Part shown: one piece after another, positions 1 to 45,905 of the stretch
Layout of the letters: each line of letters opens with the position of its first letter
How positions within the stretch are numbered: position 1 is the first letter of the stretch
DNA from: Desulfobacterales bacterium
GTDB taxonomy: Bacteria > Desulfobacterota > Desulfobacteria > Desulfobacterales > JAFDMD01
Direction of reading: 5' to 3'
NCBI GenBank assembly: GCA_029939135.1
Contig: JAOZTP010000001.1
Location: forward strand, 1-45,905
DNA length: 45,905 bases
Program-made: the position numbers and the translations under genes
The notes under the pieces: generated by a model
Seen by the model: only the letters and a program-made list of their open reading frames with translations
What the model was told of the DNA's origin: nothing
Database searches by the model: none

Positions 1-2
1 TT

Positions 3-1064
3 GCCGATTTTTTTTGCGGAAGCGGAACAACTCCGGCAGTAGCCGAAAAACTTGGCAGAAAATGGATAGCCTGCGACCTCGGCAGATTTGCAATACACAC
101 TACAAGAAAAAGATTAATAGGAATCCAAAGAGAACTACAAATTGCGGAAAAAGATTTTAGAGCATTTGAAATATTAAACTTAGGCAAATACGAGCGCCGG
201 TTTTTTATAGAGGACATCAGCAATGGAGCAAGAAAAAGCAAAAAAGAAACCTATATTAATCTCATATTAGAAGCATACAAAGCAAAACATATTACCGGCA
301 ATAAAATATTTCACGGAATAAAAGCCGGCAGATTTATTCATATAGGACCATTAGAAGCGCCTGTTACGCAAAGTCTGCTTCAAACCATATTTGAGGAATG
401 CAAAGAAAAACTCTATACCCAAGTTGACGTATTAGGATTTGAATTTGAAATGGGTTTAACTCCGCATTTTATACAAACGCTAAATGAAAAAGGGGTATCC
501 GTTACCCTTAAAAACATTCCTAAAGAAGTATTTGACAAACGCGCCGTAGAAAAAGGGCAAGTAAAATTTTATGACGTAGCATATCTAAACGCAAAAATTA
601 AAACAAAAAATAAAACCGCAACCATAGAATTAACCGACTTTGTTACCCATTACACCCAAGACGACATAAAAGAGTTAGAACAAACAATGCGCGCCGGAAG
701 TAAAGTAATCATAGAAAACGGAGAAATTATAAAATTAGAAAAAGATAAAAACTCAATTATAAAACGCGAAATATTAACAAAAAGCTGGCGCGAATGGATA
801 GATTATTGGGCTATAGATTTTAATTACGAAGACAAAAAAGAAATCATAAAAATTAAAAACAACAAAGGCGAAACCGAAGAACAATGGACAGGCAACTACC
901 TGTTTGAAAACGAATGGCAAAGCTTTAAAACTAAAAAAAAGCAAGAGTTAGATTTTATAAGCATTCCTCACCAATACAACCAAAAAGGCAAATACAAAGT
1001 AATGGTAAAAGTTATAGACATACTCGGAATCGATACAAGCAGAATCTTTGAAATCCAAATATAA
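3..1064 (+). CDS. DNA methyltransferase, C-terminal part (5' end lies outside the window)
   Basis: Frame 3 is open from the window edge. Translation starts ADFFCGSGTTPAVAEKLGRKWIACDL, the AdoMet-binding motif I (D-x-F-x-GSGTT...LGR) of beta-class N4/N6 (Mod-like) methylases. The ORF track shows only the part after the internal Met at 450. Confidence 0.7.
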   Translation, partial: ADFFCGSGTTPAVAEKLGRKWIACDLGRFAIHTTRKRLIGIQRELQIAEKDFRAFEILNLGKYERRFFIEDISNGARKSKKETYINLILEAYKAKHITGNKIFHGIKAGRFIHIGPLEAPVTQSLLQTIFEECKEKLYTQVDVLGFEFEMGLTPHFIQTLNEKGVSVTLKNIPKEVFDKRAVEKGQVKFYDVAYLNAKIKTKNKTATIELTDFVTHYTQDDIKELEQTMRAGSKVIIENGEIIKLEKDKNSIIKREILTKSWREWIDYWAIDFNYEDKKEIIKIKNNKGETEEQWTGNYLFENEWQSFKTKKKQELDFISIPHQYNQKGKYKVMVKVIDILGIDTSRIFEIQI

Positions 1065-1297
1065 AAAGAGACAAAGGAACAGAGAAAGCGGTTTTTAATT
1101 GCAAGATGTAAAGAGCGGTAAAGAGGTTGCAATACAACCTTTAAAGAAAGCCAAACCGATTAAGTCCGTTGAAGGTAAAAAGTGGAAACTTATACGAAAG
1201 AAATTGTTTTTATGTTTAAATTTGTATTTTAAGCATAATACATGATAAAGTCGGATTAATTTTTTTTAGCAACTCTAACTACGAGGTGAAAACTATT

Positions 1298-1813
1298 ATG
1301 TCAGGATACATTCAGGTTTATACGGGAGACGGCAAAGGTAAAACTACGGCGGCTTTAGGACTTAGCATGCGGGCTATAGGCGCTGGTTTAAAAGTTTTTA
1401 TAGCTCAGTTTATGAAAAAAGGTAATTACAGCGAAGTTAATACATTAAAAAAACTTAATGATTTTATAACAATAAAACAGTATGGCACAGGCGCTCTTAT
1501 TAAAGGTTCCCCTTCCGACGAAGATATAAAGGTATGCGAAAAAGGACTTGAAGAGATTGAAAAATTTATATCTACAAAAAAATACGACATTATTATAATG
1601 GACGAAATAAACGTAGCCATAGCTTACGGAATATGTTCTATCGAGCGTCTTATGAAGCTTATAGATTGCAAGCATGAAGATGTAGAGTTGGTTATAACCG
1701 GAAGAGGAGCGCATCAAGAATTGGTAAAAAGAGCGGATCTTGTTACGGAAGCAAAAGAGGTTAAGCATTATTTTAGCAAAGGGGTTAAAGCAAGAGACGG
1801 CATAGAAAAATAA
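1298..1813 (+). CDS. cobO: Cob(I)yrinic acid a,c-diamide adenosyltransferase (CobO/BtuR type)
   Basis: Has YTGDGKGKTTAALGLSMRA P-loop and ...MDEINVA...VITGR, typical of CobA/CobO. The ATG at 1298 follows GAGGTG. The track ORF starts at the GTG at 1286, which lies inside that putative RBS. Confidence 0.85.
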   Translation: MSGYIQVYTGDGKGKTTAALGLSMRAIGAGLKVFIAQFMKKGNYSEVNTLKKLNDFITIKQYGTGALIKGSPSDEDIKVCEKGLEEIEKFISTKKYDIIIMDEINVAIAYGICSIERLMKLIDCKHEDVELVITGRGAHQELVKRADLVTEAKEVKHYFSKGVKARDGIEK

Positions 1814-2044
1814 TCTATTTATTTTTTTATTAAAAAGATTGTTTTTTTGATAATTTTTTTTTCTATCCTTGAAGTTGTAATTTTTTTTTATGGAAGCTAT
1901 AGATAAACGAAAAATATAAAAGTTCCGCCCTATTCATCGCCAGCGGATTTATATGATATTATTATTAATATGAAGCCGGCTTATAATGGATTGAAAAAAT
2001 ATAAAATCAATAATGATAAATCATAAAAATATTAAGGATAAATC

Positions 2045-4924
2045 ATGTTAAACGCCTCCATATTTTCGAGCCTATATAATCGTAAAAAATCAATACCATT
2101 TTATATACTGCCGATTATAGCGCTTATATTCTTATGCAATTCTTGCGTAACGACGAATAGTTATTCTTATATACCATGGACGCATGAACAAAGCGATATT
2201 GCCCCTGATCCGGAATTGACTTTCGGAAACTTTGAAAACGGTTTGGGATATGTTTTAAAAAAGAATGATAAGCCGAGAAACAGAGTTTCGATGCATCTTT
2301 ATATAAAAGCAGGCTCTTTAAACGAAACCGAAGAGGAGCAAGGGCTTGCTCATTTTATGGAGCATATGCTTTTTAACGGCACAAAAAATTTTCCGCCCGG
2401 AGAGTTGGTAAAGTATTTTCAAAAAATAGGGATGCAATTCGGACCGGACGCAAACGGTTATACCAGTTTTAACAAAACGGTTTATGATATCTTTCTGCCG
2501 GACGGTTCCGATAAAAGCATATCCGAAGGGCTTGCAGTGTTGAAAGATTATCTTTGCGGCGCTCTTTTGTTGCCCGCCGAGATAGAAAAAGAGAAAAAAA
2601 TAATATTATCCGAAAAAAATATGCGGGATTCGGATACGTATAGAACATTCGTTTCGACGCTTAAATTTGAAATGCCGGATTCCTTAATATCAAGACGGCT
2701 TCCCATAGGGGATGAAAATGTAATAAAAAAAACGGATAAAAAACTTTTAAAAAAGTTTTACGATACATGGTATGCCCCTCAAAACAGCATAATAGTTATA
2801 GTAGGAGACTTTGATAAAGATATTGTTGAAAAAAGGTTGCAAGAGCTATTTTCTCAAATTAAGCCGAGAGCGCCCTCTCGCGCTTTGCCGGATATCGGAG
2901 ATATAAATCATCAGGAATTGAAAGCTTTTTATCATTACGAAAAAAAAGCGGGCAAAACAAACGTTTCCATAGAAACAATCAGAACAATCCCCTCTCCAAA
3001 AGATTCGCTTCTATTAAGAAAAGAGGAACTGTTAAAAAGAGCCGCGGATATGATAATAGAGAAAAGAATTAACGAAATGATAGATAGCGGCAAGGCTCCT
3101 TTTATCTCCGCATCAATAAATTCAGGCATATATTTTAAAAATATAGAGTATGCTTCAATAGAAGCGGTTCCTTCTGCCGGCAAATGGAAAGAGACATTAT
3201 CGGAGATTGAACAAGTTTTACGCAAAGCCTTTTTATACGGATTTTCCGAAGGGGAGATTAATATAGTCAAAAAGGAATTAAGCGCTTTTTTTGAAAATGC
3301 GGCTAAGCAAGAACAAAATATTGAAAGCGCGGGACTGGCAAATAAAATAATATATTCCATATCAAACGACAGGGTTTATAACTCTATAAAACAGAAAAAA
3401 GAGATAGCGGATCCCATTTTATCAGGCATGACTGCGCAACAGGTTTATGAAGCCTTTTTAAATAATTGGAAAGAAGACGGCATTCTTTTATTGGTTACAG
3501 GCGACACATTAATTAATCCGACCGAAGCCGACAGCCCCGAAGAGATTATTAAAGAGGTTTATTATCAAAGTTTGGAAATGCCGGTGGAAGAACCGGAAAA
3601 AAAGGATGAAGTCTTGTTTCCGTATCTAGATCCGCCTGTTAAACCCGGAAAAATAGTAAAGCAGACAGATATAGAAGATTTGGGAATAATATATGTTGAT
3701 TTTGAAAACGGAGTAAGACTCAATTTAAAGAAAACAGACTTTGACGATAATAAAATTCTTTTTTCGGCAAGTTTCGGCGGCGGGAAGTCAGCCGAGCCTG
3801 CGAACTTTCCCGGAATTTCCGCCATTACCTTTGACGTTATAAACGAAAGCGGAACAGGCGTTTTTACAAACGATCAATTATCCGAAGCGCTTGCAGGCAA
3901 ACATACCTCCATAGGATTTGGGATAGCCGAAGGAAGTTTTACATATTCCGGAGCCAGCATTCCTGAAGAAACGGAACTGCTTTTTCAATTGCTTTATACC
4001 TTTTTAACGGATACCGGATATAGGGAAAACGCATACAAAAGAGCGCTCGAAGATATTAGGCAAGAGCATGAGGCTTTAATCCACAACATAGAAGGAGGGA
4101 AAGCGCTTTATCTTGAGAAATTCCTTGCGGGCGGAGACGCCAGATTCGGTTTTCCTTCTTATGAAGATATAAAAAAAATAAGCCTTGCGGACATAAAAGC
4201 ATGGCTTGAGCCTATTATTCAAAACAGCGCTATAGAAATATCAATAACCGGAGATTTTAATATAGACTGGGTAATAGATAACGCCTCCTTATACCTCGGA
4301 GGCTTGCCCGCTCGCGAAATAAAAAAAGAGAAACAACTTTTAAAGGCGCCGAGATTTCCTACAGGCGATAGAAAAAAGTTTGAAATAGAAACCGATATAC
4401 CAAAGGCAATAGTAACGGCTGCATATCCTACGGATGATTTTTACGACATAAAAAGAACCAGAGTTTTAAATCTGCTTGCGGCTTTATTCTCCGAAAAAAT
4501 GCGCGAAGAGATAAGAGAGAAAAAAGGGCTGGCATATTCTTCTTACGCTTTTAATAACCCAAGCGAAACCTATAAAAATTACGGAGTATTGCGAGCCGAA
4601 ATTTTTATAAAAACCGGAGATGAAAATAAAACCGTTGCTGCGGTAAAGAAGATAGCTGCCGATCTGGCGGCAGGGAGAATAACTCAAGATGAATTTATAC
4701 GCGTAAAAAAACCCATTTTAACTACGATAAAAGACATATTGGAGAAGAATTCGTATTGGCTTAACACCGTTTTATCAGATTCGGTTAATTATCCGGAAAG
4801 ATTAGATTGGGCGCGAAACATATATGACGGATATTCCAAAATTAGATTAGAAGATGTGAAAAAAGCGGCAAGAACCTATTTGGACAATAAAAAAGCGGCA
4901 ATAGTAATAATAAAACAAAAGTAA
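2045..4924 (+). CDS. M16-family zinc metallopeptidase (two-lobed, insulinase/PqqL-like), probably exported
   Basis: Inverted zinc motif HFMEHMLFNGT (HxxEH), 959 aa with N- and C-terminal M16 halves, and a hydrophobic N-terminus ending ...LCNSC. Confidence 0.85.
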   Translation: MLNASIFSSLYNRKKSIPFYILPIIALIFLCNSCVTTNSYSYIPWTHEQSDIAPDPELTFGNFENGLGYVLKKNDKPRNRVSMHLYIKAGSLNETEEEQGLAHFMEHMLFNGTKNFPPGELVKYFQKIGMQFGPDANGYTSFNKTVYDIFLPDGSDKSISEGLAVLKDYLCGALLLPAEIEKEKKIILSEKNMRDSDTYRTFVSTLKFEMPDSLISRRLPIGDENVIKKTDKKLLKKFYDTWYAPQNSIIVIVGDFDKDIVEKRLQELFSQIKPRAPSRALPDIGDINHQELKAFYHYEKKAGKTNVSIETIRTIPSPKDSLLLRKEELLKRAADMIIEKRINEMIDSGKAPFISASINSGIYFKNIEYASIEAVPSAGKWKETLSEIEQVLRKAFLYGFSEGEINIVKKELSAFFENAAKQEQNIESAGLANKIIYSISNDRVYNSIKQKKEIADPILSGMTAQQVYEAFLNNWKEDGILLLVTGDTLINPTEADSPEEIIKEVYYQSLEMPVEEPEKKDEVLFPYLDPPVKPGKIVKQTDIEDLGIIYVDFENGVRLNLKKTDFDDNKILFSASFGGGKSAEPANFPGISAITFDVINESGTGVFTNDQLSEALAGKHTSIGFGIAEGSFTYSGASIPEETELLFQLLYTFLTDTGYRENAYKRALEDIRQEHEALIHNIEGGKALYLEKFLAGGDARFGFPSYEDIKKISLADIKAWLEPIIQNSAIEISITGDFNIDWVIDNASLYLGGLPAREIKKEKQLLKAPRFPTGDRKKFEIETDIPKAIVTAAYPTDDFYDIKRTRVLNLLAALFSEKMREEIREKKGLAYSSYAFNNPSETYKNYGVLRAEIFIKTGDENKTVAAVKKIAADLAAGRITQDEFIRVKKPILTTIKDILEKNSYWLNTVLSDSVNYPERLDWARNIYDGYSKIRLEDVKKAARTYLDNKKAAIVIIKQK

Positions 4925-4926
4925 TA

Positions 4927-4950
4927 AAGAGGCGTATTATTTTGCCTCTT
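4927..4950. terminator. Short hairpin between convergent M16 peptidase and coaD genes
   Basis: AAGAGGC-N10-GCCTCTT. It overlaps the coaD stop codon. The stem is only 7 bp. Confidence 0.3.
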
Positions 4951-5428
4951 GCCTAAACTTTTTGTGAAGATGCCGCTTAACCGTTTCCGGCACAAGCCCG
5001 TCTATATCGCCGCCGAATTTTGCGGCGTCTTTAATAATAGAGGAGCTTATAAATATCCATCTTAAGCCTGTCATTAAAAATACCGTCTGAATTTTTTTTT
5101 CTAACTTTCTGTTCATAAGGGCAAGCTGAAATTCATATTCAAAGTCCGAAACCGCTCTCATACCCCGCAATATTGCTTTTGCATTTTTCATCTTGGCATA
5201 ATCAACCAAAAGACCGTTAAAACTATCAACCGCAACATTATTAAAGCCTGCAAGACTTTCTTGTAACATCTCTTTTCTTTCTTCTACCGAAAACATAGAT
5301 TCTTTTGCCGGATTATAAAGTATTGCCACAATAATTTTGTCAAACAGATCAAGCCCTCTTTCTATTATATCGATATGTCCGTTAGTTACCGGATCAAAAG
5401 ATCCCGGATATACGGCGATTCTTTCCAT
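4937..5428 (-). CDS. coaD: Phosphopantetheine adenylyltransferase
   Basis: AVYPGSFDPVTNGHIDII (nucleotidyltransferase H-x-G-H), 163 aa, colinear with CoaD. Confidence 0.9.
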   Translation of the reverse strand: MERIAVYPGSFDPVTNGHIDIIERGLDLFDKIIVAILYNPAKESMFSVEERKEMLQESLAGFNNVAVDSFNGLLVDYAKMKNAKAILRGMRAVSDFEYEFQLALMNRKLEKKIQTVFLMTGLRWIFISSSIIKDAAKFGGDIDGLVPETVKRHLHKKFRQEAK

Positions 5429-5498
5429 AATATTTTTACCTTTCTTTTGATTGAATATTATTAATAATGGGAGTTTTTTATTTTTATATCATAGTAAA

Positions 5499-5612
5499 TG
5501 GATTTTTTCTCGCTTCATTTGCTAAAATGACATGGTAAAAAACCGCCTGTATAAATGAGAAAGCAAAAAAAATGCTTGCTGTCATTTCAAGCGAAGCGAG
5601 AAATCCCTTTAT
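5499..5612. repeat. Palindromic intergenic repeat, copy A (MITE/REP-like)
   Basis: Left arm GGATTTTTTCTCGCTTCATTTGCTAAAATGACA. Right arm GCTGTCATTTCAAGCGAAGCGAGAAATCCCTTTATT. Same family as the copies at 22697, 35682, 37568 and 40962. Confidence 0.6.
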
Positions 5613-5790
5613 TGTTTTAATGCTATTCACAATAAAGTTGCGGATAAATCAAGAGAAAAAAAAGGGGTATTGTTTTTACTTTTACGGGAATTAATAATAA
5701 TTATAGCCCGTTATCGCAAAGGTTGACTTTTAATTTATATATAGTTATGTATAATTATTCATATTAATAATTAAATCGGAGGTTTAAATA

Positions 5791-6723
5791 ATGCCGCTTT
5801 TTGAAATTTCAAAAAACAATTTGTCATCCATAGGACAAAAAAATTTTGAATTAGAAAAAAAATTACAGATATTGATAGAAAAAAATTTAAAAACAGTTTT
5901 TAACTGTCGTTTTGTCGCTACGGAATTTTCTACGGGTAATCAACACAATGGAAGAATAGATACTTTGGCTCTTTCCGAAGATAATAATCCTGTTATTATA
6001 GAATATAAAAAGGTCGTATCTTCGGAATTAATAAATCAAAGTTTATTCTATCTGTATTGGCTGCAAGATCATAAAGGCGATTTTGAGATAGCCGTTTAAA
6101 AAAAACTTGGAAATTCGATAAAAATAGATTGGTCAGATATTAGAGTGATTTGTATTGCCCCCAATTATAAAAAATATGATCTGCATGCCGTTCAAGTTAT
6201 GGGGGCAAATATCGAACTTTGGAAATATCGACTTTTTACCAATAATATTTTATATTTTGAAGAAGTTTTGCATACTTCAAAAATTATCTCAGGTTCCGAG
6301 ACGTCAAATAAAAATCCGGTTATGGTTGAAGCAGGAAAAAAAGCGGCGATTACAAAAGCTACGGCTATATATACATTCGATGAACATATAGAAGGCAAAC
6401 CTGACCATATTAAAGAGATTGTTTATAAAATCAGAGAATTTATAATGGAATTAGATACTTCAATTGAAGAAATTCCTAAAAAATATTATGTCGCATATAA
6501 AGTTTCACAAAATATTGTTTGTATGATTATAAAAGGGCAGCTAATTAATTTATTTTTAAAATTAGATGAGTCAGAAGTTTTAAACCCGCCTGAATTTTAT
6601 AAAGATATGAGTCAAACAGGACATCAGGGCACAGGCGACGCAAGATTTGCTATCTCGTCGGAATCAGAATTGGACCAGACAAAACCTTTTATTGAGCTGG
6701 CATATAATAAAATCGGAGGGTAG
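5791..6723 (+). pseudogene. NucS-like PD-(D/E)xK nuclease / DUF5655-type protein interrupted by an in-frame TAA (6097..6099)
   Basis: ORFs 5791..6099 and 6145..6723 share one frame. Translation reads straight through: ...HKGDFEIAV*KKLGNSIKIDWSDIRVICIAPNYKKYD. The N-terminal half has GRIDTLAL...VIIEYKK (D...ExK). Confidence 0.6.
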
Positions 6724-6790
6724 TTAGGCTTAACTACAATCAAATAAAATTCGATAATTTTATAATATTTTTTATTAAAAAAGAATTGCT

Positions 6791-7063
6791 ATGTTAATAA
6801 TAAAAAAAGCGGAGTATATCGGCGATTATACAATCCGGCTTATTTTTAACAACGGAAAAAAGGGGAAAGTCGATCTTGAAAAAATAATATTTGAAGATAA
6901 AAGACCGATTTTTTCAAAATTAAAAAATAAAAACGATTTTAAAAATTTCCAAATTAAGTATAATACCGTAACTTGGAACGCAGGGCTTGATTTGGCTCCG
7001 GAGTATCTTTTTTACCTTGCATTTAAAGAGGATATGGATTTACAAAATCAATTTAAACAATGA
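6791..7063 (+). CDS. DUF2442-like small protein
   Basis: 90 aa. The pattern ...IKKAEYIGDYTIRLIFNNGKKGKVDL...WNAGLDLAPEYLF resembles the DUF2442 family. A paralog lies at 33285..33524. Confidence 0.6.
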   Translation: MLIIKKAEYIGDYTIRLIFNNGKKGKVDLEKIIFEDKRPIFSKLKNKNDFKNFQIKYNTVTWNAGLDLAPEYLFYLAFKEDMDLQNQFKQ

Positions 7064-7388
7064 GGTTATATCAAAATATAAAATACCTCATTATAACGGC
7101 TTATTATTTCCCGAACCTCCAATATTCCCTCCCGAAAATTCCTATTTATTAAAAACTGATTTGACATAAAAAAAAGACTGGCTTAAAACTCATAGGCTTA
7201 TAAACTTGTAGATAGAAAAATAGTTTCTGTTTGCTTTTAAGGCTGAAAAAAGGTTTTAATTTTTAAAATCGGTTGAAAATTCTAAAGATTAAAGTTTTTT
7301 TAAGCGTTAATTAGAAACAAGCTTCTATATTTTTCTATAAAAAACAGATTTACAATCTAATAATGCTGATATTTTCAAGGAGGAAACA

Positions 7389-8393
7389 ATGAGCATAAAA
7401 ATAGGAATTAACGGATTTGGCAGAATCGGGCGTAACATGTTAAGAGCCGCTTTGGATAACAAAGATGCCGAAATAGTCGCTATAAACGACCTTATGGAGC
7501 CGGAAACAATAGCTCAACTGCTTAAATACGATTCGGTTCATGGCAGACTTGACGCCGAAGTAAAGGCGTTAAGCGGCGCAATAGAGGTAAACGGCAAAAA
7601 AATAGCCGTAACTTCAATTAAAGACCCAGCAGCGCTTAAATGGAAAGAATTCGGCGTAGATATAGCCGCAGAAAGCACGGGGCTTTTCAGAGATAGAGAA
7701 AGCGCAAAAAAACATCTTGCGGCGGGAGCAAAAAAAGTAATAATTTCGGCTCCGGGAAAAGATCCTGATATAACCATAGTGTTAGGCGTAAATGCCGACG
7801 AATACGACAGCGCAAAACATCATATAATATCAAACGCTTCCTGCACTACAAACTGTCTTGCTCCGGTAGCAAAAGTGTTAAATGATAAATTTAAAATCAA
7901 AACAGGGCTTATGACTACGGTCCATGCTTATACCGGAGATCAAAAACTTCTTGATGCTCCTCATAAAGATTTAAGACGCGCAAGAGGCGCCGCTCTTTCT
8001 ATGATACCGACAACTACCGGCGCGGCAAAAGCGGTCGCCCTTGTTTTACCGGAACTTTCCGGCAAACTTTCCGGACTTGCCGTAAGAGTGCCTACATCCA
8101 ACGTATCTTTGGTTGATCTTGTAGTCTCCGTAGAAAAGCAAAATATTACCGTAGAAGAGGTAAACGTCGCTTTAAAAGAGGCTTCGGAAAGTTATTTGGC
8201 AAATATACTCGGATACAGCGAGCTTCCTTTGGTTTCAATTGATTTTAACGGAGTGAAATTATCCTCCATAGTAGATGCGCCATGCACTTATGTGGGAGGC
8301 AATTTGATAAAGGTTCTTTCATGGTATGACAATGAAACCGGATATGCTAACAGAATGATCGATCTTGCCGTAATGGTAGGAAAAAAATTATAA
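7389..8393 (+). CDS. gap: Type I glyceraldehyde-3-phosphate dehydrogenase
   Basis: IGINGFGRIGRN Rossmann motif, active-site SNASCTTNCLAP, WYDNE near the C-terminus, AGGAGG RBS upstream. Confidence 0.95.
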   Translation: MSIKIGINGFGRIGRNMLRAALDNKDAEIVAINDLMEPETIAQLLKYDSVHGRLDAEVKALSGAIEVNGKKIAVTSIKDPAALKWKEFGVDIAAESTGLFRDRESAKKHLAAGAKKVIISAPGKDPDITIVLGVNADEYDSAKHHIISNASCTTNCLAPVAKVLNDKFKIKTGLMTTVHAYTGDQKLLDAPHKDLRRARGAALSMIPTTTGAAKAVALVLPELSGKLSGLAVRVPTSNVSLVDLVVSVEKQNITVEEVNVALKEASESYLANILGYSELPLVSIDFNGVKLSSIVDAPCTYVGGNLIKVLSWYDNETGYANRMIDLAVMVGKKL

Positions 8394-8397
8394 TAAT

Positions 8398-10575
8398 ATG
8401 AATTCTCCGATTAAAATAAAAGCCCAAATAGAAAGAATAACCTATAATAACGAAGAAAACGGTTATACCGTCGCAAGGGTAAAAATATTCGGAGAAAGAA
8501 GATTAATTACGGTAGTGGGCAGTATTGTATCTCCTACCCCGGGCGAAGTAATAGAAATGGAAGGCAATTGGGATAATCATCCTCAGTACGGAGAGCAGTT
8601 TCGTATTAAAGCCTGCAAAACATCTGTTCCCGCTACCGTATATGGCATAAAAAAATATCTCGGATCAGGACTTATCAAAGGCATAGGTCCTGTAATGGCT
8701 GAAAGAATAGTAAAAAAATTTAAGGAAAACACTCTTGAGATTATAGAAAAAAATATAGAAAACTTAACCCAAATAGAAGGAATAGCCGCCAAAAGAATCA
8801 AAATGATTCAAAAGGCTTGGGATGAGCAGAAAGATATTCGGGATTTAATGATTTTTCTTCAAAGCCATGGGGTAAGTTCCGGATATGCGGTAAAGATTTT
8901 CAAACGCTACGGAAATGCGGCTATAAATATAGTAAAGGAAAATCCTTACAGACTTGCCTCGGATATTTTCGGAATAGGCTTTGTAATAGCGGACAGCATA
9001 GCCGAAAAACTCGGAATTGCCAAAGATTCCGAAATAAGAGCGACAGCCGGAATATTATATGTTTTAGGCAAGACCGCAGAGGAGGGAAACGTATATTATC
9101 CTTATTCGCTTTTGCTTGAAAAATGCAAATCTATTTTAGATATATCAACCGATAATATAATATTCGCTCTTGGAAACCTAACATTAAGCAAACAGGTTAT
9201 AGTAGAAGATATTAACGAAGATAAAGAGTGGACCGAAAATAACAAAGCCGTATATCTTGCCAAATATCATGTTTGCGAAACGGCTTCGGCTTTTCGCATA
9301 AAAAATCTTATCCATTCTCAAAAATCATTACCGGAAATAGACGCCGATAAAGCTATCGAGCGGATTCAGAGCAGGCTAAACATTAAGCTTGCGGAAAAAC
9401 AGAAAGAGGCGGTTAAATCTGCTTTTCAAAATAAGGTTCTCGTAATAACAGGCGGACCCGGAACAGGCAAAACTACAATAATAAACTCCATAATAAAGAT
9501 ATTTTTACAAGAGAGCGTCAAAATACTTCTTGCCGCGCCTACAGGGCGGGCGGCAAAAAGAATGAGCGAAACTACCGGTTACCCCGCCTCCACAATACAT
9601 AGGCTTTTGGATTTTAATATGGCTGATAAAAAATTCAGGCATAATTTGCAAAATCCTTTAAAGTGCGACCTGTTAATAATAGACGAAGCCTCAATGATAG
9701 ACGTTCTGTTAATGCATCATCTTTTAAAAGCGGCGCCGCAAAATGCGGTTTTTATATTGGTAGGCGATATAAATCAGCTTCCTTCCGTAGGAGCGGGCAA
9801 TGTTTTAAAAGATATTATAGATTCCGGCGCGGTAAGCGTAGTTGAATTAAAAGAGATATTCAGGCAGGCGCAACAAAGCTCTATTATAGTGAACGCTCAT
9901 AGAATCAATCAGGGACTTTCCCCTTTTTATGCAAACGATTCTCCTGATACGGACTTTTATTTTATAGAGAAAGAGGATCCGGAAGAGGTTTTAAAAATAA
10001 TAGTTGATCTTGCATCAAACAGAATAACAAAACGTTTCGGTTTTGATCCTATAGAGGATATACAGGTATTAACCCCGATGCATAAAGGGGTAGTCGGAGC
10101 CGAAAATCTTAATAAAGAGTTAAGAAGGGTATTAAACCCGAACAAGTCCGAAATATCCGTAGGGTTTAAAACCTTTGCGGAACAGGATAAGGTTATGCAG
10201 ATAACCAACAATTACGATAAAAAGGTATATAACGGAGACATAGGCAGGATCATAAGAATAAATAAAGAGGATCAGAAAGCGTTAATACGTTTTGACGCAA
10301 AAGATATAGAATTTTCATTCTCCGATTTAGACGAAATAACTCATGCTTACGCCGTATCGGTTCATAAATCTCAGGGATCCGAATATCCGGCGGTTATAAT
10401 TCCGATTTTAACCCAGCATTATATATTGTTGCAAAGAAACCTTCTTTATACCGCCATAACAAGAGGCAAAAAATTAGTAACCATAGTAGGCTCAAAAAAG
10501 GCTATGGCTATAGGTATCAATAACGACAAGGTTAAAAAAAGATATACTCTTTTTAAAAAAAGACTTCAAAATTAA
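8398..10575 (+). CDS. recD2: RecD2-type SF1 ATP-dependent DNA helicase
   Basis: 725 aa with an N-terminal HhH region. Walker A is GGPGTGKTT, Walker B is LLIIDEASMID. VGDINQLPSVGAG and a C-terminal YAVSVHKSQGSEY...TAITRGKK are typical of RecD-like helicases. Confidence 0.85.
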   Translation: MNSPIKIKAQIERITYNNEENGYTVARVKIFGERRLITVVGSIVSPTPGEVIEMEGNWDNHPQYGEQFRIKACKTSVPATVYGIKKYLGSGLIKGIGPVMAERIVKKFKENTLEIIEKNIENLTQIEGIAAKRIKMIQKAWDEQKDIRDLMIFLQSHGVSSGYAVKIFKRYGNAAINIVKENPYRLASDIFGIGFVIADSIAEKLGIAKDSEIRATAGILYVLGKTAEEGNVYYPYSLLLEKCKSILDISTDNIIFALGNLTLSKQVIVEDINEDKEWTENNKAVYLAKYHVCETASAFRIKNLIHSQKSLPEIDADKAIERIQSRLNIKLAEKQKEAVKSAFQNKVLVITGGPGTGKTTIINSIIKIFLQESVKILLAAPTGRAAKRMSETTGYPASTIHRLLDFNMADKKFRHNLQNPLKCDLLIIDEASMIDVLLMHHLLKAAPQNAVFILVGDINQLPSVGAGNVLKDIIDSGAVSVVELKEIFRQAQQSSIIVNAHRINQGLSPFYANDSPDTDFYFIEKEDPEEVLKIIVDLASNRITKRFGFDPIEDIQVLTPMHKGVVGAENLNKELRRVLNPNKSEISVGFKTFAEQDKVMQITNNYDKKVYNGDIGRIIRINKEDQKALIRFDAKDIEFSFSDLDEITHAYAVSVHKSQGSEYPAVIIPILTQHYILLQRNLLYTAITRGKKLVTIVGSKKAMAIGINNDKVKKRYTLFKKRLQN

Positions 10576-10685
10576 TTCTGCTAAAAAGGATTAATATATT
10601 CGTTTAGTTATTAAGAACTATAGGTCAGCAACTAAGACCGAAAAACTATTAAAAAATAGTATAAATTAATATAGGAAAATAAAAG

Positions 10686-12545
10686 ATGTCATATTTTCAA
10701 AATACAGTAGTTTATATTGAAGGTAATGAAAAGTTAAGAACCCCGCAGATTGAAGCTTATATTAACATTAAAGAATTCTTTAGAAAAAAACCTAATGGAG
10801 AGGCTCTTGTTGTTTTACCTACAGGTACAGGAAAAAGCGGTCTTATTTCTATAGCGCCTTTTGGAGTGGCAAATGGAAGAGTATTAGTTATAACTCCGGG
10901 CATAGTAACTAAAAAAAGCGTCATAAAAGCACTACATCCTTTGGAAGATAATTTTTGGGTTAATCGTGATGTATTATTTAATCCTAAAGATATTCCTGTC
11001 GTAGAAGAATATGAACCTGATATTCTTGATTCTCATCTTGAAAAATGCAACTTTGTAATAACTAATGTTCACAAACTTCAAGAAGGTAAAAAATCATCTT
11101 TATTAGAGAGAGTAAAATCAGATTTTTTTGATATGATTATAGTAGATGAAGCCCATCATGCGCCTGCTGAAACGTGGCAACGTGTTTTTGAATATTTTAG
11201 TAATGCTAAAATATTACATATAACAGGCACTCCTTATAGAGGAGATTCGAAAGAAATTCCGGGAGAGCGAATTCATAATACTCCGTTATCGCAGGTTATG
11301 GCTGATAAATATGTAAAATGGTTGCGCAAAAAAAATGTTAATAGTGATGACTTGTTTTTCACATTGCCAGAAAATCCAGATAAAAAATTTTCTATAGATG
11401 AAGTGATTGGATTCAAAGATAAAGAATGGATCGAAAAGTCAATTGCTTTATCTGAAGAATGTTCTTTAGATGTTATAAGGCAAAGCATAACAGAGTTAAA
11501 ACAACTCAAAGAAACATCTCCTAATGTTCCGCATAAAATTTTAGCCGTAGCTTGCAGCATTAAACATGCCGAAGATGTATGTAAATGGTATGAAAAACAA
11601 AACATGAAGACAGTTTTAGTTCATAGTGGTATGAGAAACGAGTTAATAGAAAAAAATTTAAGGCAAATAGATAATAACGAATGCCAAGTGGTTGTTTCTG
11701 TAAATATGCTTATGGAAGGATATGATCATAAATATTTAACCGTACTCTCAATTTTCAGACCTTATAGAAGCCTAAACGCTTTTGCTCAGGTAGTAGGACG
11801 AATATTACGAGCTATTCCTGACGAAGAGATAACTAATTTTGCTATTGATAACAACGCTGTCGTAATATTCCATAAAGAAATCGGATTAGATGCTATGTGG
11901 ATGGAATTTCAAAAAGAAGTAGAGCGAGCTAACAAACTTATAAATATAAGAGATTATACTTTTTTAGATCGAGAATATGAAAATAGAAAAACAGAATATG
12001 GAACTATTGATAAGGTTGATGACTATTTTGTTGAGAATGAGGATTCATATCTTTTAGCTATGGATTTTAACAAATTATTTCAAGAAGCACGAACTAACAT
12101 TGATGACAAAACAGATATTGAATTTAATAAGGTTAAAAACCAATTAGGATTAAGTGAAGAGGGATTAGAGGATGTAAAGAAAGTAATTCGCAAAGATTTA
12201 ACATCAAAAAATACATCAGAATTAAATAAAATGCTTATTGAAAAACGCCCTGCAATGGCGAGGGCACAATATAGAAAAATATTAAAAGAAAAGTCGGATG
12301 AGGTGGCTTTAGAGCTTCTTGAAGAAAAGGGAATTGACCCTATAGCAACTAATTTATTTGATAAGTTTAATAAATTAATTTATAAACTCCAAAATAATAC
12401 GACTAACGTTGGTATAATAGTTAGGTATATAAATGATAAACTTCGTAACAAATTTGGTCCCGTTGATAAAAGAGAATTAGAAACTTTATCTTTGTCATTC
12501 GAGTATATCAAAAATATTATAGAAGAATTAAGGAGGATGATATGA
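10686..12545 (+). CDS. SF2 (ResIII/DEAH-type) helicase with an about 200-aa uncharacterised C-terminal extension
   Basis: Motif I VVLPTGTGKSG, motif II IIVDEAHHAP, motif III ITGTPYR, motif VI FAQVVGRILR. I recognised no nuclease or methylase motif. Confidence 0.8.
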   Translation: MSYFQNTVVYIEGNEKLRTPQIEAYINIKEFFRKKPNGEALVVLPTGTGKSGLISIAPFGVANGRVLVITPGIVTKKSVIKALHPLEDNFWVNRDVLFNPKDIPVVEEYEPDILDSHLEKCNFVITNVHKLQEGKKSSLLERVKSDFFDMIIVDEAHHAPAETWQRVFEYFSNAKILHITGTPYRGDSKEIPGERIHNTPLSQVMADKYVKWLRKKNVNSDDLFFTLPENPDKKFSIDEVIGFKDKEWIEKSIALSEECSLDVIRQSITELKQLKETSPNVPHKILAVACSIKHAEDVCKWYEKQNMKTVLVHSGMRNELIEKNLRQIDNNECQVVVSVNMLMEGYDHKYLTVLSIFRPYRSLNAFAQVVGRILRAIPDEEITNFAIDNNAVVIFHKEIGLDAMWMEFQKEVERANKLINIRDYTFLDREYENRKTEYGTIDKVDDYFVENEDSYLLAMDFNKLFQEARTNIDDKTDIEFNKVKNQLGLSEEGLEDVKKVIRKDLTSKNTSELNKMLIEKRPAMARAQYRKILKEKSDEVALELLEEKGIDPIATNLFDKFNKLIYKLQNNTTNVGIIVRYINDKLRNKFGPVDKRELETLSLSFEYIKNIIEELRRMI

Positions 12546-12964
12546 AAGACCATGATATTTTAAAAGAAAAAATGGATAAATTAATAAATATAATGCTTGT
12601 AGACGGAGTTCAGCCATCTGACCTTGCAGATAATATTTTTCAGAAGCCGTATAAAAAAATAACTATTATAAATAAAAAAGATTTCTTTTATTTAGATTTA
12701 GTATTTGAGGAAGATATAGATGATAAAATAGTTAAAACTACGCTTCGTTATACTTATAATAATGATAAAAAATTAATCAGAATAGAACTAATTAATGGTA
12801 AAACCAAAAAGGTTGAGTGGGATAGGGACAGCACAGTTACTCAATTAATTAGAGAAATCATAAATATATTAAACAATGATAAAAACAATCGACGCGTTCT
12901 TGATTTTATTAATTCTTTACCTGAATATTGGCAACAGAAATTTTCCTGTCAAAAAGTAGCTTAA
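12542..12964 (+). CDS. Hypothetical 140-aa protein, translationally coupled to the helicase
   Basis: The start overlaps the helicase stop (ATGA at 12542..12545). No recognisable motif. The call rests on the coupling and on an open frame in AT-rich DNA. Confidence 0.5.
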   Translation: MKDHDILKEKMDKLINIMLVDGVQPSDLADNIFQKPYKKITIINKKDFFYLDLVFEEDIDDKIVKTTLRYTYNNDKKLIRIELINGKTKKVEWDRDSTVTQLIREIINILNNDKNNRRVLDFINSLPEYWQQKFSCQKVA

Positions 12965-13077
12965 TTAAAATTCAATACGGATTATATTGATAGATTATCA
13001 TTAATAATTGTGGGATTAATTAAGTAACAAGACAACAAAGTTTGGTCTTTTTTATTGTTTTTGTAACCCCACGTTAT

Positions 13078-13105
13078 GTAGAGACGTTGCTTGCAACGTC
13101 TCTAC
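13078..13105. terminator. Perfect 12-bp hairpin (GTAGAGACGTTG-CTTG-CAACGTCTCTAC), member of a two-copy hairpin family
   Basis: Lies 7 nt beyond the kinase stop and downstream of the helicase module. The same core recurs at 41075..41116. Confidence 0.5.
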
Positions 13106-13111
13106 TGCTGT

Positions 13112-14518
13112 TTAAAGATTTGCGGGCAGATAAATCGTAAATACCGTTCCCTCTCCTTTTTTGCTTTTAACCTCTATTTTTCCGTTATGCGTCTCTATTA
13201 TATTGTGAACGTTTGCAAGCCCGATGCCTTTTCCCCAAGCTTTTGTGGTAAAATACGGATCAAAAATATGAGGCATATTTTTTTTATCCATACCTTCGCC
13301 GGTATCGGATACTATTATTTCTATTCCGTCTCTTTTTTTATGATTTCTGCATGCTATTTTTATCAAATCATCCTTTTTACATACGTCAATGGCGTTTAAA
13401 TAAAGATTTAATAAAACCTGCGTTATTTTATCCGAATCTGCATTTACGGTTTTAAGATTTTTTTCAAATTCGGTTTGAACGATTATAAATTTTTTTGCGG
13501 CTTTATTTTCTATAAGTTTTAAGGAGTTTAATACAATAGTTTTAATATCGACCAAATTTTTATAAAGCTTTACGGGAACCGAAAACTCAAGAAGCTCTCC
13601 TACTACCCTATTTACCCTTTCCACCTCGTTTGACATAATTTCGGCAATATTGCGTTCCTTTTCCGAATTAAATTTTTTTTCTTTAAAATATGTGGCAAAA
13701 CCTTTAATTGAGCTTAAAGGATTTCTTATTTCATGGGCTACTCCGGCTGCAAGCTTTCCTATGGAAGCAAGACGCCGGGCTTCCGCTATCTCTTTTTTCA
13801 GCATAGCGTTAGCGTTGCGATAACCGAGAGTAATAAAAAGAGATAGTATGCCGGATAGACTGATAAGAAAAAATATAACGCCTCTGCCGATTGCATAACG
13901 AATTTTATTCGCCCTGCTTTTTTCAAATGCGGATATGTCAAAACCTGCAAATATAATTTGTTTACGTAAATAGTTTTCTTTTCCCTTAAAACCCAAAGTA
14001 GGCGGTACACAAGAACTATTCCGCTTTATATTATGTCGGTTTTGATAAAAGCATGAAGGAGACAATACTCTGAATACTTCAAATATTTTATTGTTTTTTT
14101 GCGTTATAATTTTACGCCATTTTAAATCTCTAATATTAATTTTATCCGAAAAAATATCCTTTTTATCTATATGTTTTTTTCCTATAAAAGCGGGGTTGCT
14201 ATGAGCTATAATTTTTCCGCTTATATCAGTTACGGCAAGATATGCTATATCGGACTGTTTTACTATTTCCGACATAAGCGTCTGCCTTTCTTGAATCCCC
14301 CAATTCATGCCGCCTATTCCCGCCATAGTTCCGGCTTCAAAGGTTTTTATTATTGCGGCGCCTTTTCCTAACATAAGATAGTTAAAATTTACTCTGTATT
14401 CCTTTATATTGTTCATAGTAATAAAGGAGAAAATTGGCAAAAGTATAACCGCCGATCCTATAAAAATCCACGGAGGAATTAAACTGCTTATATTTTTATT
14501 TTTAATTTTTTTTAACAT
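13112..14518 (-). CDS. Membrane sensor histidine kinase (ZraS/AtoS-like)
   Basis: Two hydrophobic segments flank a periplasmic-size domain. H-box AAGVAHEIRNPLSSIKGF. HATPase_c motifs LNLYLNAID, DTGEGM, GKGIGL. Confidence 0.85.
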   Translation of the reverse strand: MLKKIKNKNISSLIPPWIFIGSAVILLPIFSFITMNNIKEYRVNFNYLMLGKGAAIIKTFEAGTMAGIGGMNWGIQERQTLMSEIVKQSDIAYLAVTDISGKIIAHSNPAFIGKKHIDKKDIFSDKINIRDLKWRKIITQKNNKIFEVFRVLSPSCFYQNRHNIKRNSSCVPPTLGFKGKENYLRKQIIFAGFDISAFEKSRANKIRYAIGRGVIFFLISLSGILSLFITLGYRNANAMLKKEIAEARRLASIGKLAAGVAHEIRNPLSSIKGFATYFKEKKFNSEKERNIAEIMSNEVERVNRVVGELLEFSVPVKLYKNLVDIKTIVLNSLKLIENKAAKKFIIVQTEFEKNLKTVNADSDKITQVLLNLYLNAIDVCKKDDLIKIACRNHKKRDGIEIIVSDTGEGMDKKNMPHIFDPYFTTKAWGKGIGLANVHNIIETHNGKIEVKSKKGEGTVFTIYLPANL

Positions 14519-14806
14519 ACAAATTTTTTATTATTAAATAAAAAAGAAATTTTTCAATTAGCTCGACATTATATATTTTTTATTTCTGCCGAATATTTTT
14601 TAGGCTGCAATAAAAATATAGCCGGAGCAAACAAACTTTAAACATCTATCGCTCGAATATAATTGGAGCAAATTATTATAACAAATTAAGAATATAACGG
14701 GAAACCATTATTTATATAAGGTATTAGCAAATAATATGCTATCCTGTTTTATAATTTTTTTTATTGTTGCGTTTTTCAAAATAACAAATAAGAAAAAGCG
14801 CTTCTT

Positions 14807-14833
14807 ATCCTTATCAAATCATATGATAAGGAT
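14807..14833. promoter_or_regulatory. 10-bp perfect inverted repeat ATCCTTATCA-N7-TGATAAGGAT (candidate regulator or enhancer-binding site)
   Basis: Seen directly. It lies about 240 bp upstream of the sigma-54-like promoter in the 724-bp kinase/zraP-like intergenic region. Confidence 0.3.
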
Positions 14834-15073
14834 TGTTTATTTTTTTATTCCTGTTTTTAAGGAAATGCAATGGGCTTTTTTACGTCCGAATTATATACGG
14901 GTAATTTTTACTCAATATTAATTTTGGCATATGCAAAGCGCGTAAAATTTACCCGATATTTTTTTAAGGGAAACTATCATTTTTTTATCTTTTTGAGTAT
15001 AAACTGTAGGCATAGGCGTTTTTATGTTGAAATTCACATAAAAAAACATATATTTTTATCAAATTTTTGTACC

Positions 15074-15089
15074 TGGCGCTTTATTTGCT
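15074..15089 (+). promoter_or_regulatory. Sigma-54 (-24/-12) promoter candidate
   Basis: TGGCGCTTTATTTGCT against consensus TGGCACG-N4-TTGCW. GG and GC are separated by exactly 10 nt. It lies about 155 nt upstream of the ATG at 15243. Confidence 0.5.
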
Positions 15090-15242
15090 AAACCTAATAG
15101 TAAATAGCAATTTTGCTTTTTAAGAAATGAAAATGTTTTTTTATAAAAAGATTCTCGCGCAACAAAGGATTTTGTTTATTTGCAAAGAGCGAAAAAACAA
15201 GCAAAATAAGAGGTTGGGCGGGGTCTTGAAAAGGAGGAGACA

Positions 15243-15437
15243 ATGAAAAGGTTATTAATAGTTTCAATTGTATTGGCGGTAATAGGGCTGAGCGCAAACG
15301 GATTCGCCGGCAACGGACATGGAGCGGGACAAGGCGCAGGAGCAGGAAAAGGACAGGGAGGCACAGGGCAAGGTTTAGGACCCGGGCAAGGTTTGGGGGA
15401 CGGTTCGGGAGATCATACGGGAACTTGCAAAAAATAA
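15243..15437 (+). CDS. Secreted Gly-rich mini-protein (64 aa), signal-peptide paralog of the next gene
   Basis: The RBS and spacer AGGAGGAGACAATG is identical to that of the next gene. The first ~22 codons are near-identical in nucleotide sequence to 15481ff. Predicted mature part: GNGHGAGQGAGAGKGQGGTGQGLGPGQGLGDGSGDHTGTCKK. Confidence 0.5.
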   Translation: MKRLLIVSIVLAVIGLSANGFAGNGHGAGQGAGAGKGQGGTGQGLGPGQGLGDGSGDHTGTCKK

Positions 15438-15480
15438 TACAACATTTTAATAATAAAATATTAATTTATAGGAGGAGACA

Positions 15481-15969
15481 ATGAAAAAGTTATTAATAGT
15501 TTCAATTATATTGGCAATAATAGGATTGGGCGCAAACGGATTCGCTCAAATGGGCATGGGACATGGCAAAGGTATGGGTATGATGCAGAATGGCGCTTAT
15601 AAAACAATACCTTGGTTTACCGCATTGACGTCCGAAAAGCAGACCGCAGTGCAAAAAATTATGGATAATAACACAAAAGATATAACAGCGTTAAAACTTA
15701 AAATGAGCGAAAAAAAAGCAAGACTTGATACGATGTTGTTTGAAGACGGAACCTCGCAAAAGGATATTGATAAGGTTGTGTCCGAAATTAACGCTATTAG
15801 AAGCAAGTTGTATCAAAAAAATATAAATGTGAGCATAGCCTTAAAAAAGGCGGGCGTTCCTCATCCCTTTTATAATCGCTCGATGGGCGGCGGCTGCTGC
15901 GGCAAAAAAGCCGGCATGGGTATGATGAAAAAGATGAAAAATTGCCCTACGATGCCTGCAGGCAAATAG
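15481..15969 (+). CDS. Periplasmic Spy/CpxP/ZraP-family protein (heavy-metal or envelope-stress associated)
   Basis: Signal peptide, then an MGMGHGKGMGMM metal-type N-terminal stretch, a helical core, and a C-terminal MGGGCCGKKAGMGMMKKMKNC. Architecture resembles E. coli ZraP. It is divergent from a ZraS-like kinase. Confidence 0.6.
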   Translation: MKKLLIVSIILAIIGLGANGFAQMGMGHGKGMGMMQNGAYKTIPWFTALTSEKQTAVQKIMDNNTKDITALKLKMSEKKARLDTMLFEDGTSQKDIDKVVSEINAIRSKLYQKNINVSIALKKAGVPHPFYNRSMGGGCCGKKAGMGMMKKMKNCPTMPAGK

Positions 15970-16032
15970 AATTATCGCCATAAATAATTTTTTTAACTTA
16001 AATTACGGTTATAGAGATTTACTCATAGCTTG

Positions 16033-16083
16033 AAAAAGGGTTGCGGAAAAGGAGAAACATCTTTTTTCCCGCAATCCTTTTTA
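16033..16083 (+). terminator. Imperfect hairpin followed by a T-run, downstream of the zraP-like gene
   Basis: AAAAAGGGTTGCGG...CCGCAATCCTTTTT. Confidence 0.4.
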
Positions 16084-16292
16084 AGACCTTCAACTTAAAA
16101 AATATAAAAGCGCCAGCCGAAATTATAAGCCTATTTTTGTCTAACTAATCAAGAAATCCCTTTATTTTTAAGGCATGCGAGAATTTTAATCGCATACTTA
16201 TTAAATATAAGTTGAGGATTAAATTTTGAGTATAATGTAGATAAGATATACAATAAGAGGTTATGCGACGCTTTAAAAAAAAGGAGGCAAAA

Positions 16293-17405
16293 ATGATTAT
16301 AGGAATTTTAAAAGAGATTAAAGAAAAAGAAAATAGGGTTTCTATGACTCCGGCGGGAGCAGGTTTAATGAAACAAAACGGGCATACGATTTTGGCGGAA
16401 AAAAATGCGGGTAAAGGAAGCGGATTTGAGGACGCCGAATATATTAAATGCGGTGCAGAAATAGTAGCTGAGGCAAAAGATGTTTTTGCTCGCGCCGATA
16501 TGATAATGCATGTAAAAGAACCCCTGCCGCAAGAGTATGATTTAATCAAAAAAGACCAAATAGTATTTACTTTTTTACATCTTGCGGCAGAAAAAAAACT
16601 TACCCAAGCTCTTATAAAAAACGGTTCTATAAATATTGCTTACGAAACAATTCAAAAAAAAGACGGCTCCTTGCCTTTATTAAAACCTATGAGCGAAATT
16701 GCCGGCAGAATGTCAATTCATCAGGCGGCAAAATATCTTGAAACCTCTTACGGAGGCTCCGGCGTTTTAATTGGCGGCGTTCCAGGAGTTAAGCCTGCTA
16801 CCGTGTTAATAGTCGGAGGCGGAACCGTAGGTATAAACGCCGCAAAAATGGCTTGCGGACTCGGCGCTTTGGTATATATTTTCGATAAAAATCAGGAACG
16901 CTTAAGATATTTAAACGACGTTATGCCTTCCAACTGCTTTACCCTTATGTTTGATCCGATTAATTTTGAAAAATTTTTTAAAAAAGCAGACGTGATAATA
17001 GGCGGGGTTCTTATACCCGGCGCAAAGGCTCCCAAGCTGATAACCCGCGACATGTTAAAACAAATGAAAAAAGGTTCCATACTAATTGACGTATCGATTG
17101 ATCAGGGCGGTTGCTTTGAAACCTCAAAACCTACTACCCATACAAATCCTATTTATATGGTTGACGGCATCCTTCATTACTGCGTGGCAAATATGCCCGG
17201 AGCCGTGGCTAAAACTTCTACGATGGCTCTTACAAACGCCACTTTGCCGTATGCTTTGGAGATTGCGAATAAAGGCTGGAGAAAAGCTATGATTGAAAAC
17301 GAAGAGATAAAAGCCGGAGCAAATATAATAAAAGGGGAGGTTACTTATAAAGGAGTGTCGGAGGCGTTCGGGATTGGTTATGCCGATATAAACGGTTTTT
17401 TATAG
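16293..17405 (+). CDS. ald: Alanine dehydrogenase
   Basis: MIIGILKEIKEKENRVSMTPAG..., NAD motif VLIVGGGTVGINAA. An AAGGAGG RBS precedes the ATG at 16293. The track ORF starts 30 nt earlier. Confidence 0.9.
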   Translation: MIIGILKEIKEKENRVSMTPAGAGLMKQNGHTILAEKNAGKGSGFEDAEYIKCGAEIVAEAKDVFARADMIMHVKEPLPQEYDLIKKDQIVFTFLHLAAEKKLTQALIKNGSINIAYETIQKKDGSLPLLKPMSEIAGRMSIHQAAKYLETSYGGSGVLIGGVPGVKPATVLIVGGGTVGINAAKMACGLGALVYIFDKNQERLRYLNDVMPSNCFTLMFDPINFEKFFKKADVIIGGVLIPGAKAPKLITRDMLKQMKKGSILIDVSIDQGGCFETSKPTTHTNPIYMVDGILHYCVANMPGAVAKTSTMALTNATLPYALEIANKGWRKAMIENEEIKAGANIIKGEVTYKGVSEAFGIGYADINGFL

Positions 17406-17705
17406 AAACAAACTTTTTTTGCTTGATTTTGGCGACGGATAACAATTTTAATCCTCGCAATGCTTGACGTTCAAATTTAATATTTTTGAATGAGAATTAT
17501 CAGGTTTTATGAGATTTCTTCTTGCTTGCGCTTTTTGACATTAAGTTTTGTTTATGCCGCAGTTCTATTCCGTTATTTTGAGCCAAGCGATAAATCTCCC
17601 TATTATTTTGACGCTCCTTCTTTTTTGCGGATATAAATAATCATGAAGGTTTATCCTTCTTGATTTTAAGCGTCGGATAAAATAGCTTGGTTTGGAAATT
17701 TTTTA

Positions 17706-17734
17706 TTGACAACAGATCGGATTACTTCTAATAA
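17706..17734 (+). promoter_or_regulatory. Sigma-70-like promoter candidate for dsrAB
   Basis: TTGACA-N17-TAATAA, about 75 nt upstream of the dsrA ATG. Confidence 0.3.
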
Positions 17735-17809
17735 AACCTATTTTAAAATAAGATAATATTCATCGTTAAGAAATATTGGTAATTTTATTAATCTAAAGGG
17801 AGGTAAATA

Positions 17810-19123
17810 ATGGCAAAACATGCAACGCCTTTGTTAGATCAGCTCGAATCGGGTCCTTGGCCCAGTTTTGTTTCGGACTTAAAACAGGAAGCTGAAGTAA
17901 GAGCAAAAAATGAAAAGGGTGTGGAGTATCAAATTCCTCAGGATGTATGCGACGACCTTTTGGGAGTAATGGAACTTTCTTTTAAACAGGGAAGAACTCA
18001 CTGGAAACATGGAGGCATCGTAGGAGTTTTCGGCTATGGCGGCGGAGTTATCGGAAGATATTGCGATCAACCGGAGATGTTTCCCGGAGTTGCTCATTTC
18101 CATACTATGCGTATAAATCAGCCGGGCGGCAAATTTTATAATACAAAATTTTTGAGAGAATTGTGCGATTTATGGGATTTAAGAGGTAGCGGACTTACTA
18201 ATATGCATGGTTCTACCGGCGATATTGTTCTGCTCGGAACAACCACTCCGCAGTTGGAAGAAATTTTTCATACCATAACTCATGATATGAATCAGGATCT
18301 CGGCGGTTCAGGCTCCAACTTAAGAACTCCTGCCGATTGTATCGGAGCGGCTCGCTGCGAGTATGCATGCTATGATACTCAGGCTTTATGTTATGACCTT
18401 ACTATGGAATATCAGGACGAACTTCATCGTCCGGCATTCCCATACAAATTTAAATTTAAATTCGACGGCTGCCCCAACTGCTGCGTAGCCTCGATTGCGC
18501 GTTCGGATATGTCTTTTATCGGAACATGGAAAGACGATATAAGAATAGACGAAAAAGCGGTAGCCGCTTATGTAGGTGGAGAAATTCCTCCTAATGCAGG
18601 CGCTCATTCCGGACGGGACTGGGGTAAATTCAATATAGTAAAAGAGGTTATCGATCTTTGTCCTACCAAGTGTATGCGTTATGAAGGCGGAAAACTTTCT
18701 ATCAATACAAAAGAATGCACGAGATGTATGCACTGCATTAATGTTATGCCTCAGGCTTTAAGAATAGGAAACGACAGAGGAGTTTCAATTCTTGTAGGCG
18801 CAAAAGCTCCTATTTTAGACGGCGCTCAAATGGGATCTCTACTTGTTCCTTTTATTAAGGTTGAAGAGCCTTATGACGAAATAAAAGAGGTTATAGAGGC
18901 TATCTGGGATTGGTGGATGGAAGAAGGCAAAAATCGCGAAAGACTCGGCGAGTTGATAAAACGACAGGGCTTCCAGAAACTGCTTGAAGCTACCGGTATT
19001 AAGCCAATGCCTCAGCATGTAAAAGAGCCGCGATCCAATCCGTATATCTTCTGGAAAGAAGAGGAAGTGGACGGCGGATGGCAGCGCGATATTAACGAAT
19101 TCAGAAAACACCATCAAAGATAG
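17810..19123 (+). CDS. dsrA: Dissimilatory sulfite reductase, alpha subunit
   Basis: N-terminus [28 protein letters not shown] is typical of DsrA. Siroheme/FeS Cys clusters and a ferredoxin-like insert [12 protein letters not shown] are present. Confidence 0.95.
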
Positions 19124-19137
19124 AGGAGATAATAGAA

Positions 19138-20286
19138 ATGGCATTTATATCTTCAGGCTATAATCCTGACAAACCGATGGAAAATAGAATTACAGACATC
19201 GGACCCAAAAAATATGACGAATTTTATCCTCCGATAATCAAAGCTAATAAAGGCAAATGGAAATATCATGAGATTCTTGAGCCCGGAGTTTTGGTTCACG
19301 TATCGGAGACCGGAGATAAAGTATTTACCGTTCGGTGCGGGGGCGCTCGTCTTATGAGCATAACCCATATCCGAGAAATGTGCGATATAGCGGATAAACA
19401 CTGCGGCGGGCATCTTCGTTTTACAACCAGAAACAATATCGAATTTATGACCGATAGTCTTGATAAGGCAAACGCTTTAAAACAAGACCTTGAAAGTAGA
19501 AAATTTGCAGGCGGAAGTTTTAAGTTTCCCGTAGGCGGAACAGGCGCAGGAATTACCAATATAGTTCATACACAGGGTTGGATACACTGCCATACGCCGG
19601 CTACAGACGCATCAGGTCCGGTAAAAGCGGCTATGGACGTTTTATTCGACGATTTCAAAAGCATGAGACTACCGGCTCATCTGCGCGTATCTTTGGCATG
19701 CTGCCTTAATATGTGCGGAGCGGTTCACTGCTCCGATATAGCCATTTTGGGCTATCACAGAAAACCTCCGATGTTAGATCATGAATATCTTGATAAAATG
19801 TGCGAAATCCCTTTGGCTATCGCAGCATGTCCTACGGCTGCCATCAAACCCGCGAAAGTGGAATTGCCAAACGGAAAAACCGTAAAGAGCGTAGCGGTTA
19901 AGAATGAAAGATGTATGTTCTGCGGAAACTGCTATACAATGTGTCCGTCTATGCCATTGGCTGACGACGTAGGAGACGGTATAGTTCTTATGGTAGGCGG
20001 TAAAGTTTCAAATAGAATCAGCGCTCCTAAGTTTTCCAAAGTAGTTGTCGCTTTTATTCCAAATGAAGCTCCAAGATGGCCTACAACTACGGCAACCATT
20101 AAAAAAATCGTAGATATTTATGCAAAGGACGCTAATAAATACGAACGTCTCGGCGAATGGGCGGAAAGAATTGGATGGGAAAGATTTTTTGATAAATGCG
20201 AAATTGATTTTACGCATCATCTCATTGACGATTTTCGTGATCCTGCATATTATACTTGGAGACAAACTACACAGTTTAAATTTTAA
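19138..20286 (+). CDS. dsrB: Dissimilatory sulfite reductase, beta subunit
   Basis: [23 protein letters not shown]..., Cys clusters [18 protein letters not shown] and [12 protein letters not shown]. It immediately follows dsrA. Confidence 0.95.
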
Positions 20287-20294
20287 TCATATAT

Positions 20295-20329
20295 TATGAG
20301 CTGGAGTTTTATAAAAACTCCAGCTCATA
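20295..20329 (+). other. 16-bp perfect stem-loop between dsrB and dsrD
   Basis: TATGAGCTGGAGTTTT-ATA-AAAACTCCAGCTCATA, followed by TATTTTAATAA. It starts 9 nt after the dsrB stop. Confidence 0.55.
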
Positions 20330-20355
20330 TATTTTAATAAACGGAGATAAATAAA

Positions 20356-20598
20356 ATGGATACAGAAGCGGGAGAAAAAAAAATTCTTGAGTTTCTTGAA
20401 AAAAAGTCAAAATCAAAATCAAAATTTTACCTTAAAGATTTTAATGCTCTTTTCCCGGAAGATAAGCCTCGCGCAGTTAAAAATTTGGCTAATGATATGG
20501 TAAAAAAAGAGATTCTTGAGTATTGGTCAAGCGGAAGCACCACTTTGTATGGCAAAAAAGGAGCCGGCAAACAGGCTGCCGCAGAGCATGAAGATTAA
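20356..20598 (+). CDS. dsrD: DsrD
   Basis: 80 aa with the conserved YWSSGSTTLYG motif. It sits directly after dsrAB. Confidence 0.85.
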   Translation: MDTEAGEKKILEFLEKKSKSKSKFYLKDFNALFPEDKPRAVKNLANDMVKKEILEYWSSGSTTLYGKKGAGKQAAAEHED

Positions 20599-20610
20599 TA
20601 ATAACAATCA

Positions 20611-22035
20611 ATGAACCTTACTGAAGAGCTGCAAAAAAAGAGCGCTCTTGTTGTTCCGAGAATAATTATTGCAGCTCTTAAAGGCGGATCCGGAAAAACC
20701 ATTTTTTCTGTAGGTATAGCCGCAGCTTTAAAAGAGAGCGGCAAATCGGTGGCGGTATATAAAAAAGGTCCGGATTATATTGACGCCGGATGGCTTGCGC
20801 TTGCCGCAGATAAGCCATGTTACAATCTTGATAATTTTCTCATTTCCAATCATCAGATCAAAAATTCTTTCATATCAAAGAGTCATAATGCCGATATAGC
20901 GATTATCGAAGGCAATAGAGGTATTTTTGACGGACTTGATACAGACGGTACAACCAGCACCGCAGGGCTTGCAAAACTGCTTGATGCGCCGGTTATATTA
21001 TGTCTTGACTGCACAAAAACCACTAGAACCATAGCCGCTGTTCTTTACGGCTGTTTGATGTTCGACCCGAATTTAAAAATAAAAGGGGTAATATTAAACA
21101 GAGTGGGGGGCGCGAGACACGAACAGATTATTCGGAAATCAATTGAAAAATATTGTAAAATTCCGACGCTCGGCGCAATTCCGAAATTAAAAAAGGAGGC
21201 GTTTCCGGAACGCCATATGGGGCTTGTGCCTACGCAGGAACATGAATGGGCGGAAAGCTCAATTCAATCCGTTTTATCCGTTGTAAAAAAGTATATAGAT
21301 ATAGATAAAATTATAGCTATAGCCAAAGATACTTCCAAACTAATCATTGATAACGACATTGAACATAAAACCCATCCCGTCAAAGTTGCCTCCAAACATA
21401 AAATAGGAATAATAAGAGATTCCGCTTTTCAGTTTTATTACCAGGAGAATCTTGACGCTCTTTGCGCTTATGGAGCTGATATAGTTTTTATAAGCCCTTT
21501 AAAAGACGCCGACATATCAGACGAAATATCGGCTCTTTATATAGGAGGAGGTTTTCCGGAAACTCATGCCGCATATTTGGCGGCAAATAACAGCTTTAAA
21601 AATAAGATAAAGCTATTTGCCAAAGCCGGAATGCCTATTTACGGGGAATGCGGCGGGCTGATGTATTTAAGCGAATCGGTTAGAATTGAGGACGCTATAT
21701 ATCCTATGACCGGAGTTTTGCCAATTCAATATTCCTTTTCCAAAAGGCCGGCGGCTCACGGATATACTATAATTAAGGTTCAAAAAGATAATCCCTACTT
21801 TAAAAAAGGAATGATCATAAAGGGACATGAGTTTCATTATTCAAAAGTTGAAAAATGTAACGTAGAGGAGGAATCGCTTGCCTTTGACATGACAAGAGGG
21901 GTAGGATTAATTAATAAAAAAGACGGAGCCTGTTACAAAAACGTTCTCGGAACATATACGCATATACATTCCGCAGGAAATCCGGTTTGGGCGGAATCTA
22001 TGGTAAAACTTGCCGTAAACTATTCAAAAAAATAA
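20611..22035 (+). CDS. dsrN: Cobyrinic acid a,c-diamide synthase homolog; in this context DsrN (siroheme amidase)
   Basis: N-terminal ATP-binding region GGSGKT and a C-terminal GATase-1 domain with GECGGLMYL. It follows dsrD, as in dsrABDN loci. Confidence 0.8.
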   Translation: MNLTEELQKKSALVVPRIIIAALKGGSGKTIFSVGIAAALKESGKSVAVYKKGPDYIDAGWLALAADKPCYNLDNFLISNHQIKNSFISKSHNADIAIIEGNRGIFDGLDTDGTTSTAGLAKLLDAPVILCLDCTKTTRTIAAVLYGCLMFDPNLKIKGVILNRVGGARHEQIIRKSIEKYCKIPTLGAIPKLKKEAFPERHMGLVPTQEHEWAESSIQSVLSVVKKYIDIDKIIAIAKDTSKLIIDNDIEHKTHPVKVASKHKIGIIRDSAFQFYYQENLDALCAYGADIVFISPLKDADISDEISALYIGGGFPETHAAYLAANNSFKNKIKLFAKAGMPIYGECGGLMYLSESVRIEDAIYPMTGVLPIQYSFSKRPAAHGYTIIKVQKDNPYFKKGMIIKGHEFHYSKVEKCNVEEESLAFDMTRGVGLINKKDGACYKNVLGTYTHIHSAGNPVWAESMVKLAVNYSKK

Positions 22036-22075
22036 AACCCTTGCACAACTTTTTTGTTGTACAAGGGTTTTATTA
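22034..22075. terminator. Bidirectional intrinsic terminator between dsrN and cytochrome c3
   Basis: AAAACCCTTGCACAAC-TTTTTT-GTTGTACAAGGGTTTT, with A/T runs on both sides. Confidence 0.6.
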
Positions 22076-22096
22076 CCTTATTTAACCTTATCTTAT

Positions 22097-22549
22097 TTAG
22101 CTGGCTTTAGGATGACAACCTGTGCAAGTGGTAGGAGCCGCTTTAGTGCTATTCTTTTTATTATAAACTTTATGGCATTTTTTGCATTTGGCATGCATAG
22201 CTTCGGCATGATATTGTAGCTTTTCTGCCGGCGTAAGTTTCGGAGCATTTTTGCCTTTTGGTTTTTCTCCGGGTTTATTATGGCATGCTATACAATTTTG
22301 CACATCGTCTCCCATTTTCAGATCAAGAGAAGCTCCCTTATCGTCATGATGGCAGTCGCCGCATTTTAAATCGCGTTCTTCGGCATGTTTTTTATGCTGA
22401 AATTCGCATATGCTTTTTTTATGCTCGGTATAAGCTTTATTCTCCATTTTAATTGCGTCTTCAACCGTCGAGCCTGCAAAAAGACCCGCAGAGATAAAAA
22501 AGCTTACAAAAAATAGGGCGCCTGCAAGTAAAGATAGTTTTTTCTTCAT
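22097..22549 (-). CDS. Periplasmic tetraheme cytochrome c3
   Basis: Signal peptide and four CxxCH motifs (CGDCH, CIACH, CKKCH, CTGCH) in 150 aa, with extra His residues available as sixth ligands. Confidence 0.85.
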   Translation of the reverse strand: MKKKLSLLAGALFFVSFFISAGLFAGSTVEDAIKMENKAYTEHKKSICEFQHKKHAEERDLKCGDCHHDDKGASLDLKMGDDVQNCIACHNKPGEKPKGKNAPKLTPAEKLQYHAEAMHAKCKKCHKVYNKKNSTKAAPTTCTGCHPKAS

Positions 22550-22696
22550 AATTAAGCATTTCCTTTCAATTAATTAAAATTAATATTTAATTTTTTTTAT
22601 TTTTATTAATTTTAATTGTTAAGCTTGTCAATAAATAAGTAAGAGAGAATTCAAGGAGAAGAGGATTTTATCAAGATTTTAACTACGATTCATACA

Positions 22697-22815
22697 ATTA
22701 AGGGATTTCGCCTTGTTGCGCTTGTCGAAATAACATCGTAAAAAAAGGTTCGCCAAAATAATGCGGCAAAAATAAGAAGCCTGTCATTTCGAGAGAAGCG
22801 AGAAATTCCTTAATT
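22697..22815. repeat. Palindromic intergenic repeat, copy B
   Basis: AATTAAGGGATTTCGCCTTGTTGCGCTTGTCGAAATAACA...CTGTCATTTCGAGAGAAGCGAGAAATTCCTTAATT. Confidence 0.6.
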
Positions 22816-22826
22816 GTTTTTTCTGT

Positions 22827-23666
22827 TTATATCTTGTGTTTTTCAAAAATAGCTTTTAATGACGCTTTACCTATTATGTGGGCTTTATCCGAAATAGTAT
22901 AACAGGCTTGTTTATCTGATCGGGGATCCACGTCTCCTATTTTTAAGCCTGCAAAAACCTGTCTGTTATTCATAATTAAGCCTCTTATTACTCCGTTAAA
23001 AGGGGCTTTCACCTCGGCGTTATCCACATAACAGATTATATCATCTTTTTTTACGTAATCTCCTATATCAAGGATATTTTTTATTATGCCGGATTTAGGC
23101 GAGCGCAATACTCTTTCTTTTGCATAACCCATTATATTTGCTGGAATCCCGGTGTTTGCGGATGCGAAACCTTTACGGACAATTTGTCCCAAACTTTCGC
23201 CCCTATTTGTTTCTATTACTATATCCGCATTTTTTCCGGCTTCAAATCCGGGTCCCAATGCTATGACAAGGGGCGCAATCTTTTTTGTTAAACCCAGATT
23301 TTTTTTTGCTATCGTAGCGTCTATTACTACATTAGGTTTGAAAAAATTAATAGCGGCAGATAATGTATCGGTTATAACCGGAATATTATTATCTGATAAT
23401 ATTTTTTCAGCCTTTTTGAAATTATCCGAAAAAACGGCGGTTACTCCTTCAATAGTAGTTTTTTTGTCTATCTTCGCCTGAGCGAAAGATACTTTTCTTC
23501 GGACGGCAAGGGGATTATCTATTTCTAAAATCACAACCTTTATTTTTGCTTTATAAAGGTTGTATGCAACTCCTGATGCTACGTCTCCTCCTCCTCTTAT
23601 TATTACGGATATGTTTTTTAAAAATCCTTGATAATTAAGAGGCTTGTTATCTTTAATCTTTGACAT
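22827..23666 (-). CDS. Possible YqeB/XdhC-like accessory protein (selenium-dependent molybdenum hydroxylase system type)
   Basis: VIIRGGGDVASGVAYNLYKA...LEIDNPLAVRRKVSFAQA resembles the YqeB family as I recall it. This was not verified by search. Confidence 0.4.
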   Translation of the reverse strand: MSKIKDNKPLNYQGFLKNISVIIRGGGDVASGVAYNLYKAKIKVVILEIDNPLAVRRKVSFAQAKIDKKTTIEGVTAVFSDNFKKAEKILSDNNIPVITDTLSAAINFFKPNVVIDATIAKKNLGLTKKIAPLVIALGPGFEAGKNADIVIETNRGESLGQIVRKGFASANTGIPANIMGYAKERVLRSPKSGIIKNILDIGDYVKKDDIICYVDNAEVKAPFNGVIRGLIMNNRQVFAGLKIGDVDPRSDKQACYTISDKAHIIGKASLKAIFEKHKI

Positions 23667-23940
23667 TTTATATTTTTCCGTTTAAAAATTTGTTTACTTT
23701 CATAGAAACTGTTTGTTTTGGTTTTAAATAATAAAATAGCAAAATTTTCAAGCTATAAAAATAAATTTTTGTTAATAAACGGTTATACAAATAAAAAAAA
23801 TGACGCTATTAATAAAAAGAGCCGGAAAATTAGATTTTTTAGAAACATCTCATGTTGGTGCGGAAAGCATTTGAGGTAGCCTTATTGTTAAACTTATCTG
23901 ATAGTGTGTAAGTGGTAACACAATATTTGAAGGGATATTT

Positions 23941-24999
23941 ATGTATAAAGAGGATATTCGTAACTTAATCCAACAATCGCCGCTGGAAATTGATACCGAA
24001 ATTAAAATGAGCGGACATCCGCCTACTATGGCAAGTTCGGCATTTCTTATAAATAAAGAGCAGGGGGATTGGGCTGAAAAAATTGTTTTTAAGGCAATTA
24101 ATGAATACTCAAACGATTATTTCGCTATTGAATATGGACGATCCGAATCTATAGCCGCCGGCGACAAAGGGTTTGCTGATTTTTATATGGAATATCAAAA
24201 AGAACTTAATACAATAGGTAAAAGACCGGATATTTTGATATTTAAGGTAAGCGATTTTCCGGATAAAATTATTGATGTTGAAAATGACAACCATATAAGG
24301 CAAGCGGTTGCCGCGCTTGAGGTTAGATCAAGCTCATTTCTATCGAATAAATATGCCGCATTTATGAAAAAAAGACAGCGAATGGCTATTGAAAAATGTA
24401 TTGAAATTAAAAAAGCTATTATCGGTAGCCATCTTGGCGCTTTATTAGAACGCAAAAATGAAATTATCTACAATCTTATATTAAACGCTCATAACGACAC
24501 TTTTAAAGAATTGGATTTTCGAAGTCCTTCTTGGTCATTAACAAAAGAATTAAGAGAGTTGACAACACTATTAAAAAATATAAAAGAAAATATAAAGATA
24601 TTACATAAACGAGATTATTTAAGTATTACGCCGAAAATGGAAGATATTGCCCTCGTGAACAGATGGATACAGCACTATAATGTTAAACATTTTTATCTGC
24701 AGGTATTTTTTGACAAAGCATATATAATATTATTTAAAGATATTTTAACTTTGGTTTCGAATGATAACAACGATGGCAATACTTTTTCAATAGAACGGGA
24801 TATTAAAAATCAGAGAAAAACAACAATAAAGATAAATGTGCAAATCGGCAAAGAGGCGCTTGGAAAAATAGATATGCCCAAACATAAATCCGCGATGAAA
24901 GAGTTAGATAGAGGGCGACTGTTGTTTTATGTAACTTTTGAAGGAGGCAAAGGGTATCTTGATAATGAAATATTTATAAAAGATGTAATCAATGCTTGA
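23941..24999 (+). CDS. Putative type II restriction endonuclease (family unassigned)
   Basis: 8-nt overlap with the downstream methyltransferase. Possible PD-(D/E)xK-like core GKRPDILIF...AALEVRSS, where ExR stands in place of ExK. No other motif was recognised. Confidence 0.4.
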   Translation: MYKEDIRNLIQQSPLEIDTEIKMSGHPPTMASSAFLINKEQGDWAEKIVFKAINEYSNDYFAIEYGRSESIAAGDKGFADFYMEYQKELNTIGKRPDILIFKVSDFPDKIIDVENDNHIRQAVAALEVRSSSFLSNKYAAFMKKRQRMAIEKCIEIKKAIIGSHLGALLERKNEIIYNLILNAHNDTFKELDFRSPSWSLTKELRELTTLLKNIKENIKILHKRDYLSITPKMEDIALVNRWIQHYNVKHFYLQVFFDKAYIILFKDILTLVSNDNNDGNTFSIERDIKNQRKTTIKINVQIGKEALGKIDMPKHKSAMKELDRGRLLFYVTFEGGKGYLDNEIFIKDVINA

Positions 25000-26533
25000 A
25001 TCGAAATATATAAAAGAAACGCCGCTTAATTACAGAAAAAATTACGGCCAATTTTTTACGCCGTCTTCAGTAGCTCGTCTTATGGTGAAATGGGTTTTAA
25101 GAGATAATCCGAAAACAATATTAGATCCTGCCTTTGGATTAGGCGTTTTTTACGATGAAACAATAAAGATAAAACCGAACAGTCAGATTTTTTTTTCGGG
25201 ATATGAGATAGATAATCGTATTATAAATTTTTTTAACTATCACGCGAACAATTTTAATTGTAGAGTTAATAATCAAGATTATCTCCAAACGGAAGCAGGT
25301 TTTTTTGACGGTATTATTTGTAATCCGCCGTATATGCGATTTCAAAAATTTCTTAACCGTCATCAAATATTGCCGAAGATTGAAAAGAAAATCGGCAAAA
25401 AACTTGTGGGATACGTAAATATTTCATCTGTGTTTTTACTTAAGTCTTTAAAAGAACTTAAAGTAAACGGTAATTTGGCATATATTATGCCATTTGAATT
25501 TTTCAATGCGGGTTATGGAAAACAAATCAAAAAATTTCTCCTTGATAACAATTTTTTAAAACAGATAGTAATATTTTCAAATGAAAAAGAGATTTTTCCG
25601 GAGGCAATAACAACCGTTTGTATGCTTCTTTGTAAAAACGACGGAAAACAGAATAGTATAAAAATAACAATTATCAATACAAATGAAGAGATTGAAAAGA
25701 TAGCCGATATAAGTAATTTCTATCAAAAAGAGATACCCCCTTCCGATTTGCCATATAATAAAAAGTGGACGCCTCTAATATTATCATTATTTTCCGAGCA
25801 AAAGATTCCGGACGATTTTTCTGTAATATCTTCTTACGGCACTTTTAGCAGAGGAATTGCTACAGGCGCAAACGTTTTTTTTTCGCTTACAAAGTCAGAA
25901 ATTGAAAAATGGAAGTTAGACGGCAATAACTTATGCAAGTGTATTACAAAAAGTTTTCAAATAAAAAAGCCGTTATTTACAGAGAGCGATTTTAATATAT
26001 TATACAAAGCAGACAAGCCGGTACATTGTTTAGACGTAAAAAAAATTGATAATCAACAAGTAATAGAATATATAAAAGAAGGAGAGAAATTAGGTTATCA
26101 CCAAAGATATCTTACAAAAAAAAGAAATACTTGGTATAAAATTGAAAATAGAAAACCCGCTCCGATTTTGTTCGGCGTTTTTAACAGAGGAAGATTAAAA
26201 GTAATACGAAATTTTACCACAGCAATAAACTTTACATGTTTTCATTCTTTTTATCCGAATATGTACGGGCAGCAACTTGTGAATAAGTTATTTATTTATT
26301 TAATCAGCGAAATAGGGCAAAGTATCATAAAAAACAATAAACGAAGCTATGGAGACGGATTAGACAAATTTGAACCGGGCGACTTAAACGACGGCTTATG
26401 TCCGAATCAAAAACAATTTGAAATGATCGGCGAGCAAGATGTTAGAAAAGTGATTAATCTTATTAATGAAGATGAAAAAGCGGCAATTCAAATCAGTAAC
26501 AATTTGATTGAAAAAATTATAAACGCCTCATAA
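24992..26533 (+). CDS. N6-adenine DNA methyltransferase, gamma class (Eco57I/TaqI-like)
   Basis: Motif I ILDPAFGLGVF precedes motif IV ICNPPYMRF. A long C-terminal region is consistent with a target-recognition domain. Confidence 0.8.
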   Translation: MLESKYIKETPLNYRKNYGQFFTPSSVARLMVKWVLRDNPKTILDPAFGLGVFYDETIKIKPNSQIFFSGYEIDNRIINFFNYHANNFNCRVNNQDYLQTEAGFFDGIICNPPYMRFQKFLNRHQILPKIEKKIGKKLVGYVNISSVFLLKSLKELKVNGNLAYIMPFEFFNAGYGKQIKKFLLDNNFLKQIVIFSNEKEIFPEAITTVCMLLCKNDGKQNSIKITIINTNEEIEKIADISNFYQKEIPPSDLPYNKKWTPLILSLFSEQKIPDDFSVISSYGTFSRGIATGANVFFSLTKSEIEKWKLDGNNLCKCITKSFQIKKPLFTESDFNILYKADKPVHCLDVKKIDNQQVIEYIKEGEKLGYHQRYLTKKRNTWYKIENRKPAPILFGVFNRGRLKVIRNFTTAINFTCFHSFYPNMYGQQLVNKLFIYLISEIGQSIIKNNKRSYGDGLDKFEPGDLNDGLCPNQKQFEMIGEQDVRKVINLINEDEKAAIQISNNLIEKIINAS

Positions 26534-26609
26534 ATGGAGCAATCGCTCCTTTTCATGATTTTATATCTTTATATTTTAAATAATAAAGATAGAAAAAGCA
26601 GGATAAAAA

Positions 26610-28889
26610 ATGCAACACAACCTTCTTGATACAATAGGGAACACTCCGATTGTAGAAATAAAAAAATTAAATCCGAATCCTAATGTAAAGATATTTGCAA
26701 AATTAGAATATATGAACCCGGGCGGCTCAATTAAGGATAGGATTGCTTATTCTATGATATTAGACGGAGAAAAGAAAAAAAGCTTAACGCCGGATAAGAT
26801 TGTTATTGAAGCCACAAGTGGAAATACGGGAATAGGGCTTGCTTTGGTTTGCGCGGTCAAAGGGTATAAGCTTATGATAGCGATGCCGGAAACTGCAAGC
26901 GAAGAACGAAAGCAGATATTAAAAGCTATGGGGGCGGATCTTATTCTTACTCCAGGAGCGTTGGGAACCGACGGAGCGATAGAAGAGGTTTATAATATTG
27001 CGAGAGAAAAGCCGAATCTTTATTTTATGACGGACCAATTCAATAGTCCGGCAAACTGGCAGGCTCACTATTATGGGACCGCAAATGAAATATGGGAACA
27101 AACGGAACAAAAGATAACAATGTTGGTCGCTACAATGGGAACTACCGGAACGGTTATGGGATTATCAAGAAGATTAAAGGAGCTTAATAATAGTATAAAA
27201 ATTATAGGGGTAGAGCCTTATTTGGGGCATAAGCTTCAGGGTTTAAAAAATATGAAAGAGGCTTATTGTCCCGAATTATACGAAAAGGGGCGGCTTGATA
27301 CAAAGATTAATATAGACGACGACAAAGCTTTTGAAATGACAAAACGTCTTGCAAAAGAGGAGGGCTTATTTGTAGGAATGAGCAGCGGAGGCGCTTTAAG
27401 CGTAGCGCAAAAAGAGGCTGAAAAGATGGAAAGCGGGGTTATAACGGTTATTTTTCCGGACGGCGGAGAAAGATATTTAAGCGCTAATCTTTTTACTCCG
27501 AAAGCGAAGACAAATATAAAGCTTTTCAATACGATATCCGGCAAAAAAGAGAGATTTATCTCTATAAAGACGGATGAAGTATCCGTATATTCTTCCGGTC
27601 CTGCAGTATTTTCAAAGCTTGATTTGGGGGAATGCAGGCGTTATGTTTTTGCGGATATTATTTGCAGATATTTTAAATTTTTAAATTTCGAAGTAAAGCA
27701 TATAATAGATATTACGGATATGGACGATAAAACAATAGAAGGCTCTTCAAATGAAAATATGCTTTTATCCGATTTTACGCAAAGAAATATAGAATCGTTT
27801 AAACGGGATTTGAAAATATTAAATATTTGCCCCGCATCAGATTATCCGAAGGCTAGCGAGCATATACAAGATATGATAGACCTTGCGAAAAAGCTTGTTG
27901 AAAAGGGTTTTGCTTACGAAAAATTACGCTCCTTATATTTTGATATTTCGAGATGTAAAGAATACGGCAAGCTATCCCGCATAAATCTTGATAAAATAAA
28001 AATAGGCGCAACGGTTGATTTGGATAGTTACGAAAAGAATAATCCGAAAGATTTTACTTTGTTTAAGCGAGCAAAACTATCCGAATTAAAGCGAGGAATA
28101 TACGCAAAAACGGACTGGGGAAATGTTCGTCCTTCTTGGCATATACAATCAGCCGCAATAGCCGCAAAATATTTGGGAGAAACTTTCGATATACATATAA
28201 GCGCAAAAAATTTTATATTTCCTCATCATGAAAATAAGATTGCCATAGCCGAAAGCGCTACGGGCAAGCTTCCGGCAAAATACTGGGTGGACTGCGATAA
28301 GGTTATGTTTAACGGTAAAAAAACGGATAAAGGAAATAATTTTCATACCGTAGAGGAGCTGTTAAAACAAGGATATACCGGTGAGGAAATAAGATACTGG
28401 CTTATGGCGACCCATTACGGAAAGCCTATAGTATTATCCGCCGAAAGACTTGATTACCGAAAAAGAGCGCTGCAAAGGATGAATCGATTTATTGCGTCTC
28501 TTATAAATATCAAAGGGGGCGAGACTTATCCTGAAACGGAGCAACTTTGCTATGATATAAAAAATGATTTTATATCGGCTATGGACGATGATTTAAACGT
28601 ATCTGCGGCGTTAGCCTCTATTTTTATAAATATTAAAAAAATAAATAAATTAACTTTAGATAAAAAGCTTGATAAATCGGACGCCGAAAAGATTATAACG
28701 GTATTTGAAAAGATAAATACCGTTTTGCAGATATTTGATTTGGATAAAAAGGTTTATAACGAAAATATAGAGGCTTTAATAAAGAAACGGGAAGAAGCGA
28801 GAAGAAATCAGGACTGGGACGCCGCCGATAAAATAAGGGAAGAGCTTAAAAGTATTGGCGTTAATATATTCGATAAAAAAATCGGATAA
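26610..28889 (+). CDS. Fusion protein: cysteine synthase (CysK/CysM-type, PLP) joined to a CysRS-like domain with degenerate catalytic motifs
   Basis: The first ~295 aa carry GGSIKDR (PLP Lys), TSGNTGIGLA, GTTGT and SSGG. From IKLFNTISGKKERF onward the protein is colinear with CysRS (ITDMDDKTI, FPHHENK, and a C-terminal IEALIKKREEARRNQDWDAADKIREEL). Confidence 0.8.
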   Translation: MQHNLLDTIGNTPIVEIKKLNPNPNVKIFAKLEYMNPGGSIKDRIAYSMILDGEKKKSLTPDKIVIEATSGNTGIGLALVCAVKGYKLMIAMPETASEERKQILKAMGADLILTPGALGTDGAIEEVYNIAREKPNLYFMTDQFNSPANWQAHYYGTANEIWEQTEQKITMLVATMGTTGTVMGLSRRLKELNNSIKIIGVEPYLGHKLQGLKNMKEAYCPELYEKGRLDTKINIDDDKAFEMTKRLAKEEGLFVGMSSGGALSVAQKEAEKMESGVITVIFPDGGERYLSANLFTPKAKTNIKLFNTISGKKERFISIKTDEVSVYSSGPAVFSKLDLGECRRYVFADIICRYFKFLNFEVKHIIDITDMDDKTIEGSSNENMLLSDFTQRNIESFKRDLKILNICPASDYPKASEHIQDMIDLAKKLVEKGFAYEKLRSLYFDISRCKEYGKLSRINLDKIKIGATVDLDSYEKNNPKDFTLFKRAKLSELKRGIYAKTDWGNVRPSWHIQSAAIAAKYLGETFDIHISAKNFIFPHHENKIAIAESATGKLPAKYWVDCDKVMFNGKKTDKGNNFHTVEELLKQGYTGEEIRYWLMATHYGKPIVLSAERLDYRKRALQRMNRFIASLINIKGGETYPETEQLCYDIKNDFISAMDDDLNVSAALASIFINIKKINKLTLDKKLDKSDAEKIITVFEKINTVLQIFDLDKKVYNENIEALIKKREEARRNQDWDAADKIREELKSIGVNIFDKKIG

Positions 28890-28919
28890 AAGTTTATGAC
28901 TATGTTTAAGAGGCAAAAA

Positions 28920-28944
28920 GGATTTTGCGCAAAGCGTAAAATCC
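28920..28944. terminator. Hairpin between the convergent cysK-cysS-like gene and the usp gene
   Basis: GGATTTTGCGC-AAA-GCGTAAAATCC (11 bp with one G-U pair), followed by CTTTATTCTTTTA. Confidence 0.5.
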
Positions 28945-28954
28945 CTTTATTCTT

Positions 28955-29839
28955 TTATTTATTGAGGCTGATAACAGGGCAGCCGGAGCGAATGATTATT
29001 TGTTCCATGTTAGAGCCGAAACCTTTGTTTTCTTTATTATGATGCGCCATAATTATTAAGGAAAAATCTTTTTCCCGAGCATACTTTACTATTTCGACAT
29101 ACGGAATTCCTTCACAAACATGCGCCGACGCTTTTATAGTATTGCTATCTCGTTGAATGTATTTTGCATCTATATTTTTGTAAGCTTCAAGCATTTTTGT
29201 CTCTATTTCTTCCTGATTGATTATAGCTTTTGAAAAAACGGGGTTGATATCCACAACATTAAAAATATTCAGTTTGCAGTTGAGAAATTTTGCAAGATTA
29301 ACTGTAAAATCAAAAGCCGCATCTGATGCTTTTGAAAAATCCACGCAAAAGAGAATGCCTGATATATTTTTTAAAAAAGAGGGACTCGGACGGCATAAAA
29401 CCATAACCGGAATATTTGCGGCTTGAGCTACTCTTAACACTGTAGAGCCAAGCATATGTTTTTTATATGCCGAAAATTTTTCTTTAGAAGTTCCGCCGAG
29501 AGCTACAAGATCGTAAGTTTCGTCTTTAATCTCTTTTAAAATTTCGCGGTAAGGCATGCCTGCCGTAATCTTAATATCAAAGCTTTTTACTTTTTTAAAC
29601 TGAGCGGCATAGTAAATTTTCATCTCTTCTTTGACCCAAGACGTATATTCTTTACTTATTTCAACTTTTTCGCCGGTTTTTACGTCTATTATCTCTTGGC
29701 TGAAACCGCGAGACGGAACGCCCGCTACATGAAAAACGGTTATATGAGCATTAGTGAAATTGGCAAGTCGAAAAGCCGATTTAGCCGCATTATCGCAAGC
29801 ATGAACCGCGGATGTTGCGAGTAGAATTTTTTTAAACAC
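28955..29839 (-). CDS. Tandem universal stress protein (2 x USP domains)
   Basis: Two repeats of the USP pattern (KKILLATS...VFHV and GILFCVDFS...IFNVVD). The likely start is the GTG at 29839, 6 nt after AAGGAGG. The track ORF extends to 29869. Confidence 0.75.
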   Translation of the reverse strand: MFKKILLATSAVHACDNAAKSAFRLANFTNAHITVFHVAGVPSRGFSQEIIDVKTGEKVEISKEYTSWVKEEMKIYYAAQFKKVKSFDIKITAGMPYREILKEIKDETYDLVALGGTSKEKFSAYKKHMLGSTVLRVAQAANIPVMVLCRPSPSFLKNISGILFCVDFSKASDAAFDFTVNLAKFLNCKLNIFNVVDINPVFSKAIINQEEIETKMLEAYKNIDAKYIQRDSNTIKASAHVCEGIPYVEIVKYAREKDFSLIIMAHHNKENKGFGSNMEQIIIRSGCPVISLNK

Positions 29840-29861
29840 AATTGCCTCCTTTTGTACATGT

Positions 29862-29885
29862 CTTGTCAAGCGAAGCGAGAATTAT
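29862..29885. repeat. Half copy (one arm) of the palindromic repeat, copy C
   Basis: GTCAAGCGAAGCGAGAATT matches the right-arm core TCGAGCGAAGCGAGAAAT. Confidence 0.35.
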
Positions 29886-29905
29886 TTTTATAAAGGTCAT
29901 GTATT

Positions 29906-31294
29906 TTATGACGCAGGTTTCATAGATTCCGGAATTTCAACCATATTGACAAGTAGAGGTTTTAAGAATGACCAGTTGATTCCCATTTTAAATACCTCTT
30001 CAATATCTCTTATTGCATCCCAGCAGTTGTGGCATGGCGTAAGAACCAGTTTTGCGCCGGTTTTAATTATTTGATCCCGTTTTATAGTAAATCCTTTATT
30101 ACGCCAGTCTCTGTAAAGTCCGATTCCATTAAAGCCGCCTCCGCCTCCGCAGCAAAAATTATTTTCTCCGTTCGGCTCCATGTCGACAAAATATCCAGGT
30201 TCCACCATATAACCGATTATTTCTCTTGTAATATCTTTTAATCCGCCGTTGCGGACATAATTGCATGAATCTTGAATTGTAACCGGCGTTTTTATACGTT
30301 TTTCGGGATTGATTTTAAGTTTTCCGGTTCGCAAAGCTTCCGCAATCCATTCTACATAGTGGATTGATTCTACGGGCGGTTTACCGTCTTTTCTTCCCAT
30401 CCAGTATGGTCCTTCTATAACGGTTGCCCTATGGGCATGTCCGCATTCGGTTCCTATCATTCTTTTCGGTTTTAAACGCTCCATTGCTTCATAAACTTGT
30501 TTAACTTGTATTTTACAGGCTTCCCAGTCTCCCGCAAACATTGCCAAACTTGTTTCTTCCCATCCTTTGGAAGTAACCGTCCAGTTTTCCCCTGCAAGAT
30601 GAAAAAGTATTGCGGCATAAGCCAAATCTTCGGGATAATGTTTTACCTCTCTTGCGTTAATGGTGTACAATATATCCGCATTTTTAACGTCAACCGGAAT
30701 TTTAAGATTCGGATAGTCCTCTTCATATTCTTCGGCTATCCACTCGAAAGTTTCTATAAACTCTTCGTCCGTTACATCCATTTGCGCATAATATATTCTG
30801 TGCATTCCTGCGCCTATTTTCATTTCCCAAGGAACAAAACCTTGCAGGTATAATAATCCCCGTAAATAGCTAAACATTGCTCCGGTATCTATTCCATTAG
30901 GACAATACATGGCGCATCTGTTGCAGCAGGTGCATTTTCCCCAAGCGACGTCCATAGTCGTTCGCATAAACGCATTATCAACTTTTCCTTTACGCCTAAC
31001 TATTTCTCCGAGCGTTGATTGTATTTTATATGAAGGAACTTGCGTTGGATCTTTGTCGTTTGCAAGATAAAAAAAGCAGCTTTCCGCGCACATGCCGCAG
31101 CGCGAGCATATTTCAAGCCATGTTTTTATTCTGGATTTTAAAGTTGTTCTAATTGTTTTCCATAAAAGATCCGTATCGACCTCCAGATCTTGCATTTGTT
31201 TATAATATAGTTTGCCGCTGGTATCTTTAAGAAGCGTCCGAAGCTGTTCTTTTGTTTTAACTGGTTCTTTAGAACATAGTTTGCCGGAACACAT
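29906..31294 (-). CDS. HdrD/DsrK-like cytoplasmic Fe-S protein with CCG domains
   Basis: Two ferredoxin-type clusters ([23 protein letters not shown]) plus the CCG signature [10 protein letters not shown] and TPCHNC. The start at 31294 follows AAGGAG. The track ORF has a 32-codon upstream extension. Confidence 0.8.
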
Positions 31295-31444
31295 AATATT
31301 ATTTCTCCTTATTGAATCTTTTCCTCCGGTTAAAGTCCGCCTTCTAACTTCGTAGCTTGTCCGTTTTTCGCAAGCATTAAAAAGGAACAAATTATTTTGT
31401 TATGCAACGGGCTTTTAATCATTGTTTTTCTGATTAAATGTTTT

Positions 31445-32128
31445 TTACCAATTAATCCCTCTTTTCGATTTCATTCCTCCCCTTTTAATTCCGTAATCCA
31501 TACCAAGCTGAATTCTGGAGGCAAAAAATAAAACGAAATGAGATAATTTTGTAAATGGAGCGGCTATTAATAAAGCCTCGCCGCATATTATATGGAAATA
31601 AAGCCAAAACAGATAGTTTCCGACTTCATATCTTGCACAAAGTCCGGTTATAAAAGGAGCGACGGATAGAAATAGTATAAAATAGTCGGATTTTTTTGTT
31701 AAAATTTTTGCTTGAGGTAAAACAAGGCGTCTGATTGTCAGCATAACTGCGCCTATAATAACGAGCCAAGATAATATATCAGTCGTCAATTGATTAAGGG
31801 TAAAGGGTAAAGATATGCATATTTTGCTTCTGATAAAAATATTATGCGCCAGCCCGAAAAAGGGAACTATAACCGCTCCTATATGAAAAGCAAAGAATGC
31901 TATTGTCATAAAAGACTGTTGACGCCATCCATGCGTTAAAAAAGGAATCATCCATTTAAAAACCGATTTTAAGGCGCCTTTAATTCCGTAAAACGGATAT
32001 GCTTTATAAGCTACTCGGTCAAGCCGCCAATCTAATCCTTTGAAATATAGAATAAATCTAACAAATAATCCTATAAAAAAAATGGAGACCGAAATCCAGA
32101 ACATAAATCCGGTTAAAAACTTATACAT
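31445..32128 (-). CDS. NarI/DsrM-like integral membrane cytochrome b subunit
   Basis: 227 aa with about 5 hydrophobic helices and conserved His residues. It sits between the cytochrome c and the DsrK-like protein. Confidence 0.7.
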   Translation of the reverse strand: MYKFLTGFMFWISVSIFFIGLFVRFILYFKGLDWRLDRVAYKAYPFYGIKGALKSVFKWMIPFLTHGWRQQSFMTIAFFAFHIGAVIVPFFGLAHNIFIRSKICISLPFTLNQLTTDILSWLVIIGAVMLTIRRLVLPQAKILTKKSDYFILFLSVAPFITGLCARYEVGNYLFWLYFHIICGEALLIAAPFTKLSHFVLFFASRIQLGMDYGIKRGGMKSKRGINW

Positions 32129-32163
32129 TGTTTCCTCCGCTTATTATTTTGCCAAGCGCTGCC

Positions 32164-32901
32164 TTATTCCGTATCCTTTTTATGGCATCCTTTGCAGGTT
32201 ATTGGAGCTGTTTTCGCTTTTGACAAATCAAGATGGCAGTTTATACAAGCGGTATGAGAAACATAAGCAAGCGAATTTTTATGGAACGATTCTTTTTCAT
32301 TATGACACTCGATGCAACTATTCTCCTCGCCTTCTATGTATAAGGTTTTATTAAGAGTATTATCATAAGTATGATGACATGCAGCGCAATTATCGTCGTA
32401 TGTTTCGGAAGCTTTTATCAACGGAGATGTTTCGTGTATATCGTGAAGCGAATCATAAAAAGATAGAGGCGGTTGAGGAGATGTAAAATTTATTTTTTCA
32501 TTATGGCATAAGCGGCATTCGCCGTTTATAGGACCTTTTTTTTTACCTGAAATTTTGTCGTGGCAGCCTATGCAGTTATTATGGTATAAATCCATATTCG
32601 TTGTGTTATCGGCTGCTTTTTTTAATCCGAATATAAATTTATTCTCTTTTTTATTATGGCATACGGCGCAATCATTTTTTATTTGTAGCTTTTCGGTATG
32701 AAGATCATGAAGAAAAAAAACCGCCGGCATTTTCGGAACGGTTTCTTCCACAGGCGCTTTTATTATAATAATATCGGAACGATTATTATAATTTATAATA
32801 TCGGCAAATAAATCTCCGCTTCCGAAGATAATAAGAAATATATATAATAAAAACGAATAAATAATTTTAAATTTCTTTTTAAGACATAAATTTTTTAGCA
32901 T
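32164..32901 (-). CDS. Periplasmic multiheme cytochrome c (7 CxxCH)
   Basis: Motifs CAVCH, CIGCH, CRLCH, CAACH, CIECH, CINCH and CKGCH, plus an N-terminal hydrophobic signal or anchor. Confidence 0.85.
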   Translation of the reverse strand: MLKNLCLKKKFKIIYSFLLYIFLIIFGSGDLFADIINYNNRSDIIIIKAPVEETVPKMPAVFFLHDLHTEKLQIKNDCAVCHNKKENKFIFGLKKAADNTTNMDLYHNNCIGCHDKISGKKKGPINGECRLCHNEKINFTSPQPPLSFYDSLHDIHETSPLIKASETYDDNCAACHHTYDNTLNKTLYIEGEENSCIECHNEKESFHKNSLAYVSHTACINCHLDLSKAKTAPITCKGCHKKDTE

Positions 32902-33002
32902 TATTCACTTTTTATCCTTAAATTATTAATAAATTTTTTAATATATGTTTATAAATAGAAAATCAAGACATATTTAGTCCATTTTTTTATTTAAAATGCA
33001 AA

Positions 33003-33150
33003 TCTTTTTTTTTATTATGGCATACGGCGCAATTATTTTTTATTTTTGGTTTTTTTGTATGAAGATTATGAAGAATAAAAGCGCGGGCGCTTTGGAAGCG
33101 GATTTATTATAATTTATATTACCGGCGAATAAATCTTTGCTTCCGAAGAT
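33003..33150 (-). pseudogene. Decayed duplicate of the 5' part of the heptaheme cytochrome gene
   Basis: 33003..33100 aligns with 32643..32740, for example TTATTATGGCATACGGCGCAAT(C/T)ATTTTTTATTT...GTATGAAGAT(C/T)ATGAAGAA. 33100..33150 aligns with 32790..32830 after a deletion. There is no intact ORF. Confidence 0.55.
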
Positions 33151-33211
33151 TCGCTTTGCCCGTTATGATGGAAAGAAAGTTTTTTTTGCTTGCGTAGGCA
33201 TTTTTTTTAAA

Positions 33212-33270
33212 TTAACCGCCCAAATAAGCTTTTTTAACTTCAGAATTGGTTAGAAGGGCTTCTGCGCTTT
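33212..33270 (-). pseudogene. Remnant copy of the livF 3' end
   Basis: TTAACCGCCCAAATAAGCTTTTTTAACTTCAGAATTGGTTAGAAGGGCTTCTGCGCTTT here, against TTACCCGCCCAAGTAAGCTTTTTTAACTTCGGGATTGGTTAGAAGCGCTTCGGACTTTT at 34809..34867. Confidence 0.55.
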
Positions 33271-33284
33271 GAATTTTTGCCGAA

Positions 33285-33524
33285 TTATAGTATCTTTTTA
33301 TATAGCGTTTCCGGCGCAATATCCGCTCCGTTGGGCCGAGATATTGTTCCTCTGGCTATTATTGCTTTTTTAAAAAATTTTATGTTTTTTAACGGCGTAA
33401 ATATATGTCCTTTATTAATGTATTCGTAAAAATTAACATCGCCGGACACTCCGTTATCGAATGTAATTTGATAAATATATTTATCTTTATAATCTATTTT
33501 TATTACGTCGTTCATATTCCACAT
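33285..33524 (-). CDS. DUF2442-like small protein
   Basis: 79 aa, ...[23 protein letters not shown]...[15 protein letters not shown]. Paralogous in pattern to 6791..7063. It lies directly downstream of a DUF4160-like gene, the usual pairing. Confidence 0.6.
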
Positions 33525-33535
33525 GGTTATTCTCC

Positions 33536-33796
33536 TTATGGCAGAGGTTCAATTTTTTTGATTTTTTTGCTCTCTCTTGCCAGTATCCAAGCTTCTTCAA
33601 GTTCCGATTCGTAAAGGTCTGTCCATTCTCTTACAAGTTTAGTCGCTGTTTTGGATAACAGGTTTCATTTGATTATATTTTCTTGAAAATCAAAGACCGC
33701 TTTATTTTCGGAATATTTGGCATGAAAATAAGGGGGATTATGCTTGTCATAAAACATTCTTATGATAATACCGAAAAATCTTGATATTTCAGGCAT
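33536..33796 (-). pseudogene. DUF4160-like gene with an in-frame TGA (33665..33667)
   Basis: The minus strand reads [88 protein letters not shown]. Both halves are colinear with DUF4160 in a single frame. Confidence 0.6.
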
Positions 33797-33868
33797 AGTT
33801 AATACCTTTTTTTGTATTGTTGGTTGATATTCGGCTGTAACCGGTTTGAATTTTTCCGAATTTATAGG

Positions 33869-34696
33869 TTAAGATTCGGTATTATCTATTTTTATAAGAA
33901 GAAGATGAATTGTCGCCAAATAAAAGTAAAACATCCAACTTAACCAAAGTTTATCATCATAATCTGTTTTCTGTTTTTCATTATGATGACGAATACCAAA
34001 ATTATTTGCTATATTAAATAGGTCGCGCTCATCCTGTTTGGTTAAAAATTTTTTTACTTTAGGACGCAAAAGTTCAAAAATATCTATCAAATCCTTTACC
34101 GCATGCCTTCGATCATCTAATGTCGTCCCATGTCTTCTATATTGCCGAATTGCCGAATTCATGCGTTTCGTTACCTTCTCGTCATTTGACGGGGTCTTAG
34201 CTTTAAATATTTTTTCAAAACCGACTTTAGGCTTTTTAAGTATTTCCCCTTCTTCGTCTATTTCGAATCTACCTATATAGGCTCCGAGTATTTCATTAAT
34301 TTTTTCTCTGAATTCCTTTTGACCTTCTGCTTTATCAAATCCTTGACAGTAACAAGCGTAACTCCAATCATCCCAGTTTTTATCAATTGGTTTTGAAACA
34401 TGTATATACAAAAACTCTATAATATCGAATAGATCATCTTTGCTGTAATCTTTTATAAATTCATCTATAGGCCATAAATTCTTTTTTCTAATTTTTAAAA
34501 ATATTTCATGTTTAACATCTTGGGCTTTTGGTTCAAACTCATTATGATAAGCACAACCAAAACTTTCACAAAAATAGCCGGATTGCCCCATATTATTATA
34601 TACTTGTTTAAATAATTTTTTTAAATCATCTAAAGTAAAACCAGCCTTGGCTGGATTTGAACCTGTCTTCATTGAATAGTATGTGTGATTCGGCAT
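33869..34696 (-). CDS. Hypothetical 275-aa protein (no family recognised)
   Basis: A long open frame in AT-rich DNA. The C-terminal part contains ...NIANNFGIRHHNEKQK... followed by a hydrophobic tail. No confident motif. Confidence 0.55.
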   Translation of the reverse strand: MPNHTYYSMKTGSNPAKAGFTLDDLKKLFKQVYNNMGQSGYFCESFGCAYHNEFEPKAQDVKHEIFLKIRKKNLWPIDEFIKDYSKDDLFDIIEFLYIHVSKPIDKNWDDWSYACYCQGFDKAEGQKEFREKINEILGAYIGRFEIDEEGEILKKPKVGFEKIFKAKTPSNDEKVTKRMNSAIRQYRRHGTTLDDRRHAVKDLIDIFELLRPKVKKFLTKQDERDLFNIANNFGIRHHNEKQKTDYDDKLWLSWMFYFYLATIHLLLIKIDNTES

Positions 34697-34808
34697 GCTT
34701 TACTCTGTGTTTAAAAATTGTTTATTGAATAGAACAATTTTAATTATGAAAAAATTTAACGAAATAATATTTTACCGCATAAATTTATCGCTTAAACTGT
34801 GATCATAT

Positions 34809-35522
34809 TTACCCGCCCAAGTAAGCTTTTTTAACTTCGGGATTGGTTAGAAGCGCTTCGGACTTTTCTTCCAAAACTAATTTGCCGTTTTCAATAACGT
34901 ATCCGCGGGTTGCGAATTTTAAGGCGAGTCTTGCATTTTGCTCTACCAAAAGTATGGTGGTTCCGGCTTTGTTTATTTCTTTTAAAGCCTCGAACATAGA
35001 AAGCATCAAAATGGGCGCTAAACCCATAGAGGGTTCGTCTAACAGCATTATTTTTTTTGCGCTTACATAGGCTCTGCCTACTGCGAGCATTTGTTGTTCT
35101 CCGCCGCTTAATGTGCCGGATATTTGATTTTTTCTCTCTTCTAATCTCGGAAATATTCCGAATACGGTCTTTATATCTTTTTTTATGTTATTTTTGTTTT
35201 TTCTGGCAAAGGCGGCAAGTTTAAGGTTTTCGGTTATGGTAAGGTTGCCGAATAGGCGTCTTCCTTCCGGCACATGAGATATGCCGAGTTTTGAAACGAC
35301 TTTATCCGGCTGATATAAAAGCAGGTTTTGTCCTTCAAACTCCATAACTGTTCCGGGCAGCGCTGGGACCATACGGGATATTGCCCGCAAAATTGTGCTT
35401 TTCCCTGCTCCGTTTGCCCCTATTATGCAGACTCGCTCCCCTTGTTCTATTTGAAAATCTATTCCATGCAAAGCAGTTATTTTATCATATGCTACTTTTA
35501 GGTTTTTTACTATCATCTGCAT
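34809..35522 (-). CDS. livF: Branched-chain amino-acid ABC transporter, ATP-binding protein LivF
   Basis: Walker A GANGAGKST, signature LSGGEQQML, Walker B LLDEPS, and the characteristic C-terminal end ...NPEVKKAYLGG. Confidence 0.9.
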   Translation of the reverse strand: MQMIVKNLKVAYDKITALHGIDFQIEQGERVCIIGANGAGKSTILRAISRMVPALPGTVMEFEGQNLLLYQPDKVVSKLGISHVPEGRRLFGNLTITENLKLAAFARKNKNNIKKDIKTVFGIFPRLEERKNQISGTLSGGEQQMLAVGRAYVSAKKIMLLDEPSMGLAPILMLSMFEALKEINKAGTTILLVEQNARLALKFATRGYVIENGKLVLEEKSEALLTNPEVKKAYLGG

Positions 35523-35565
35523 TGTGGAATCATCCTTTATTTAAATTTTGGCGGATAATTTCGCA

Positions 35566-35596
35566 GGTTGGGTTTCGCTTCGCTCAACCCAACCTG
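35566..35596. other. Hairpin AGGTTGGGTT-N11-AACCCAACCT just upstream of livF
   Basis: A 10-bp perfect stem, seen directly. It sits between the inserted cassette and the livF start. Confidence 0.45.
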
Positions 35597-35681
35597 ATTA
35601 GCTACTTTGTTATCCGTCAAAATCCCATTATTTTTTTGCAATTCAATTTTAGTTATGAGGGTTTCCTCTGTTTATAATTTT

Positions 35682-35798
35682 AATTAAGGGATTTCTCCTC
35701 GCTACGTTCGTCGAAATGAGAAGCAAAAATAAGATTCGTCAACAAGACGGAAGAAATTTTTTTTTTGTCTTGTCTCTCGAAGCGAGAAATCCTTTAAT
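35682..35798. repeat. Palindromic intergenic repeat, copy D (flanks the ATPase/Toprim-like cassette)
   Basis: AATTAAGGGATTTCTCCTCGCTACGTTCGTCGAAATGAGAAGC...CTTGTCTCTCGAAGCGAGAAATCCTTTAAT. Confidence 0.65.
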
Positions 35799-35819
35799 AT
35801 TTTTAATAATAAACGGTTA

Positions 35820-36449
35820 TTATATAAAAAGTTGTTTTAGAAATTGTTTTATATCTTGAAAACATTGATGCTCAAAATTCCAATATCCTTTTAATGCTCC
35901 AAGCCCGAGAGAGTTTTTTATAGGAGAACAAGATGCCAAGTATGCTTGAACGCGGGCTTTCGGATCATTATACTTTTTTTTCTCTTCCTCTTTTTGATCA
36001 GCCTGAAAGCATTCGATATAATTTTGAATGCAGCCGTTTATAGGTTCGTCTTTAATAGTTTGCAAACATAGGTTTTCGAGCATTCCGGCTACTTTGTTAT
36101 CCGGCATTATATAAACGCCTATTTTAAAACCTTGTTTTTCCGTAACTTGATTCGGTTTGTCCGGCGTCGGCAATTCTTTTTTTTTTAATATGCCGCAAAT
36201 GCTTTGAAATGCGGATTGAGCGGGCTTTTCTTCCGCGTCTCTAACAAAGCCGAGTTGTTTTATTCGCTTGAATCCTTCGCCTATGTAAAGGGCGTCAAAT
36301 TTATCGGCAAATTGATCCTTGCCGCCTATATCTACAAGCTGAACATGTTTTATATCTAAATATTTTAATAACGCTTTAAAAAAATTGCATTCATCCTTAC
36401 CTTCTACCGCAAGAAGATTATTCGATTCTATTTTAAAATTTTTGCCCAT
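35820..36449 (-). CDS. Small Toprim-like protein (DUF4276/DUF3226/DUF4435-style partner of ABC ATPases)
   Basis: 209 aa. The N-terminal beta-strand plus Glu motif is NLLAVEGKDECNFFKALL. A later acidic motif is LGFVRDAEE. The start overlaps the ATPase stop (TAATG). Confidence 0.5.
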   Translation of the reverse strand: MGKNFKIESNNLLAVEGKDECNFFKALLKYLDIKHVQLVDIGGKDQFADKFDALYIGEGFKRIKQLGFVRDAEEKPAQSAFQSICGILKKKELPTPDKPNQVTEKQGFKIGVYIMPDNKVAGMLENLCLQTIKDEPINGCIQNYIECFQADQKEEEKKKYNDPKARVQAYLASCSPIKNSLGLGALKGYWNFEHQCFQDIKQFLKQLFI

Positions 36450-37492
36450 TAGCGCGCCTCAAAATTTTTTTCGATACCGGCTTCTAAAGCCCGAGCGGAA
36501 GCCGAATAAGCTTTATGGTTTTCTCCGTCTTTATCTAATCTGTAAAGACGTATATCGTCTCCTTGCGGCTCTATTTCGGCATAAGCGTTTGAAAGGGCTT
36601 CGATGGCTTCGTAAGAATGAGTGGTTGCTATTAATTGAACGTTATATGCTTTGCAAGCCGTTAAAATAGCGTTCCAAGCTGTTTTTAAGGATGAATAATG
36701 CAAACCGTTTTCTATTTCGTCTATTAAAACGATGCCGTTTTTTTTTTCCGCAATAGCGGTTAAGAACGCGAGTATTCTACGCATTCCATCCCCCATTATA
36801 TTAATAGGCAATAGATGATTTCCGCCTACGTCAATATAGATAATCCCTTTTGCTCCAATTCTTATATCGGTAATATTAGGTTCAATTTTTTGTAAAACCG
36901 AAATAATAGTATCAAGCTTTTTTTGCACCGTTAGGTTTTCCAATGCTTCTGTTATAGACGGTTCTGTTTTAGACGGCAGATATACGCAATTTAAAGTTTC
37001 TTTGGGCGACGCCACGGATGTATTTTTGTTTAAGCTGTATTTTCCTTCGTAAACCAACTCGTTTTGATGATTACGACAATCAAGTTTTATGCCGTCAACA
37101 GCGTTGCCGGAATCGGTCGAAGCAGCGTAATTATATAAAGAAACCTCCGATTTTTCAAATTTTTGGGCGCTTTCATCTGCATAAATGGGAGTAATTGTTA
37201 AGTTCCGTTTCCTATCATCTATCGTCCCTCTTAAAACAATTTCGTTTTGGAAGTTTAAATCTTTAAACATAAAGCTAAACTCTTGATCTTTTGTTATAGG
37301 GAAACCTCGAAATTTATGTATTTTAACCGGCAGCGTAGCGTTAGACATCCCTGAAAGCAGAAAAACTGCTTCAAGAACCGAAGTTTTACCGCAATTATTG
37401 CGTCCTACCAAAAGGTTTACCCATTTTAGGTCGTCTATTTTAAGCTTTTTTATTCCTCTGAAATTTTCTATTGTAAGGGATTGATATTGCAT
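36449..37492 (-). CDS. ABC/SMC-like AAA ATPase (AAA_15/AAA_21 type)
   Basis: LTIENFRGIK...LLVGRNNCGKTS (Walker A), MGDGMRRIL, IVLIDEIENGLH (Walker B/D-loop) and ATTHS (H-loop). Confidence 0.8.
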   Translation of the reverse strand: MQYQSLTIENFRGIKKLKIDDLKWVNLLVGRNNCGKTSVLEAVFLLSGMSNATLPVKIHKFRGFPITKDQEFSFMFKDLNFQNEIVLRGTIDDRKRNLTITPIYADESAQKFEKSEVSLYNYAASTDSGNAVDGIKLDCRNHQNELVYEGKYSLNKNTSVASPKETLNCVYLPSKTEPSITEALENLTVQKKLDTIISVLQKIEPNITDIRIGAKGIIYIDVGGNHLLPINIMGDGMRRILAFLTAIAEKKNGIVLIDEIENGLHYSSLKTAWNAILTACKAYNVQLIATTHSYEAIEALSNAYAEIEPQGDDIRLYRLDKDGENHKAYSASARALEAGIEKNFEAR

Positions 37493-37567
37493 GACAGTTT
37501 ATATCCTTTTTTCAATAATGCTCAAATTTTATCATTCTTTTTTGCAATTATATTTTTTAATCGCAGT

Positions 37568-37718
37568 TAATCAAGGGATTTCTCCTCGCTATGCTCGTCG
37601 AAATGACAGGCAAAATAACAGCTCATCGTGATGAGAAACAAAAATAACAGCACGTTGACGTTACGGAGTAAAAAATAACTCTTTTTGTTATTTCGAGTAA
37701 AGCGAGAAATTTTTTAAT
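37568..37718. repeat. Palindromic intergenic repeat, copy E (flanks the ATPase/Toprim-like cassette)
   Basis: TAATCAAGGGATTTCTCCTCGCTATGCTCGTCGAAATGACAGGC...GTTATTTCGAGTAAAGCGAGAAATTTTTTAAT. Same orientation as copy D. Confidence 0.65.
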
Positions 37719-37778
37719 TATTTTTTATAATCAGACTTTTTTTATATTTTACTCGTTTTCCGCATTATACTTCAAATG

Positions 37779-38552
37779 TTAGGTTATATCCTCTTTGCCG
37801 AGATACGCCTCTATAACCTGCGGGTTATTTTGTATTTGCTCCGGAGTTCCTTCGGCTATTACCTCTCCGAATACCAAAGTTTGTATTGTTTCGCAAAGTT
37901 CCATTACAAATTTGAGTCTGTGTTCTATTAAAAATATGGCTACGTTAAATTCTTTTCGGACGTTTTTTATTATTTGTATCATTCGGATTAACTCTTCGGG
38001 GGTCATTCCCGCGGTAGGCTCGTCGAGAAATAGAACTTTCGGCTTTATAGCCATAGCTCTTGCCATTTCCACTCTTCGTTGAGCGCCGTAAGGAAGGTTA
38101 ACCGCAAGCATGTTTGCAAAGTCGGATATATCGAAGATTTCCATGAGCCTGCGGGCGCTTTCCTCTATTTCCGCTTCCTGTTTGCGTCGTTTTTTTGTTC
38201 CGAAAAAGGAGCCTATAAGTCCGTAGTTGATTTGCGAATAATGGGCTATTTGTATATGATCGAAAACCGTTAAATGTCTCCATAATAAAAGGTTTTGGAA
38301 TGTCCTGCCAAGTCCTTTTGAGGCTATTTGATGCGGAAAGAGTCCTGTTATTTCTTCTTTATCAAGCTTTACGCTGCCTTCGGAAGGCTTGAATATTCCG
38401 GTGATGAGGTTGAATACGGTTGTTTTTCCGGCGCCGTTGGGTCCTATTAAGCCTTGTATTTTATTTTTTTCAAGATTAAGGTTGTAGTTGTGAACCGCCC
38501 TTAAACCGCCGAAAAAATGGGTCATATTTTCTACTTTAAGCAGAGGAGTCAT
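37779..38552 (-). CDS. livG: Branched-chain amino-acid ABC transporter, ATP-binding protein LivG
   Basis: Walker A GPNGAGKTT, signature LPYGAQRRVEMARA, Walker B LFLDEPTAG, and C-terminal NPQVIEAYLG. Confidence 0.9.
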   Translation of the reverse strand: MTPLLKVENMTHFFGGLRAVHNYNLNLEKNKIQGLIGPNGAGKTTVFNLITGIFKPSEGSVKLDKEEITGLFPHQIASKGLGRTFQNLLLWRHLTVFDHIQIAHYSQINYGLIGSFFGTKKRRKQEAEIEESARRLMEIFDISDFANMLAVNLPYGAQRRVEMARAMAIKPKVLFLDEPTAGMTPEELIRMIQIIKNVRKEFNVAIFLIEHRLKFVMELCETIQTLVFGEVIAEGTPEQIQNNPQVIEAYLGKEDIT

Positions 38553-38555
38553 TTT

Positions 38556-39824
38556 TTATTTGTCTCCTTTGGGAGCAAGTATTTTTTTTATATTAAATTC
38601 TTTAAATGCGACAAGTCCGGTAGGTTTGTATATCATTATCAATATCATAATAACCGGTATTATAATCCATTTGAAAAGTTCCAGGGGTCTTAAAGCTTCG
38701 CTTGCAAGATTAAAGCTTATCGCCCCTATAATGGAGCCTACTACGGAATTTAATCCGCCGAAATATACCATAGTAAATATTTCTGCAAGTTTTTTAATGC
38801 CGAATGTTCCCGGATTTACGTAGCATAACACATGGGCAAAAAGCCCTCCTGCTATGCCTGCCCAGAATGCGGCGAACATAAAGGTTACTATTTTTGTTTT
38901 TCTTGTATTAACCGTCATTGCATTTGCGGCTGTTTCGTTATCTCTTACCGCATTTGTAGCTTTTCCGATTATTGAGGTAACGAAATTGTTGATTATCCAG
39001 ATTGATAGCGCCGTCCATATAAAAACCGTAGGAAGATTTGCCAAATGAGGCTGGCTCCCCATGCCTCTGGCTCCTCCCAAAACTTCAAGGTTTTCTATAA
39101 GGCTTTTGACTATAAACATAAAGGCAAGCGATATTATGGCAAGATAATCCCCTCTGGTTCTAAAAGAGGGGATGGCAACGAGAAGGGAGCCTATCGCCGC
39201 GATTATTCCGCCGGCTATAAGGGCTATGGGAAATAAAAACGGCGCAAGATAGGAAGGAAGCAAAGCTTCTCCGAAAAGTTTGTCGTTTGCGCATAAAATA
39301 AGGGTTACGGTCGAGGCTGTATAAGCGCCGAGAGCCATAAATCCGGTATGAGAGCATGAAAATTCGCCCATGTATCCGTTTATGACGTTTAGGCTTAGGG
39401 TTAATATTATGGCTATGAATGTAAGTTTTATGGTAACTATTCTGTAATCGCTTATACCAGCCCATATATCTATTATTATATATAAGAATATCAGATATAA
39501 GACGGTATAAACGGGCGTGGGCAGTTTATAAAGTTTTGCGGCGATTTTATTTATTGTGCCAGAGCAAAAGCGGGCGGTTAAGGTTAAGGGGAGCAGATAG
39601 ACTATAATTATATAAGCTGAAGCCCCGGGTATTAAAAGCGGTTTTTTTAGCATTATAAGGAAGCCGAATAATGCCGGAATTTTCGGAAGCCCGAGCATCC
39701 AAGCTATATTATCGCCTATGAGATATTCTATAATAACTGCGGTTAAAAATCCGAAAAGCCAGCCTAATGCGGGCATTGCGGAAAAGAATCTGAAAAATTT
39801 TTTAAATCTGATAATTGGTTTCAT
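38556..39824 (-). CDS. livM: Branched-chain amino-acid ABC transporter permease LivM
   Basis: A polytopic membrane protein with ...LNVINGYMGEFSCSHTGFMALGAY..., typical of LivM. It lies between livH and livG. Confidence 0.85.
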   Translation of the reverse strand: MKPIIRFKKFFRFFSAMPALGWLFGFLTAVIIEYLIGDNIAWMLGLPKIPALFGFLIMLKKPLLIPGASAYIIIVYLLPLTLTARFCSGTINKIAAKLYKLPTPVYTVLYLIFLYIIIDIWAGISDYRIVTIKLTFIAIILTLSLNVINGYMGEFSCSHTGFMALGAYTASTVTLILCANDKLFGEALLPSYLAPFLFPIALIAGGIIAAIGSLLVAIPSFRTRGDYLAIISLAFMFIVKSLIENLEVLGGARGMGSQPHLANLPTVFIWTALSIWIINNFVTSIIGKATNAVRDNETAANAMTVNTRKTKIVTFMFAAFWAGIAGGLFAHVLCYVNPGTFGIKKLAEIFTMVYFGGLNSVVGSIIGAISFNLASEALRPLELFKWIIIPVIMILIMIYKPTGLVAFKEFNIKKILAPKGDK

Positions 39825-39893
39825 ATTTTTATATTTAAAATAGAAATTGGGTTAATTTTTATTTGTCATAATATGTTTTGTTTGGACAATTAT

Positions 39894-39930
39894 GAGTTTT
39901 CTCCTCGCCTCGCTTTTCGAAATGGCAAGC
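39894..39930. repeat. Half copy (left arm) of the palindromic repeat, copy F
   Basis: GAGTTTTCTCCTCGCCTCGCTTTTCGAAATGGCAAGC, in the livH-livM spacer. Confidence 0.4.
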
Positions 39931-39938
39931 GGGAAGAA

Positions 39939-40853
39939 TTAAAGCCTTAAACTTGAACTGTGAGCTTTGCCGAAAAATCCGTGAGGACGCACAGTCAATA
40001 TAATAAGTATTATTGAATATGCTATCAGATCTCTTAATGTGGAAGGAAATATCATAGCCGTAAATATTTCTATAAATCCGAGCAAGAAACCTGCTAAAGC
40101 CGCCCCCAAAATTGAGCCCCTACCGCCTAATATTGCCGCTACAAAGGCTTTCCAACCCAAAAGTATTCCCATGTAGGGGTCTAATACCGGATATGCAAGC
40201 CCGTAAAGTATGCCTGCCGCAGCCGCAAGCGCGGAGCCTATGGCAAAGGTTAAAGGAGCTATTACGTTTAACGATATTCCCATAAGCGGAACTGTCAAGA
40301 AATCGTAAGACATAGCCCGCATAGCCATGCCCCATTTTGTTTTTTCTATAAAAAAGTGCAGCCCCGCCATTAGAAAAAGGGAGATTGCCACTATTATGAT
40401 TTTTTTGTTGGTAATAAAGACGCCAGAGATATTGTAGGTAACCGTTTCCACAAGCTGCGGAAAAGCGATTCTTTTTGTGCCGAAGATGGCTATATTGGAG
40501 GTTTCTAATATAATGCCTATCATTAAGCCGGTAATTGCAGCGGATGCGCGCGGAGCGTTTCTTAATGGTCTGTATCCGATTTTTTCTATTAATACTCCGA
40601 GCAACGAGGTTAAAAACATAGAGACTATAATTGTCAAAATCAACACAAGCCATCCCGGCGCTGCTCCTCCGAATAAAAGAATAAAAAGGCTTGCTATGCA
40701 AAAGCCGATGTATGCGCCGATCATAAAAATGTCGCCATGAGCAAAATTAAAGAGCATAAGTATGCTATATACCATAGAATAGCCGAGGGCTATAAGAGCG
40801 TAAAAGCTTCCCCACTGTAAAGCGTTGATAAAATTTTGGAGAAAGTATTCCAT
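39939..40853 (-). CDS. livH: Branched-chain amino-acid ABC transporter permease LivH
   Basis: MEYFLQNFINALQWGSFYALIALGYSMVYSILMLFNFAHGD is the canonical LivH N-terminus. Confidence 0.9.
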   Translation of the reverse strand: MEYFLQNFINALQWGSFYALIALGYSMVYSILMLFNFAHGDIFMIGAYIGFCIASLFILLFGGAAPGWLVLILTIIVSMFLTSLLGVLIEKIGYRPLRNAPRASAAITGLMIGIILETSNIAIFGTKRIAFPQLVETVTYNISGVFITNKKIIIVAISLFLMAGLHFFIEKTKWGMAMRAMSYDFLTVPLMGISLNVIAPLTFAIGSALAAAAGILYGLAYPVLDPYMGILLGWKAFVAAILGGRGSILGAALAGFLLGFIEIFTAMIFPSTLRDLIAYSIILIILTVRPHGFFGKAHSSSLRL

Positions 40854-40961
40854 TTTACCTCATTTTGATTTCGTCGGATAACTTCATATTTTGTCTGTTT
40901 TAGGCGTTGATAAGAGACAAGCTACGAAGTTATCCAAGTAAATTTAATCATTTTTTTGTTT

Positions 40962-41063
40962 AATTAAGGGATTTCTCCTCACGCAAAGAAAATACCCGTA
41001 AAAATAACGCGGCGGGAATAGGAAGTCAGGCATTTCGAGCGAAGCGATAAATTCCTTAATTAA
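40962..41063. repeat. Palindromic intergenic repeat, copy G
   Basis: AATTAAGGGATTTCTCCTCACGC...CAGGCATTTCGAGCGAAGCGATAAATTCCTTAATT, in the livK-livH spacer. Confidence 0.6.
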
Positions 41064-41074
41064 GACGCAAAGTT

Positions 41075-41116
41075 TTAAGCCATAGAGACGTTGTTTGCAA
41101 CGTCTCTATGGCTTAA
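41075..41116. terminator. 19-bp perfect hairpin, second member of the AGAGACGTTG...CAACGTCTCT family
   Basis: TTAAGCCATAGAGACGTTG-TTTG-CAACGTCTCTATGGCTTAA, 18 nt past the livK stop. Confidence 0.5.
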
Positions 41117-41133
41117 CTTATTTTTATTTTTGG

Positions 41134-42312
41134 TTACGGGCATACTGATTTATAGAATCTAAACTCGCCTGTATCGCTTATTTTAACTATAACGGCGCAT
41201 TTTACGGGATCTCCGTCCGACGTAAAACTCATGTTGCCGGTAACTCCTTCAAAGTTTTTTATTTTTGCAAGATTGTTTTTAACCTTTACGCGGTCTTTTT
41301 TTATATCTCCGCTAAATTCGGTAAGAGATTCTATTGCGTTTTGGGCAAGCTTTAAGGAATCCCAAGTTAAAGCGCATACGTCGTCCGGCACATACCCGTA
41401 TTTTTCTTTATAACGATCTATGAACTCTTTTGTAATTCCCTCGGCTCCCGCAGCAGCATAATGTGTGCTGAAAAAAGCGCCATAGCAGTCGCTTCCGCAA
41501 AGGGTAATTGTTTCGGAGGAACCCCAACTGTCGCTTCCGAGTATAGGTTTTTTCCAACCGAGTTCGCGAGCCTGTTTAACTATTAGGGCGACTTCGTTGT
41601 AATACTGCGGAACAAATAGAACTTCGGCTCCGGAATTTACTATTTTGGTAAGCTGGGAGCTAAAATCGGCATCTTTTGTGGTAAAGCTTTCATAAGATAC
41701 TACGGAACCTTCGCCGTTATTTTTTTCCCATGATTGTTTGAAGTATTCGGCAAGTCCTTTGGGATAATCGCTTGCCACGTCATAAAGAACCGCCGCTTTT
41801 GTATAACCGAATTCATTTTTTGCAAAATTTGCCAGCATTGGTCCTTGGAAAGGATCAAGAAAACATCCTCTAAACACATAAGGTCTGTCTTTTGTTGTGT
41901 CCGGGTTTGTTGACCAAGGGCTTATCATCGGGGTAGCGTAGCTGTTCGCAACGCCTCCTGCGGGTATTGCCTGTTTTGAAGATTGCGGTCCTATTACTAT
42001 TATAACTTCATCTTCTGTAATCATTTTTGTATTGGTTTTAACTGCGGATTCCGCTTGAGCTTCGTTGTCTTCCACTATAATTTCCACAGGATATTTTTCG
42101 CCGGCTATTTCTATCCCTCCGGCTTTTTCTATATCTTCCAGCCACATTTTAGCGGTATTTTTGGTGTTTTCCCCTACTTTTGGTATATCTCCGGTAATAG
42201 GAGCGTTAATTCCTATTTTAATTGTCTTTTTTTTACCCCAGCACCAGCCGGAAGTTGATAGGACAAATAAAGCGAAAAAAATAGCGGTTAGAATAAGACT
42301 TAATTTTTTCAT
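41134..42312 (-). CDS. livK: Branched-chain amino-acid ABC transporter substrate-binding protein
   Basis: Signal peptide, then IKIGINAPITGDIPKVGE... (type I periplasmic binding fold, Leu/Ile/Val-binding family). It is the first gene of the liv cluster. Confidence 0.85.
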   Translation of the reverse strand: MKKLSLILTAIFFALFVLSTSGWCWGKKKTIKIGINAPITGDIPKVGENTKNTAKMWLEDIEKAGGIEIAGEKYPVEIIVEDNEAQAESAVKTNTKMITEDEVIIVIGPQSSKQAIPAGGVANSYATPMISPWSTNPDTTKDRPYVFRGCFLDPFQGPMLANFAKNEFGYTKAAVLYDVASDYPKGLAEYFKQSWEKNNGEGSVVSYESFTTKDADFSSQLTKIVNSGAEVLFVPQYYNEVALIVKQARELGWKKPILGSDSWGSSETITLCGSDCYGAFFSTHYAAAGAEGITKEFIDRYKEKYGYVPDDVCALTWDSLKLAQNAIESLTEFSGDIKKDRVKVKNNLAKIKNFEGVTGNMSFTSDGDPVKCAVIVKISDTGEFRFYKSVCP

Positions 42313-42664
42313 AATTGACCTCCTGTTTATAAAGGTTTGAAAATAATCAACAGTTGATTTTATTTTTTATAAATTAAATATATAAATTGTTTTCCTATAA
42401 CGGTCTAAAAAACTTTATACTAATATTATTATAAGGGATTTATGTCAATTTATTATATAGCCTCGGTATAAAAAAGTCCTGTTTTGTTTGATTTGAAAAT
42501 TTCGATTCTACTTTCTTGACTTTTGAGCGGTATAAAACTATTTCAAACTAATAGAGAAAATAATAAAATGATATAAGTAGTTGGAGAATTAAAATTTTTA
42601 TCCGACTTTGAAAAACGGGCATAATAGAAATTCGGACGGTAAACTTTAAACAGAGGAAAACCTA

Positions 42665-44194
42665 ATGATATTAATTATAGATTTCGGCTCTCAATATAAC
42701 CAGCTTATAGCGAGGAGAGTAAGGGAAAGTAGAGTATATTGCCAAATAGAGCCTTGTAATATCGGAATAGATAAAATTAAAGATCTTGCTCCGAAAGGGA
42801 TTGTTTTATCCGGAGGTCCTATGAGCATTTATGATAAAAACAGCCCTAAAGCGGATAAGAGAATTTTTGATCTTGATATTCCTATACTCGGAATATGTTA
42901 CGGGTTGCAGTTTATGATAGACGCTTTAAACGGAGGCATAAAAAAAGCCGAAAAACGAGAATACGGTTTTGCGGCTTTGGATATAAAAAGGGAACATAGT
43001 TTGTTTGACGGAATAGATAAAAAAACGGAATGCTGGATGAGTCATGGCGATTCCATATACAGGCTTCCAAAAGGCTTTAGCCTGCTTGCTTCTACGGATA
43101 ACACAGAGTTTGCGGCGGTTGCAAACGAAGAAAAGAAGCTTTACGGCTTTCAGTTTCATCCCGAAGTAGCCCATACCCCGAAAGGGAAAAGAATGCTTGA
43201 AAATTTTGCAATAAATATAAGCGGCGTCAAACGCAATTGGACGATGAAATCTTTTGCAAAGAAAGCGGCAAGCGAAATTAAGGAGCGCGCAAAAGATGAT
43301 AAGGTTATACTCGGATTAAGCGGCGGGGTGGATTCTACGGTTACTTCGGTTTTGCTTGATAAGGCTTTGGACAAAAAATTTACAGCCATATTTATAGACA
43401 ACGGTTTATTAAGAACAAATGAGGCTGATAATTTAAAAGGTATATTTCAAGAACAACTTAAACTAAACGTTAAATTTATTAATGCGGAAGATAGGTTTTT
43501 GGACGCGCTTAAAAAAGTAACCGATCCGGAAAAAAAAAGAAAAATAATAGGAAAGATATTTGCGGATATATTTGAAGAGGAGGCGAGAAAGATTAAAGGG
43601 GTTAAATTTCTTGCGCAAGGAACATTATATCCTGATATTATAGAATCGGTTTCGGTTTTCGGAGGTCCTTCCTCAGTTATAAAATCTCATCATAACGTAG
43701 GCGGGCTTCCTAAAGATATGAAGCTGAAATTAATCGAGCCTTTAAAATATCTTTTTAAAGACGAAGTCCGAAAGCTGGGCAAAACGCTCGGCATAAGTTC
43801 GCAGCTTATATGGAGACAGCCGTTTCCTGGACCAGGGCTTGCAATAAGAGTAATAGGGGAGGTAACAAAAAAACGTTTGAAAATATTAAGAAAAGCGGAC
43901 GCTATTCTTCTTGAAGAAATACATGCGGCGGGATATTATAAAAAACTATGGCAGTCTTTTGCGGTTCTTTTGCCTGTTAAAAGCGTAGGGGTAATGGGAG
44001 ATTCCAGAACTTATGAAAATATAGCCGCCATAAGAGCGGTAACAAGCAAAGATGCTATGACCGCAGACTGGGCAAGGCTTCCGCAAAAATTTTTGGGTAA
44101 AATATCCAATAGAATTATCAATGAAGTATCGGGAATCAACAGGGTTGTATACGATATAAGCTCTAAACCGCCCGCTACTATAGAATGGGAGTGA
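42665..44194 (+). CDS. guaA: GMP synthase (glutamine-hydrolysing)
   Basis: ILIIDFGSQYNQLIARRVRE, GATase ICYGLQ, PP-loop LGLSGGVDS, and C-terminal ...KPPATIEWE. Confidence 0.95.
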   Translation: MILIIDFGSQYNQLIARRVRESRVYCQIEPCNIGIDKIKDLAPKGIVLSGGPMSIYDKNSPKADKRIFDLDIPILGICYGLQFMIDALNGGIKKAEKREYGFAALDIKREHSLFDGIDKKTECWMSHGDSIYRLPKGFSLLASTDNTEFAAVANEEKKLYGFQFHPEVAHTPKGKRMLENFAINISGVKRNWTMKSFAKKAASEIKERAKDDKVILGLSGGVDSTVTSVLLDKALDKKFTAIFIDNGLLRTNEADNLKGIFQEQLKLNVKFINAEDRFLDALKKVTDPEKKRKIIGKIFADIFEEEARKIKGVKFLAQGTLYPDIIESVSVFGGPSSVIKSHHNVGGLPKDMKLKLIEPLKYLFKDEVRKLGKTLGISSQLIWRQPFPGPGLAIRVIGEVTKKRLKILRKADAILLEEIHAAGYYKKLWQSFAVLLPVKSVGVMGDSRTYENIAAIRAVTSKDAMTADWARLPQKFLGKISNRIINEVSGINRVVYDISSKPPATIEWE

Positions 44195-44198
44195 AAAA

Positions 44199-44975
44199 AT
44201 GGGGAATAAAAAAATGTCTGATCCCAGAATTGATTTTGAAGATGATAATGCAAGTTCCGTTTTCTTTGAAGAAGCAAAGATGCAGGAGATAGCAAAGTTA
44301 AAAAAAAGAATTAATTATATCGCTTTTTTTATGTTTATCCTGATATGCGCGTCCGTGGGGTTGTTCTATTTTAATTTAAAAGAGGTAATGCTTGAATTAA
44401 AAGATGGCGGCGCCTTAAAAATAGAGAGGTTTTCCAATGATATTGACGCTAAAATAGCAACTTTAAATGCTTTGAATGCCGATTTTAAAGGCGATACGGT
44501 AAAGAAGATGGAAGAGATTAAAAAAGAGGCGAGCAGCGTTAAAAAAGATTTTAAGAAGATAGCAGGCGAGCTTAAAACAATTAAAAAGATTGAAAAAGCC
44601 TTAAACAATAAGCCTGATAAAGAGGAATTAAAAAAGGTATCTGACGATTTTACAAGCTCGTTAGAAGATAAAATAACCTCTGCGGATTTAAAAAAGATAT
44701 TGAAAGAGTTTCGGCAGGATTTTAGAAATTCTATACAGGCTTCATTAGATCAAAGCCTTACAAAAAAGGATCTTGAAGATAGAATGGGAGTTTTTGAAAA
44801 AAATATGAAAATTAAGCTTCTACGCATATCCGGAGACGCCGAAAACCTGATAGCAAACGCAAAAGGGGAAATGGAAAAGGATATAGATAAAAAGATGTCT
44901 GCATTGATTAAAGATTTTGAGATAAGCATGCAAAATTATGTTCGCCAGACTCTTCAACGGCAGGATAATAATTAA
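44199..44975 (+). CDS. Hypothetical membrane-anchored coiled-coil protein
   Basis: One hydrophobic segment (YIAFFMFILICASVGLFYF) followed by a Lys/Glu-rich helical region. The start may instead be the ATG at 44214. Confidence 0.45.
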   Translation: MGNKKMSDPRIDFEDDNASSVFFEEAKMQEIAKLKKRINYIAFFMFILICASVGLFYFNLKEVMLELKDGGALKIERFSNDIDAKIATLNALNADFKGDTVKKMEEIKKEASSVKKDFKKIAGELKTIKKIEKALNNKPDKEELKKVSDDFTSSLEDKITSADLKKILKEFRQDFRNSIQASLDQSLTKKDLEDRMGVFEKNMKIKLLRISGDAENLIANAKGEMEKDIDKKMSALIKDFEISMQNYVRQTLQRQDNN

Positions 44976-45167
44976 TTGTTAGACGCAAAAAAAGATGATA
45001 AAAGTCTGCCGAATAACGAATATTCAATGCTTGCGAAAGTTTTTTTAATGATTACAACTTGAACGTAACGCATAAAACGGGCAAAGAACAAAATTAAGAG
45101 GCGGACTTTAAATATTAGAAAATGACGCCATTAAGAATATTAATTATAAAAAAGAATGGTTATAAAA

Positions 45168-45905
45168 ATGAATCAAGCAACCGTAATTATACCTGCAAGA
45201 TATGCCTCGTCAAGATTTCAGGGTAAGCCGCTCGCCCTTATTTCCGGCAAATCTATGATAAGAAGAGTTTATGAAAACGTTCAAAAATCTCTCGATATAA
45301 AGGATGTTTTTATAGCGACGGACGACGAGCGAATAGCAAAAGAGGCGGAGAGCTTTGGAGGCAAATATATTATTACTTCAACGCTACATAAATCCGGCAC
45401 AGACAGAGCGGCGGAAGCGGCGGATATAATAGGGTTGAAAAAAGAGGATATAATAATAAATGTTCAAGGGGATCAGCCTCTTTTTGATTTCAGATGCCTT
45501 AACGAAATTCTTACCCCGTTTAAAACCGGTTTTGACGGAATGAGCGCTCTTGTATGCAGAATAACAAAGCTTGAAGAGATAACCGATCCTAAAGACGTAA
45601 AAACCGTTTTTGATAAAAACGGTTTTGCGCTTTATTTTTCCAGAGCCTCAATTCCTTGCGACAGAGACGGTTTAATCCTTAATAATAGATATTATAAACA
45701 TCTCGGCTTTTACGCTTATACCAAAAAGTTCCTTGAAAAATTTACCTCCCTACCGGAAGGAGATCTTGAAAAAAGAGAGAAGTTGGAACAGTTAAGAGCT
45801 TTGGAATACGGTTTAAAAATTAAAATAGTCGTTACAAGCTACGATTCTTTTGAAATAGATTTGCCTTCCGATATAAAAAAGGCGGAAAAGATTATTAGCG
45901 AAAAG
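45168..45905 (+). CDS. kdsB: 3-deoxy-manno-octulosonate cytidylyltransferase (3' end runs off the window)
   Basis: Translation is MNQATVIIPARYASSRFQGKPLALISGKSMIRRVYENV...VNVQGDQPL..., typical of KdsB. The frame stays open to the window end, so it is absent from the ORF track. Confidence 0.85.
   Translation, partial: MNQATVIIPARYASSRFQGKPLALISGKSMIRRVYENVQKSLDIKDVFIATDDERIAKEAESFGGKYIITSTLHKSGTDRAAEAADIIGLKKEDIIINVQGDQPLFDFRCLNEILTPFKTGFDGMSALVCRITKLEEITDPKDVKTVFDKNGFALYFSRASIPCDRDGLILNNRYYKHLGFYAYTKKFLEKFTSLPEGDLEKREKLEQLRALEYGLKIKIVVTSYDSFEIDLPSDIKKAEKIISEK

Follow-up and report, generated by a model that had tools for sequence, protein, structure and literature searches.

Repeat copies in the window

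We analysed a stretch of 45,905 nucleotides (the window), which is one contig of a 2.05-Mb Desulfobacterales metagenome-assembled genome (MAG; 97.6% complete, 204 contigs). The organism is an uncultured, small-genome, sulfate-reducer-type member of this order. The window contains a liv operon with an AAA_15/DUF3226 cassette, and copies of a palindromic repeat lie in the spacers of this operon and at other positions, each of them between open reading frames (ORFs), as had been predicted. Full copies are doublets of a long (L) and a short (S) arm, and an arm without a partner is a singlet (Table 1). The original prediction listed five full and two single-arm copies. All seven are real, and hidden Markov model (HMM) matches and the sequence placed the five full copies within a few bases of where they had been reported, although the left arm of the copy between livK and livH is cut down to about 19 nt and one S-type singlet (28920-28951) had been overlooked. 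The four placements in the liv operon match Pfam calls on the identical public contig. A reading of the repeats as coding sequence was rejected. The whole window had no Rfam match at gathering thresholds, and over two of the copies Rfam covariance models gave chance-level matches only, with E above 2.

Table 1. Repeat copies and one associated element in the window, with HMM matches and surroundings.
Feature	Position	Strand	HMM match	Structure	Surroundings
Full L+S doublet	5493..5613	+ (L to S)	L E=0.008, S E=3e-11	degenerate L arm 5496-5534, S arm 5579-5613; ~44 nt between arm matches (two-module class)	divergent ORFs 4937..5428(-) and 5791..6099(+)
Full L+S doublet	22696..22815	+	L E=9e-10, S E=1.5e-10	two-module spacer, ~44 nt	11 nt to ORF 22827..23666(-)
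S-type singlet	28920..28951	+	28929-28951	listed by terminator scan	directly 3' of ORF 26610..28889(+)
Partial S-type singlet (TGTCTTGTCAAGCGAAGCGAGAA)	29859..29881	+	E=0.009	repeat family D1/D7	
L-side extension AAAATTATAAACAGAGGAAACCC, Shine-Dalgarno-like	35655..35681	- (mRNA strand)			
Full L+S doublet	35682..35798	+	L E=3e-14	L arm 35682-35724 fits consensus; S arm partly decayed	between AAA_15/DUF3226 cassette and livF
Full L+S doublet	37569..37719	+	L E=6e-14, S E=1e-5	three-module spacer, ~74 nt between arm matches	between livG and cassette
L-type singlet	39888..39930	-	E=9e-7	family D2; purine (GA) form on - strand, the mRNA-sense strand	between livH and livM
Doublet	40962..41063	+	HMM matches	L arm truncated, outer ~19 nt recognisable (40962-40980); S arm 41030-41061	between livK and livH

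The genes on either side of the copy at 22696..22815 are both on the minus strand, and the mRNA therefore reads S' and then L. The singlet that had been overlooked is terminator-like: its stem is entirely Watson-Crick or G-T paired (GGATTTTGCGC-AAA-GCGTAAAATCC) and is followed by a T-rich tail.

Arms, spacers and fold

The repeat had been described as shared inverted termini around an A-rich core of 40-90 nt. Inverted termini are present, but they are not equivalent, because every full copy is built from a 43-nt L arm and a 36-nt S arm. What had been taken for a core is spacer sequence, about 12, 39 or 66 nt in length and made of one to three copies of a ~27-nt module, and doublets fall into length classes of 83-86, 110-116 and 138-151 nt. 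The arms stand in inverted orientation with their TGTC ends facing inward, and since L and S are inverted around the spacer, a single long hairpin of the two arms can form as well. TTAATTA is conserved at both ends of the element; this sequence is palindromic, and thus a target duplication is indistinguishable from an inverted repeat.

The S consensus is TGTCATTTC-GA-GC-AAA-GC-GA-GAAATCCC. The L arm follows the same plan with one extra module, a C-G pair plus G.A/A.G, and because L repeats this module on both sides of the stem, the fold is kept. The tag stands in the context CC-TGTC-ATTTC... in the S consensus and GCT-TGTC-ATTTC... in the L consensus. Read on the purine strand, the unit has the TGTC tag, a stem of 5 bp (ATTTC/GAAAT) and tandem mismatches, G.A/A.G; an inner GC stem of 2 bp carries a triloop, GNA or AAA, and the tail is CCC. 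In the arm alignments the proposed register pairs 82% of cells for S and 87% for L, compared with 17-63% for shifted registers, and G.A/A.G was found at the predicted positions. Among genomes of the same order the inner stem has changed on both sides, from GC/GC to CC/GG and to GT/AC. The consensus doublet folded with -27.7 and -28.8 kcal/mol (z = -8 to -10). Lone arms had little stability in nearest-neighbour folding (-1.9 kcal/mol for S, z = -0.4), the parameters of which seem to give no credit for sheared G.A pairs or for GNA triloops.

Number and distribution of arms in the genome

An arm HMM found 355 matches at E<1 in the 2.05-Mb genome and one in the reversed genome. Separate S and L models yielded 271 and 266 matches over the whole genome, against 0 and 1, respectively, in the reversed genome, and merging these matches left 364 arm loci, of which 199 are S and 165 are L. 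With these results, the copies share significant similarity and do not represent a local duplication only, and the prediction of a dispersed, REP-like palindromic family is borne out. About 93% of the arms are intergenic, the midpoint of 25 of the 364 falling in a crude ORF. Inward-facing pairs numbered 107, among which 104 were L+S, three were S+S and none was L+L, and about 150 arms were singlets. The liv cluster is locally dense, with seven arms in 6.4 kb relative to a genome mean of one arm per 5.6 kb. We conclude that the roughly 360 hairpin-repeat copies in this genome form a local family, new within a repeat class known across bacteria. The arm sequence itself was not found in print in the searchable literature.

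Orientation relative to transcription

Between genes of the same direction, 53 doublets point one way and seven the other (p = 8e-10). Singlets are also unevenly oriented, with splits of 36:11 for S and 35:6 for L. When gene strand and local GC skew are in conflict, 18 of 19 copies follow the gene strand. S arms lead into ATTT plus T-rich sequence and L arms into A-rich sequence downstream. ORF starts are most frequent 20-40 nt beyond L arms, and an ORF start lies within 120 nt of 90 of the 165 L arms compared with 21 of the 199 S arms. A tail like that at 35655..35681 on the minus strand, with AAATTATAAACAGAGGAAA, follows 49 of the 165 L arms genome-wide. Spacers were similar in size for co-oriented and anti-oriented copies. 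The original prediction had called for a check of orientation bias and had suggested a role at the RNA level; the bias relative to transcription is strong, and it lends this suggestion indirect support.

Relation to known repeat classes

More than 15 phyla have the core hairpin, GTCATT-NN-GAGCGAAGCGA-N'N'-AATC, with covarying stems. Of 136 cross-phylum cases, 123 have a complementary variable stem pair (CT/AG in 84, CC/GG in 29 and TC/GA in 7). TGTC precedes the motif in nearly all 136 instances, and the search pattern did not demand it.

Judged from sequence, the architecture appears to fit the CGTC/TGTC-tagged REP superfamily (Di Nocera 2013). As described in PMC3733652, the superfamily has families CGTC-1 to -4 and takes in Neisseria dRS3 and Rickettsia RPE-4/RPE-6; the terminal tag is often TGTC, the stem has 8-9 positions of which the first two pairs are A-T, the loop has 4-5 nt and the tail is near CCA. 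Set against that description, the S and L consensus both carry the unpaired terminal tag, the stem opens with two A-T pairs, and there is a short loop and a C-rich tail. Hundreds of mostly intergenic copies with frequent inverted dimers, heterodimers included, are likewise common to both (364 arms and 107 inverted pairs here), and the L+S pairs recall the heterodimeric REP dimers of Enterobacteriaceae in the same account (PMC3733652). The stem here, ATTTCGAGC/GCGAGAAAT, has nine positions opening with A-T and then T-A but, in contrast to the REPs as described, holds tandem G.A mismatches (G.A/A.G at positions 6-7). Its loop is 3 nt long (5 nt with the closing C-G included), and its tail is CCC or CTC and not CCA. 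The dimers are of the 'TT' type with tags inside, which is rare in the superfamily according to PMC3733652, and the partners are strictly L+S with a spacer that grows by 27-nt modules. The orientation and architecture of this family are unusual.

Other transcribed repeats also have a modular build: BOX of Streptococcus pneumoniae is boxA-boxB(n)-boxC, and ERIC and Correia elements are transcribed palindromes. Elements of this type have in common with the family here two complementary end modules around a variable number of internal modules, transcription with adjoining genes, and a proposed effect of orientation on mRNA fate. The sequences are unrelated, however, and the end modules here are units of a class found in many bacterial phyla.

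Search for a spreading enzyme

The arm sequences also suggest a resemblance to hairpins on either side of genes for Ssn, a group of small GIY-YIG ssDNA nucleases (Chenal 2025). In Neisseria, SsnA cuts NTS (CGTCATTCCCGCGMAVGCGGGAATCYRG) as ssDNA, and ssnA was present in 81% of the genomes in which such motifs exceeded 200 (Chenal 2025, PMC11893778). NTS and the Ssn-related motifs (SRM), which go with SsnA (cd10448), and the arms have the common layout (C/T)GTC - ATTYY stem - short loop - RRAAT - C. Hairpins of the form TGTCATT...GA...GA...AAT flanked the Ssn-family gene in all six cases examined, and G.A-type hairpins flank such genes in Clostridia, Nitrospirota, Chloroflexota, Gracilibacteria and one IMG/VR contig. 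In our own sample an Ssn gene was present at 2 of 175 motif-centred loci, so that statistical support for the association is weak there. The arms differ from SRM in that they fail the published search string, HGTCWYN(0-2)YYVSBRHN(0-5)WNVSBRGN(0-2)RNCYNB (Chenal 2025, PMC11893778), which gave two chance matches in the genome, none on an arm, and matched the Neisseria NTS as a positive control. The S consensus is one substitution away from the string and the L consensus more than two. A further difference is natural transformation, for which this organism has no known link.

The genome also differs from the SRM/SsnA system in having no detected ssn gene. Searches of the whole assembly by tblastn with two queries found no Ssn-family gene, an HMM from 121 Ssn homologues run over all six frames matched only UvrC (E=0.007), and no cd10448-type single-domain GIY-YIG gene was found in the 97.6%-complete, 204-contig assembly. 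A repeat-bracketed gene of about 300 bp could drop out of a short-read MAG. We found no RAYT or IS in the genome, and PF01797 (Y1) had no match, while the same search was positive in 6 of 14 control genomes. By our comparison, Ssn appears a better match to the hairpin design than the TnpA-REP or IS200-type enzyme that the original prediction had proposed to look for.

Differences between congeners

Comparison of orthologous spacers, as had been proposed, revealed variation. Two liv-operon sites differ between congeners G001 and G002. The site of 35682..35798 has unrelated sequence in G001 and a three-module copy in G002, and a 270-nt block containing 37569..37719 is absent from G001 and present in G002. 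Junction-spanning alignments gave four candidate empty sites in G001. The variable sites carry larger deletions or a different repeat; a congener contig has a different repeat, not an empty site, at the place of window 5493-5613. Neither a clean insertion site nor a target duplication was found at the sites that vary between congeners, and mobility is therefore not demonstrated.

Explanations for the repeat family

The repeats could be maintained mainly for an RNA function, the long hairpin in operons acting as a processing or stability element and any DNA-level enzyme being irrelevant today. Such a hairpin would be a site for RNase III or RNase E, or a stem that protects upstream and downstream cistrons, and the L-side tail could also give the downstream gene a ribosome-binding site. 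We consider this possible but rather unlikely. Orientation that tracks transcription and not GC skew, the tails and ORF starts beyond L arms, the several copies in the liv operon, the S-derived singlet resembling a working terminator and the failure to detect a mobilising enzyme in the genome all argue for it. Yet the unit hairpin is near-identical across phyla of very different GC content and gene contexts, and the broader cross-phylum sample has no orientation bias (28 vs 18). Moreover, the combination of G.A and GNA is the one described for exceptionally stable DNA mini-hairpins (PMC13037366), and orthologous spacers in congeners that are without the element or have another repeat argue against an essential local role.

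Two mobile-element explanations fare worse on the evidence. The repeats had been called MITE/REP-like; as MITEs they would be deletion derivatives of a DDE-type IS with the arms as TIRs, a parent transposase acting in trans and AT-rich, TTAA-like targets. The outer ends (AATTAAGGGATTTC...) are indeed inverted repeats, each 35-43 nt in length, the elements are intergenic and 83-150 bp long, their presence differs between congeners, and TTAATTA at both ends is readable as a duplicated palindromic target. Nevertheless, we regard this origin as improbable, for the unit is a single hairpin of about 25 nt that also occurs alone: the singlets are solitary arms, many phyla have the conserved arm hairpin on its own, and dimer polarity is reversed in two Desulfobacterales genomes of other genera. 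Our searches turned up no IS with such ends and no recurring transposase-like or coding unit between paired arms. No repeat of at least 300 bp occurs at more than two places in the assembly, and no clean-bordered empty site was seen at the variable sites. REPINs mobilised by RAYT, a Y1 HUH transposase, as in Pseudomonas and E. coli, seem very improbable here. The population of singlets and doublets is REPIN-like, and REP/BIME and REPIN (Nunvar 2010, PMC2817692) similarly occur as intergenic hairpin singlets and inverted doublets that form a long hairpin. The genome also has 10 GTAG-tagged hairpins (GTAGGTTGGGTT...) of the RAYT-associated type, which resemble the Coxiella REP listed in PMC2817692. 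The tag on the arms, however, is TGTC and not GTAG, the Y1 search was negative, and the account of CGTC-type REPs in PMC3733652 reports no dedicated transposase for them.

We favour, as somewhat more probable than not, REP-type hairpin repeats, and not a defective IS, that spread at the DNA level in an Ssn-like manner and were then filtered by transcription. The copies would have multiplied through their single-strand hairpin form by means of an Ssn-like enzyme, which may now be lost or lie in unassembled DNA, and would be kept only where and how transcription tolerates them. Inside transcription units the mRNA would read S', U-rich spacer and L followed by A-rich sequence, a form predicted to be a strong hairpin and not a terminator; in the opposite orientation the long hairpin would stand before a U-tract. 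Given retention where transcription tolerates them, we infer that transcribed copies probably punctuate polycistronic mRNAs as structured elements, with an effect on processing or stability. As an account, terminator avoidance is incomplete: spacer size is similar for both orientations, and L singlets, which have no T-tract in their disfavoured orientation, show a bias that it does not obviously explain. These biased singlets may be remnants of doublets.

The repeats form an abundant, genome-wide family

The original prediction described a dispersed repeat family with five full copies in the window. Reading the sequence, we found that the five share the ends AATTAAGGGATTTCTC...GAAATGACAGG and CCTGTCATTTCGAGCGAAGCGAGAAATCCCTTAATT, and mechanical repeat finding puts them in groups together. 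The window is one whole contig (C88) of a genome assembly of 2.05 Mb in 204 contigs (36% G+C, 97.6% complete). A protein of the window has its best named relatives in Desulfobacterales MAGs at 45-49% identity, and two congeners reach 85-89%. A profile HMM built from 14 window arms detected 355 genome sites at E<1, as compared with one site in the reversed genome used as control. The similarity of the arms is therefore significant and the family extends across the genome; it is neither AT-rich background nor a local duplication, and the prediction of a dispersed family is borne out. Separate models for the short (S) and long (L) arms identified 199 S and 165 L loci, with a footprint of about 16 kb, or roughly 5% of the crude non-coding DNA. 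The midpoints of 25 of 364 arms fell inside a crude ORF.

Short and long arms fold alike and pair as inward-facing doublets

The 36-nt S arm is CCTGTCATTTCGAGCAAAGCGAGAAATCCCTTAATT and the 43-nt L arm is GCTTGTCATTTCGACGAGCGCAGCGAGGAGAAATCCCTTAATT. Each arm takes the form of a small hairpin on its purine strand: S folds as ATTTC / G.A, A.G / GC / AAA or GAA loop / GC / G.A, A.G / GAAAT, and L is the same fold with one extra module, a C-G pair plus G.A/A.G, on both stem sides. The two 3-nt insertions of L sit on both sides of the stem, so that the fold is preserved. Among the genome's own copies, 82% of S cells and 87% of L cells pair in the proposed register, as compared with 17-63% in shifted registers, and G.A mismatches occupy the predicted positions in the genomic arms. 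Mini-hairpins of the GCGAAGC type are described as exceptionally stable as DNA (PMC13037366). Under standard energy rules lone arms have little stability; the consensus doublet, an inverted L+S pair with TGTC tags inward, folds as a single long hairpin whose energy is about -28 kcal/mol (z = -8 to -10).

In a first pass, 77 of 84 neighbouring arm pairs had a single relative orientation. The inward-facing pairs (n = 107) comprised 104 L+S, three S+S and no L+L pairs, and about 150 arms in the genome were singlets, that is, lone arms. Element lengths clustered at 83-86, 110-116 and 138-151 nt, which indicates that the spacer consists of one to three modules of roughly 27 nt. Each module is a further copy of the L arm's inner half (TGTCATTTCGAC), together with a T-run on the mRNA strand.

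Orientation follows transcription

Where the genes on both sides run in the same direction, 53 doublets were oriented against the L-to-S reading and seven with it (p = 8e-10). Singlets showed the same polarity as the arms of doublets (S, 36:11; L, 35:6). A bias of this kind could also be set by the replicating strand, and orientation did follow local GC skew weakly (50:39). Where gene strand and GC skew were in conflict, 18 of 19 elements went with the gene, and we rejected replication-strand bias on these two counts. We conclude that the orientation bias tracks transcription, not replication. With about 100 copies at 53:7, the family is a natural experiment on how transcription filters hairpin repeats.

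As a result of this bias, the usual transcript consists of S' (the pyrimidine form), a U-rich spacer and L (the purine form). ATTT and T-rich sequence come after the S end on the strand of that arm, and A-rich sequence lies beyond the L end. Thus, the rare orientation would place a long hairpin before a U-tract and be terminator-like, and the common orientation would not. The L end runs on as AAATTATAAACAGAGGAAA in 49 of 165 copies, and ORF starts peak 20-40 nt past L arms. One S-derived singlet in the window (see table) has Watson-Crick or G-T pairs where S arms have G.A mismatches, and with its T-tail it resembles a terminator for the preceding ORF.

Features in the window and at one orthologous congener site
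Feature	Position	Description
Five doublets	5493-41063	L to S on + strand; four of five between - strand genes
S-derived singlet	28920-28951	Perfect hairpin with T-tail, directly after 759-aa ORF 26610..28889
Variable doublet site	5493-5613	Congener contig L193, 4490-4640 (orthologous to window 5440-5620), carries a different repeat, ...GGAGATGTTCAAGTTTGTTTGCTCCGCTTCTTACTTATCGCTTCGGATTTTTGAC...
Second hairpin repeat	35563-35596	GCAGGTTGGGTT-TCGCTTCGCTC-AACCCAACCTG
Dispersed family	35550-35620	GGATAACAAAG(T/C)AGTTTGTT; also in many element flanks genome-wide
Palindrome, 19-bp stem	41075-41116 and 13079-13109	TTAAGCCATAGAGACGTTG-TTTG-CAACGTCTCTATGGCTTAA, then T-run

Copies are gained and lost between congeners

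We compared junction probes with the congener genome G001. Of 40 candidates scored, many had flanks that were themselves other repeats, and four gave alignments across the insertion point. Two doublets of the liv operon are absent from G001, whereas the second congener, G002, has both, one of them with an extra module. None of the readable variable sites had clean borders; we found larger deletions or another repeat instead, as at the variable doublet site in the table. What these sites show is gain and loss of copies rather than precise transposition. Other contigs that encode the identical LivF protein match the window at 99.9-100% identity and are hence uninformative.

Sequences like GGAGATGTTCAAGTTTGTTTGCTCCGCTTCTTACTTATCGCTTCGGATTTTTGAC also occur in several element flanks of this genome. 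Between livG and livF, a cassette (35820-37492) encodes a 347-aa AAA_15/SMC_N-type ATPase and a 209-aa DUF3226 protein, bracketed by two repeat copies of the same orientation; G001 keeps most of the cassette and has neither bracketing repeat.

Other origins were weighed against the REP-type reading. The copies had been predicted to be possible MITEs, which would point to a parent insertion sequence or an autonomous element. At IS-like distances of 300-5000 bp, the DNA between paired arms holds ordinary, unrelated genes, and self-BLAST of the assembly found no repeat of at least 300 bp at more than two places. With no sign of a parent in the assembly and no clean borders at the variable sites, the MITE reading is not supported. 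A RAYT system was likewise rejected, and with it the suggested cognate TnpA-REP or Y1 enzyme, because the Y1 transposase profile PF01797 had no match in this genome and did match control genomes. The elements matched no Rfam family. A small ORF was suggested by a frame that crosses the consensus, starting at an ATG in the flank of S and ending at a TAA in the flank of L, with the L/S length difference and the 27-nt module both multiples of three. Element lengths are evenly spread modulo three (24/18/17), and therefore we rejected the coding reading.

Related hairpins occur across phyla

The S unit pattern had 52 and 74 matches in the two congeneric genomes, as compared with 72 in this genome. 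It was absent from most other families of Desulfobacterales. A few have variants in which both sides of the inner stem are changed, from GC/GC to CC/GG or GT/AC. Two other Desulfobacterales genomes have the opposite dimer polarity, with tags outside, and the Desulfatirhabdium dimer is also an S+L heterodimer. These observations indicate that what is conserved is the individual hairpin and the association of S with L, rather than the long palindrome.

A cross-phylum scan with the pattern CATTNNGAGCGAAGCGANNAATC, using one genome per species and with about four chance matches estimated, gave at least 120 loci. The matches listed came from Nitrospirota, Planctomycetota, Acidobacteriota, Chloroflexota, Bacteroidota, Bacillota, Cyanobacteria, CPR groups and others. 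Among these listed matches, three forms of complementary free stem pairs accounted for 123 of 136 instances; a TGTC tag, though absent from the search pattern, precedes the motif; and in about a third of instances an inverted partner lies no more than 300 nt away. The same listed matches showed neither a common neighbour gene nor an orientation bias, and we rejected a conserved neighbour because the largest shared protein cluster covered seven of 120 loci. The motif was also found in 55 IMG/VR stretches, and the exact L unit in two GC-rich viral-collection contigs. A metagenome scan with the L arm returned three contigs only, each from the same species and without an Ssn gene.

Hairpins of this type flank Ssn-family genes

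Dimers, including heterodimers, are frequent in the CGTC-tagged REP superfamily, to which Neisseria dRS3 belongs (Di Nocera et al. 2013, PMC3733652). A longer form of dRS3, the NTS (CGTCATTCCCGCGMAVGCGGGAATCYRG), is bound and cut by SsnA, a 94-aa GIY-YIG nuclease that acts on ssDNA and on one strand only (Chenal et al. 2025, PMC11893778). In many phyla ssn genes are flanked by related motifs (SRM), and the gene is present in 81% of those genomes whose motif count exceeds 200; the motif-gene-motif layout has been likened to an insertion sequence (PMC11893778). The arms share their layout with the NTS. They do not match the published SRM search string, from which S is one substitution off, and an exact-sequence search of the literature, including PMC12306157 and the supplements of PMC3733652, did not find any of twelve arm sequence variants.

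Two motif loci carried Ssn-family genes, each tightly flanked by the motif. Five further family members were fetched, and for four of them we read a single locus each. In all four, TGTCATT...GA...GA...AAT hairpins in short and long forms lay on both sides of the gene, with inner stems of AC/GT, GGCAC/GTGCC or a single G-C. In this genome's assembly, tblastn and an HMM of 121 homologues run on six frames found no Ssn gene and returned UvrC only. A short-read MAG could easily miss a gene of about 300 bp that has repeats on both sides. Public contigs of the species stop exactly at these repeats.

We conclude that the family is a real, abundant, lineage-specific member of the known CGTC/TGTC-tagged hairpin repeat class, which is related to the Ssn motifs. 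An abundant, previously unnamed family is thereby placed in a defined class and linked to recently characterised site-specific ssDNA nucleases. It is distinguished by its G.A-mismatch core, strict L+S tags-inward doublet, 27-nt module expansion, strong transcription-linked orientation and lack of a detectable cognate nuclease; how it spreads and what it does to RNA we infer. A wider proposal, which we consider rather unlikely, is that the hairpin TGTCATT-YY-GA-(variable inner stem)-GNA-(stem)-GA-RR-AATC, in short and long versions, would be a very widespread class of Ssn-family recognition sites across many bacterial phyla, missed by the published SRM definition, and that in this small-genome Desulfobacterales lineage the sites would have outlived the nuclease and been taken over as strictly oriented intra-operon punctuation, in which a ribosome-binding tail comes after a long RNA hairpin that does not terminate transcription. 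Recognition of the G.A-mismatch hairpin by Ssn enzymes, if it occurs, would extend their known site repertoire far beyond the published search motif and would bear on ssDNA tool use and on genome motif counts.

At the Clostridia locus L201, four tandem hairpin units (1287-1421) lie upstream of the Ssn-family gene and two (1785-1846) downstream, all on one strand (GATTCTTCACTGCGTTCAGAATGACA), with a longer hairpin variant directly before the start codon. Two Patescibacteria-type contigs (L204 and L205, 1002-3300) have an Ssn-family GIY-YIG gene with a bAvd gene on one side and a reverse transcriptase on the other, the neighbourhood of a diversity-generating retroelement.

Other repeats share the spacers

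The second hairpin repeat has the GAGCGAAGCGA core of the arms as its loop and a different stem. Its sequence GGTTGGGTT occurs in 24 copies genome-wide, ten with a GTAG tag. It resembles the RAYT-associated Coxiella REP (PMC2817692), although this genome is without a Y1 transposase. The word AACAAAGTAGTTTGTT of the dispersed family occurs 34 times in the genome and often adjoins the L-side tail, which makes the intergenic spacers mosaics built from several families of repeats. The arm repeats break short-read assemblies, and in other genomes spurious small ORFs also result from them. Of the two window copies of the 19-bp-stem palindrome, one is directly beside the livK|livH element; this palindrome looks like a terminator or another repeat.

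Follow-up and report, generated by a model that had tools for sequence, protein, structure and literature searches.

Crouga (Unknown 3A/3B, plasmid pFD421) is a two-gene phage defence system from the P4-satellite hotspot of E. coli (NAR 2026, gkag898; bioRxiv 10.64898/2026.02.27.708500). In its presence T4, Bas35 and Bas11 plated 10- to 650-fold less well on E. coli, and many phages gave small plaques; efficiencies of plating in the two replicates were 0.0015 and 0.012 for T4, 0.022 and 0.020 for Bas35, 0.05 and 0.012 for Bas11, and 0.10 and 0.086 for Bas01 (gkag898). These values come from aTc-induced plasmid expression only, and several phages disagree between the two replicates (gkag898). 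The protection is modest, and it may be an effect of overexpression. The authors modelled the pair with AF3 (ipTM 0.59), called the smaller protein a “putative immune protein”, annotated it as DUF6156 (PF19653) and remarked of the whole “RM-like system?” (gkag898).

Other described systems share parts of this design. Hachiman is a two-gene defence operon that joins an SF2 helicase, HamB, to a smaller partner, the DUF1837 nuclease HamA. The helicase + DUF2290 system (Rst_HelicaseDUF2290; Rousset et al. 2022, PMC9122126) comes from the P4 hotspot and acts on a narrow range of phages; it consists of an ATP-dependent helicase and an uncharacterised partner. In PsyrTA and RqlHI, a RecQ-like helicase toxin is carried on mobile elements with a small cognate protein that possibly neutralises it.

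Here we analyse a 45,905-nucleotide stretch of a Desulfobacterales genome (contig JAOZTP010000001.1), which we call the window. A first-pass annotation of its sequence had drawn attention to a helicase gene coupled to a gene for a 140-aa protein, likened the pair to anti-phage systems of Hachiman-like logic, and held that its gene order and partner size matched no named system known to it. We find that the pair matches Crouga, and we put at roughly 80% the probability that it is an anti-phage module of the Crouga family, made up of two components and acquired horizontally.

The locus and its relationship to Crouga

Both open reading frames proposed in the first-pass annotation are present at their coordinates (Table 1), and the helicase stop and partner start overlap by 4 nt (ATGA). 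This overlap and the Shine-Dalgarno sequence within the 3' end of the helicase gene indicate that the partner gene is translationally coupled to the helicase gene.

Table 1. Features of the helicase–partner cassette, in window coordinates
Feature	Position	Strand	Evidence
Accessory cassette, 2517 bp (own leader, helicase, partner, hairpin)	10595..13111	.	blastn vs sister locus L174
Crouga-type SF2 helicase, 619 aa	10686..12545	+	ORF, Pfam, orthologue of Crouga “Unknown 3B”
RecA-like domain 1 (ResIII; Walker A GTGKS, DEAH, TGTP)	10731..11240	+	Pfam PF04851, residues 16-185, E 7.5e-23
RecA-like domain 2 (Helicase_C; motif VI QVVGRILR)	11517..11813	+	Pfam PF00271, residues 278-376, E 2.8e-10
Family-specific all-helical C-terminal domain, residues 380-619	11823..12542	+	AlphaFold2
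Shine-Dalgarno AGGAGG for partner gene, within helicase 3' end	12533..12538	+	Read from sequence
Small partner protein, 140 aa	12542..12964	+	ORF, orthologue of Crouga “Unknown 3A”
Perfect 13-bp-arm hairpin	13078..13105	.	Terminator scan; inverted repeat, 100% complementary

The helicase is 54% identical to that of Crouga (Syst.15_UnknownSys3 translation) from end to end, residues 1-619 aligning with 1-618 (blastp), and the partner is 25% identical to Crouga 3A over 129 aa (E 1.3e-15). The gene order, the lengths of 619 and 140 aa, the ATGA overlap and the Pfam helicase domains also agree. On sequence grounds, the pair is an orthologue of Crouga and a new member of the family in a sulfate reducer. 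It differs from Crouga in its host, a sulfate-reducing deltaproteobacterial MAG instead of an enterobacterium, and in its setting, which is a bare 2.5-kb cassette reaching from recD2 to a histidine kinase gene, outside a P4 satellite and with no integrase beside it. The published DUF6156 label did not help to define the family: hmmscan against Pfam-A found no such domain in Crouga 3A (E ≤ 10), in the E. coli partners (E ≤ 1) or in the window protein (E ≤ 0.1). The label was probably obtained with a more sensitive profile method and is unreliable as a defining feature.

Insertion of the cassette

The syntenic locus of a sister genome (L174, ~88% nucleotide identity) lacks the entire 2517-bp segment, hairpin included. 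Its positions 5288-8753 align to 7134-10594 of the window and its positions 8755-10183 to 13112-14540, both at 88-89% identity (blastn). The pair is a clean insertion of ~2.5 kb relative to the sister genome, and it is bounded by the recD2 stop on one side and the stop of the convergent histidine kinase gene on the other. GC content is 0.31 in the helicase gene and 0.26 in the partner gene, against 0.37-0.42 in the flanking genes. The two cassette junctions have a 6-nt TnCTGC motif in common and no other terminal repeat; we considered this motif as a target-site duplication and rejected it because 6 nt are too short.

The surroundings are as they had been described. The gene 5' of the pair encodes a true RecD2 (TIGR01448, 921 bits against a cut-off of 500), and a convergent HisKA/HATPase_c kinase gene lies beyond the hairpin at 13112-14518. 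The hairpin is probably a bidirectional terminator between the partner and kinase genes. No integrase or methyltransferase gene adjoins the pair, and no integrase, satellite or transposon genes were found in the window. Upstream of the pair, at a distance of 4 kb (5791-6723), there is a candidate defence gene, a PDC-S18 homologue interrupted by one in-frame stop. A promoter scan of the 110-bp leader gave no clear sigma-70 site, and an Rfam scan of the cassette gave no matches. We also considered a functional link to recD2 and rejected it, since the pair is missing from each of 80 other recD2 loci and it was the insertion that placed it beside this one.

The helicase motor

The assignment of a complete ResIII/DEAH core holds. 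PTGTGKSG, DEAHH, TGTP and QVVGRILR are all present in the translation, and an alignment of 26 family sequences shows no variation in motifs I, II, III and VI, with Walker A K50, DEAH, TGTP and the motif VI arginines all invariant. By these motifs the protein is predicted to be motor-competent. Pfam also matches DEAD, and finds no domain past about residue 400. The architecture of 615-622 aa is conserved across phyla, and the Q-motif region begins at residue 20, which leaves the protein without an N-terminal domain. In sequence, the RecA-like core is closest to type I HsdR and type IV SauUSI; among solved proteins, SauUSI (7clg, E 3.7e-13) and HsdR (3h1t, E 6.8e-11) are nearest to domain 1, and match over that domain only. 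This kinship suggests translocation on double-stranded DNA. Unlike those enzymes, the helicase has neither a nuclease of the PD-(D/E)xK or PLD type nor a DNA-recognition domain, it is not accompanied by HsdM or HsdS genes, and no solved structure is related to its C-terminal domain.

A family-specific C-terminal domain

The final ~200 aa had been described as a charged, helical orphan extension with no nuclease or methylase motif. All of this stood except “orphan”: the C-terminal 240 aa are kept at full length (97-100% query coverage) in all 120 homologues among the matches listed, across Bacillota, Enterobacterales, Vibrio, Pseudomonas and Myxococcota. AlphaFold2 models the domain as helices only, with a mean pLDDT of 78.5 and values mostly above 90 in the last 90 residues. 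The lower-confidence half of the model, residues 380-520, is acidic (pI about 4.5), and the high-confidence terminal bundle, residues 520-619, is basic (pI about 9.7). Pfam, PADLOC and NCBIfam show no nuclease or methylase family in this region. Searches of the domain gave only noise in Pfam at E ≤ 10, a best E of 1.8 by Foldseek against the PDB, and nothing below E 0.05 in a profile and sequence search of PDB sequences.

The small partner protein

For the 140-aa protein, the earlier finding of no recognisable domain was borne out, as Pfam, NCBIfam, PADLOC and PHROG give no assignment above noise. Its AlphaFold2 model (pLDDT 85, pTM 0.77) is an alpha element, a 5-stranded beta-meander and a further alpha element. 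Foldseek, a check that had been proposed for both this protein and the helicase C-terminal domain, returned no significant match for either; for the partner the best E values were 0.04 against the PDB and 3e-3 against BFVD, at a TM of about 0.3, and a profile and sequence search of PDB sequences found nothing below E 0.05. At the same TM of about 0.3, the model bears a faint resemblance to NTF2/cystatin-like alpha+beta cones.

The partner is a well-defined family in sequence. It matches its own family profile at E 3.4e-57 and the partner of E. coli O26 at 28% identity (E 6e-18), and an exhaustive HMMER search of 1.84 billion representatives gave 183 clusters at 50% identity. That search was aimed at fusions of the partner domain; except for a single spurious match to a repetitive sequence, the best 150 of the 183 clusters contained only partners standing alone or short fragments. 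GVQP, Y70, Y72 and W93-x-R95 are conserved. A dN/dS near 1 would have cast doubt on the small ORF as a gene; the values are 0.04-0.34, well below 1, and indicate purifying selection. Mean pairwise identity falls from 65% in the helicase core to 44% in its C-terminus and 31% in the partner, and divergence of the partner is correlated with that of the helicase C-terminus (r = 0.84).

Distribution and mobility

A homologous partner ORF lies directly downstream of the helicase gene in all 15 independent loci inspected at a helicase identity of 47% or more, so the association seen in the window is conserved. The partner is 138-145 aa long in most of these loci and 150 aa in a Peribacillus plasmid. 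The helicase, which has about 1300 homologues, is 54-61% identical across phyla. The pair is present in 129 of 5426 complete E. coli genomes; in the two examined, it is flanked by int and psu of a P4-like satellite at tRNA-Sec. In P. aeruginosa pCF39S it is cargo of a Tn7-like transposon, next to the antitoxin of a toxin-antitoxin system, in Peribacillus it is on an 11-kb plasmid, and in B. firmus, Vibrio europaeus and one metagenome it is in islands with an integrase or resolvase. No match to the helicase was found in 50,697 phage genomes (tblastn, E ≤ 1e-20). The possibility that this helicase clade is a vertically inherited housekeeping gene is contradicted by its patchy, element-borne distribution and by its insertion in this genome and absence from the sister.

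Helicases of about 680 aa that are more distantly related (30-35% identity) all lack the partner. One that was scanned has an N-terminal HTH_17, and others adjoin a conjugative coupling protein or a transposase. We did not take them as a clue to mechanism because the absence of the partner marks a different subfamily.

Discussion

The proposal that a helicase with a small partner acts as an anti-phage module is supported by the orthologous Crouga pair, which lowers the plating of several phages. The copy in the window, intact and under purifying selection, would likewise be active; the resistance phenotype itself is that of the enterobacterial pFD421 pair only, to which the window copy, from a distant phylum, is no more than 54% (helicase) and 25% (partner) identical. 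The comparison with Hachiman holds as an analogy and goes no further: neither protein matches the HamA or HamB models of PADLOC at E ≤ 0.1, Pfam finds no DUF1837, the window partner is downstream, 140 aa long and without a PD-(D/E)xK motif or fold match, and the helicase, unlike HamB, falls in the ResIII/HsdR-like group. DUF2290 is similarly absent from the window partner (E ≤ 0.1) and from the E. coli homologues (E ≤ 1), and no PADLOC model for that system matches.

Of the other ways to read the pair, the one that survives best, though we judge it unlikely, is a toxin-antitoxin-like addiction or stabilisation module, in which the helicase would be genotoxic if left unrestrained, the small protein would neutralise it as in PsyrTA or RqlHI, and phage protection would be a side effect. 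The strict linkage of the two genes in loci of at least 47% helicase identity, their translational coupling, their carriage by plasmids, a Tn7-like element and satellites, and the published “putative immune protein” label (gkag898) would all fit such a module. The similarity to the toxin PsyrT, however, is weak (PADLOC, E 4e-7) and limited to the generic helicase fold, as it covers only Helicase_C (residues 269-380); the helicase family is a different one, and the partner, which does not resemble PsyrA, is encoded 3' of the gene that would be the toxin. Both E. coli copies examined, moreover, occupy the P4 defence hotspot, whose tested cargo is overwhelmingly defensive, and toxin-antitoxin logic and defence can coexist.

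Much less probable is that the helicase is an accessory enzyme of DNA repair or replication restart, of the RadD/XPB type, that helps the host or a mobile element and has no part in immunity. RadD is the best NCBIfam match (E 2.9e-19), but at 68.8 bits against a cut-off of 720, and XPBII (residues 148-375) and RadD (residues 284-379) are among the nearest solved sequences. The neighbouring recD2, which might seem to point to repair, is next to the helicase because of the cassette insertion and lacks the pair in the 80 other loci. The patchy, element-borne distribution and the anti-phage phenotype of the orthologous pair (gkag898) also argue against a repair role. Least probable of all is a decayed or orphan restriction-modification remnant, an HsdR/Res-type motor stripped of its nuclease and methyltransferase partners: despite matches to mREase_IV (PADLOC, E 2.6e-18) and EcoAI R (NCBIfam, E 1.8e-14, 53 bits against a cut-off of 550) and the published query about an RM-like system (gkag898), purifying selection has preserved both the 615-622-aa architecture and the partner across phyla, which rules out decay, none of the loci inspected has a methyltransferase or specificity gene beside the pair, and a protein that begins at the helicase Q-motif region has no space for a nuclease domain.

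Taking the pair as a Crouga-type defence module, we can suggest how it might work. The 619-aa protein would be an ATP-driven SF2 DNA translocase or helicase with a motor of the ResIII/HsdR/SauUSI type and no nuclease of its own, and its helical C-terminal domain, which evolves fast, would form a specificity or regulatory module with the 140-aa partner translated along with it. We infer that the two proteins form a complex, in which the partner is predicted to contact the basic terminal bundle, that ATPase activity is required and that the mode of action is nuclease-free, although the C-terminal domain, or the partner with its new fold, may hide an active site. Upon infection, the partner-gated motor would act on phage DNA or replication intermediates, and would stall or remodel its targets or trigger growth arrest instead of cutting DNA. 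Put generally, Crouga-type modules might defend without a nuclease, through a restriction-type motor gated by a novel-fold partner and a novel C-terminal domain, and might block phages including the hypermodified T-even phages either mechanically, when intermediates of replication or packaging are stalled or remodelled, or through toxic translocation released by the partner. This general proposal is tentative, and we hold it at somewhat less than even odds. If true, immunity of this kind would differ in principle from restriction as well as from the nuclease release of Hachiman-type systems.

Because the C-terminal domain and the partner are both unlike any solved structure or nuclease, the pair offers a tractable system of two proteins in which to study how helicases confer immunity with no obvious effector. 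K50 and DEAH in the helicase, and GVQP, Y70, Y72 and W93-x-R95 in the partner, are the targets for mutagenesis. The motor is the most conserved part, and the C-terminal domain and partner evolve faster and diverge together, which is how a module for specificity or sensing would be expected to behave. Members of the family occur in at least Bacillota, Pseudomonadota, Myxococcota and Desulfobacterota, with a compact cassette of 2.3 kb moving among satellites, transposons, plasmids and bare sites in chromosomes. The copy in the window extends to an anaerobic sulfate reducer a defence system that had been described only from the P4 satellites of enterobacteria.

A distant orthologue of Crouga

The 619-aa SF2 helicase and overlapping 140-aa partner protein encoded in the window are, judged by sequence, a distant orthologue of Crouga, a two-gene phage-defence module of E. 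coli P4 satellites. The pair is present in 129 of 5426 complete E. coli genomes. In O26:H11 11368 and in isolate L1_E925 it is flanked by the integrase and psu genes of a P4-like satellite at tRNA-Sec, which is exactly the P4 defence hotspot. A 2026 NAR paper assayed eight P4 hotspot loci whose function was unknown and gave one the name Crouga, "one of its proteins containing ResIII, DEAD and Helicase C" (PMC13586616); the preprint supplement gives it as Unknown 3A (partner) and 3B (helicase) on plasmid pFD421. Two codon strings of the E. coli gene were found in that study's synthesised-fragment file, where the matched fragment, Syst.15_UnknownSys3, codes for a helicase of 619 aa and, overlapping it, a protein of 140 aa. 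The orthology rests on blastp against these proteins, with 54% identity over the whole helicase and 25% over 129 aa of the partner (E 1.3e-15). The window pair, which the first-pass annotation could match to no named system, is thus a new, phylogenetically remote member of the Crouga family. The authors label 3A as DUF6156 (PF19653; preprint File S3), but hmmscan against Pfam-A did not reproduce this for 3A at E <= 10 or for the window partner at E <= 0.1.

In the infection table of the Crouga study, EOP on pFD421 in replicates 1 and 2 was 0.0015 and 0.012 for T4, 0.022 and 0.020 for Bas35, 0.05 and 0.012 for Bas11, 0.10 and 0.086 for Bas01, and 0.023 and 0.10 for Bas63, and many further phages gave small plaques. 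Protection in E. coli, under aTc induction, is real but modest. That an orthologous pair lowers phage EOP bears out the earlier reasoning that a helicase with a small partner could be an anti-phage module. The authors' notes read "RM-like system?" and put forward no mechanism; the pair scores an ipTM of 0.59 in their AF3 model (preprint supplement).

A conserved helicase and its conserved neighbour

The two ORFs overlap by ATGA, and a ribosome-binding site (AGGAGG) lies 3 nt upstream of the partner start. Pfam assigns ResIII to helicase residues 16-185 (E 7.5e-23) and Helicase_C to residues 278-376, and makes no assignment to the last 240 helicase residues or to the partner. Upstream is a bona fide RecD2 (TIGR01448, 921 bits), and beyond the downstream hairpin lies a convergent HisKA/HATPase_c kinase gene. 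The first-pass description of the locus was accurate, since ORFs, overlap, domains, RecD2, hairpin and kinase were all confirmed.

Features of the window and of the compared loci
Feature	Sequence	Position	Strand	Remark
Helicase ORF, 619 aa	window	10686-12545	+	ORF listing
Partner ORF, 140 aa	window	12542-12964	+	ORF listing
Perfect hairpin, 13-bp arms	window	13078-13105		downstream of partner gene
Cassette (leader, both genes, hairpin), 2517 bp	window	10595-13111		no counterpart in L174
PDC-S18 homologue	window	5791-6723
Its in-frame stop	window	6097-6099
DUF2442 gene	window	6791-7063
Segment with both genes	window	~5699-7133		missing from L174
Gly-rich peptide ORF, 64 aa	window	15243-15437		N-terminus MKRLLIVSIVLAVIGLSANGFAG
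Metal_resist (Spy/CpxP-like) ORF	window	15481-15969		N-terminus MKKLLIVSIILAIIGLGANGFAQ
Third window/L174 indel	window	16170-17329
Alanine dehydrogenase gene	window	16263-17405
dsrA/dsrB/dsrD cluster	window	17810 onward		NIR_SIR, DsrD in L174 gene table
Tn7-like transposon region	L172 (pCF39S)	646-11279
Second-tier entry	L003	7871-8224
Second-tier entry	L004	2657-3028
Second-tier entry	L006	7943-8275
Second-tier entry	L009	8017-8361
Remoter helicase relative	L019	5821-7851
Remoter helicase relative	L020	8623-10704
Remoter helicase relative	L022	8249-10015

A search of 5.8 billion proteins gave 1303 helicase homologues among the candidates scored, and the best 120 of these cover 97-100% of the query at 53-83% identity, are 601-629 aa long and come from Bacillus, Paenibacillus, Clostridium, E. 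coli, Salmonella, Citrobacter, Vibrio, Myxococcus and Sorangium. In a 26-sequence family alignment the helicase motifs are invariant, as are C-terminal residues including K520, R521, P522 and R526. The C-terminal extension is therefore not the orphan it was first taken for; by these alignments it is a conserved, family-defining domain. Helicases of distant phyla are 54-61% identical, which suggests horizontal spread.

A single-sequence search with the partner returned five relatives only; the partner nevertheless shares 28% identity (E 6e-18) with the ORF that follows the helicase gene in E. coli. We surveyed the next ORF in all 15 inspected loci whose helicase is at least 47% identical to that of the window; the sources were a Pseudomonas chromosome, a Lachnospiraceae MAG, B. 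firmus, Paenibacillus, Vibrio europaeus, E. coli, two deltaproteobacterial metagenome contigs, a Firmicutes metagenome contig, a P. aeruginosa megaplasmid and a Peribacillus plasmid. In each locus a partner homologue, mostly of 138-145 aa (150 aa on the Peribacillus plasmid), starts right behind the helicase stop codon or overlaps it; the homologues have GVQP, Y37, Y70-x-Y72, W93-D-R95 and P127 in common. A profile search yielded 94 clusters, all annotated "hypothetical", and an exhaustive HMMER scan of 1.84 billion representatives yielded 183 clusters at 50% identity, the best 150 of which are stand-alone or short fragments, one spurious repetitive match excepted. The dN/dS of the partner gene is 0.22 and 0.34 against L081 and L082, two other loci carrying the pair, and 0.04-0.05 among E. 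coli variants. Conservation beside homologous helicases and a coding signature, on both of which the first-pass proposal depended, are thus established. Strict co-occurrence would also be compatible with a less likely reading, a toxin-antitoxin-like pair of helicase and neutraliser, a logic that would leave a defence role possible. A decayed RM remnant is contradicted by purifying selection on the conserved pair and by the absence of linked methyltransferases in the loci inspected.

Behind the second-tier helicases (31-42% identity, 630-670 aa) comes a shorter ORF, 110-123 aa in length, which in two of four loci (L003 and L006) shows a weak relationship to the partner family (E 1e-5 to 1e-6); these loci may be a divergent Crouga-like subtype. 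Remoter helicase-core relatives (~680 aa, 32-34% identity; L019, L020, L022) lack the small partner and seem to form an element-borne subfamily of their own; an HTH_17 domain sits at the N-terminus of L019, the one scanned, and a T4SS coupling protein or transposase neighbours the other two.

An accessory insertion here, mobile elements elsewhere

The window RecD2 shares a 90% cluster with a protein of another deltaproteobacterial MAG, whose 27.5-kb contig L174 matches the window in gene order (CobA, M16 peptidase, cytidylyltransferase, gap, recD2, histidine kinase, Metal_resist and dsrAB), with 88-89% nucleotide identity. There, 23 bp separate the end of recD2 from the kinase gene, and the cassette is missing; L174 and the pair-bearing L081 come from one metagenome sample. 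GC content is 0.31 and 0.26 in the pair genes versus 0.37 in recD2 and 0.42 in gap, and the pair is absent from all 80 metagenomic recD2 loci.

Elsewhere, a Tn7-like transposon (TnsA, Mu-transposase-type TnsB, an ATP-binding TnsC-like protein and TnsD) on the 469-kb P. aeruginosa megaplasmid pCF39S carries the pair as cargo, beside a toxin-antitoxin antitoxin gene of Xre/MbcA/ParS type. The pair is also borne by an 11-kb Peribacillus plasmid, and adjoins resolvase, integrase or T4SS-pilin genes in B. firmus, V. europaeus and one metagenome contig. The helicase is matched by 73 plasmid records and by none of 50,697 phage genomes at E <= 1e-20. The empty site in L174 and this patchy, element-borne distribution show that the pair is not vertically inherited housekeeping, in keeping with the first-pass proposal, and the insertion and family distribution likewise contradict a repair helicase.

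TnCTGC occurs at both cassette junctions, with a single TACTGT at the L174 empty site; at six bases the match is too short to be called a target duplication. The window holds a second accessory islet, since a whole segment with a PDC-S18 homologue (a PADLOC candidate defence gene with a PD-(D/E)XK-like N-terminus and DUF5655) and, next to it, a DUF2442 gene is missing from L174; a single in-frame stop interrupts the homologue, and the islet is possibly a pseudogene. The alanine dehydrogenase gene at a third indel has no counterpart at the syntenic L174 position. Adjoining the histidine kinase, two adjacent ORFs have nearly identical signal-peptide-like N-termini. The dsr cluster and the NCBI labels of close relatives place the contig in a sulfate-reducing deltaproteobacterial MAG.

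Anatomy and possible mechanism

The nearest solved proteins by sequence are type IV SauUSI (7clg), type I HsdR (3h1t), XPBII and RadD, whose similarity to the window helicase is confined to the RecA-like core, and matches to mREase_IV, REase_I, EcoAI R and RadD fall far under family cut-offs (PADLOC, NCBIfam). The helicase N-terminus is the Q-motif region, and there is therefore no N-terminal nuclease. AlphaFold2 predicts residues 380-619 to be purely helical, the last 90 mostly at pLDDT > 90; residues 380-520 are acidic and 520-619 basic. The partner is confidently modelled (pLDDT 85, pTM 0.77) as two N-terminal helices, a five-stranded antiparallel meander and three C-terminal helices. Foldseek searches of PDB and BFVD gave no significant match for the partner or the helicase C-terminal model.

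Mean pairwise identity over 12 loci is 65% in the core, 44% in the C-terminal domain and 31% in the partner, and partner and C-terminal divergence are correlated (r = 0.84). We read this gradient and co-divergence as suggesting a conserved motor joined to a specificity or regulatory module, formed by the C-terminal domain and partner, that evolves fast and co-adapts. The most likely mechanism, to which we give about one chance in three, would be a DNA translocase gated by the partner that disturbs phage DNA metabolism and does not itself cut DNA. Activity against T4 and Bas35 would be compatible with a non-cutting mechanism if the DNA of both phages is glucosyl-hydroxymethylated and withstands most nucleases. 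The two protein domains without structural relatives, together with the mechanistic question of Crouga, add to the worth of the finding.

Follow-up and report, generated by a model that had tools for sequence, protein, structure and literature searches.

What might a cell gain from a protein in which a cysteine synthase is joined, in one reading frame, to a cysteinyl-tRNA synthetase (CysRS) that has lost its catalytic motifs? A gene for such a protein lies in the 45,905-nt stretch of DNA from a Desulfobacterales bacterium that was analysed here, hereafter called the window. We propose, with moderate confidence, that its product is a working cysteine synthase with an attached non-catalytic module, which binds tRNA-Cys, is kept by selection and is probably regulatory, such that the CysRS-derived part would neither activate cysteine nor charge tRNA. 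The argument for this proposal depends on what each part of the protein has kept, what it has lost, and how widely these features are shared among its relatives.

The preliminary description of this locus recognized a single 759-aa ORF that links the synthase to a CysRS-like body, and both the reading frame and the Pfam matches agree with that description. In the encoded protein, a 7-aa linker connects a CysK/CysM-type PLP domain to a full-length CysRS-like body, as listed here.

26610..28889, + strand: whole fusion ORF, encoding 759 aa, stop codon included in the coordinates, with an ATG start and no internal stops
26610..27494, + strand: CysK/CysM-type PLP domain, aa 1-295 (PALP, E 3e-70; TIGR01136, 360.4 against a cut-off of 344.15)
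26733..26735, + strand: codon of the PLP-binding lysine K42, inside GGSIKDR, an invariant alignment column
27495..27515, + strand: linker TPKAKTN, aa 296-302
27516..28457, + strand: CysRS-like Rossmann fold and connective-peptide (CP) domain, aa 303-616, catalytic motifs absent (tRNA-synt_1e, E 1e-72)
28569..28736, + strand: DALR_2 helical domain, aa 654-709 (Pfam, E 2e-9)
28761..28874, + strand: anticodon-binding domain, aa 718-755 (CysS_C, profile positions 6-43 of 51)

The Pfam matches on the fusion extend over residues 7-284 for PALP and 318-616 for tRNA-synt_1e, with DALR_2 and CysS_C falling on the residues listed for their domains. Foldseek matches the CysRS-like body to 8qhp and 1u0b with target-normalised TM values of 0.75-0.85, and by these two methods the class I Rossmann fold, CP, DALR and C-terminal anticodon-binding domains are all present. 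The AlphaFold model of the fusion has pLDDT values below 50 at residues 286-299, in the linker region. Given that its pTM is only 0.60 and that residues 436-481 of the CP domain are of low confidence, the model does not fix how the domains are arranged. A stop or frameshift at the junction, which would have meant two separate genes, is ruled out by 195 distinct homologues with the same single-ORF architecture. These come from independent assemblies, and we therefore reject a frameshift or an assembly chimera as the source of the fusion.

The PLP domain is predicted to be catalytically intact. Its four signature motifs, already noticed on first inspection, are found at residues 38-44 (GGSIKDR), 69-74 (TSGNTG), 177-181 (GTTGT) and 258-261 (SSGG). 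Conservation in this domain was assessed with a 76-sequence alignment, in which K42, T69-S70-G71, T73-G74, Q143, G177-T178, G180-T181 and S258-G260 are invariant and N72 is nearly so. The score for the cysKM model TIGR01136 exceeds the cut-off and places the domain in that subfamily; among the equivalog models, cysM gives 345 against a cut-off of 394 and cysK gives 316 against 351. The best solved relatives are OASS/CysM structures with 40-44% identity. Furthermore, the active-site loop is short, of CysM length, and it may resemble that of Mycobacterium tuberculosis CysM, an O-phosphoserine sulfhydrylase. The structures of the latter enzyme (3dki and 3dwg) do match the PLP domain (E 2e-9) but fall outside the best matches, and thus we make no substrate claim.

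The fate of the synthetase can be read from phmmer alignments to CysRS proteins of solved structure, 1li5 from E. coli (E 3e-71) and 8qhp (E 8e-86), which reproduce the alignment with E. coli CysRS originally made by eye. The CysRS-like body is 31-35% identical to canonical CysRS and has a matching fold, and the positions corresponding to known functional sites are these.

27594..27596, + strand: S329, in place of zinc ligand Cys28 (Cys in 186/195 family members)
27621..27632, + strand: DLGE, aa 338-341, where HIGH 37-40 stands in E. coli
28149..28151, + strand: S514, in WHIQS, in place of zinc ligand Cys209 (Cys in 172/195 members)
28194..28238, + strand: HISAKNF...PHHENK, aa 529-543, with the GGGxD ATP loop replaced, His234 present as H539 and Glu238 changed to K543
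28320..28334, + strand: KTDKG, aa 571-575, where KMSKS 266-270 stands in E. coli

The replacement of HIGH by DLGE and the loss of KMSKS are therefore as first described, and the counterpart of HGGGSD in the window protein is HISAKN. Residues 573-577, around KTDKG, have pLDDT values below 50. These changes are not peculiar to the window protein. Not one of the 195 distinct family members used for conservation counts has a working HIGH or KMSKS, and in every member HIGH, GGGxD and KMSKS have given way to other residues, most of them acidic (H40, D229 and K269 to E; S268 to D). The fourth position of HIGH, for example, is E in 177 members and H in only one, and the family form is HxGE. Comparison with the CysRS profile TIGR00435 is in keeping with the motif losses, the fusion scoring 334.5 bits where the cysS equivalog cut-off is 340. 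With replacements at all three elements that contact ATP, canonical formation of Cys-AMP should be impossible, as was predicted. The accompanying suggestion of a new ligase chemistry, like that of MshC or BshC, fares less well: the MshC model yields 158.6 where 485 is needed, and the residues that bind ATP are gone from the pocket, most members of the family having acidic ones instead.

The changes of Cys28 and Cys209 to serine were likewise read correctly, and a third zinc ligand that had gone unflagged is also lost, since PHHENE has become PHHENK (E238 to K543). The zinc site of the window protein thus comprises S329, S514, H539 and K543, with one of four ligands left. All four are kept in 141/195 family members, and the remaining 54 have lost ligands in at least ten different patterns, which suggests repeated loss. 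Given so many patterns across so many members, the zinc ligands appear to be dispensable in the family. Across the 195 members, W205, H206, H234 and T68 vary little or not at all. Judged by these alignments, motif loss is universal in the family and zinc-site loss is secondary, and the window lineage is best seen as a derived branch from which three zinc ligands have gone. It had been suggested that the domain may still bind tRNA-Cys or cysteine. Cysteine binding by the window protein is unlikely because three of the four zinc ligands are missing, whereas binding of tRNA-Cys is plausible because the anticodon-contact residues are kept.

These contacts are R427, W432, D436 and R439 in E. coli CysRS, as defined by structure 1U0B (PMC13449415), and they correspond to R731, W736, D740 and R743 of the window protein. 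R427 is kept in 194/195 members (the exception has K), and all 195 have an aromatic residue at the second position (F or Y can stand for W), D at the third and R at the fourth. Anticodon contacts account for three of only 12 invariant columns in the fast-evolving C-terminal region, an enrichment with p = 0.002. In the CP domain, the canonical CysRS motifs NPxDF and GA(T/R)VD are invariant columns, and the WG..RP.WH motif and H234/E236 of canonical CysRS are kept as well. The C-terminus is about 8-10 residues shorter than that of canonical CysRS, and the whole family lacks the C-terminal strand of the anticodon-binding domain. Comparison of the window protein with its closest relative, which is 84% identical, gives dN/dS values of 0.090 for the CysM domain, 0.114 for the CysRS-like catalytic part and 0.091 for the C-terminal part. 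The CysRS-like body is maintained by purifying selection, and with dN/dS of about 0.1 we reject the notion that it is a decaying pseudogene domain.

A survey of how the fusion is distributed, proposed earlier as a check, reveals a large family. Relatives are present in at least 580 GTDB species genomes, and each of the best 80 is a full-length fusion, with almost all of them named Desulfobacterales or Deltaproteobacteria. By sequence, the window protein would be a divergent member of this very large Desulfobacterales family, which is probably descended from a cysteine synthase fused to a working CysRS. Fusions to a working CysRS still exist, and we count this in favour of a fusion-first origin. 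One of these, P0131 from a Nanoarchaeota MAG, is a CysK-CysRS fusion with the domain order of the window protein and a fully canonical CysRS, and another, P0189 (Nitrospirota/Thermodesulfovibrionales), joins CysE to CysRS. Both resemble the window protein in that a cysteine-pathway enzyme is attached to CysRS, but they retain HIGN or HIGH, WH(I/L)EC, KMSKS and a full C-terminus, all contrary to the window protein, and are presumably active ligases. A further fusion, P0122, has HLGN, KMSRS and a full C-terminus. Thus, a graded series from synthetase to non-catalytic module can be laid out, running from active fusion through partly degenerate forms to dead bodies with, and then without, the zinc site.

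The usual gene order in the family is tmk, the fusion and then an orphan gene of about 330 aa, and in most genomes the fusion follows tmk amid housekeeping genes. In the window lineage the fusion has been relocated beside dsrAB, and the window locus is without both conserved neighbours, including the orphan partner gene. For this partner, Pfam gives no credible match, only scattered ones below threshold that each occur in one member, and neither NCBIfam nor the PDB profiles match it. In the window, AGGA precedes the ATG of the fusion, and the gene looks monocistronic because terminator-like hairpins flank it at 26536-26549 (upstream) and 28920-28944 (downstream). Neither tRNA genes nor Rfam matches occur in the window, and the absence of the latter means that a T-box or riboswitch does not explain regulation of the fusion.

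We infer the tRNA binding and the regulatory role of the module from residue conservation, and would picture its history and operation as follows. Catalysis would have been lost in Desulfobacterales, with the synthetase body retained as a docking or regulatory device. This body would recognize tRNA-Cys by its GCA anticodon and acceptor stem, and the state of the tRNA-Cys pool would then tune the activity or placement of the cysteine synthase. The logic would be like that by which HisZ, a paralogue of HisRS, regulates HisG, and like that of the HisRS-like domain of GCN2. Given that the old cysteine/zinc pocket has decayed in the window lineage, the function of the module there should need no cysteine at that site. 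In favour of this reading we count the motif losses in all 195 members, the intact PLP domain, the low dN/dS, the conserved anticodon contacts, the invariant NPxDF and GA(T/R)VD motifs, the dispensable zinc ligands, the continuum through P0131 and P0122, and the occurrence of both cysS and cysS* in the order. Against it we count the missing strand of the anticodon-binding domain, the low-confidence CP domain and modest pTM of the model, the position after tmk and the ligase name given by NCBI, which are as expected of a working cysS, and the fact that canonical cysS was not found in the window or in the 87 fetched family loci.

Other explanations must be weighed on the same evidence. If the module were a cysteine-sensing allosteric domain in the strict manner of HisZ, the CysRS pocket would bind free cysteine via zinc and feed back on the synthase. 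HisZ works in this way, and the prevalence of complete zinc sites together with the near-invariance of W205, H206, H234 and T68 would suit such a sensor. However, the window protein lacks C28, C209 and E238 while its module is still under purifying selection, ligands have been lost in many patterns across the family, and the status of the anticodon contacts as the most conserved part of the C-terminus is left unexplained; we consider this sensor quite unlikely. It is also unlikely that the body is a structural relic, kept for folding, solubility or oligomer assembly of the synthase and binding neither tRNA nor cysteine. Every catalytic feature is gone, and the window lineage kept the domain even as it lost the zinc site and both conserved neighbours, as might be expected of a relic. 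Yet a dN/dS near 0.1 over about 460 residues and invariant, surface-exposed anticodon contacts exceed the needs of a scaffold, and CysK/CysM enzymes that stand alone need no such domain to fold.

A bolder and similarly unlikely idea is that the fusion represents a new kind of tRNA-Cys-dependent sulfur enzyme or sensor. The dead synthetase would hold charged or mischarged tRNA-Cys, and the PLP domain and orphan partner would either act on the tRNA-bound residue, as a bacterial route to Cys-tRNA-Cys, or to a modified aminoacyl-tRNA, that is unrelated to SepCysS, or be switched by the charging state of tRNA-Cys. As for conversion of a docked aminoacyl-tRNA-Cys (e.g. O-phosphoseryl- or seryl-) by the PLP domain, whether as a fold-type-II SepCysS analogue or through other tRNA-linked sulfur chemistry, the combination of a beta-replacement PLP enzyme that has a short CysM-like loop with a module that has tRNA-Cys recognition residues is suggestive, and the conserved orphan partner could provide the missing activity. 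We nonetheless regard this conversion as decidedly improbable. There is no sign of a mischarging enzyme, the PLP domain resembles an ordinary free-substrate OASS (TIGR01136), and the 7-aa linker and the loosely predicted domain arrangement give no hint of facing sites. Moreover, a text search of published SepRS surveys did not return ‘Desulfo’, and in connection with SepRS the searched text mentions Deltaproteobacteria only for a SepRS-like group from one estuary metagenome. Finally, the fusion might be a working non-canonical CysRS that serves as the real cysS of the cell and is coupled to cysteine synthesis for channelling. The housekeeping setting after tmk, the NCBI name and the near miss of the TIGR00435 cut-off could be taken this way, as could the lack of a second cysS in the same genome among the 87 loci and the window. 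This explanation is scarcely credible, given that HIGH, GGGxD and KMSKS are replaced in all members, that the window protein lacks the zinc site on which the cysteine specificity of CysRS depends, and that other cysS genes are on record in Desulfobacterales and in Deltaproteobacteria MAGs.

We infer that a fusion-bearing genome has a separate canonical CysRS. Canonical CysRS genes of 486-491 aa occur in an ispD-ispF-cysS-uvrB context in Deltaproteobacteria MAGs, and Mukai et al. reported that Desulfobacterales have an additional cysS* besides cysS (PMC5389517). No canonical cysS was found within the window or, by tblastn, in 87 fetched family loci, and none was found beside the fusion in one genome when searches based on P0189 and P0240 were included. 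The P0189 search returned only Nitrospirota CysE-CysRS fusions, and the named matches to the canonical, Desulfomonile-like P0240 are labelled only Deltaproteobacteria or Desulfobacterota bacterium. Desulfobacterales was not among the names for the ten cluster representatives looked up. The canonical P0479 was rejected as a same-genome cysS because its contigs, at 41% GC against 36% for the window lineage, belong to another organism.

Our literature search found no described CysK-CysRS fusion or pseudo-CysRS. The family is undescribed and is labelled in databases as an ordinary tRNA ligase; the NCBI name for its members, ‘cysteine--tRNA ligase’, is probably wrong. Such misnaming could leave the true cysS unnoticed when metabolism is reconstructed or when genomes are checked for a complete set of aminoacyl-tRNA synthetases (aaRSs). 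The dead synthetase paralogues with a regulatory role in metabolism, such as HisZ and GCN2, are small in number and have been studied closely. A cysteine counterpart, if our reading is true, would couple the making of cysteine to the status of tRNA-Cys in a major group of sulfide-dwelling marine sulfate reducers, where it would be widespread and would have kept its tRNA-reading residues. The family may add a further example to the dead-synthetase theme, now with cysteine, and its conserved orphan partner is a new candidate for study.

Comparison with known systems helps to place the fusion. Canonical CysRS (E. coli CysS, 1LI5/1U0B) shares the order of Rossmann fold, CP, stem-contact fold, DALR and anticodon-binding domain, whereas the window protein lacks HIGH, GGGxD, KMSKS, three of four zinc ligands and the last 8-10 residues or so, and has gained an N-terminal PLP enzyme. 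MshC, the ATP-dependent mycothiol cysteine ligase, is likewise a CysRS paralogue with a non-translational role and is without an anticodon-binding domain; the window protein falls far short of its model (158.6 against the TIGR03447 cut-off of 485.1) and its ATP motifs are absent. CysRS*, an extra CysRS homologue from the same order, Desulfobacterales, has no anticodon-binding domain, adjoins selC*-selB* and is proposed to charge tRNA-Cys(UCA) (PMC5389517). The window protein, unlike CysRS*, keeps the anticodon-binding domain, has no catalytic motifs and is fused to CysM. It resembles HisZ, which is a paralogue of HisRS and serves the ATP phosphoribosyltransferase HisG as regulatory subunit, in being an inactive aaRS paralogue physically tied to the enzyme making the cognate amino acid: an aaRS homologue without catalytic residues is coupled to a biosynthetic enzyme for the same amino acid. 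HisZ, however, is a class II protein and a separate subunit that has no anticodon-binding function and senses free histidine, whereas the window protein is a fusion whose amino-acid pocket is decaying while its anticodon-reading residues are conserved. The HisRS-like domain of GCN2, a dead synthetase fused to an enzyme and sensing uncharged tRNA, embodies the logic that we propose; GCN2 is eukaryotic, the enzyme it regulates is a kinase, and it binds many tRNAs.

The preliminary description had read window positions 26610-28889 (+) as a single ORF joining CysK/CysM to a full-length CysRS-like body, and this architecture was recovered in full: one 759-aa product with an ATG start and four Pfam domains.

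26536-26549: terminator-like hairpin, one flank of the gene
Before the ATG: AGGA ribosome-binding site
28920-28944: terminator-like hairpin, other flank
Residues 7-284: PALP (Pfam, E 3e-70)
Residues 318-616: tRNA-synt_1e, the CysRS catalytic domain (Pfam, E 1e-72)
Residues 654-709: DALR_2 (Pfam)
Residues 718-755: CysS_C (Pfam)

The PLP domain looks intact, as had been proposed, and should make cysteine. Its score exceeds the NCBIfam cysKM subfamily cut-off (360.4 against 344.15), and in a 76-sequence family alignment K42, Q143 and most of TSGNTG/GTTGT/SSG are invariant, with N72 nearly so. An AlphaFold2 model of the whole protein (mean pLDDT 77.6, pTM 0.60; weak in the linker, part of the CP domain and the former KMSKS loop) gives target-normalised TM scores of 0.77-0.87 with OASS/CysM structures and of 0.85 (8qhp) and 0.75 (1u0b) with CysRS structures.

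Alignments made with phmmer to the solved CysRS structures 8qhp (E 8e-86) and E. coli 1li5/1u0b (E 3e-71) extend over the whole length with unambiguous motif surroundings, and they bear out the losses of HIGH, KMSKS, Cys28 and Cys209 first noticed by eye. Replacements relative to E. coli CysRS are as follows.

HIGH, 37-40: DLGE, 338-341
Cys28: S329
Cys209: S514
HGGGSD, 224-229: HISAKN
PHHENE: PHHENK (Glu238 to K543, third zinc ligand gone)
KMSKS, 266-270: KTDKG, 571-575

The C-terminal part falls slightly below the cut-off of the NCBIfam cysS equivalog (334.5 against 340). With all three ATP-contact elements lost, the CysRS-like body is predicted to be unable to activate cysteine; that it is still an active, if odd, CysRS is very unlikely. 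Thus the earlier expectation that canonical Cys-AMP formation is lost holds, but the suggestion that cysteine might still be bound does not fit this lineage, whose body is probably unable to bind it; a role as cysteine sensor is accordingly a weak explanation here. The proposed analogy with an MshC-like ligase finds no support, since the MshC model scores 158.6, far below its cut-off of 485.1.

The fusion is widespread. In a protein search, at least 120 clusters of ~760 aa share its four Pfam domains, Desulfonema magnum and D. ishimotonii among them, and at least 580 genomes carry a relative when each GTDB species is represented by one genome. The best 80 of these all span residues 1-759 at 56-84% identity; almost all are named as Desulfobacterales, a family or genus therein, or plain Deltaproteobacteria (among them Desulfonema, Desulfosarcina, Desulfatibacillum, Desulfosudis oleivorans, Desulfatirhabdium, Desulfosalsimonas and Olavius symbionts). 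The closest genome among the matches listed is the MAG 'Deltaproteobacteria bacterium WB1_Bin_3' (84% identity).

Among 195 distinct family proteins aligned to E. coli CysRS, the fourth HIGH position (H40) is E in 177 and H in one, the loop G225-G227 plus D229 is mostly T-S-S…E (family motif TSSRE; ISAKN in the window), and the KMSKS position is mostly KVDE, with a KMSKS-like motif in none. The family consensus also places acidic residues at several former ATP-contact positions. Since the ATP site is degenerate family-wide and all four zinc ligands persist in 141/195, we interpret ATP-site loss as the defining trait and zinc-site loss as secondary and variable in pattern. The other 54 lack one ligand or more, and their losses follow at least ten patterns, among them SSHK, CSHE, CGHE, CCHK/I/V and YCHV. 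The only SSHK clade comprises the window protein and its homologs P0001 (95% identical) and P0002 (84%); P0003, 74% identical, has all four ligands.

Searched exhaustively with phmmer, 1.84 billion representatives yielded a graded series from canonical-motif fusions to fully degenerate ones, which suggests that the fusion is older than the catalytic loss. At one end, P0131 (Nanoarchaeota MAG) is CysK fused to a fully canonical CysRS (HIGN, WHLEC, KMSKS, full C-terminus), and P0122 (L088:8001-10352, bacterial MAG), whose gene adjoins surE, is an intermediate fusion with HLGN, WHIEC, KMSRS and a full C-terminus; these two are possible ancestral states of the degenerate family. P0126, P0128 and P0129 carry HxGL and KMSRS. 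Full degeneration is seen in several clusters at 50% identity, and Cys209 is missing as well from some of them (WHIAA, WHLAA). A separate family of ~710 aa from Nitrospirota/Thermodesulfovibrionales (P0189, P0271-P0389; e.g. Dissulfurispira thermophila) joins an N-terminal hexapeptide-repeat, CysE-like serine acetyltransferase to a CysRS that is fully canonical, HIGH and KMSKS included.

The degenerate body is under maintaining selection. When the window is compared with WB1_Bin_3, the CysM domain has a dN/dS (NG86) of 0.090, the CysRS-like catalytic part one of 0.114 and the C-terminal part one of 0.091; other pairs give 0.04-0.17. Among positions with at least 95% family-wide conservation, the window deviates at 13/151 in CysM and 14/119 in the CysRS-like body, and its divergence is thus evenly spread; several of the changes in the CysRS-like body, namely C28S, T31A, N66D and R→K at the position of S228, lie along the former active site.

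In E. coli CysRS, the residues that read the GCA anticodon are R427, W432, D436 and R439 (PMC13449415, citing 1U0B), which align with window R731, W736, D740 and R743. Across the 195 proteins these positions are R in 194 (K in one), W in 181 (F or Y in 14), D in all and R in all. Evolution is fastest in the last 143 residues (pairwise identity 46-58%), and anticodon contacts account for three of their 12 columns that are at least 99% invariant (hypergeometric p = 0.002). The CP-domain motifs GA.VD, NP.DF and WG..RP.WH, common to canonical CysRS, are also invariant. Such conservation suggests that recognition of the tRNA-Cys anticodon and acceptor stem is probably kept. Against this, the family C-terminus is ~8-10 residues shorter than in canonical CysRS, the final strand being absent.

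Gene context is conserved across much of the family. The genes run lptD (opposite strand), surE, OB-fold/HD protein, tmk and the fusion in D. ishimotonii and three MAGs, and tmk lies immediately upstream in 61/80 GTDB loci (median gap ~52 nt, occasional 4-nt overlap). Upstream of the fusion, loci L002, L005, L006 and L007 have in common surE, a protein with OB-fold (tRNA_anti-codon) and HD domains, and tmk, in that order; the OB/HD protein, which is two separate genes in D. ishimotonii, presumably resembles YhaM-type 3'-5' exoribonucleases. Immediately downstream on the same strand, ~70/80 loci carry a fast-evolving orphan gene of ~330 aa (starting MKPIYFPFTYIS; 20-53% identity). Its Pfam matches are scattered, sub-threshold and confined to one member each, none credible, and NCBIfam and PDB-profile searches gave none.

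L007:8867-9862: ~330-aa orphan gene
L001:12511-13521: ~330-aa orphan gene
L002:12363-13283: ~330-aa orphan gene
Loci L009-L087: ~330-aa orphan gene in ~70

The window lineage (window and WB1_Bin_3) has neither tmk nor the orphan as neighbour. There the fusion lies between dsrA-dsrB-dsrD-dsrN-cytochrome c3 and a tandem Usp plus DsrMK-like/cytochrome c unit; these dissimilatory sulfite reductase genes identify the window host as a sulfate or sulfite reducer.

17810-22549: dsrA, dsrB, CobB/CobQ-like dsrN, cytochrome c3
23941-26533 (+): AccI-type type II restriction endonuclease and N6-adenine methyltransferase, inserted directly upstream of the fusion
28955-32901: tandem universal stress protein, DsrK/HdrD-like Fe-S/CCG protein, DsrM-like membrane protein, multihaem cytochrome c

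The spot occupied by the AccI pair is variable: in the closest relative (L003) it holds a hydrolase and a DUF4160/DUF2442 pair. Elsewhere in the window, a two-gene cassette at 35820-37492 (-), flanked by ABC ATPase genes (34809-35522, 37779-42312) of a branched-chain amino-acid transporter operon, encodes an ATPase of the AAA_15/AAA_21 type that matches AbiLi and PDC-M38A (E 1e-63) and a DUF3226 protein matching PDC-M38B; an apparent insertion, the cassette is a candidate for anti-phage defence. Positions 8398-12964 (+) hold a RecD2-type helicase, a ResIII/Helicase_C protein weakly similar to type IV methyl-directed restriction enzymes, and a 140-aa ORF without a family match. Neither tRNA genes nor Rfam matches occur in the window.

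The best-supported reading of these sequence comparisons is that the CysRS-like body would be a tRNA-Cys-binding module without catalytic function, attached to a live cysteine synthase. A structural relic is a rival explanation, to be weighed against a body conserved like a working protein, whose most conserved C-terminal residues are the tRNA-Cys anticodon readers. Another rival, tRNA-dependent catalysis by the fusion, is attractive, but text searches of published SepRS surveys gave no sign of a mischarging enzyme. No canonical cysS was found in the window, nor by tblastn in 87 loci, all parts of genomes. A putative separate canonical cysS has indirect support: Mukai et al. (PMC5389517) assign Desulfobacterales a cysS plus an additional cysS*, and canonical CysRS genes (486-491 aa, ispD-ispF-cysS-uvrB context) occur in Deltaproteobacteria MAGs.

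The database name of the family protein, cysteine--tRNA ligase, appears to be contradicted by the evidence presented here, and the literature searched, which covers few subscription journals, contains no description of a CysK/CysM-CysRS fusion or pseudo-CysRS. The proposed tRNA-Cys-binding module may couple cysteine synthase to the tRNA-Cys pool, in a manner like that of HisZ and of the HisRS-like domain of GCN2. Non-catalytic synthetase paralogues tied to amino-acid metabolism are already known, and the fusion would be a new variant among them.
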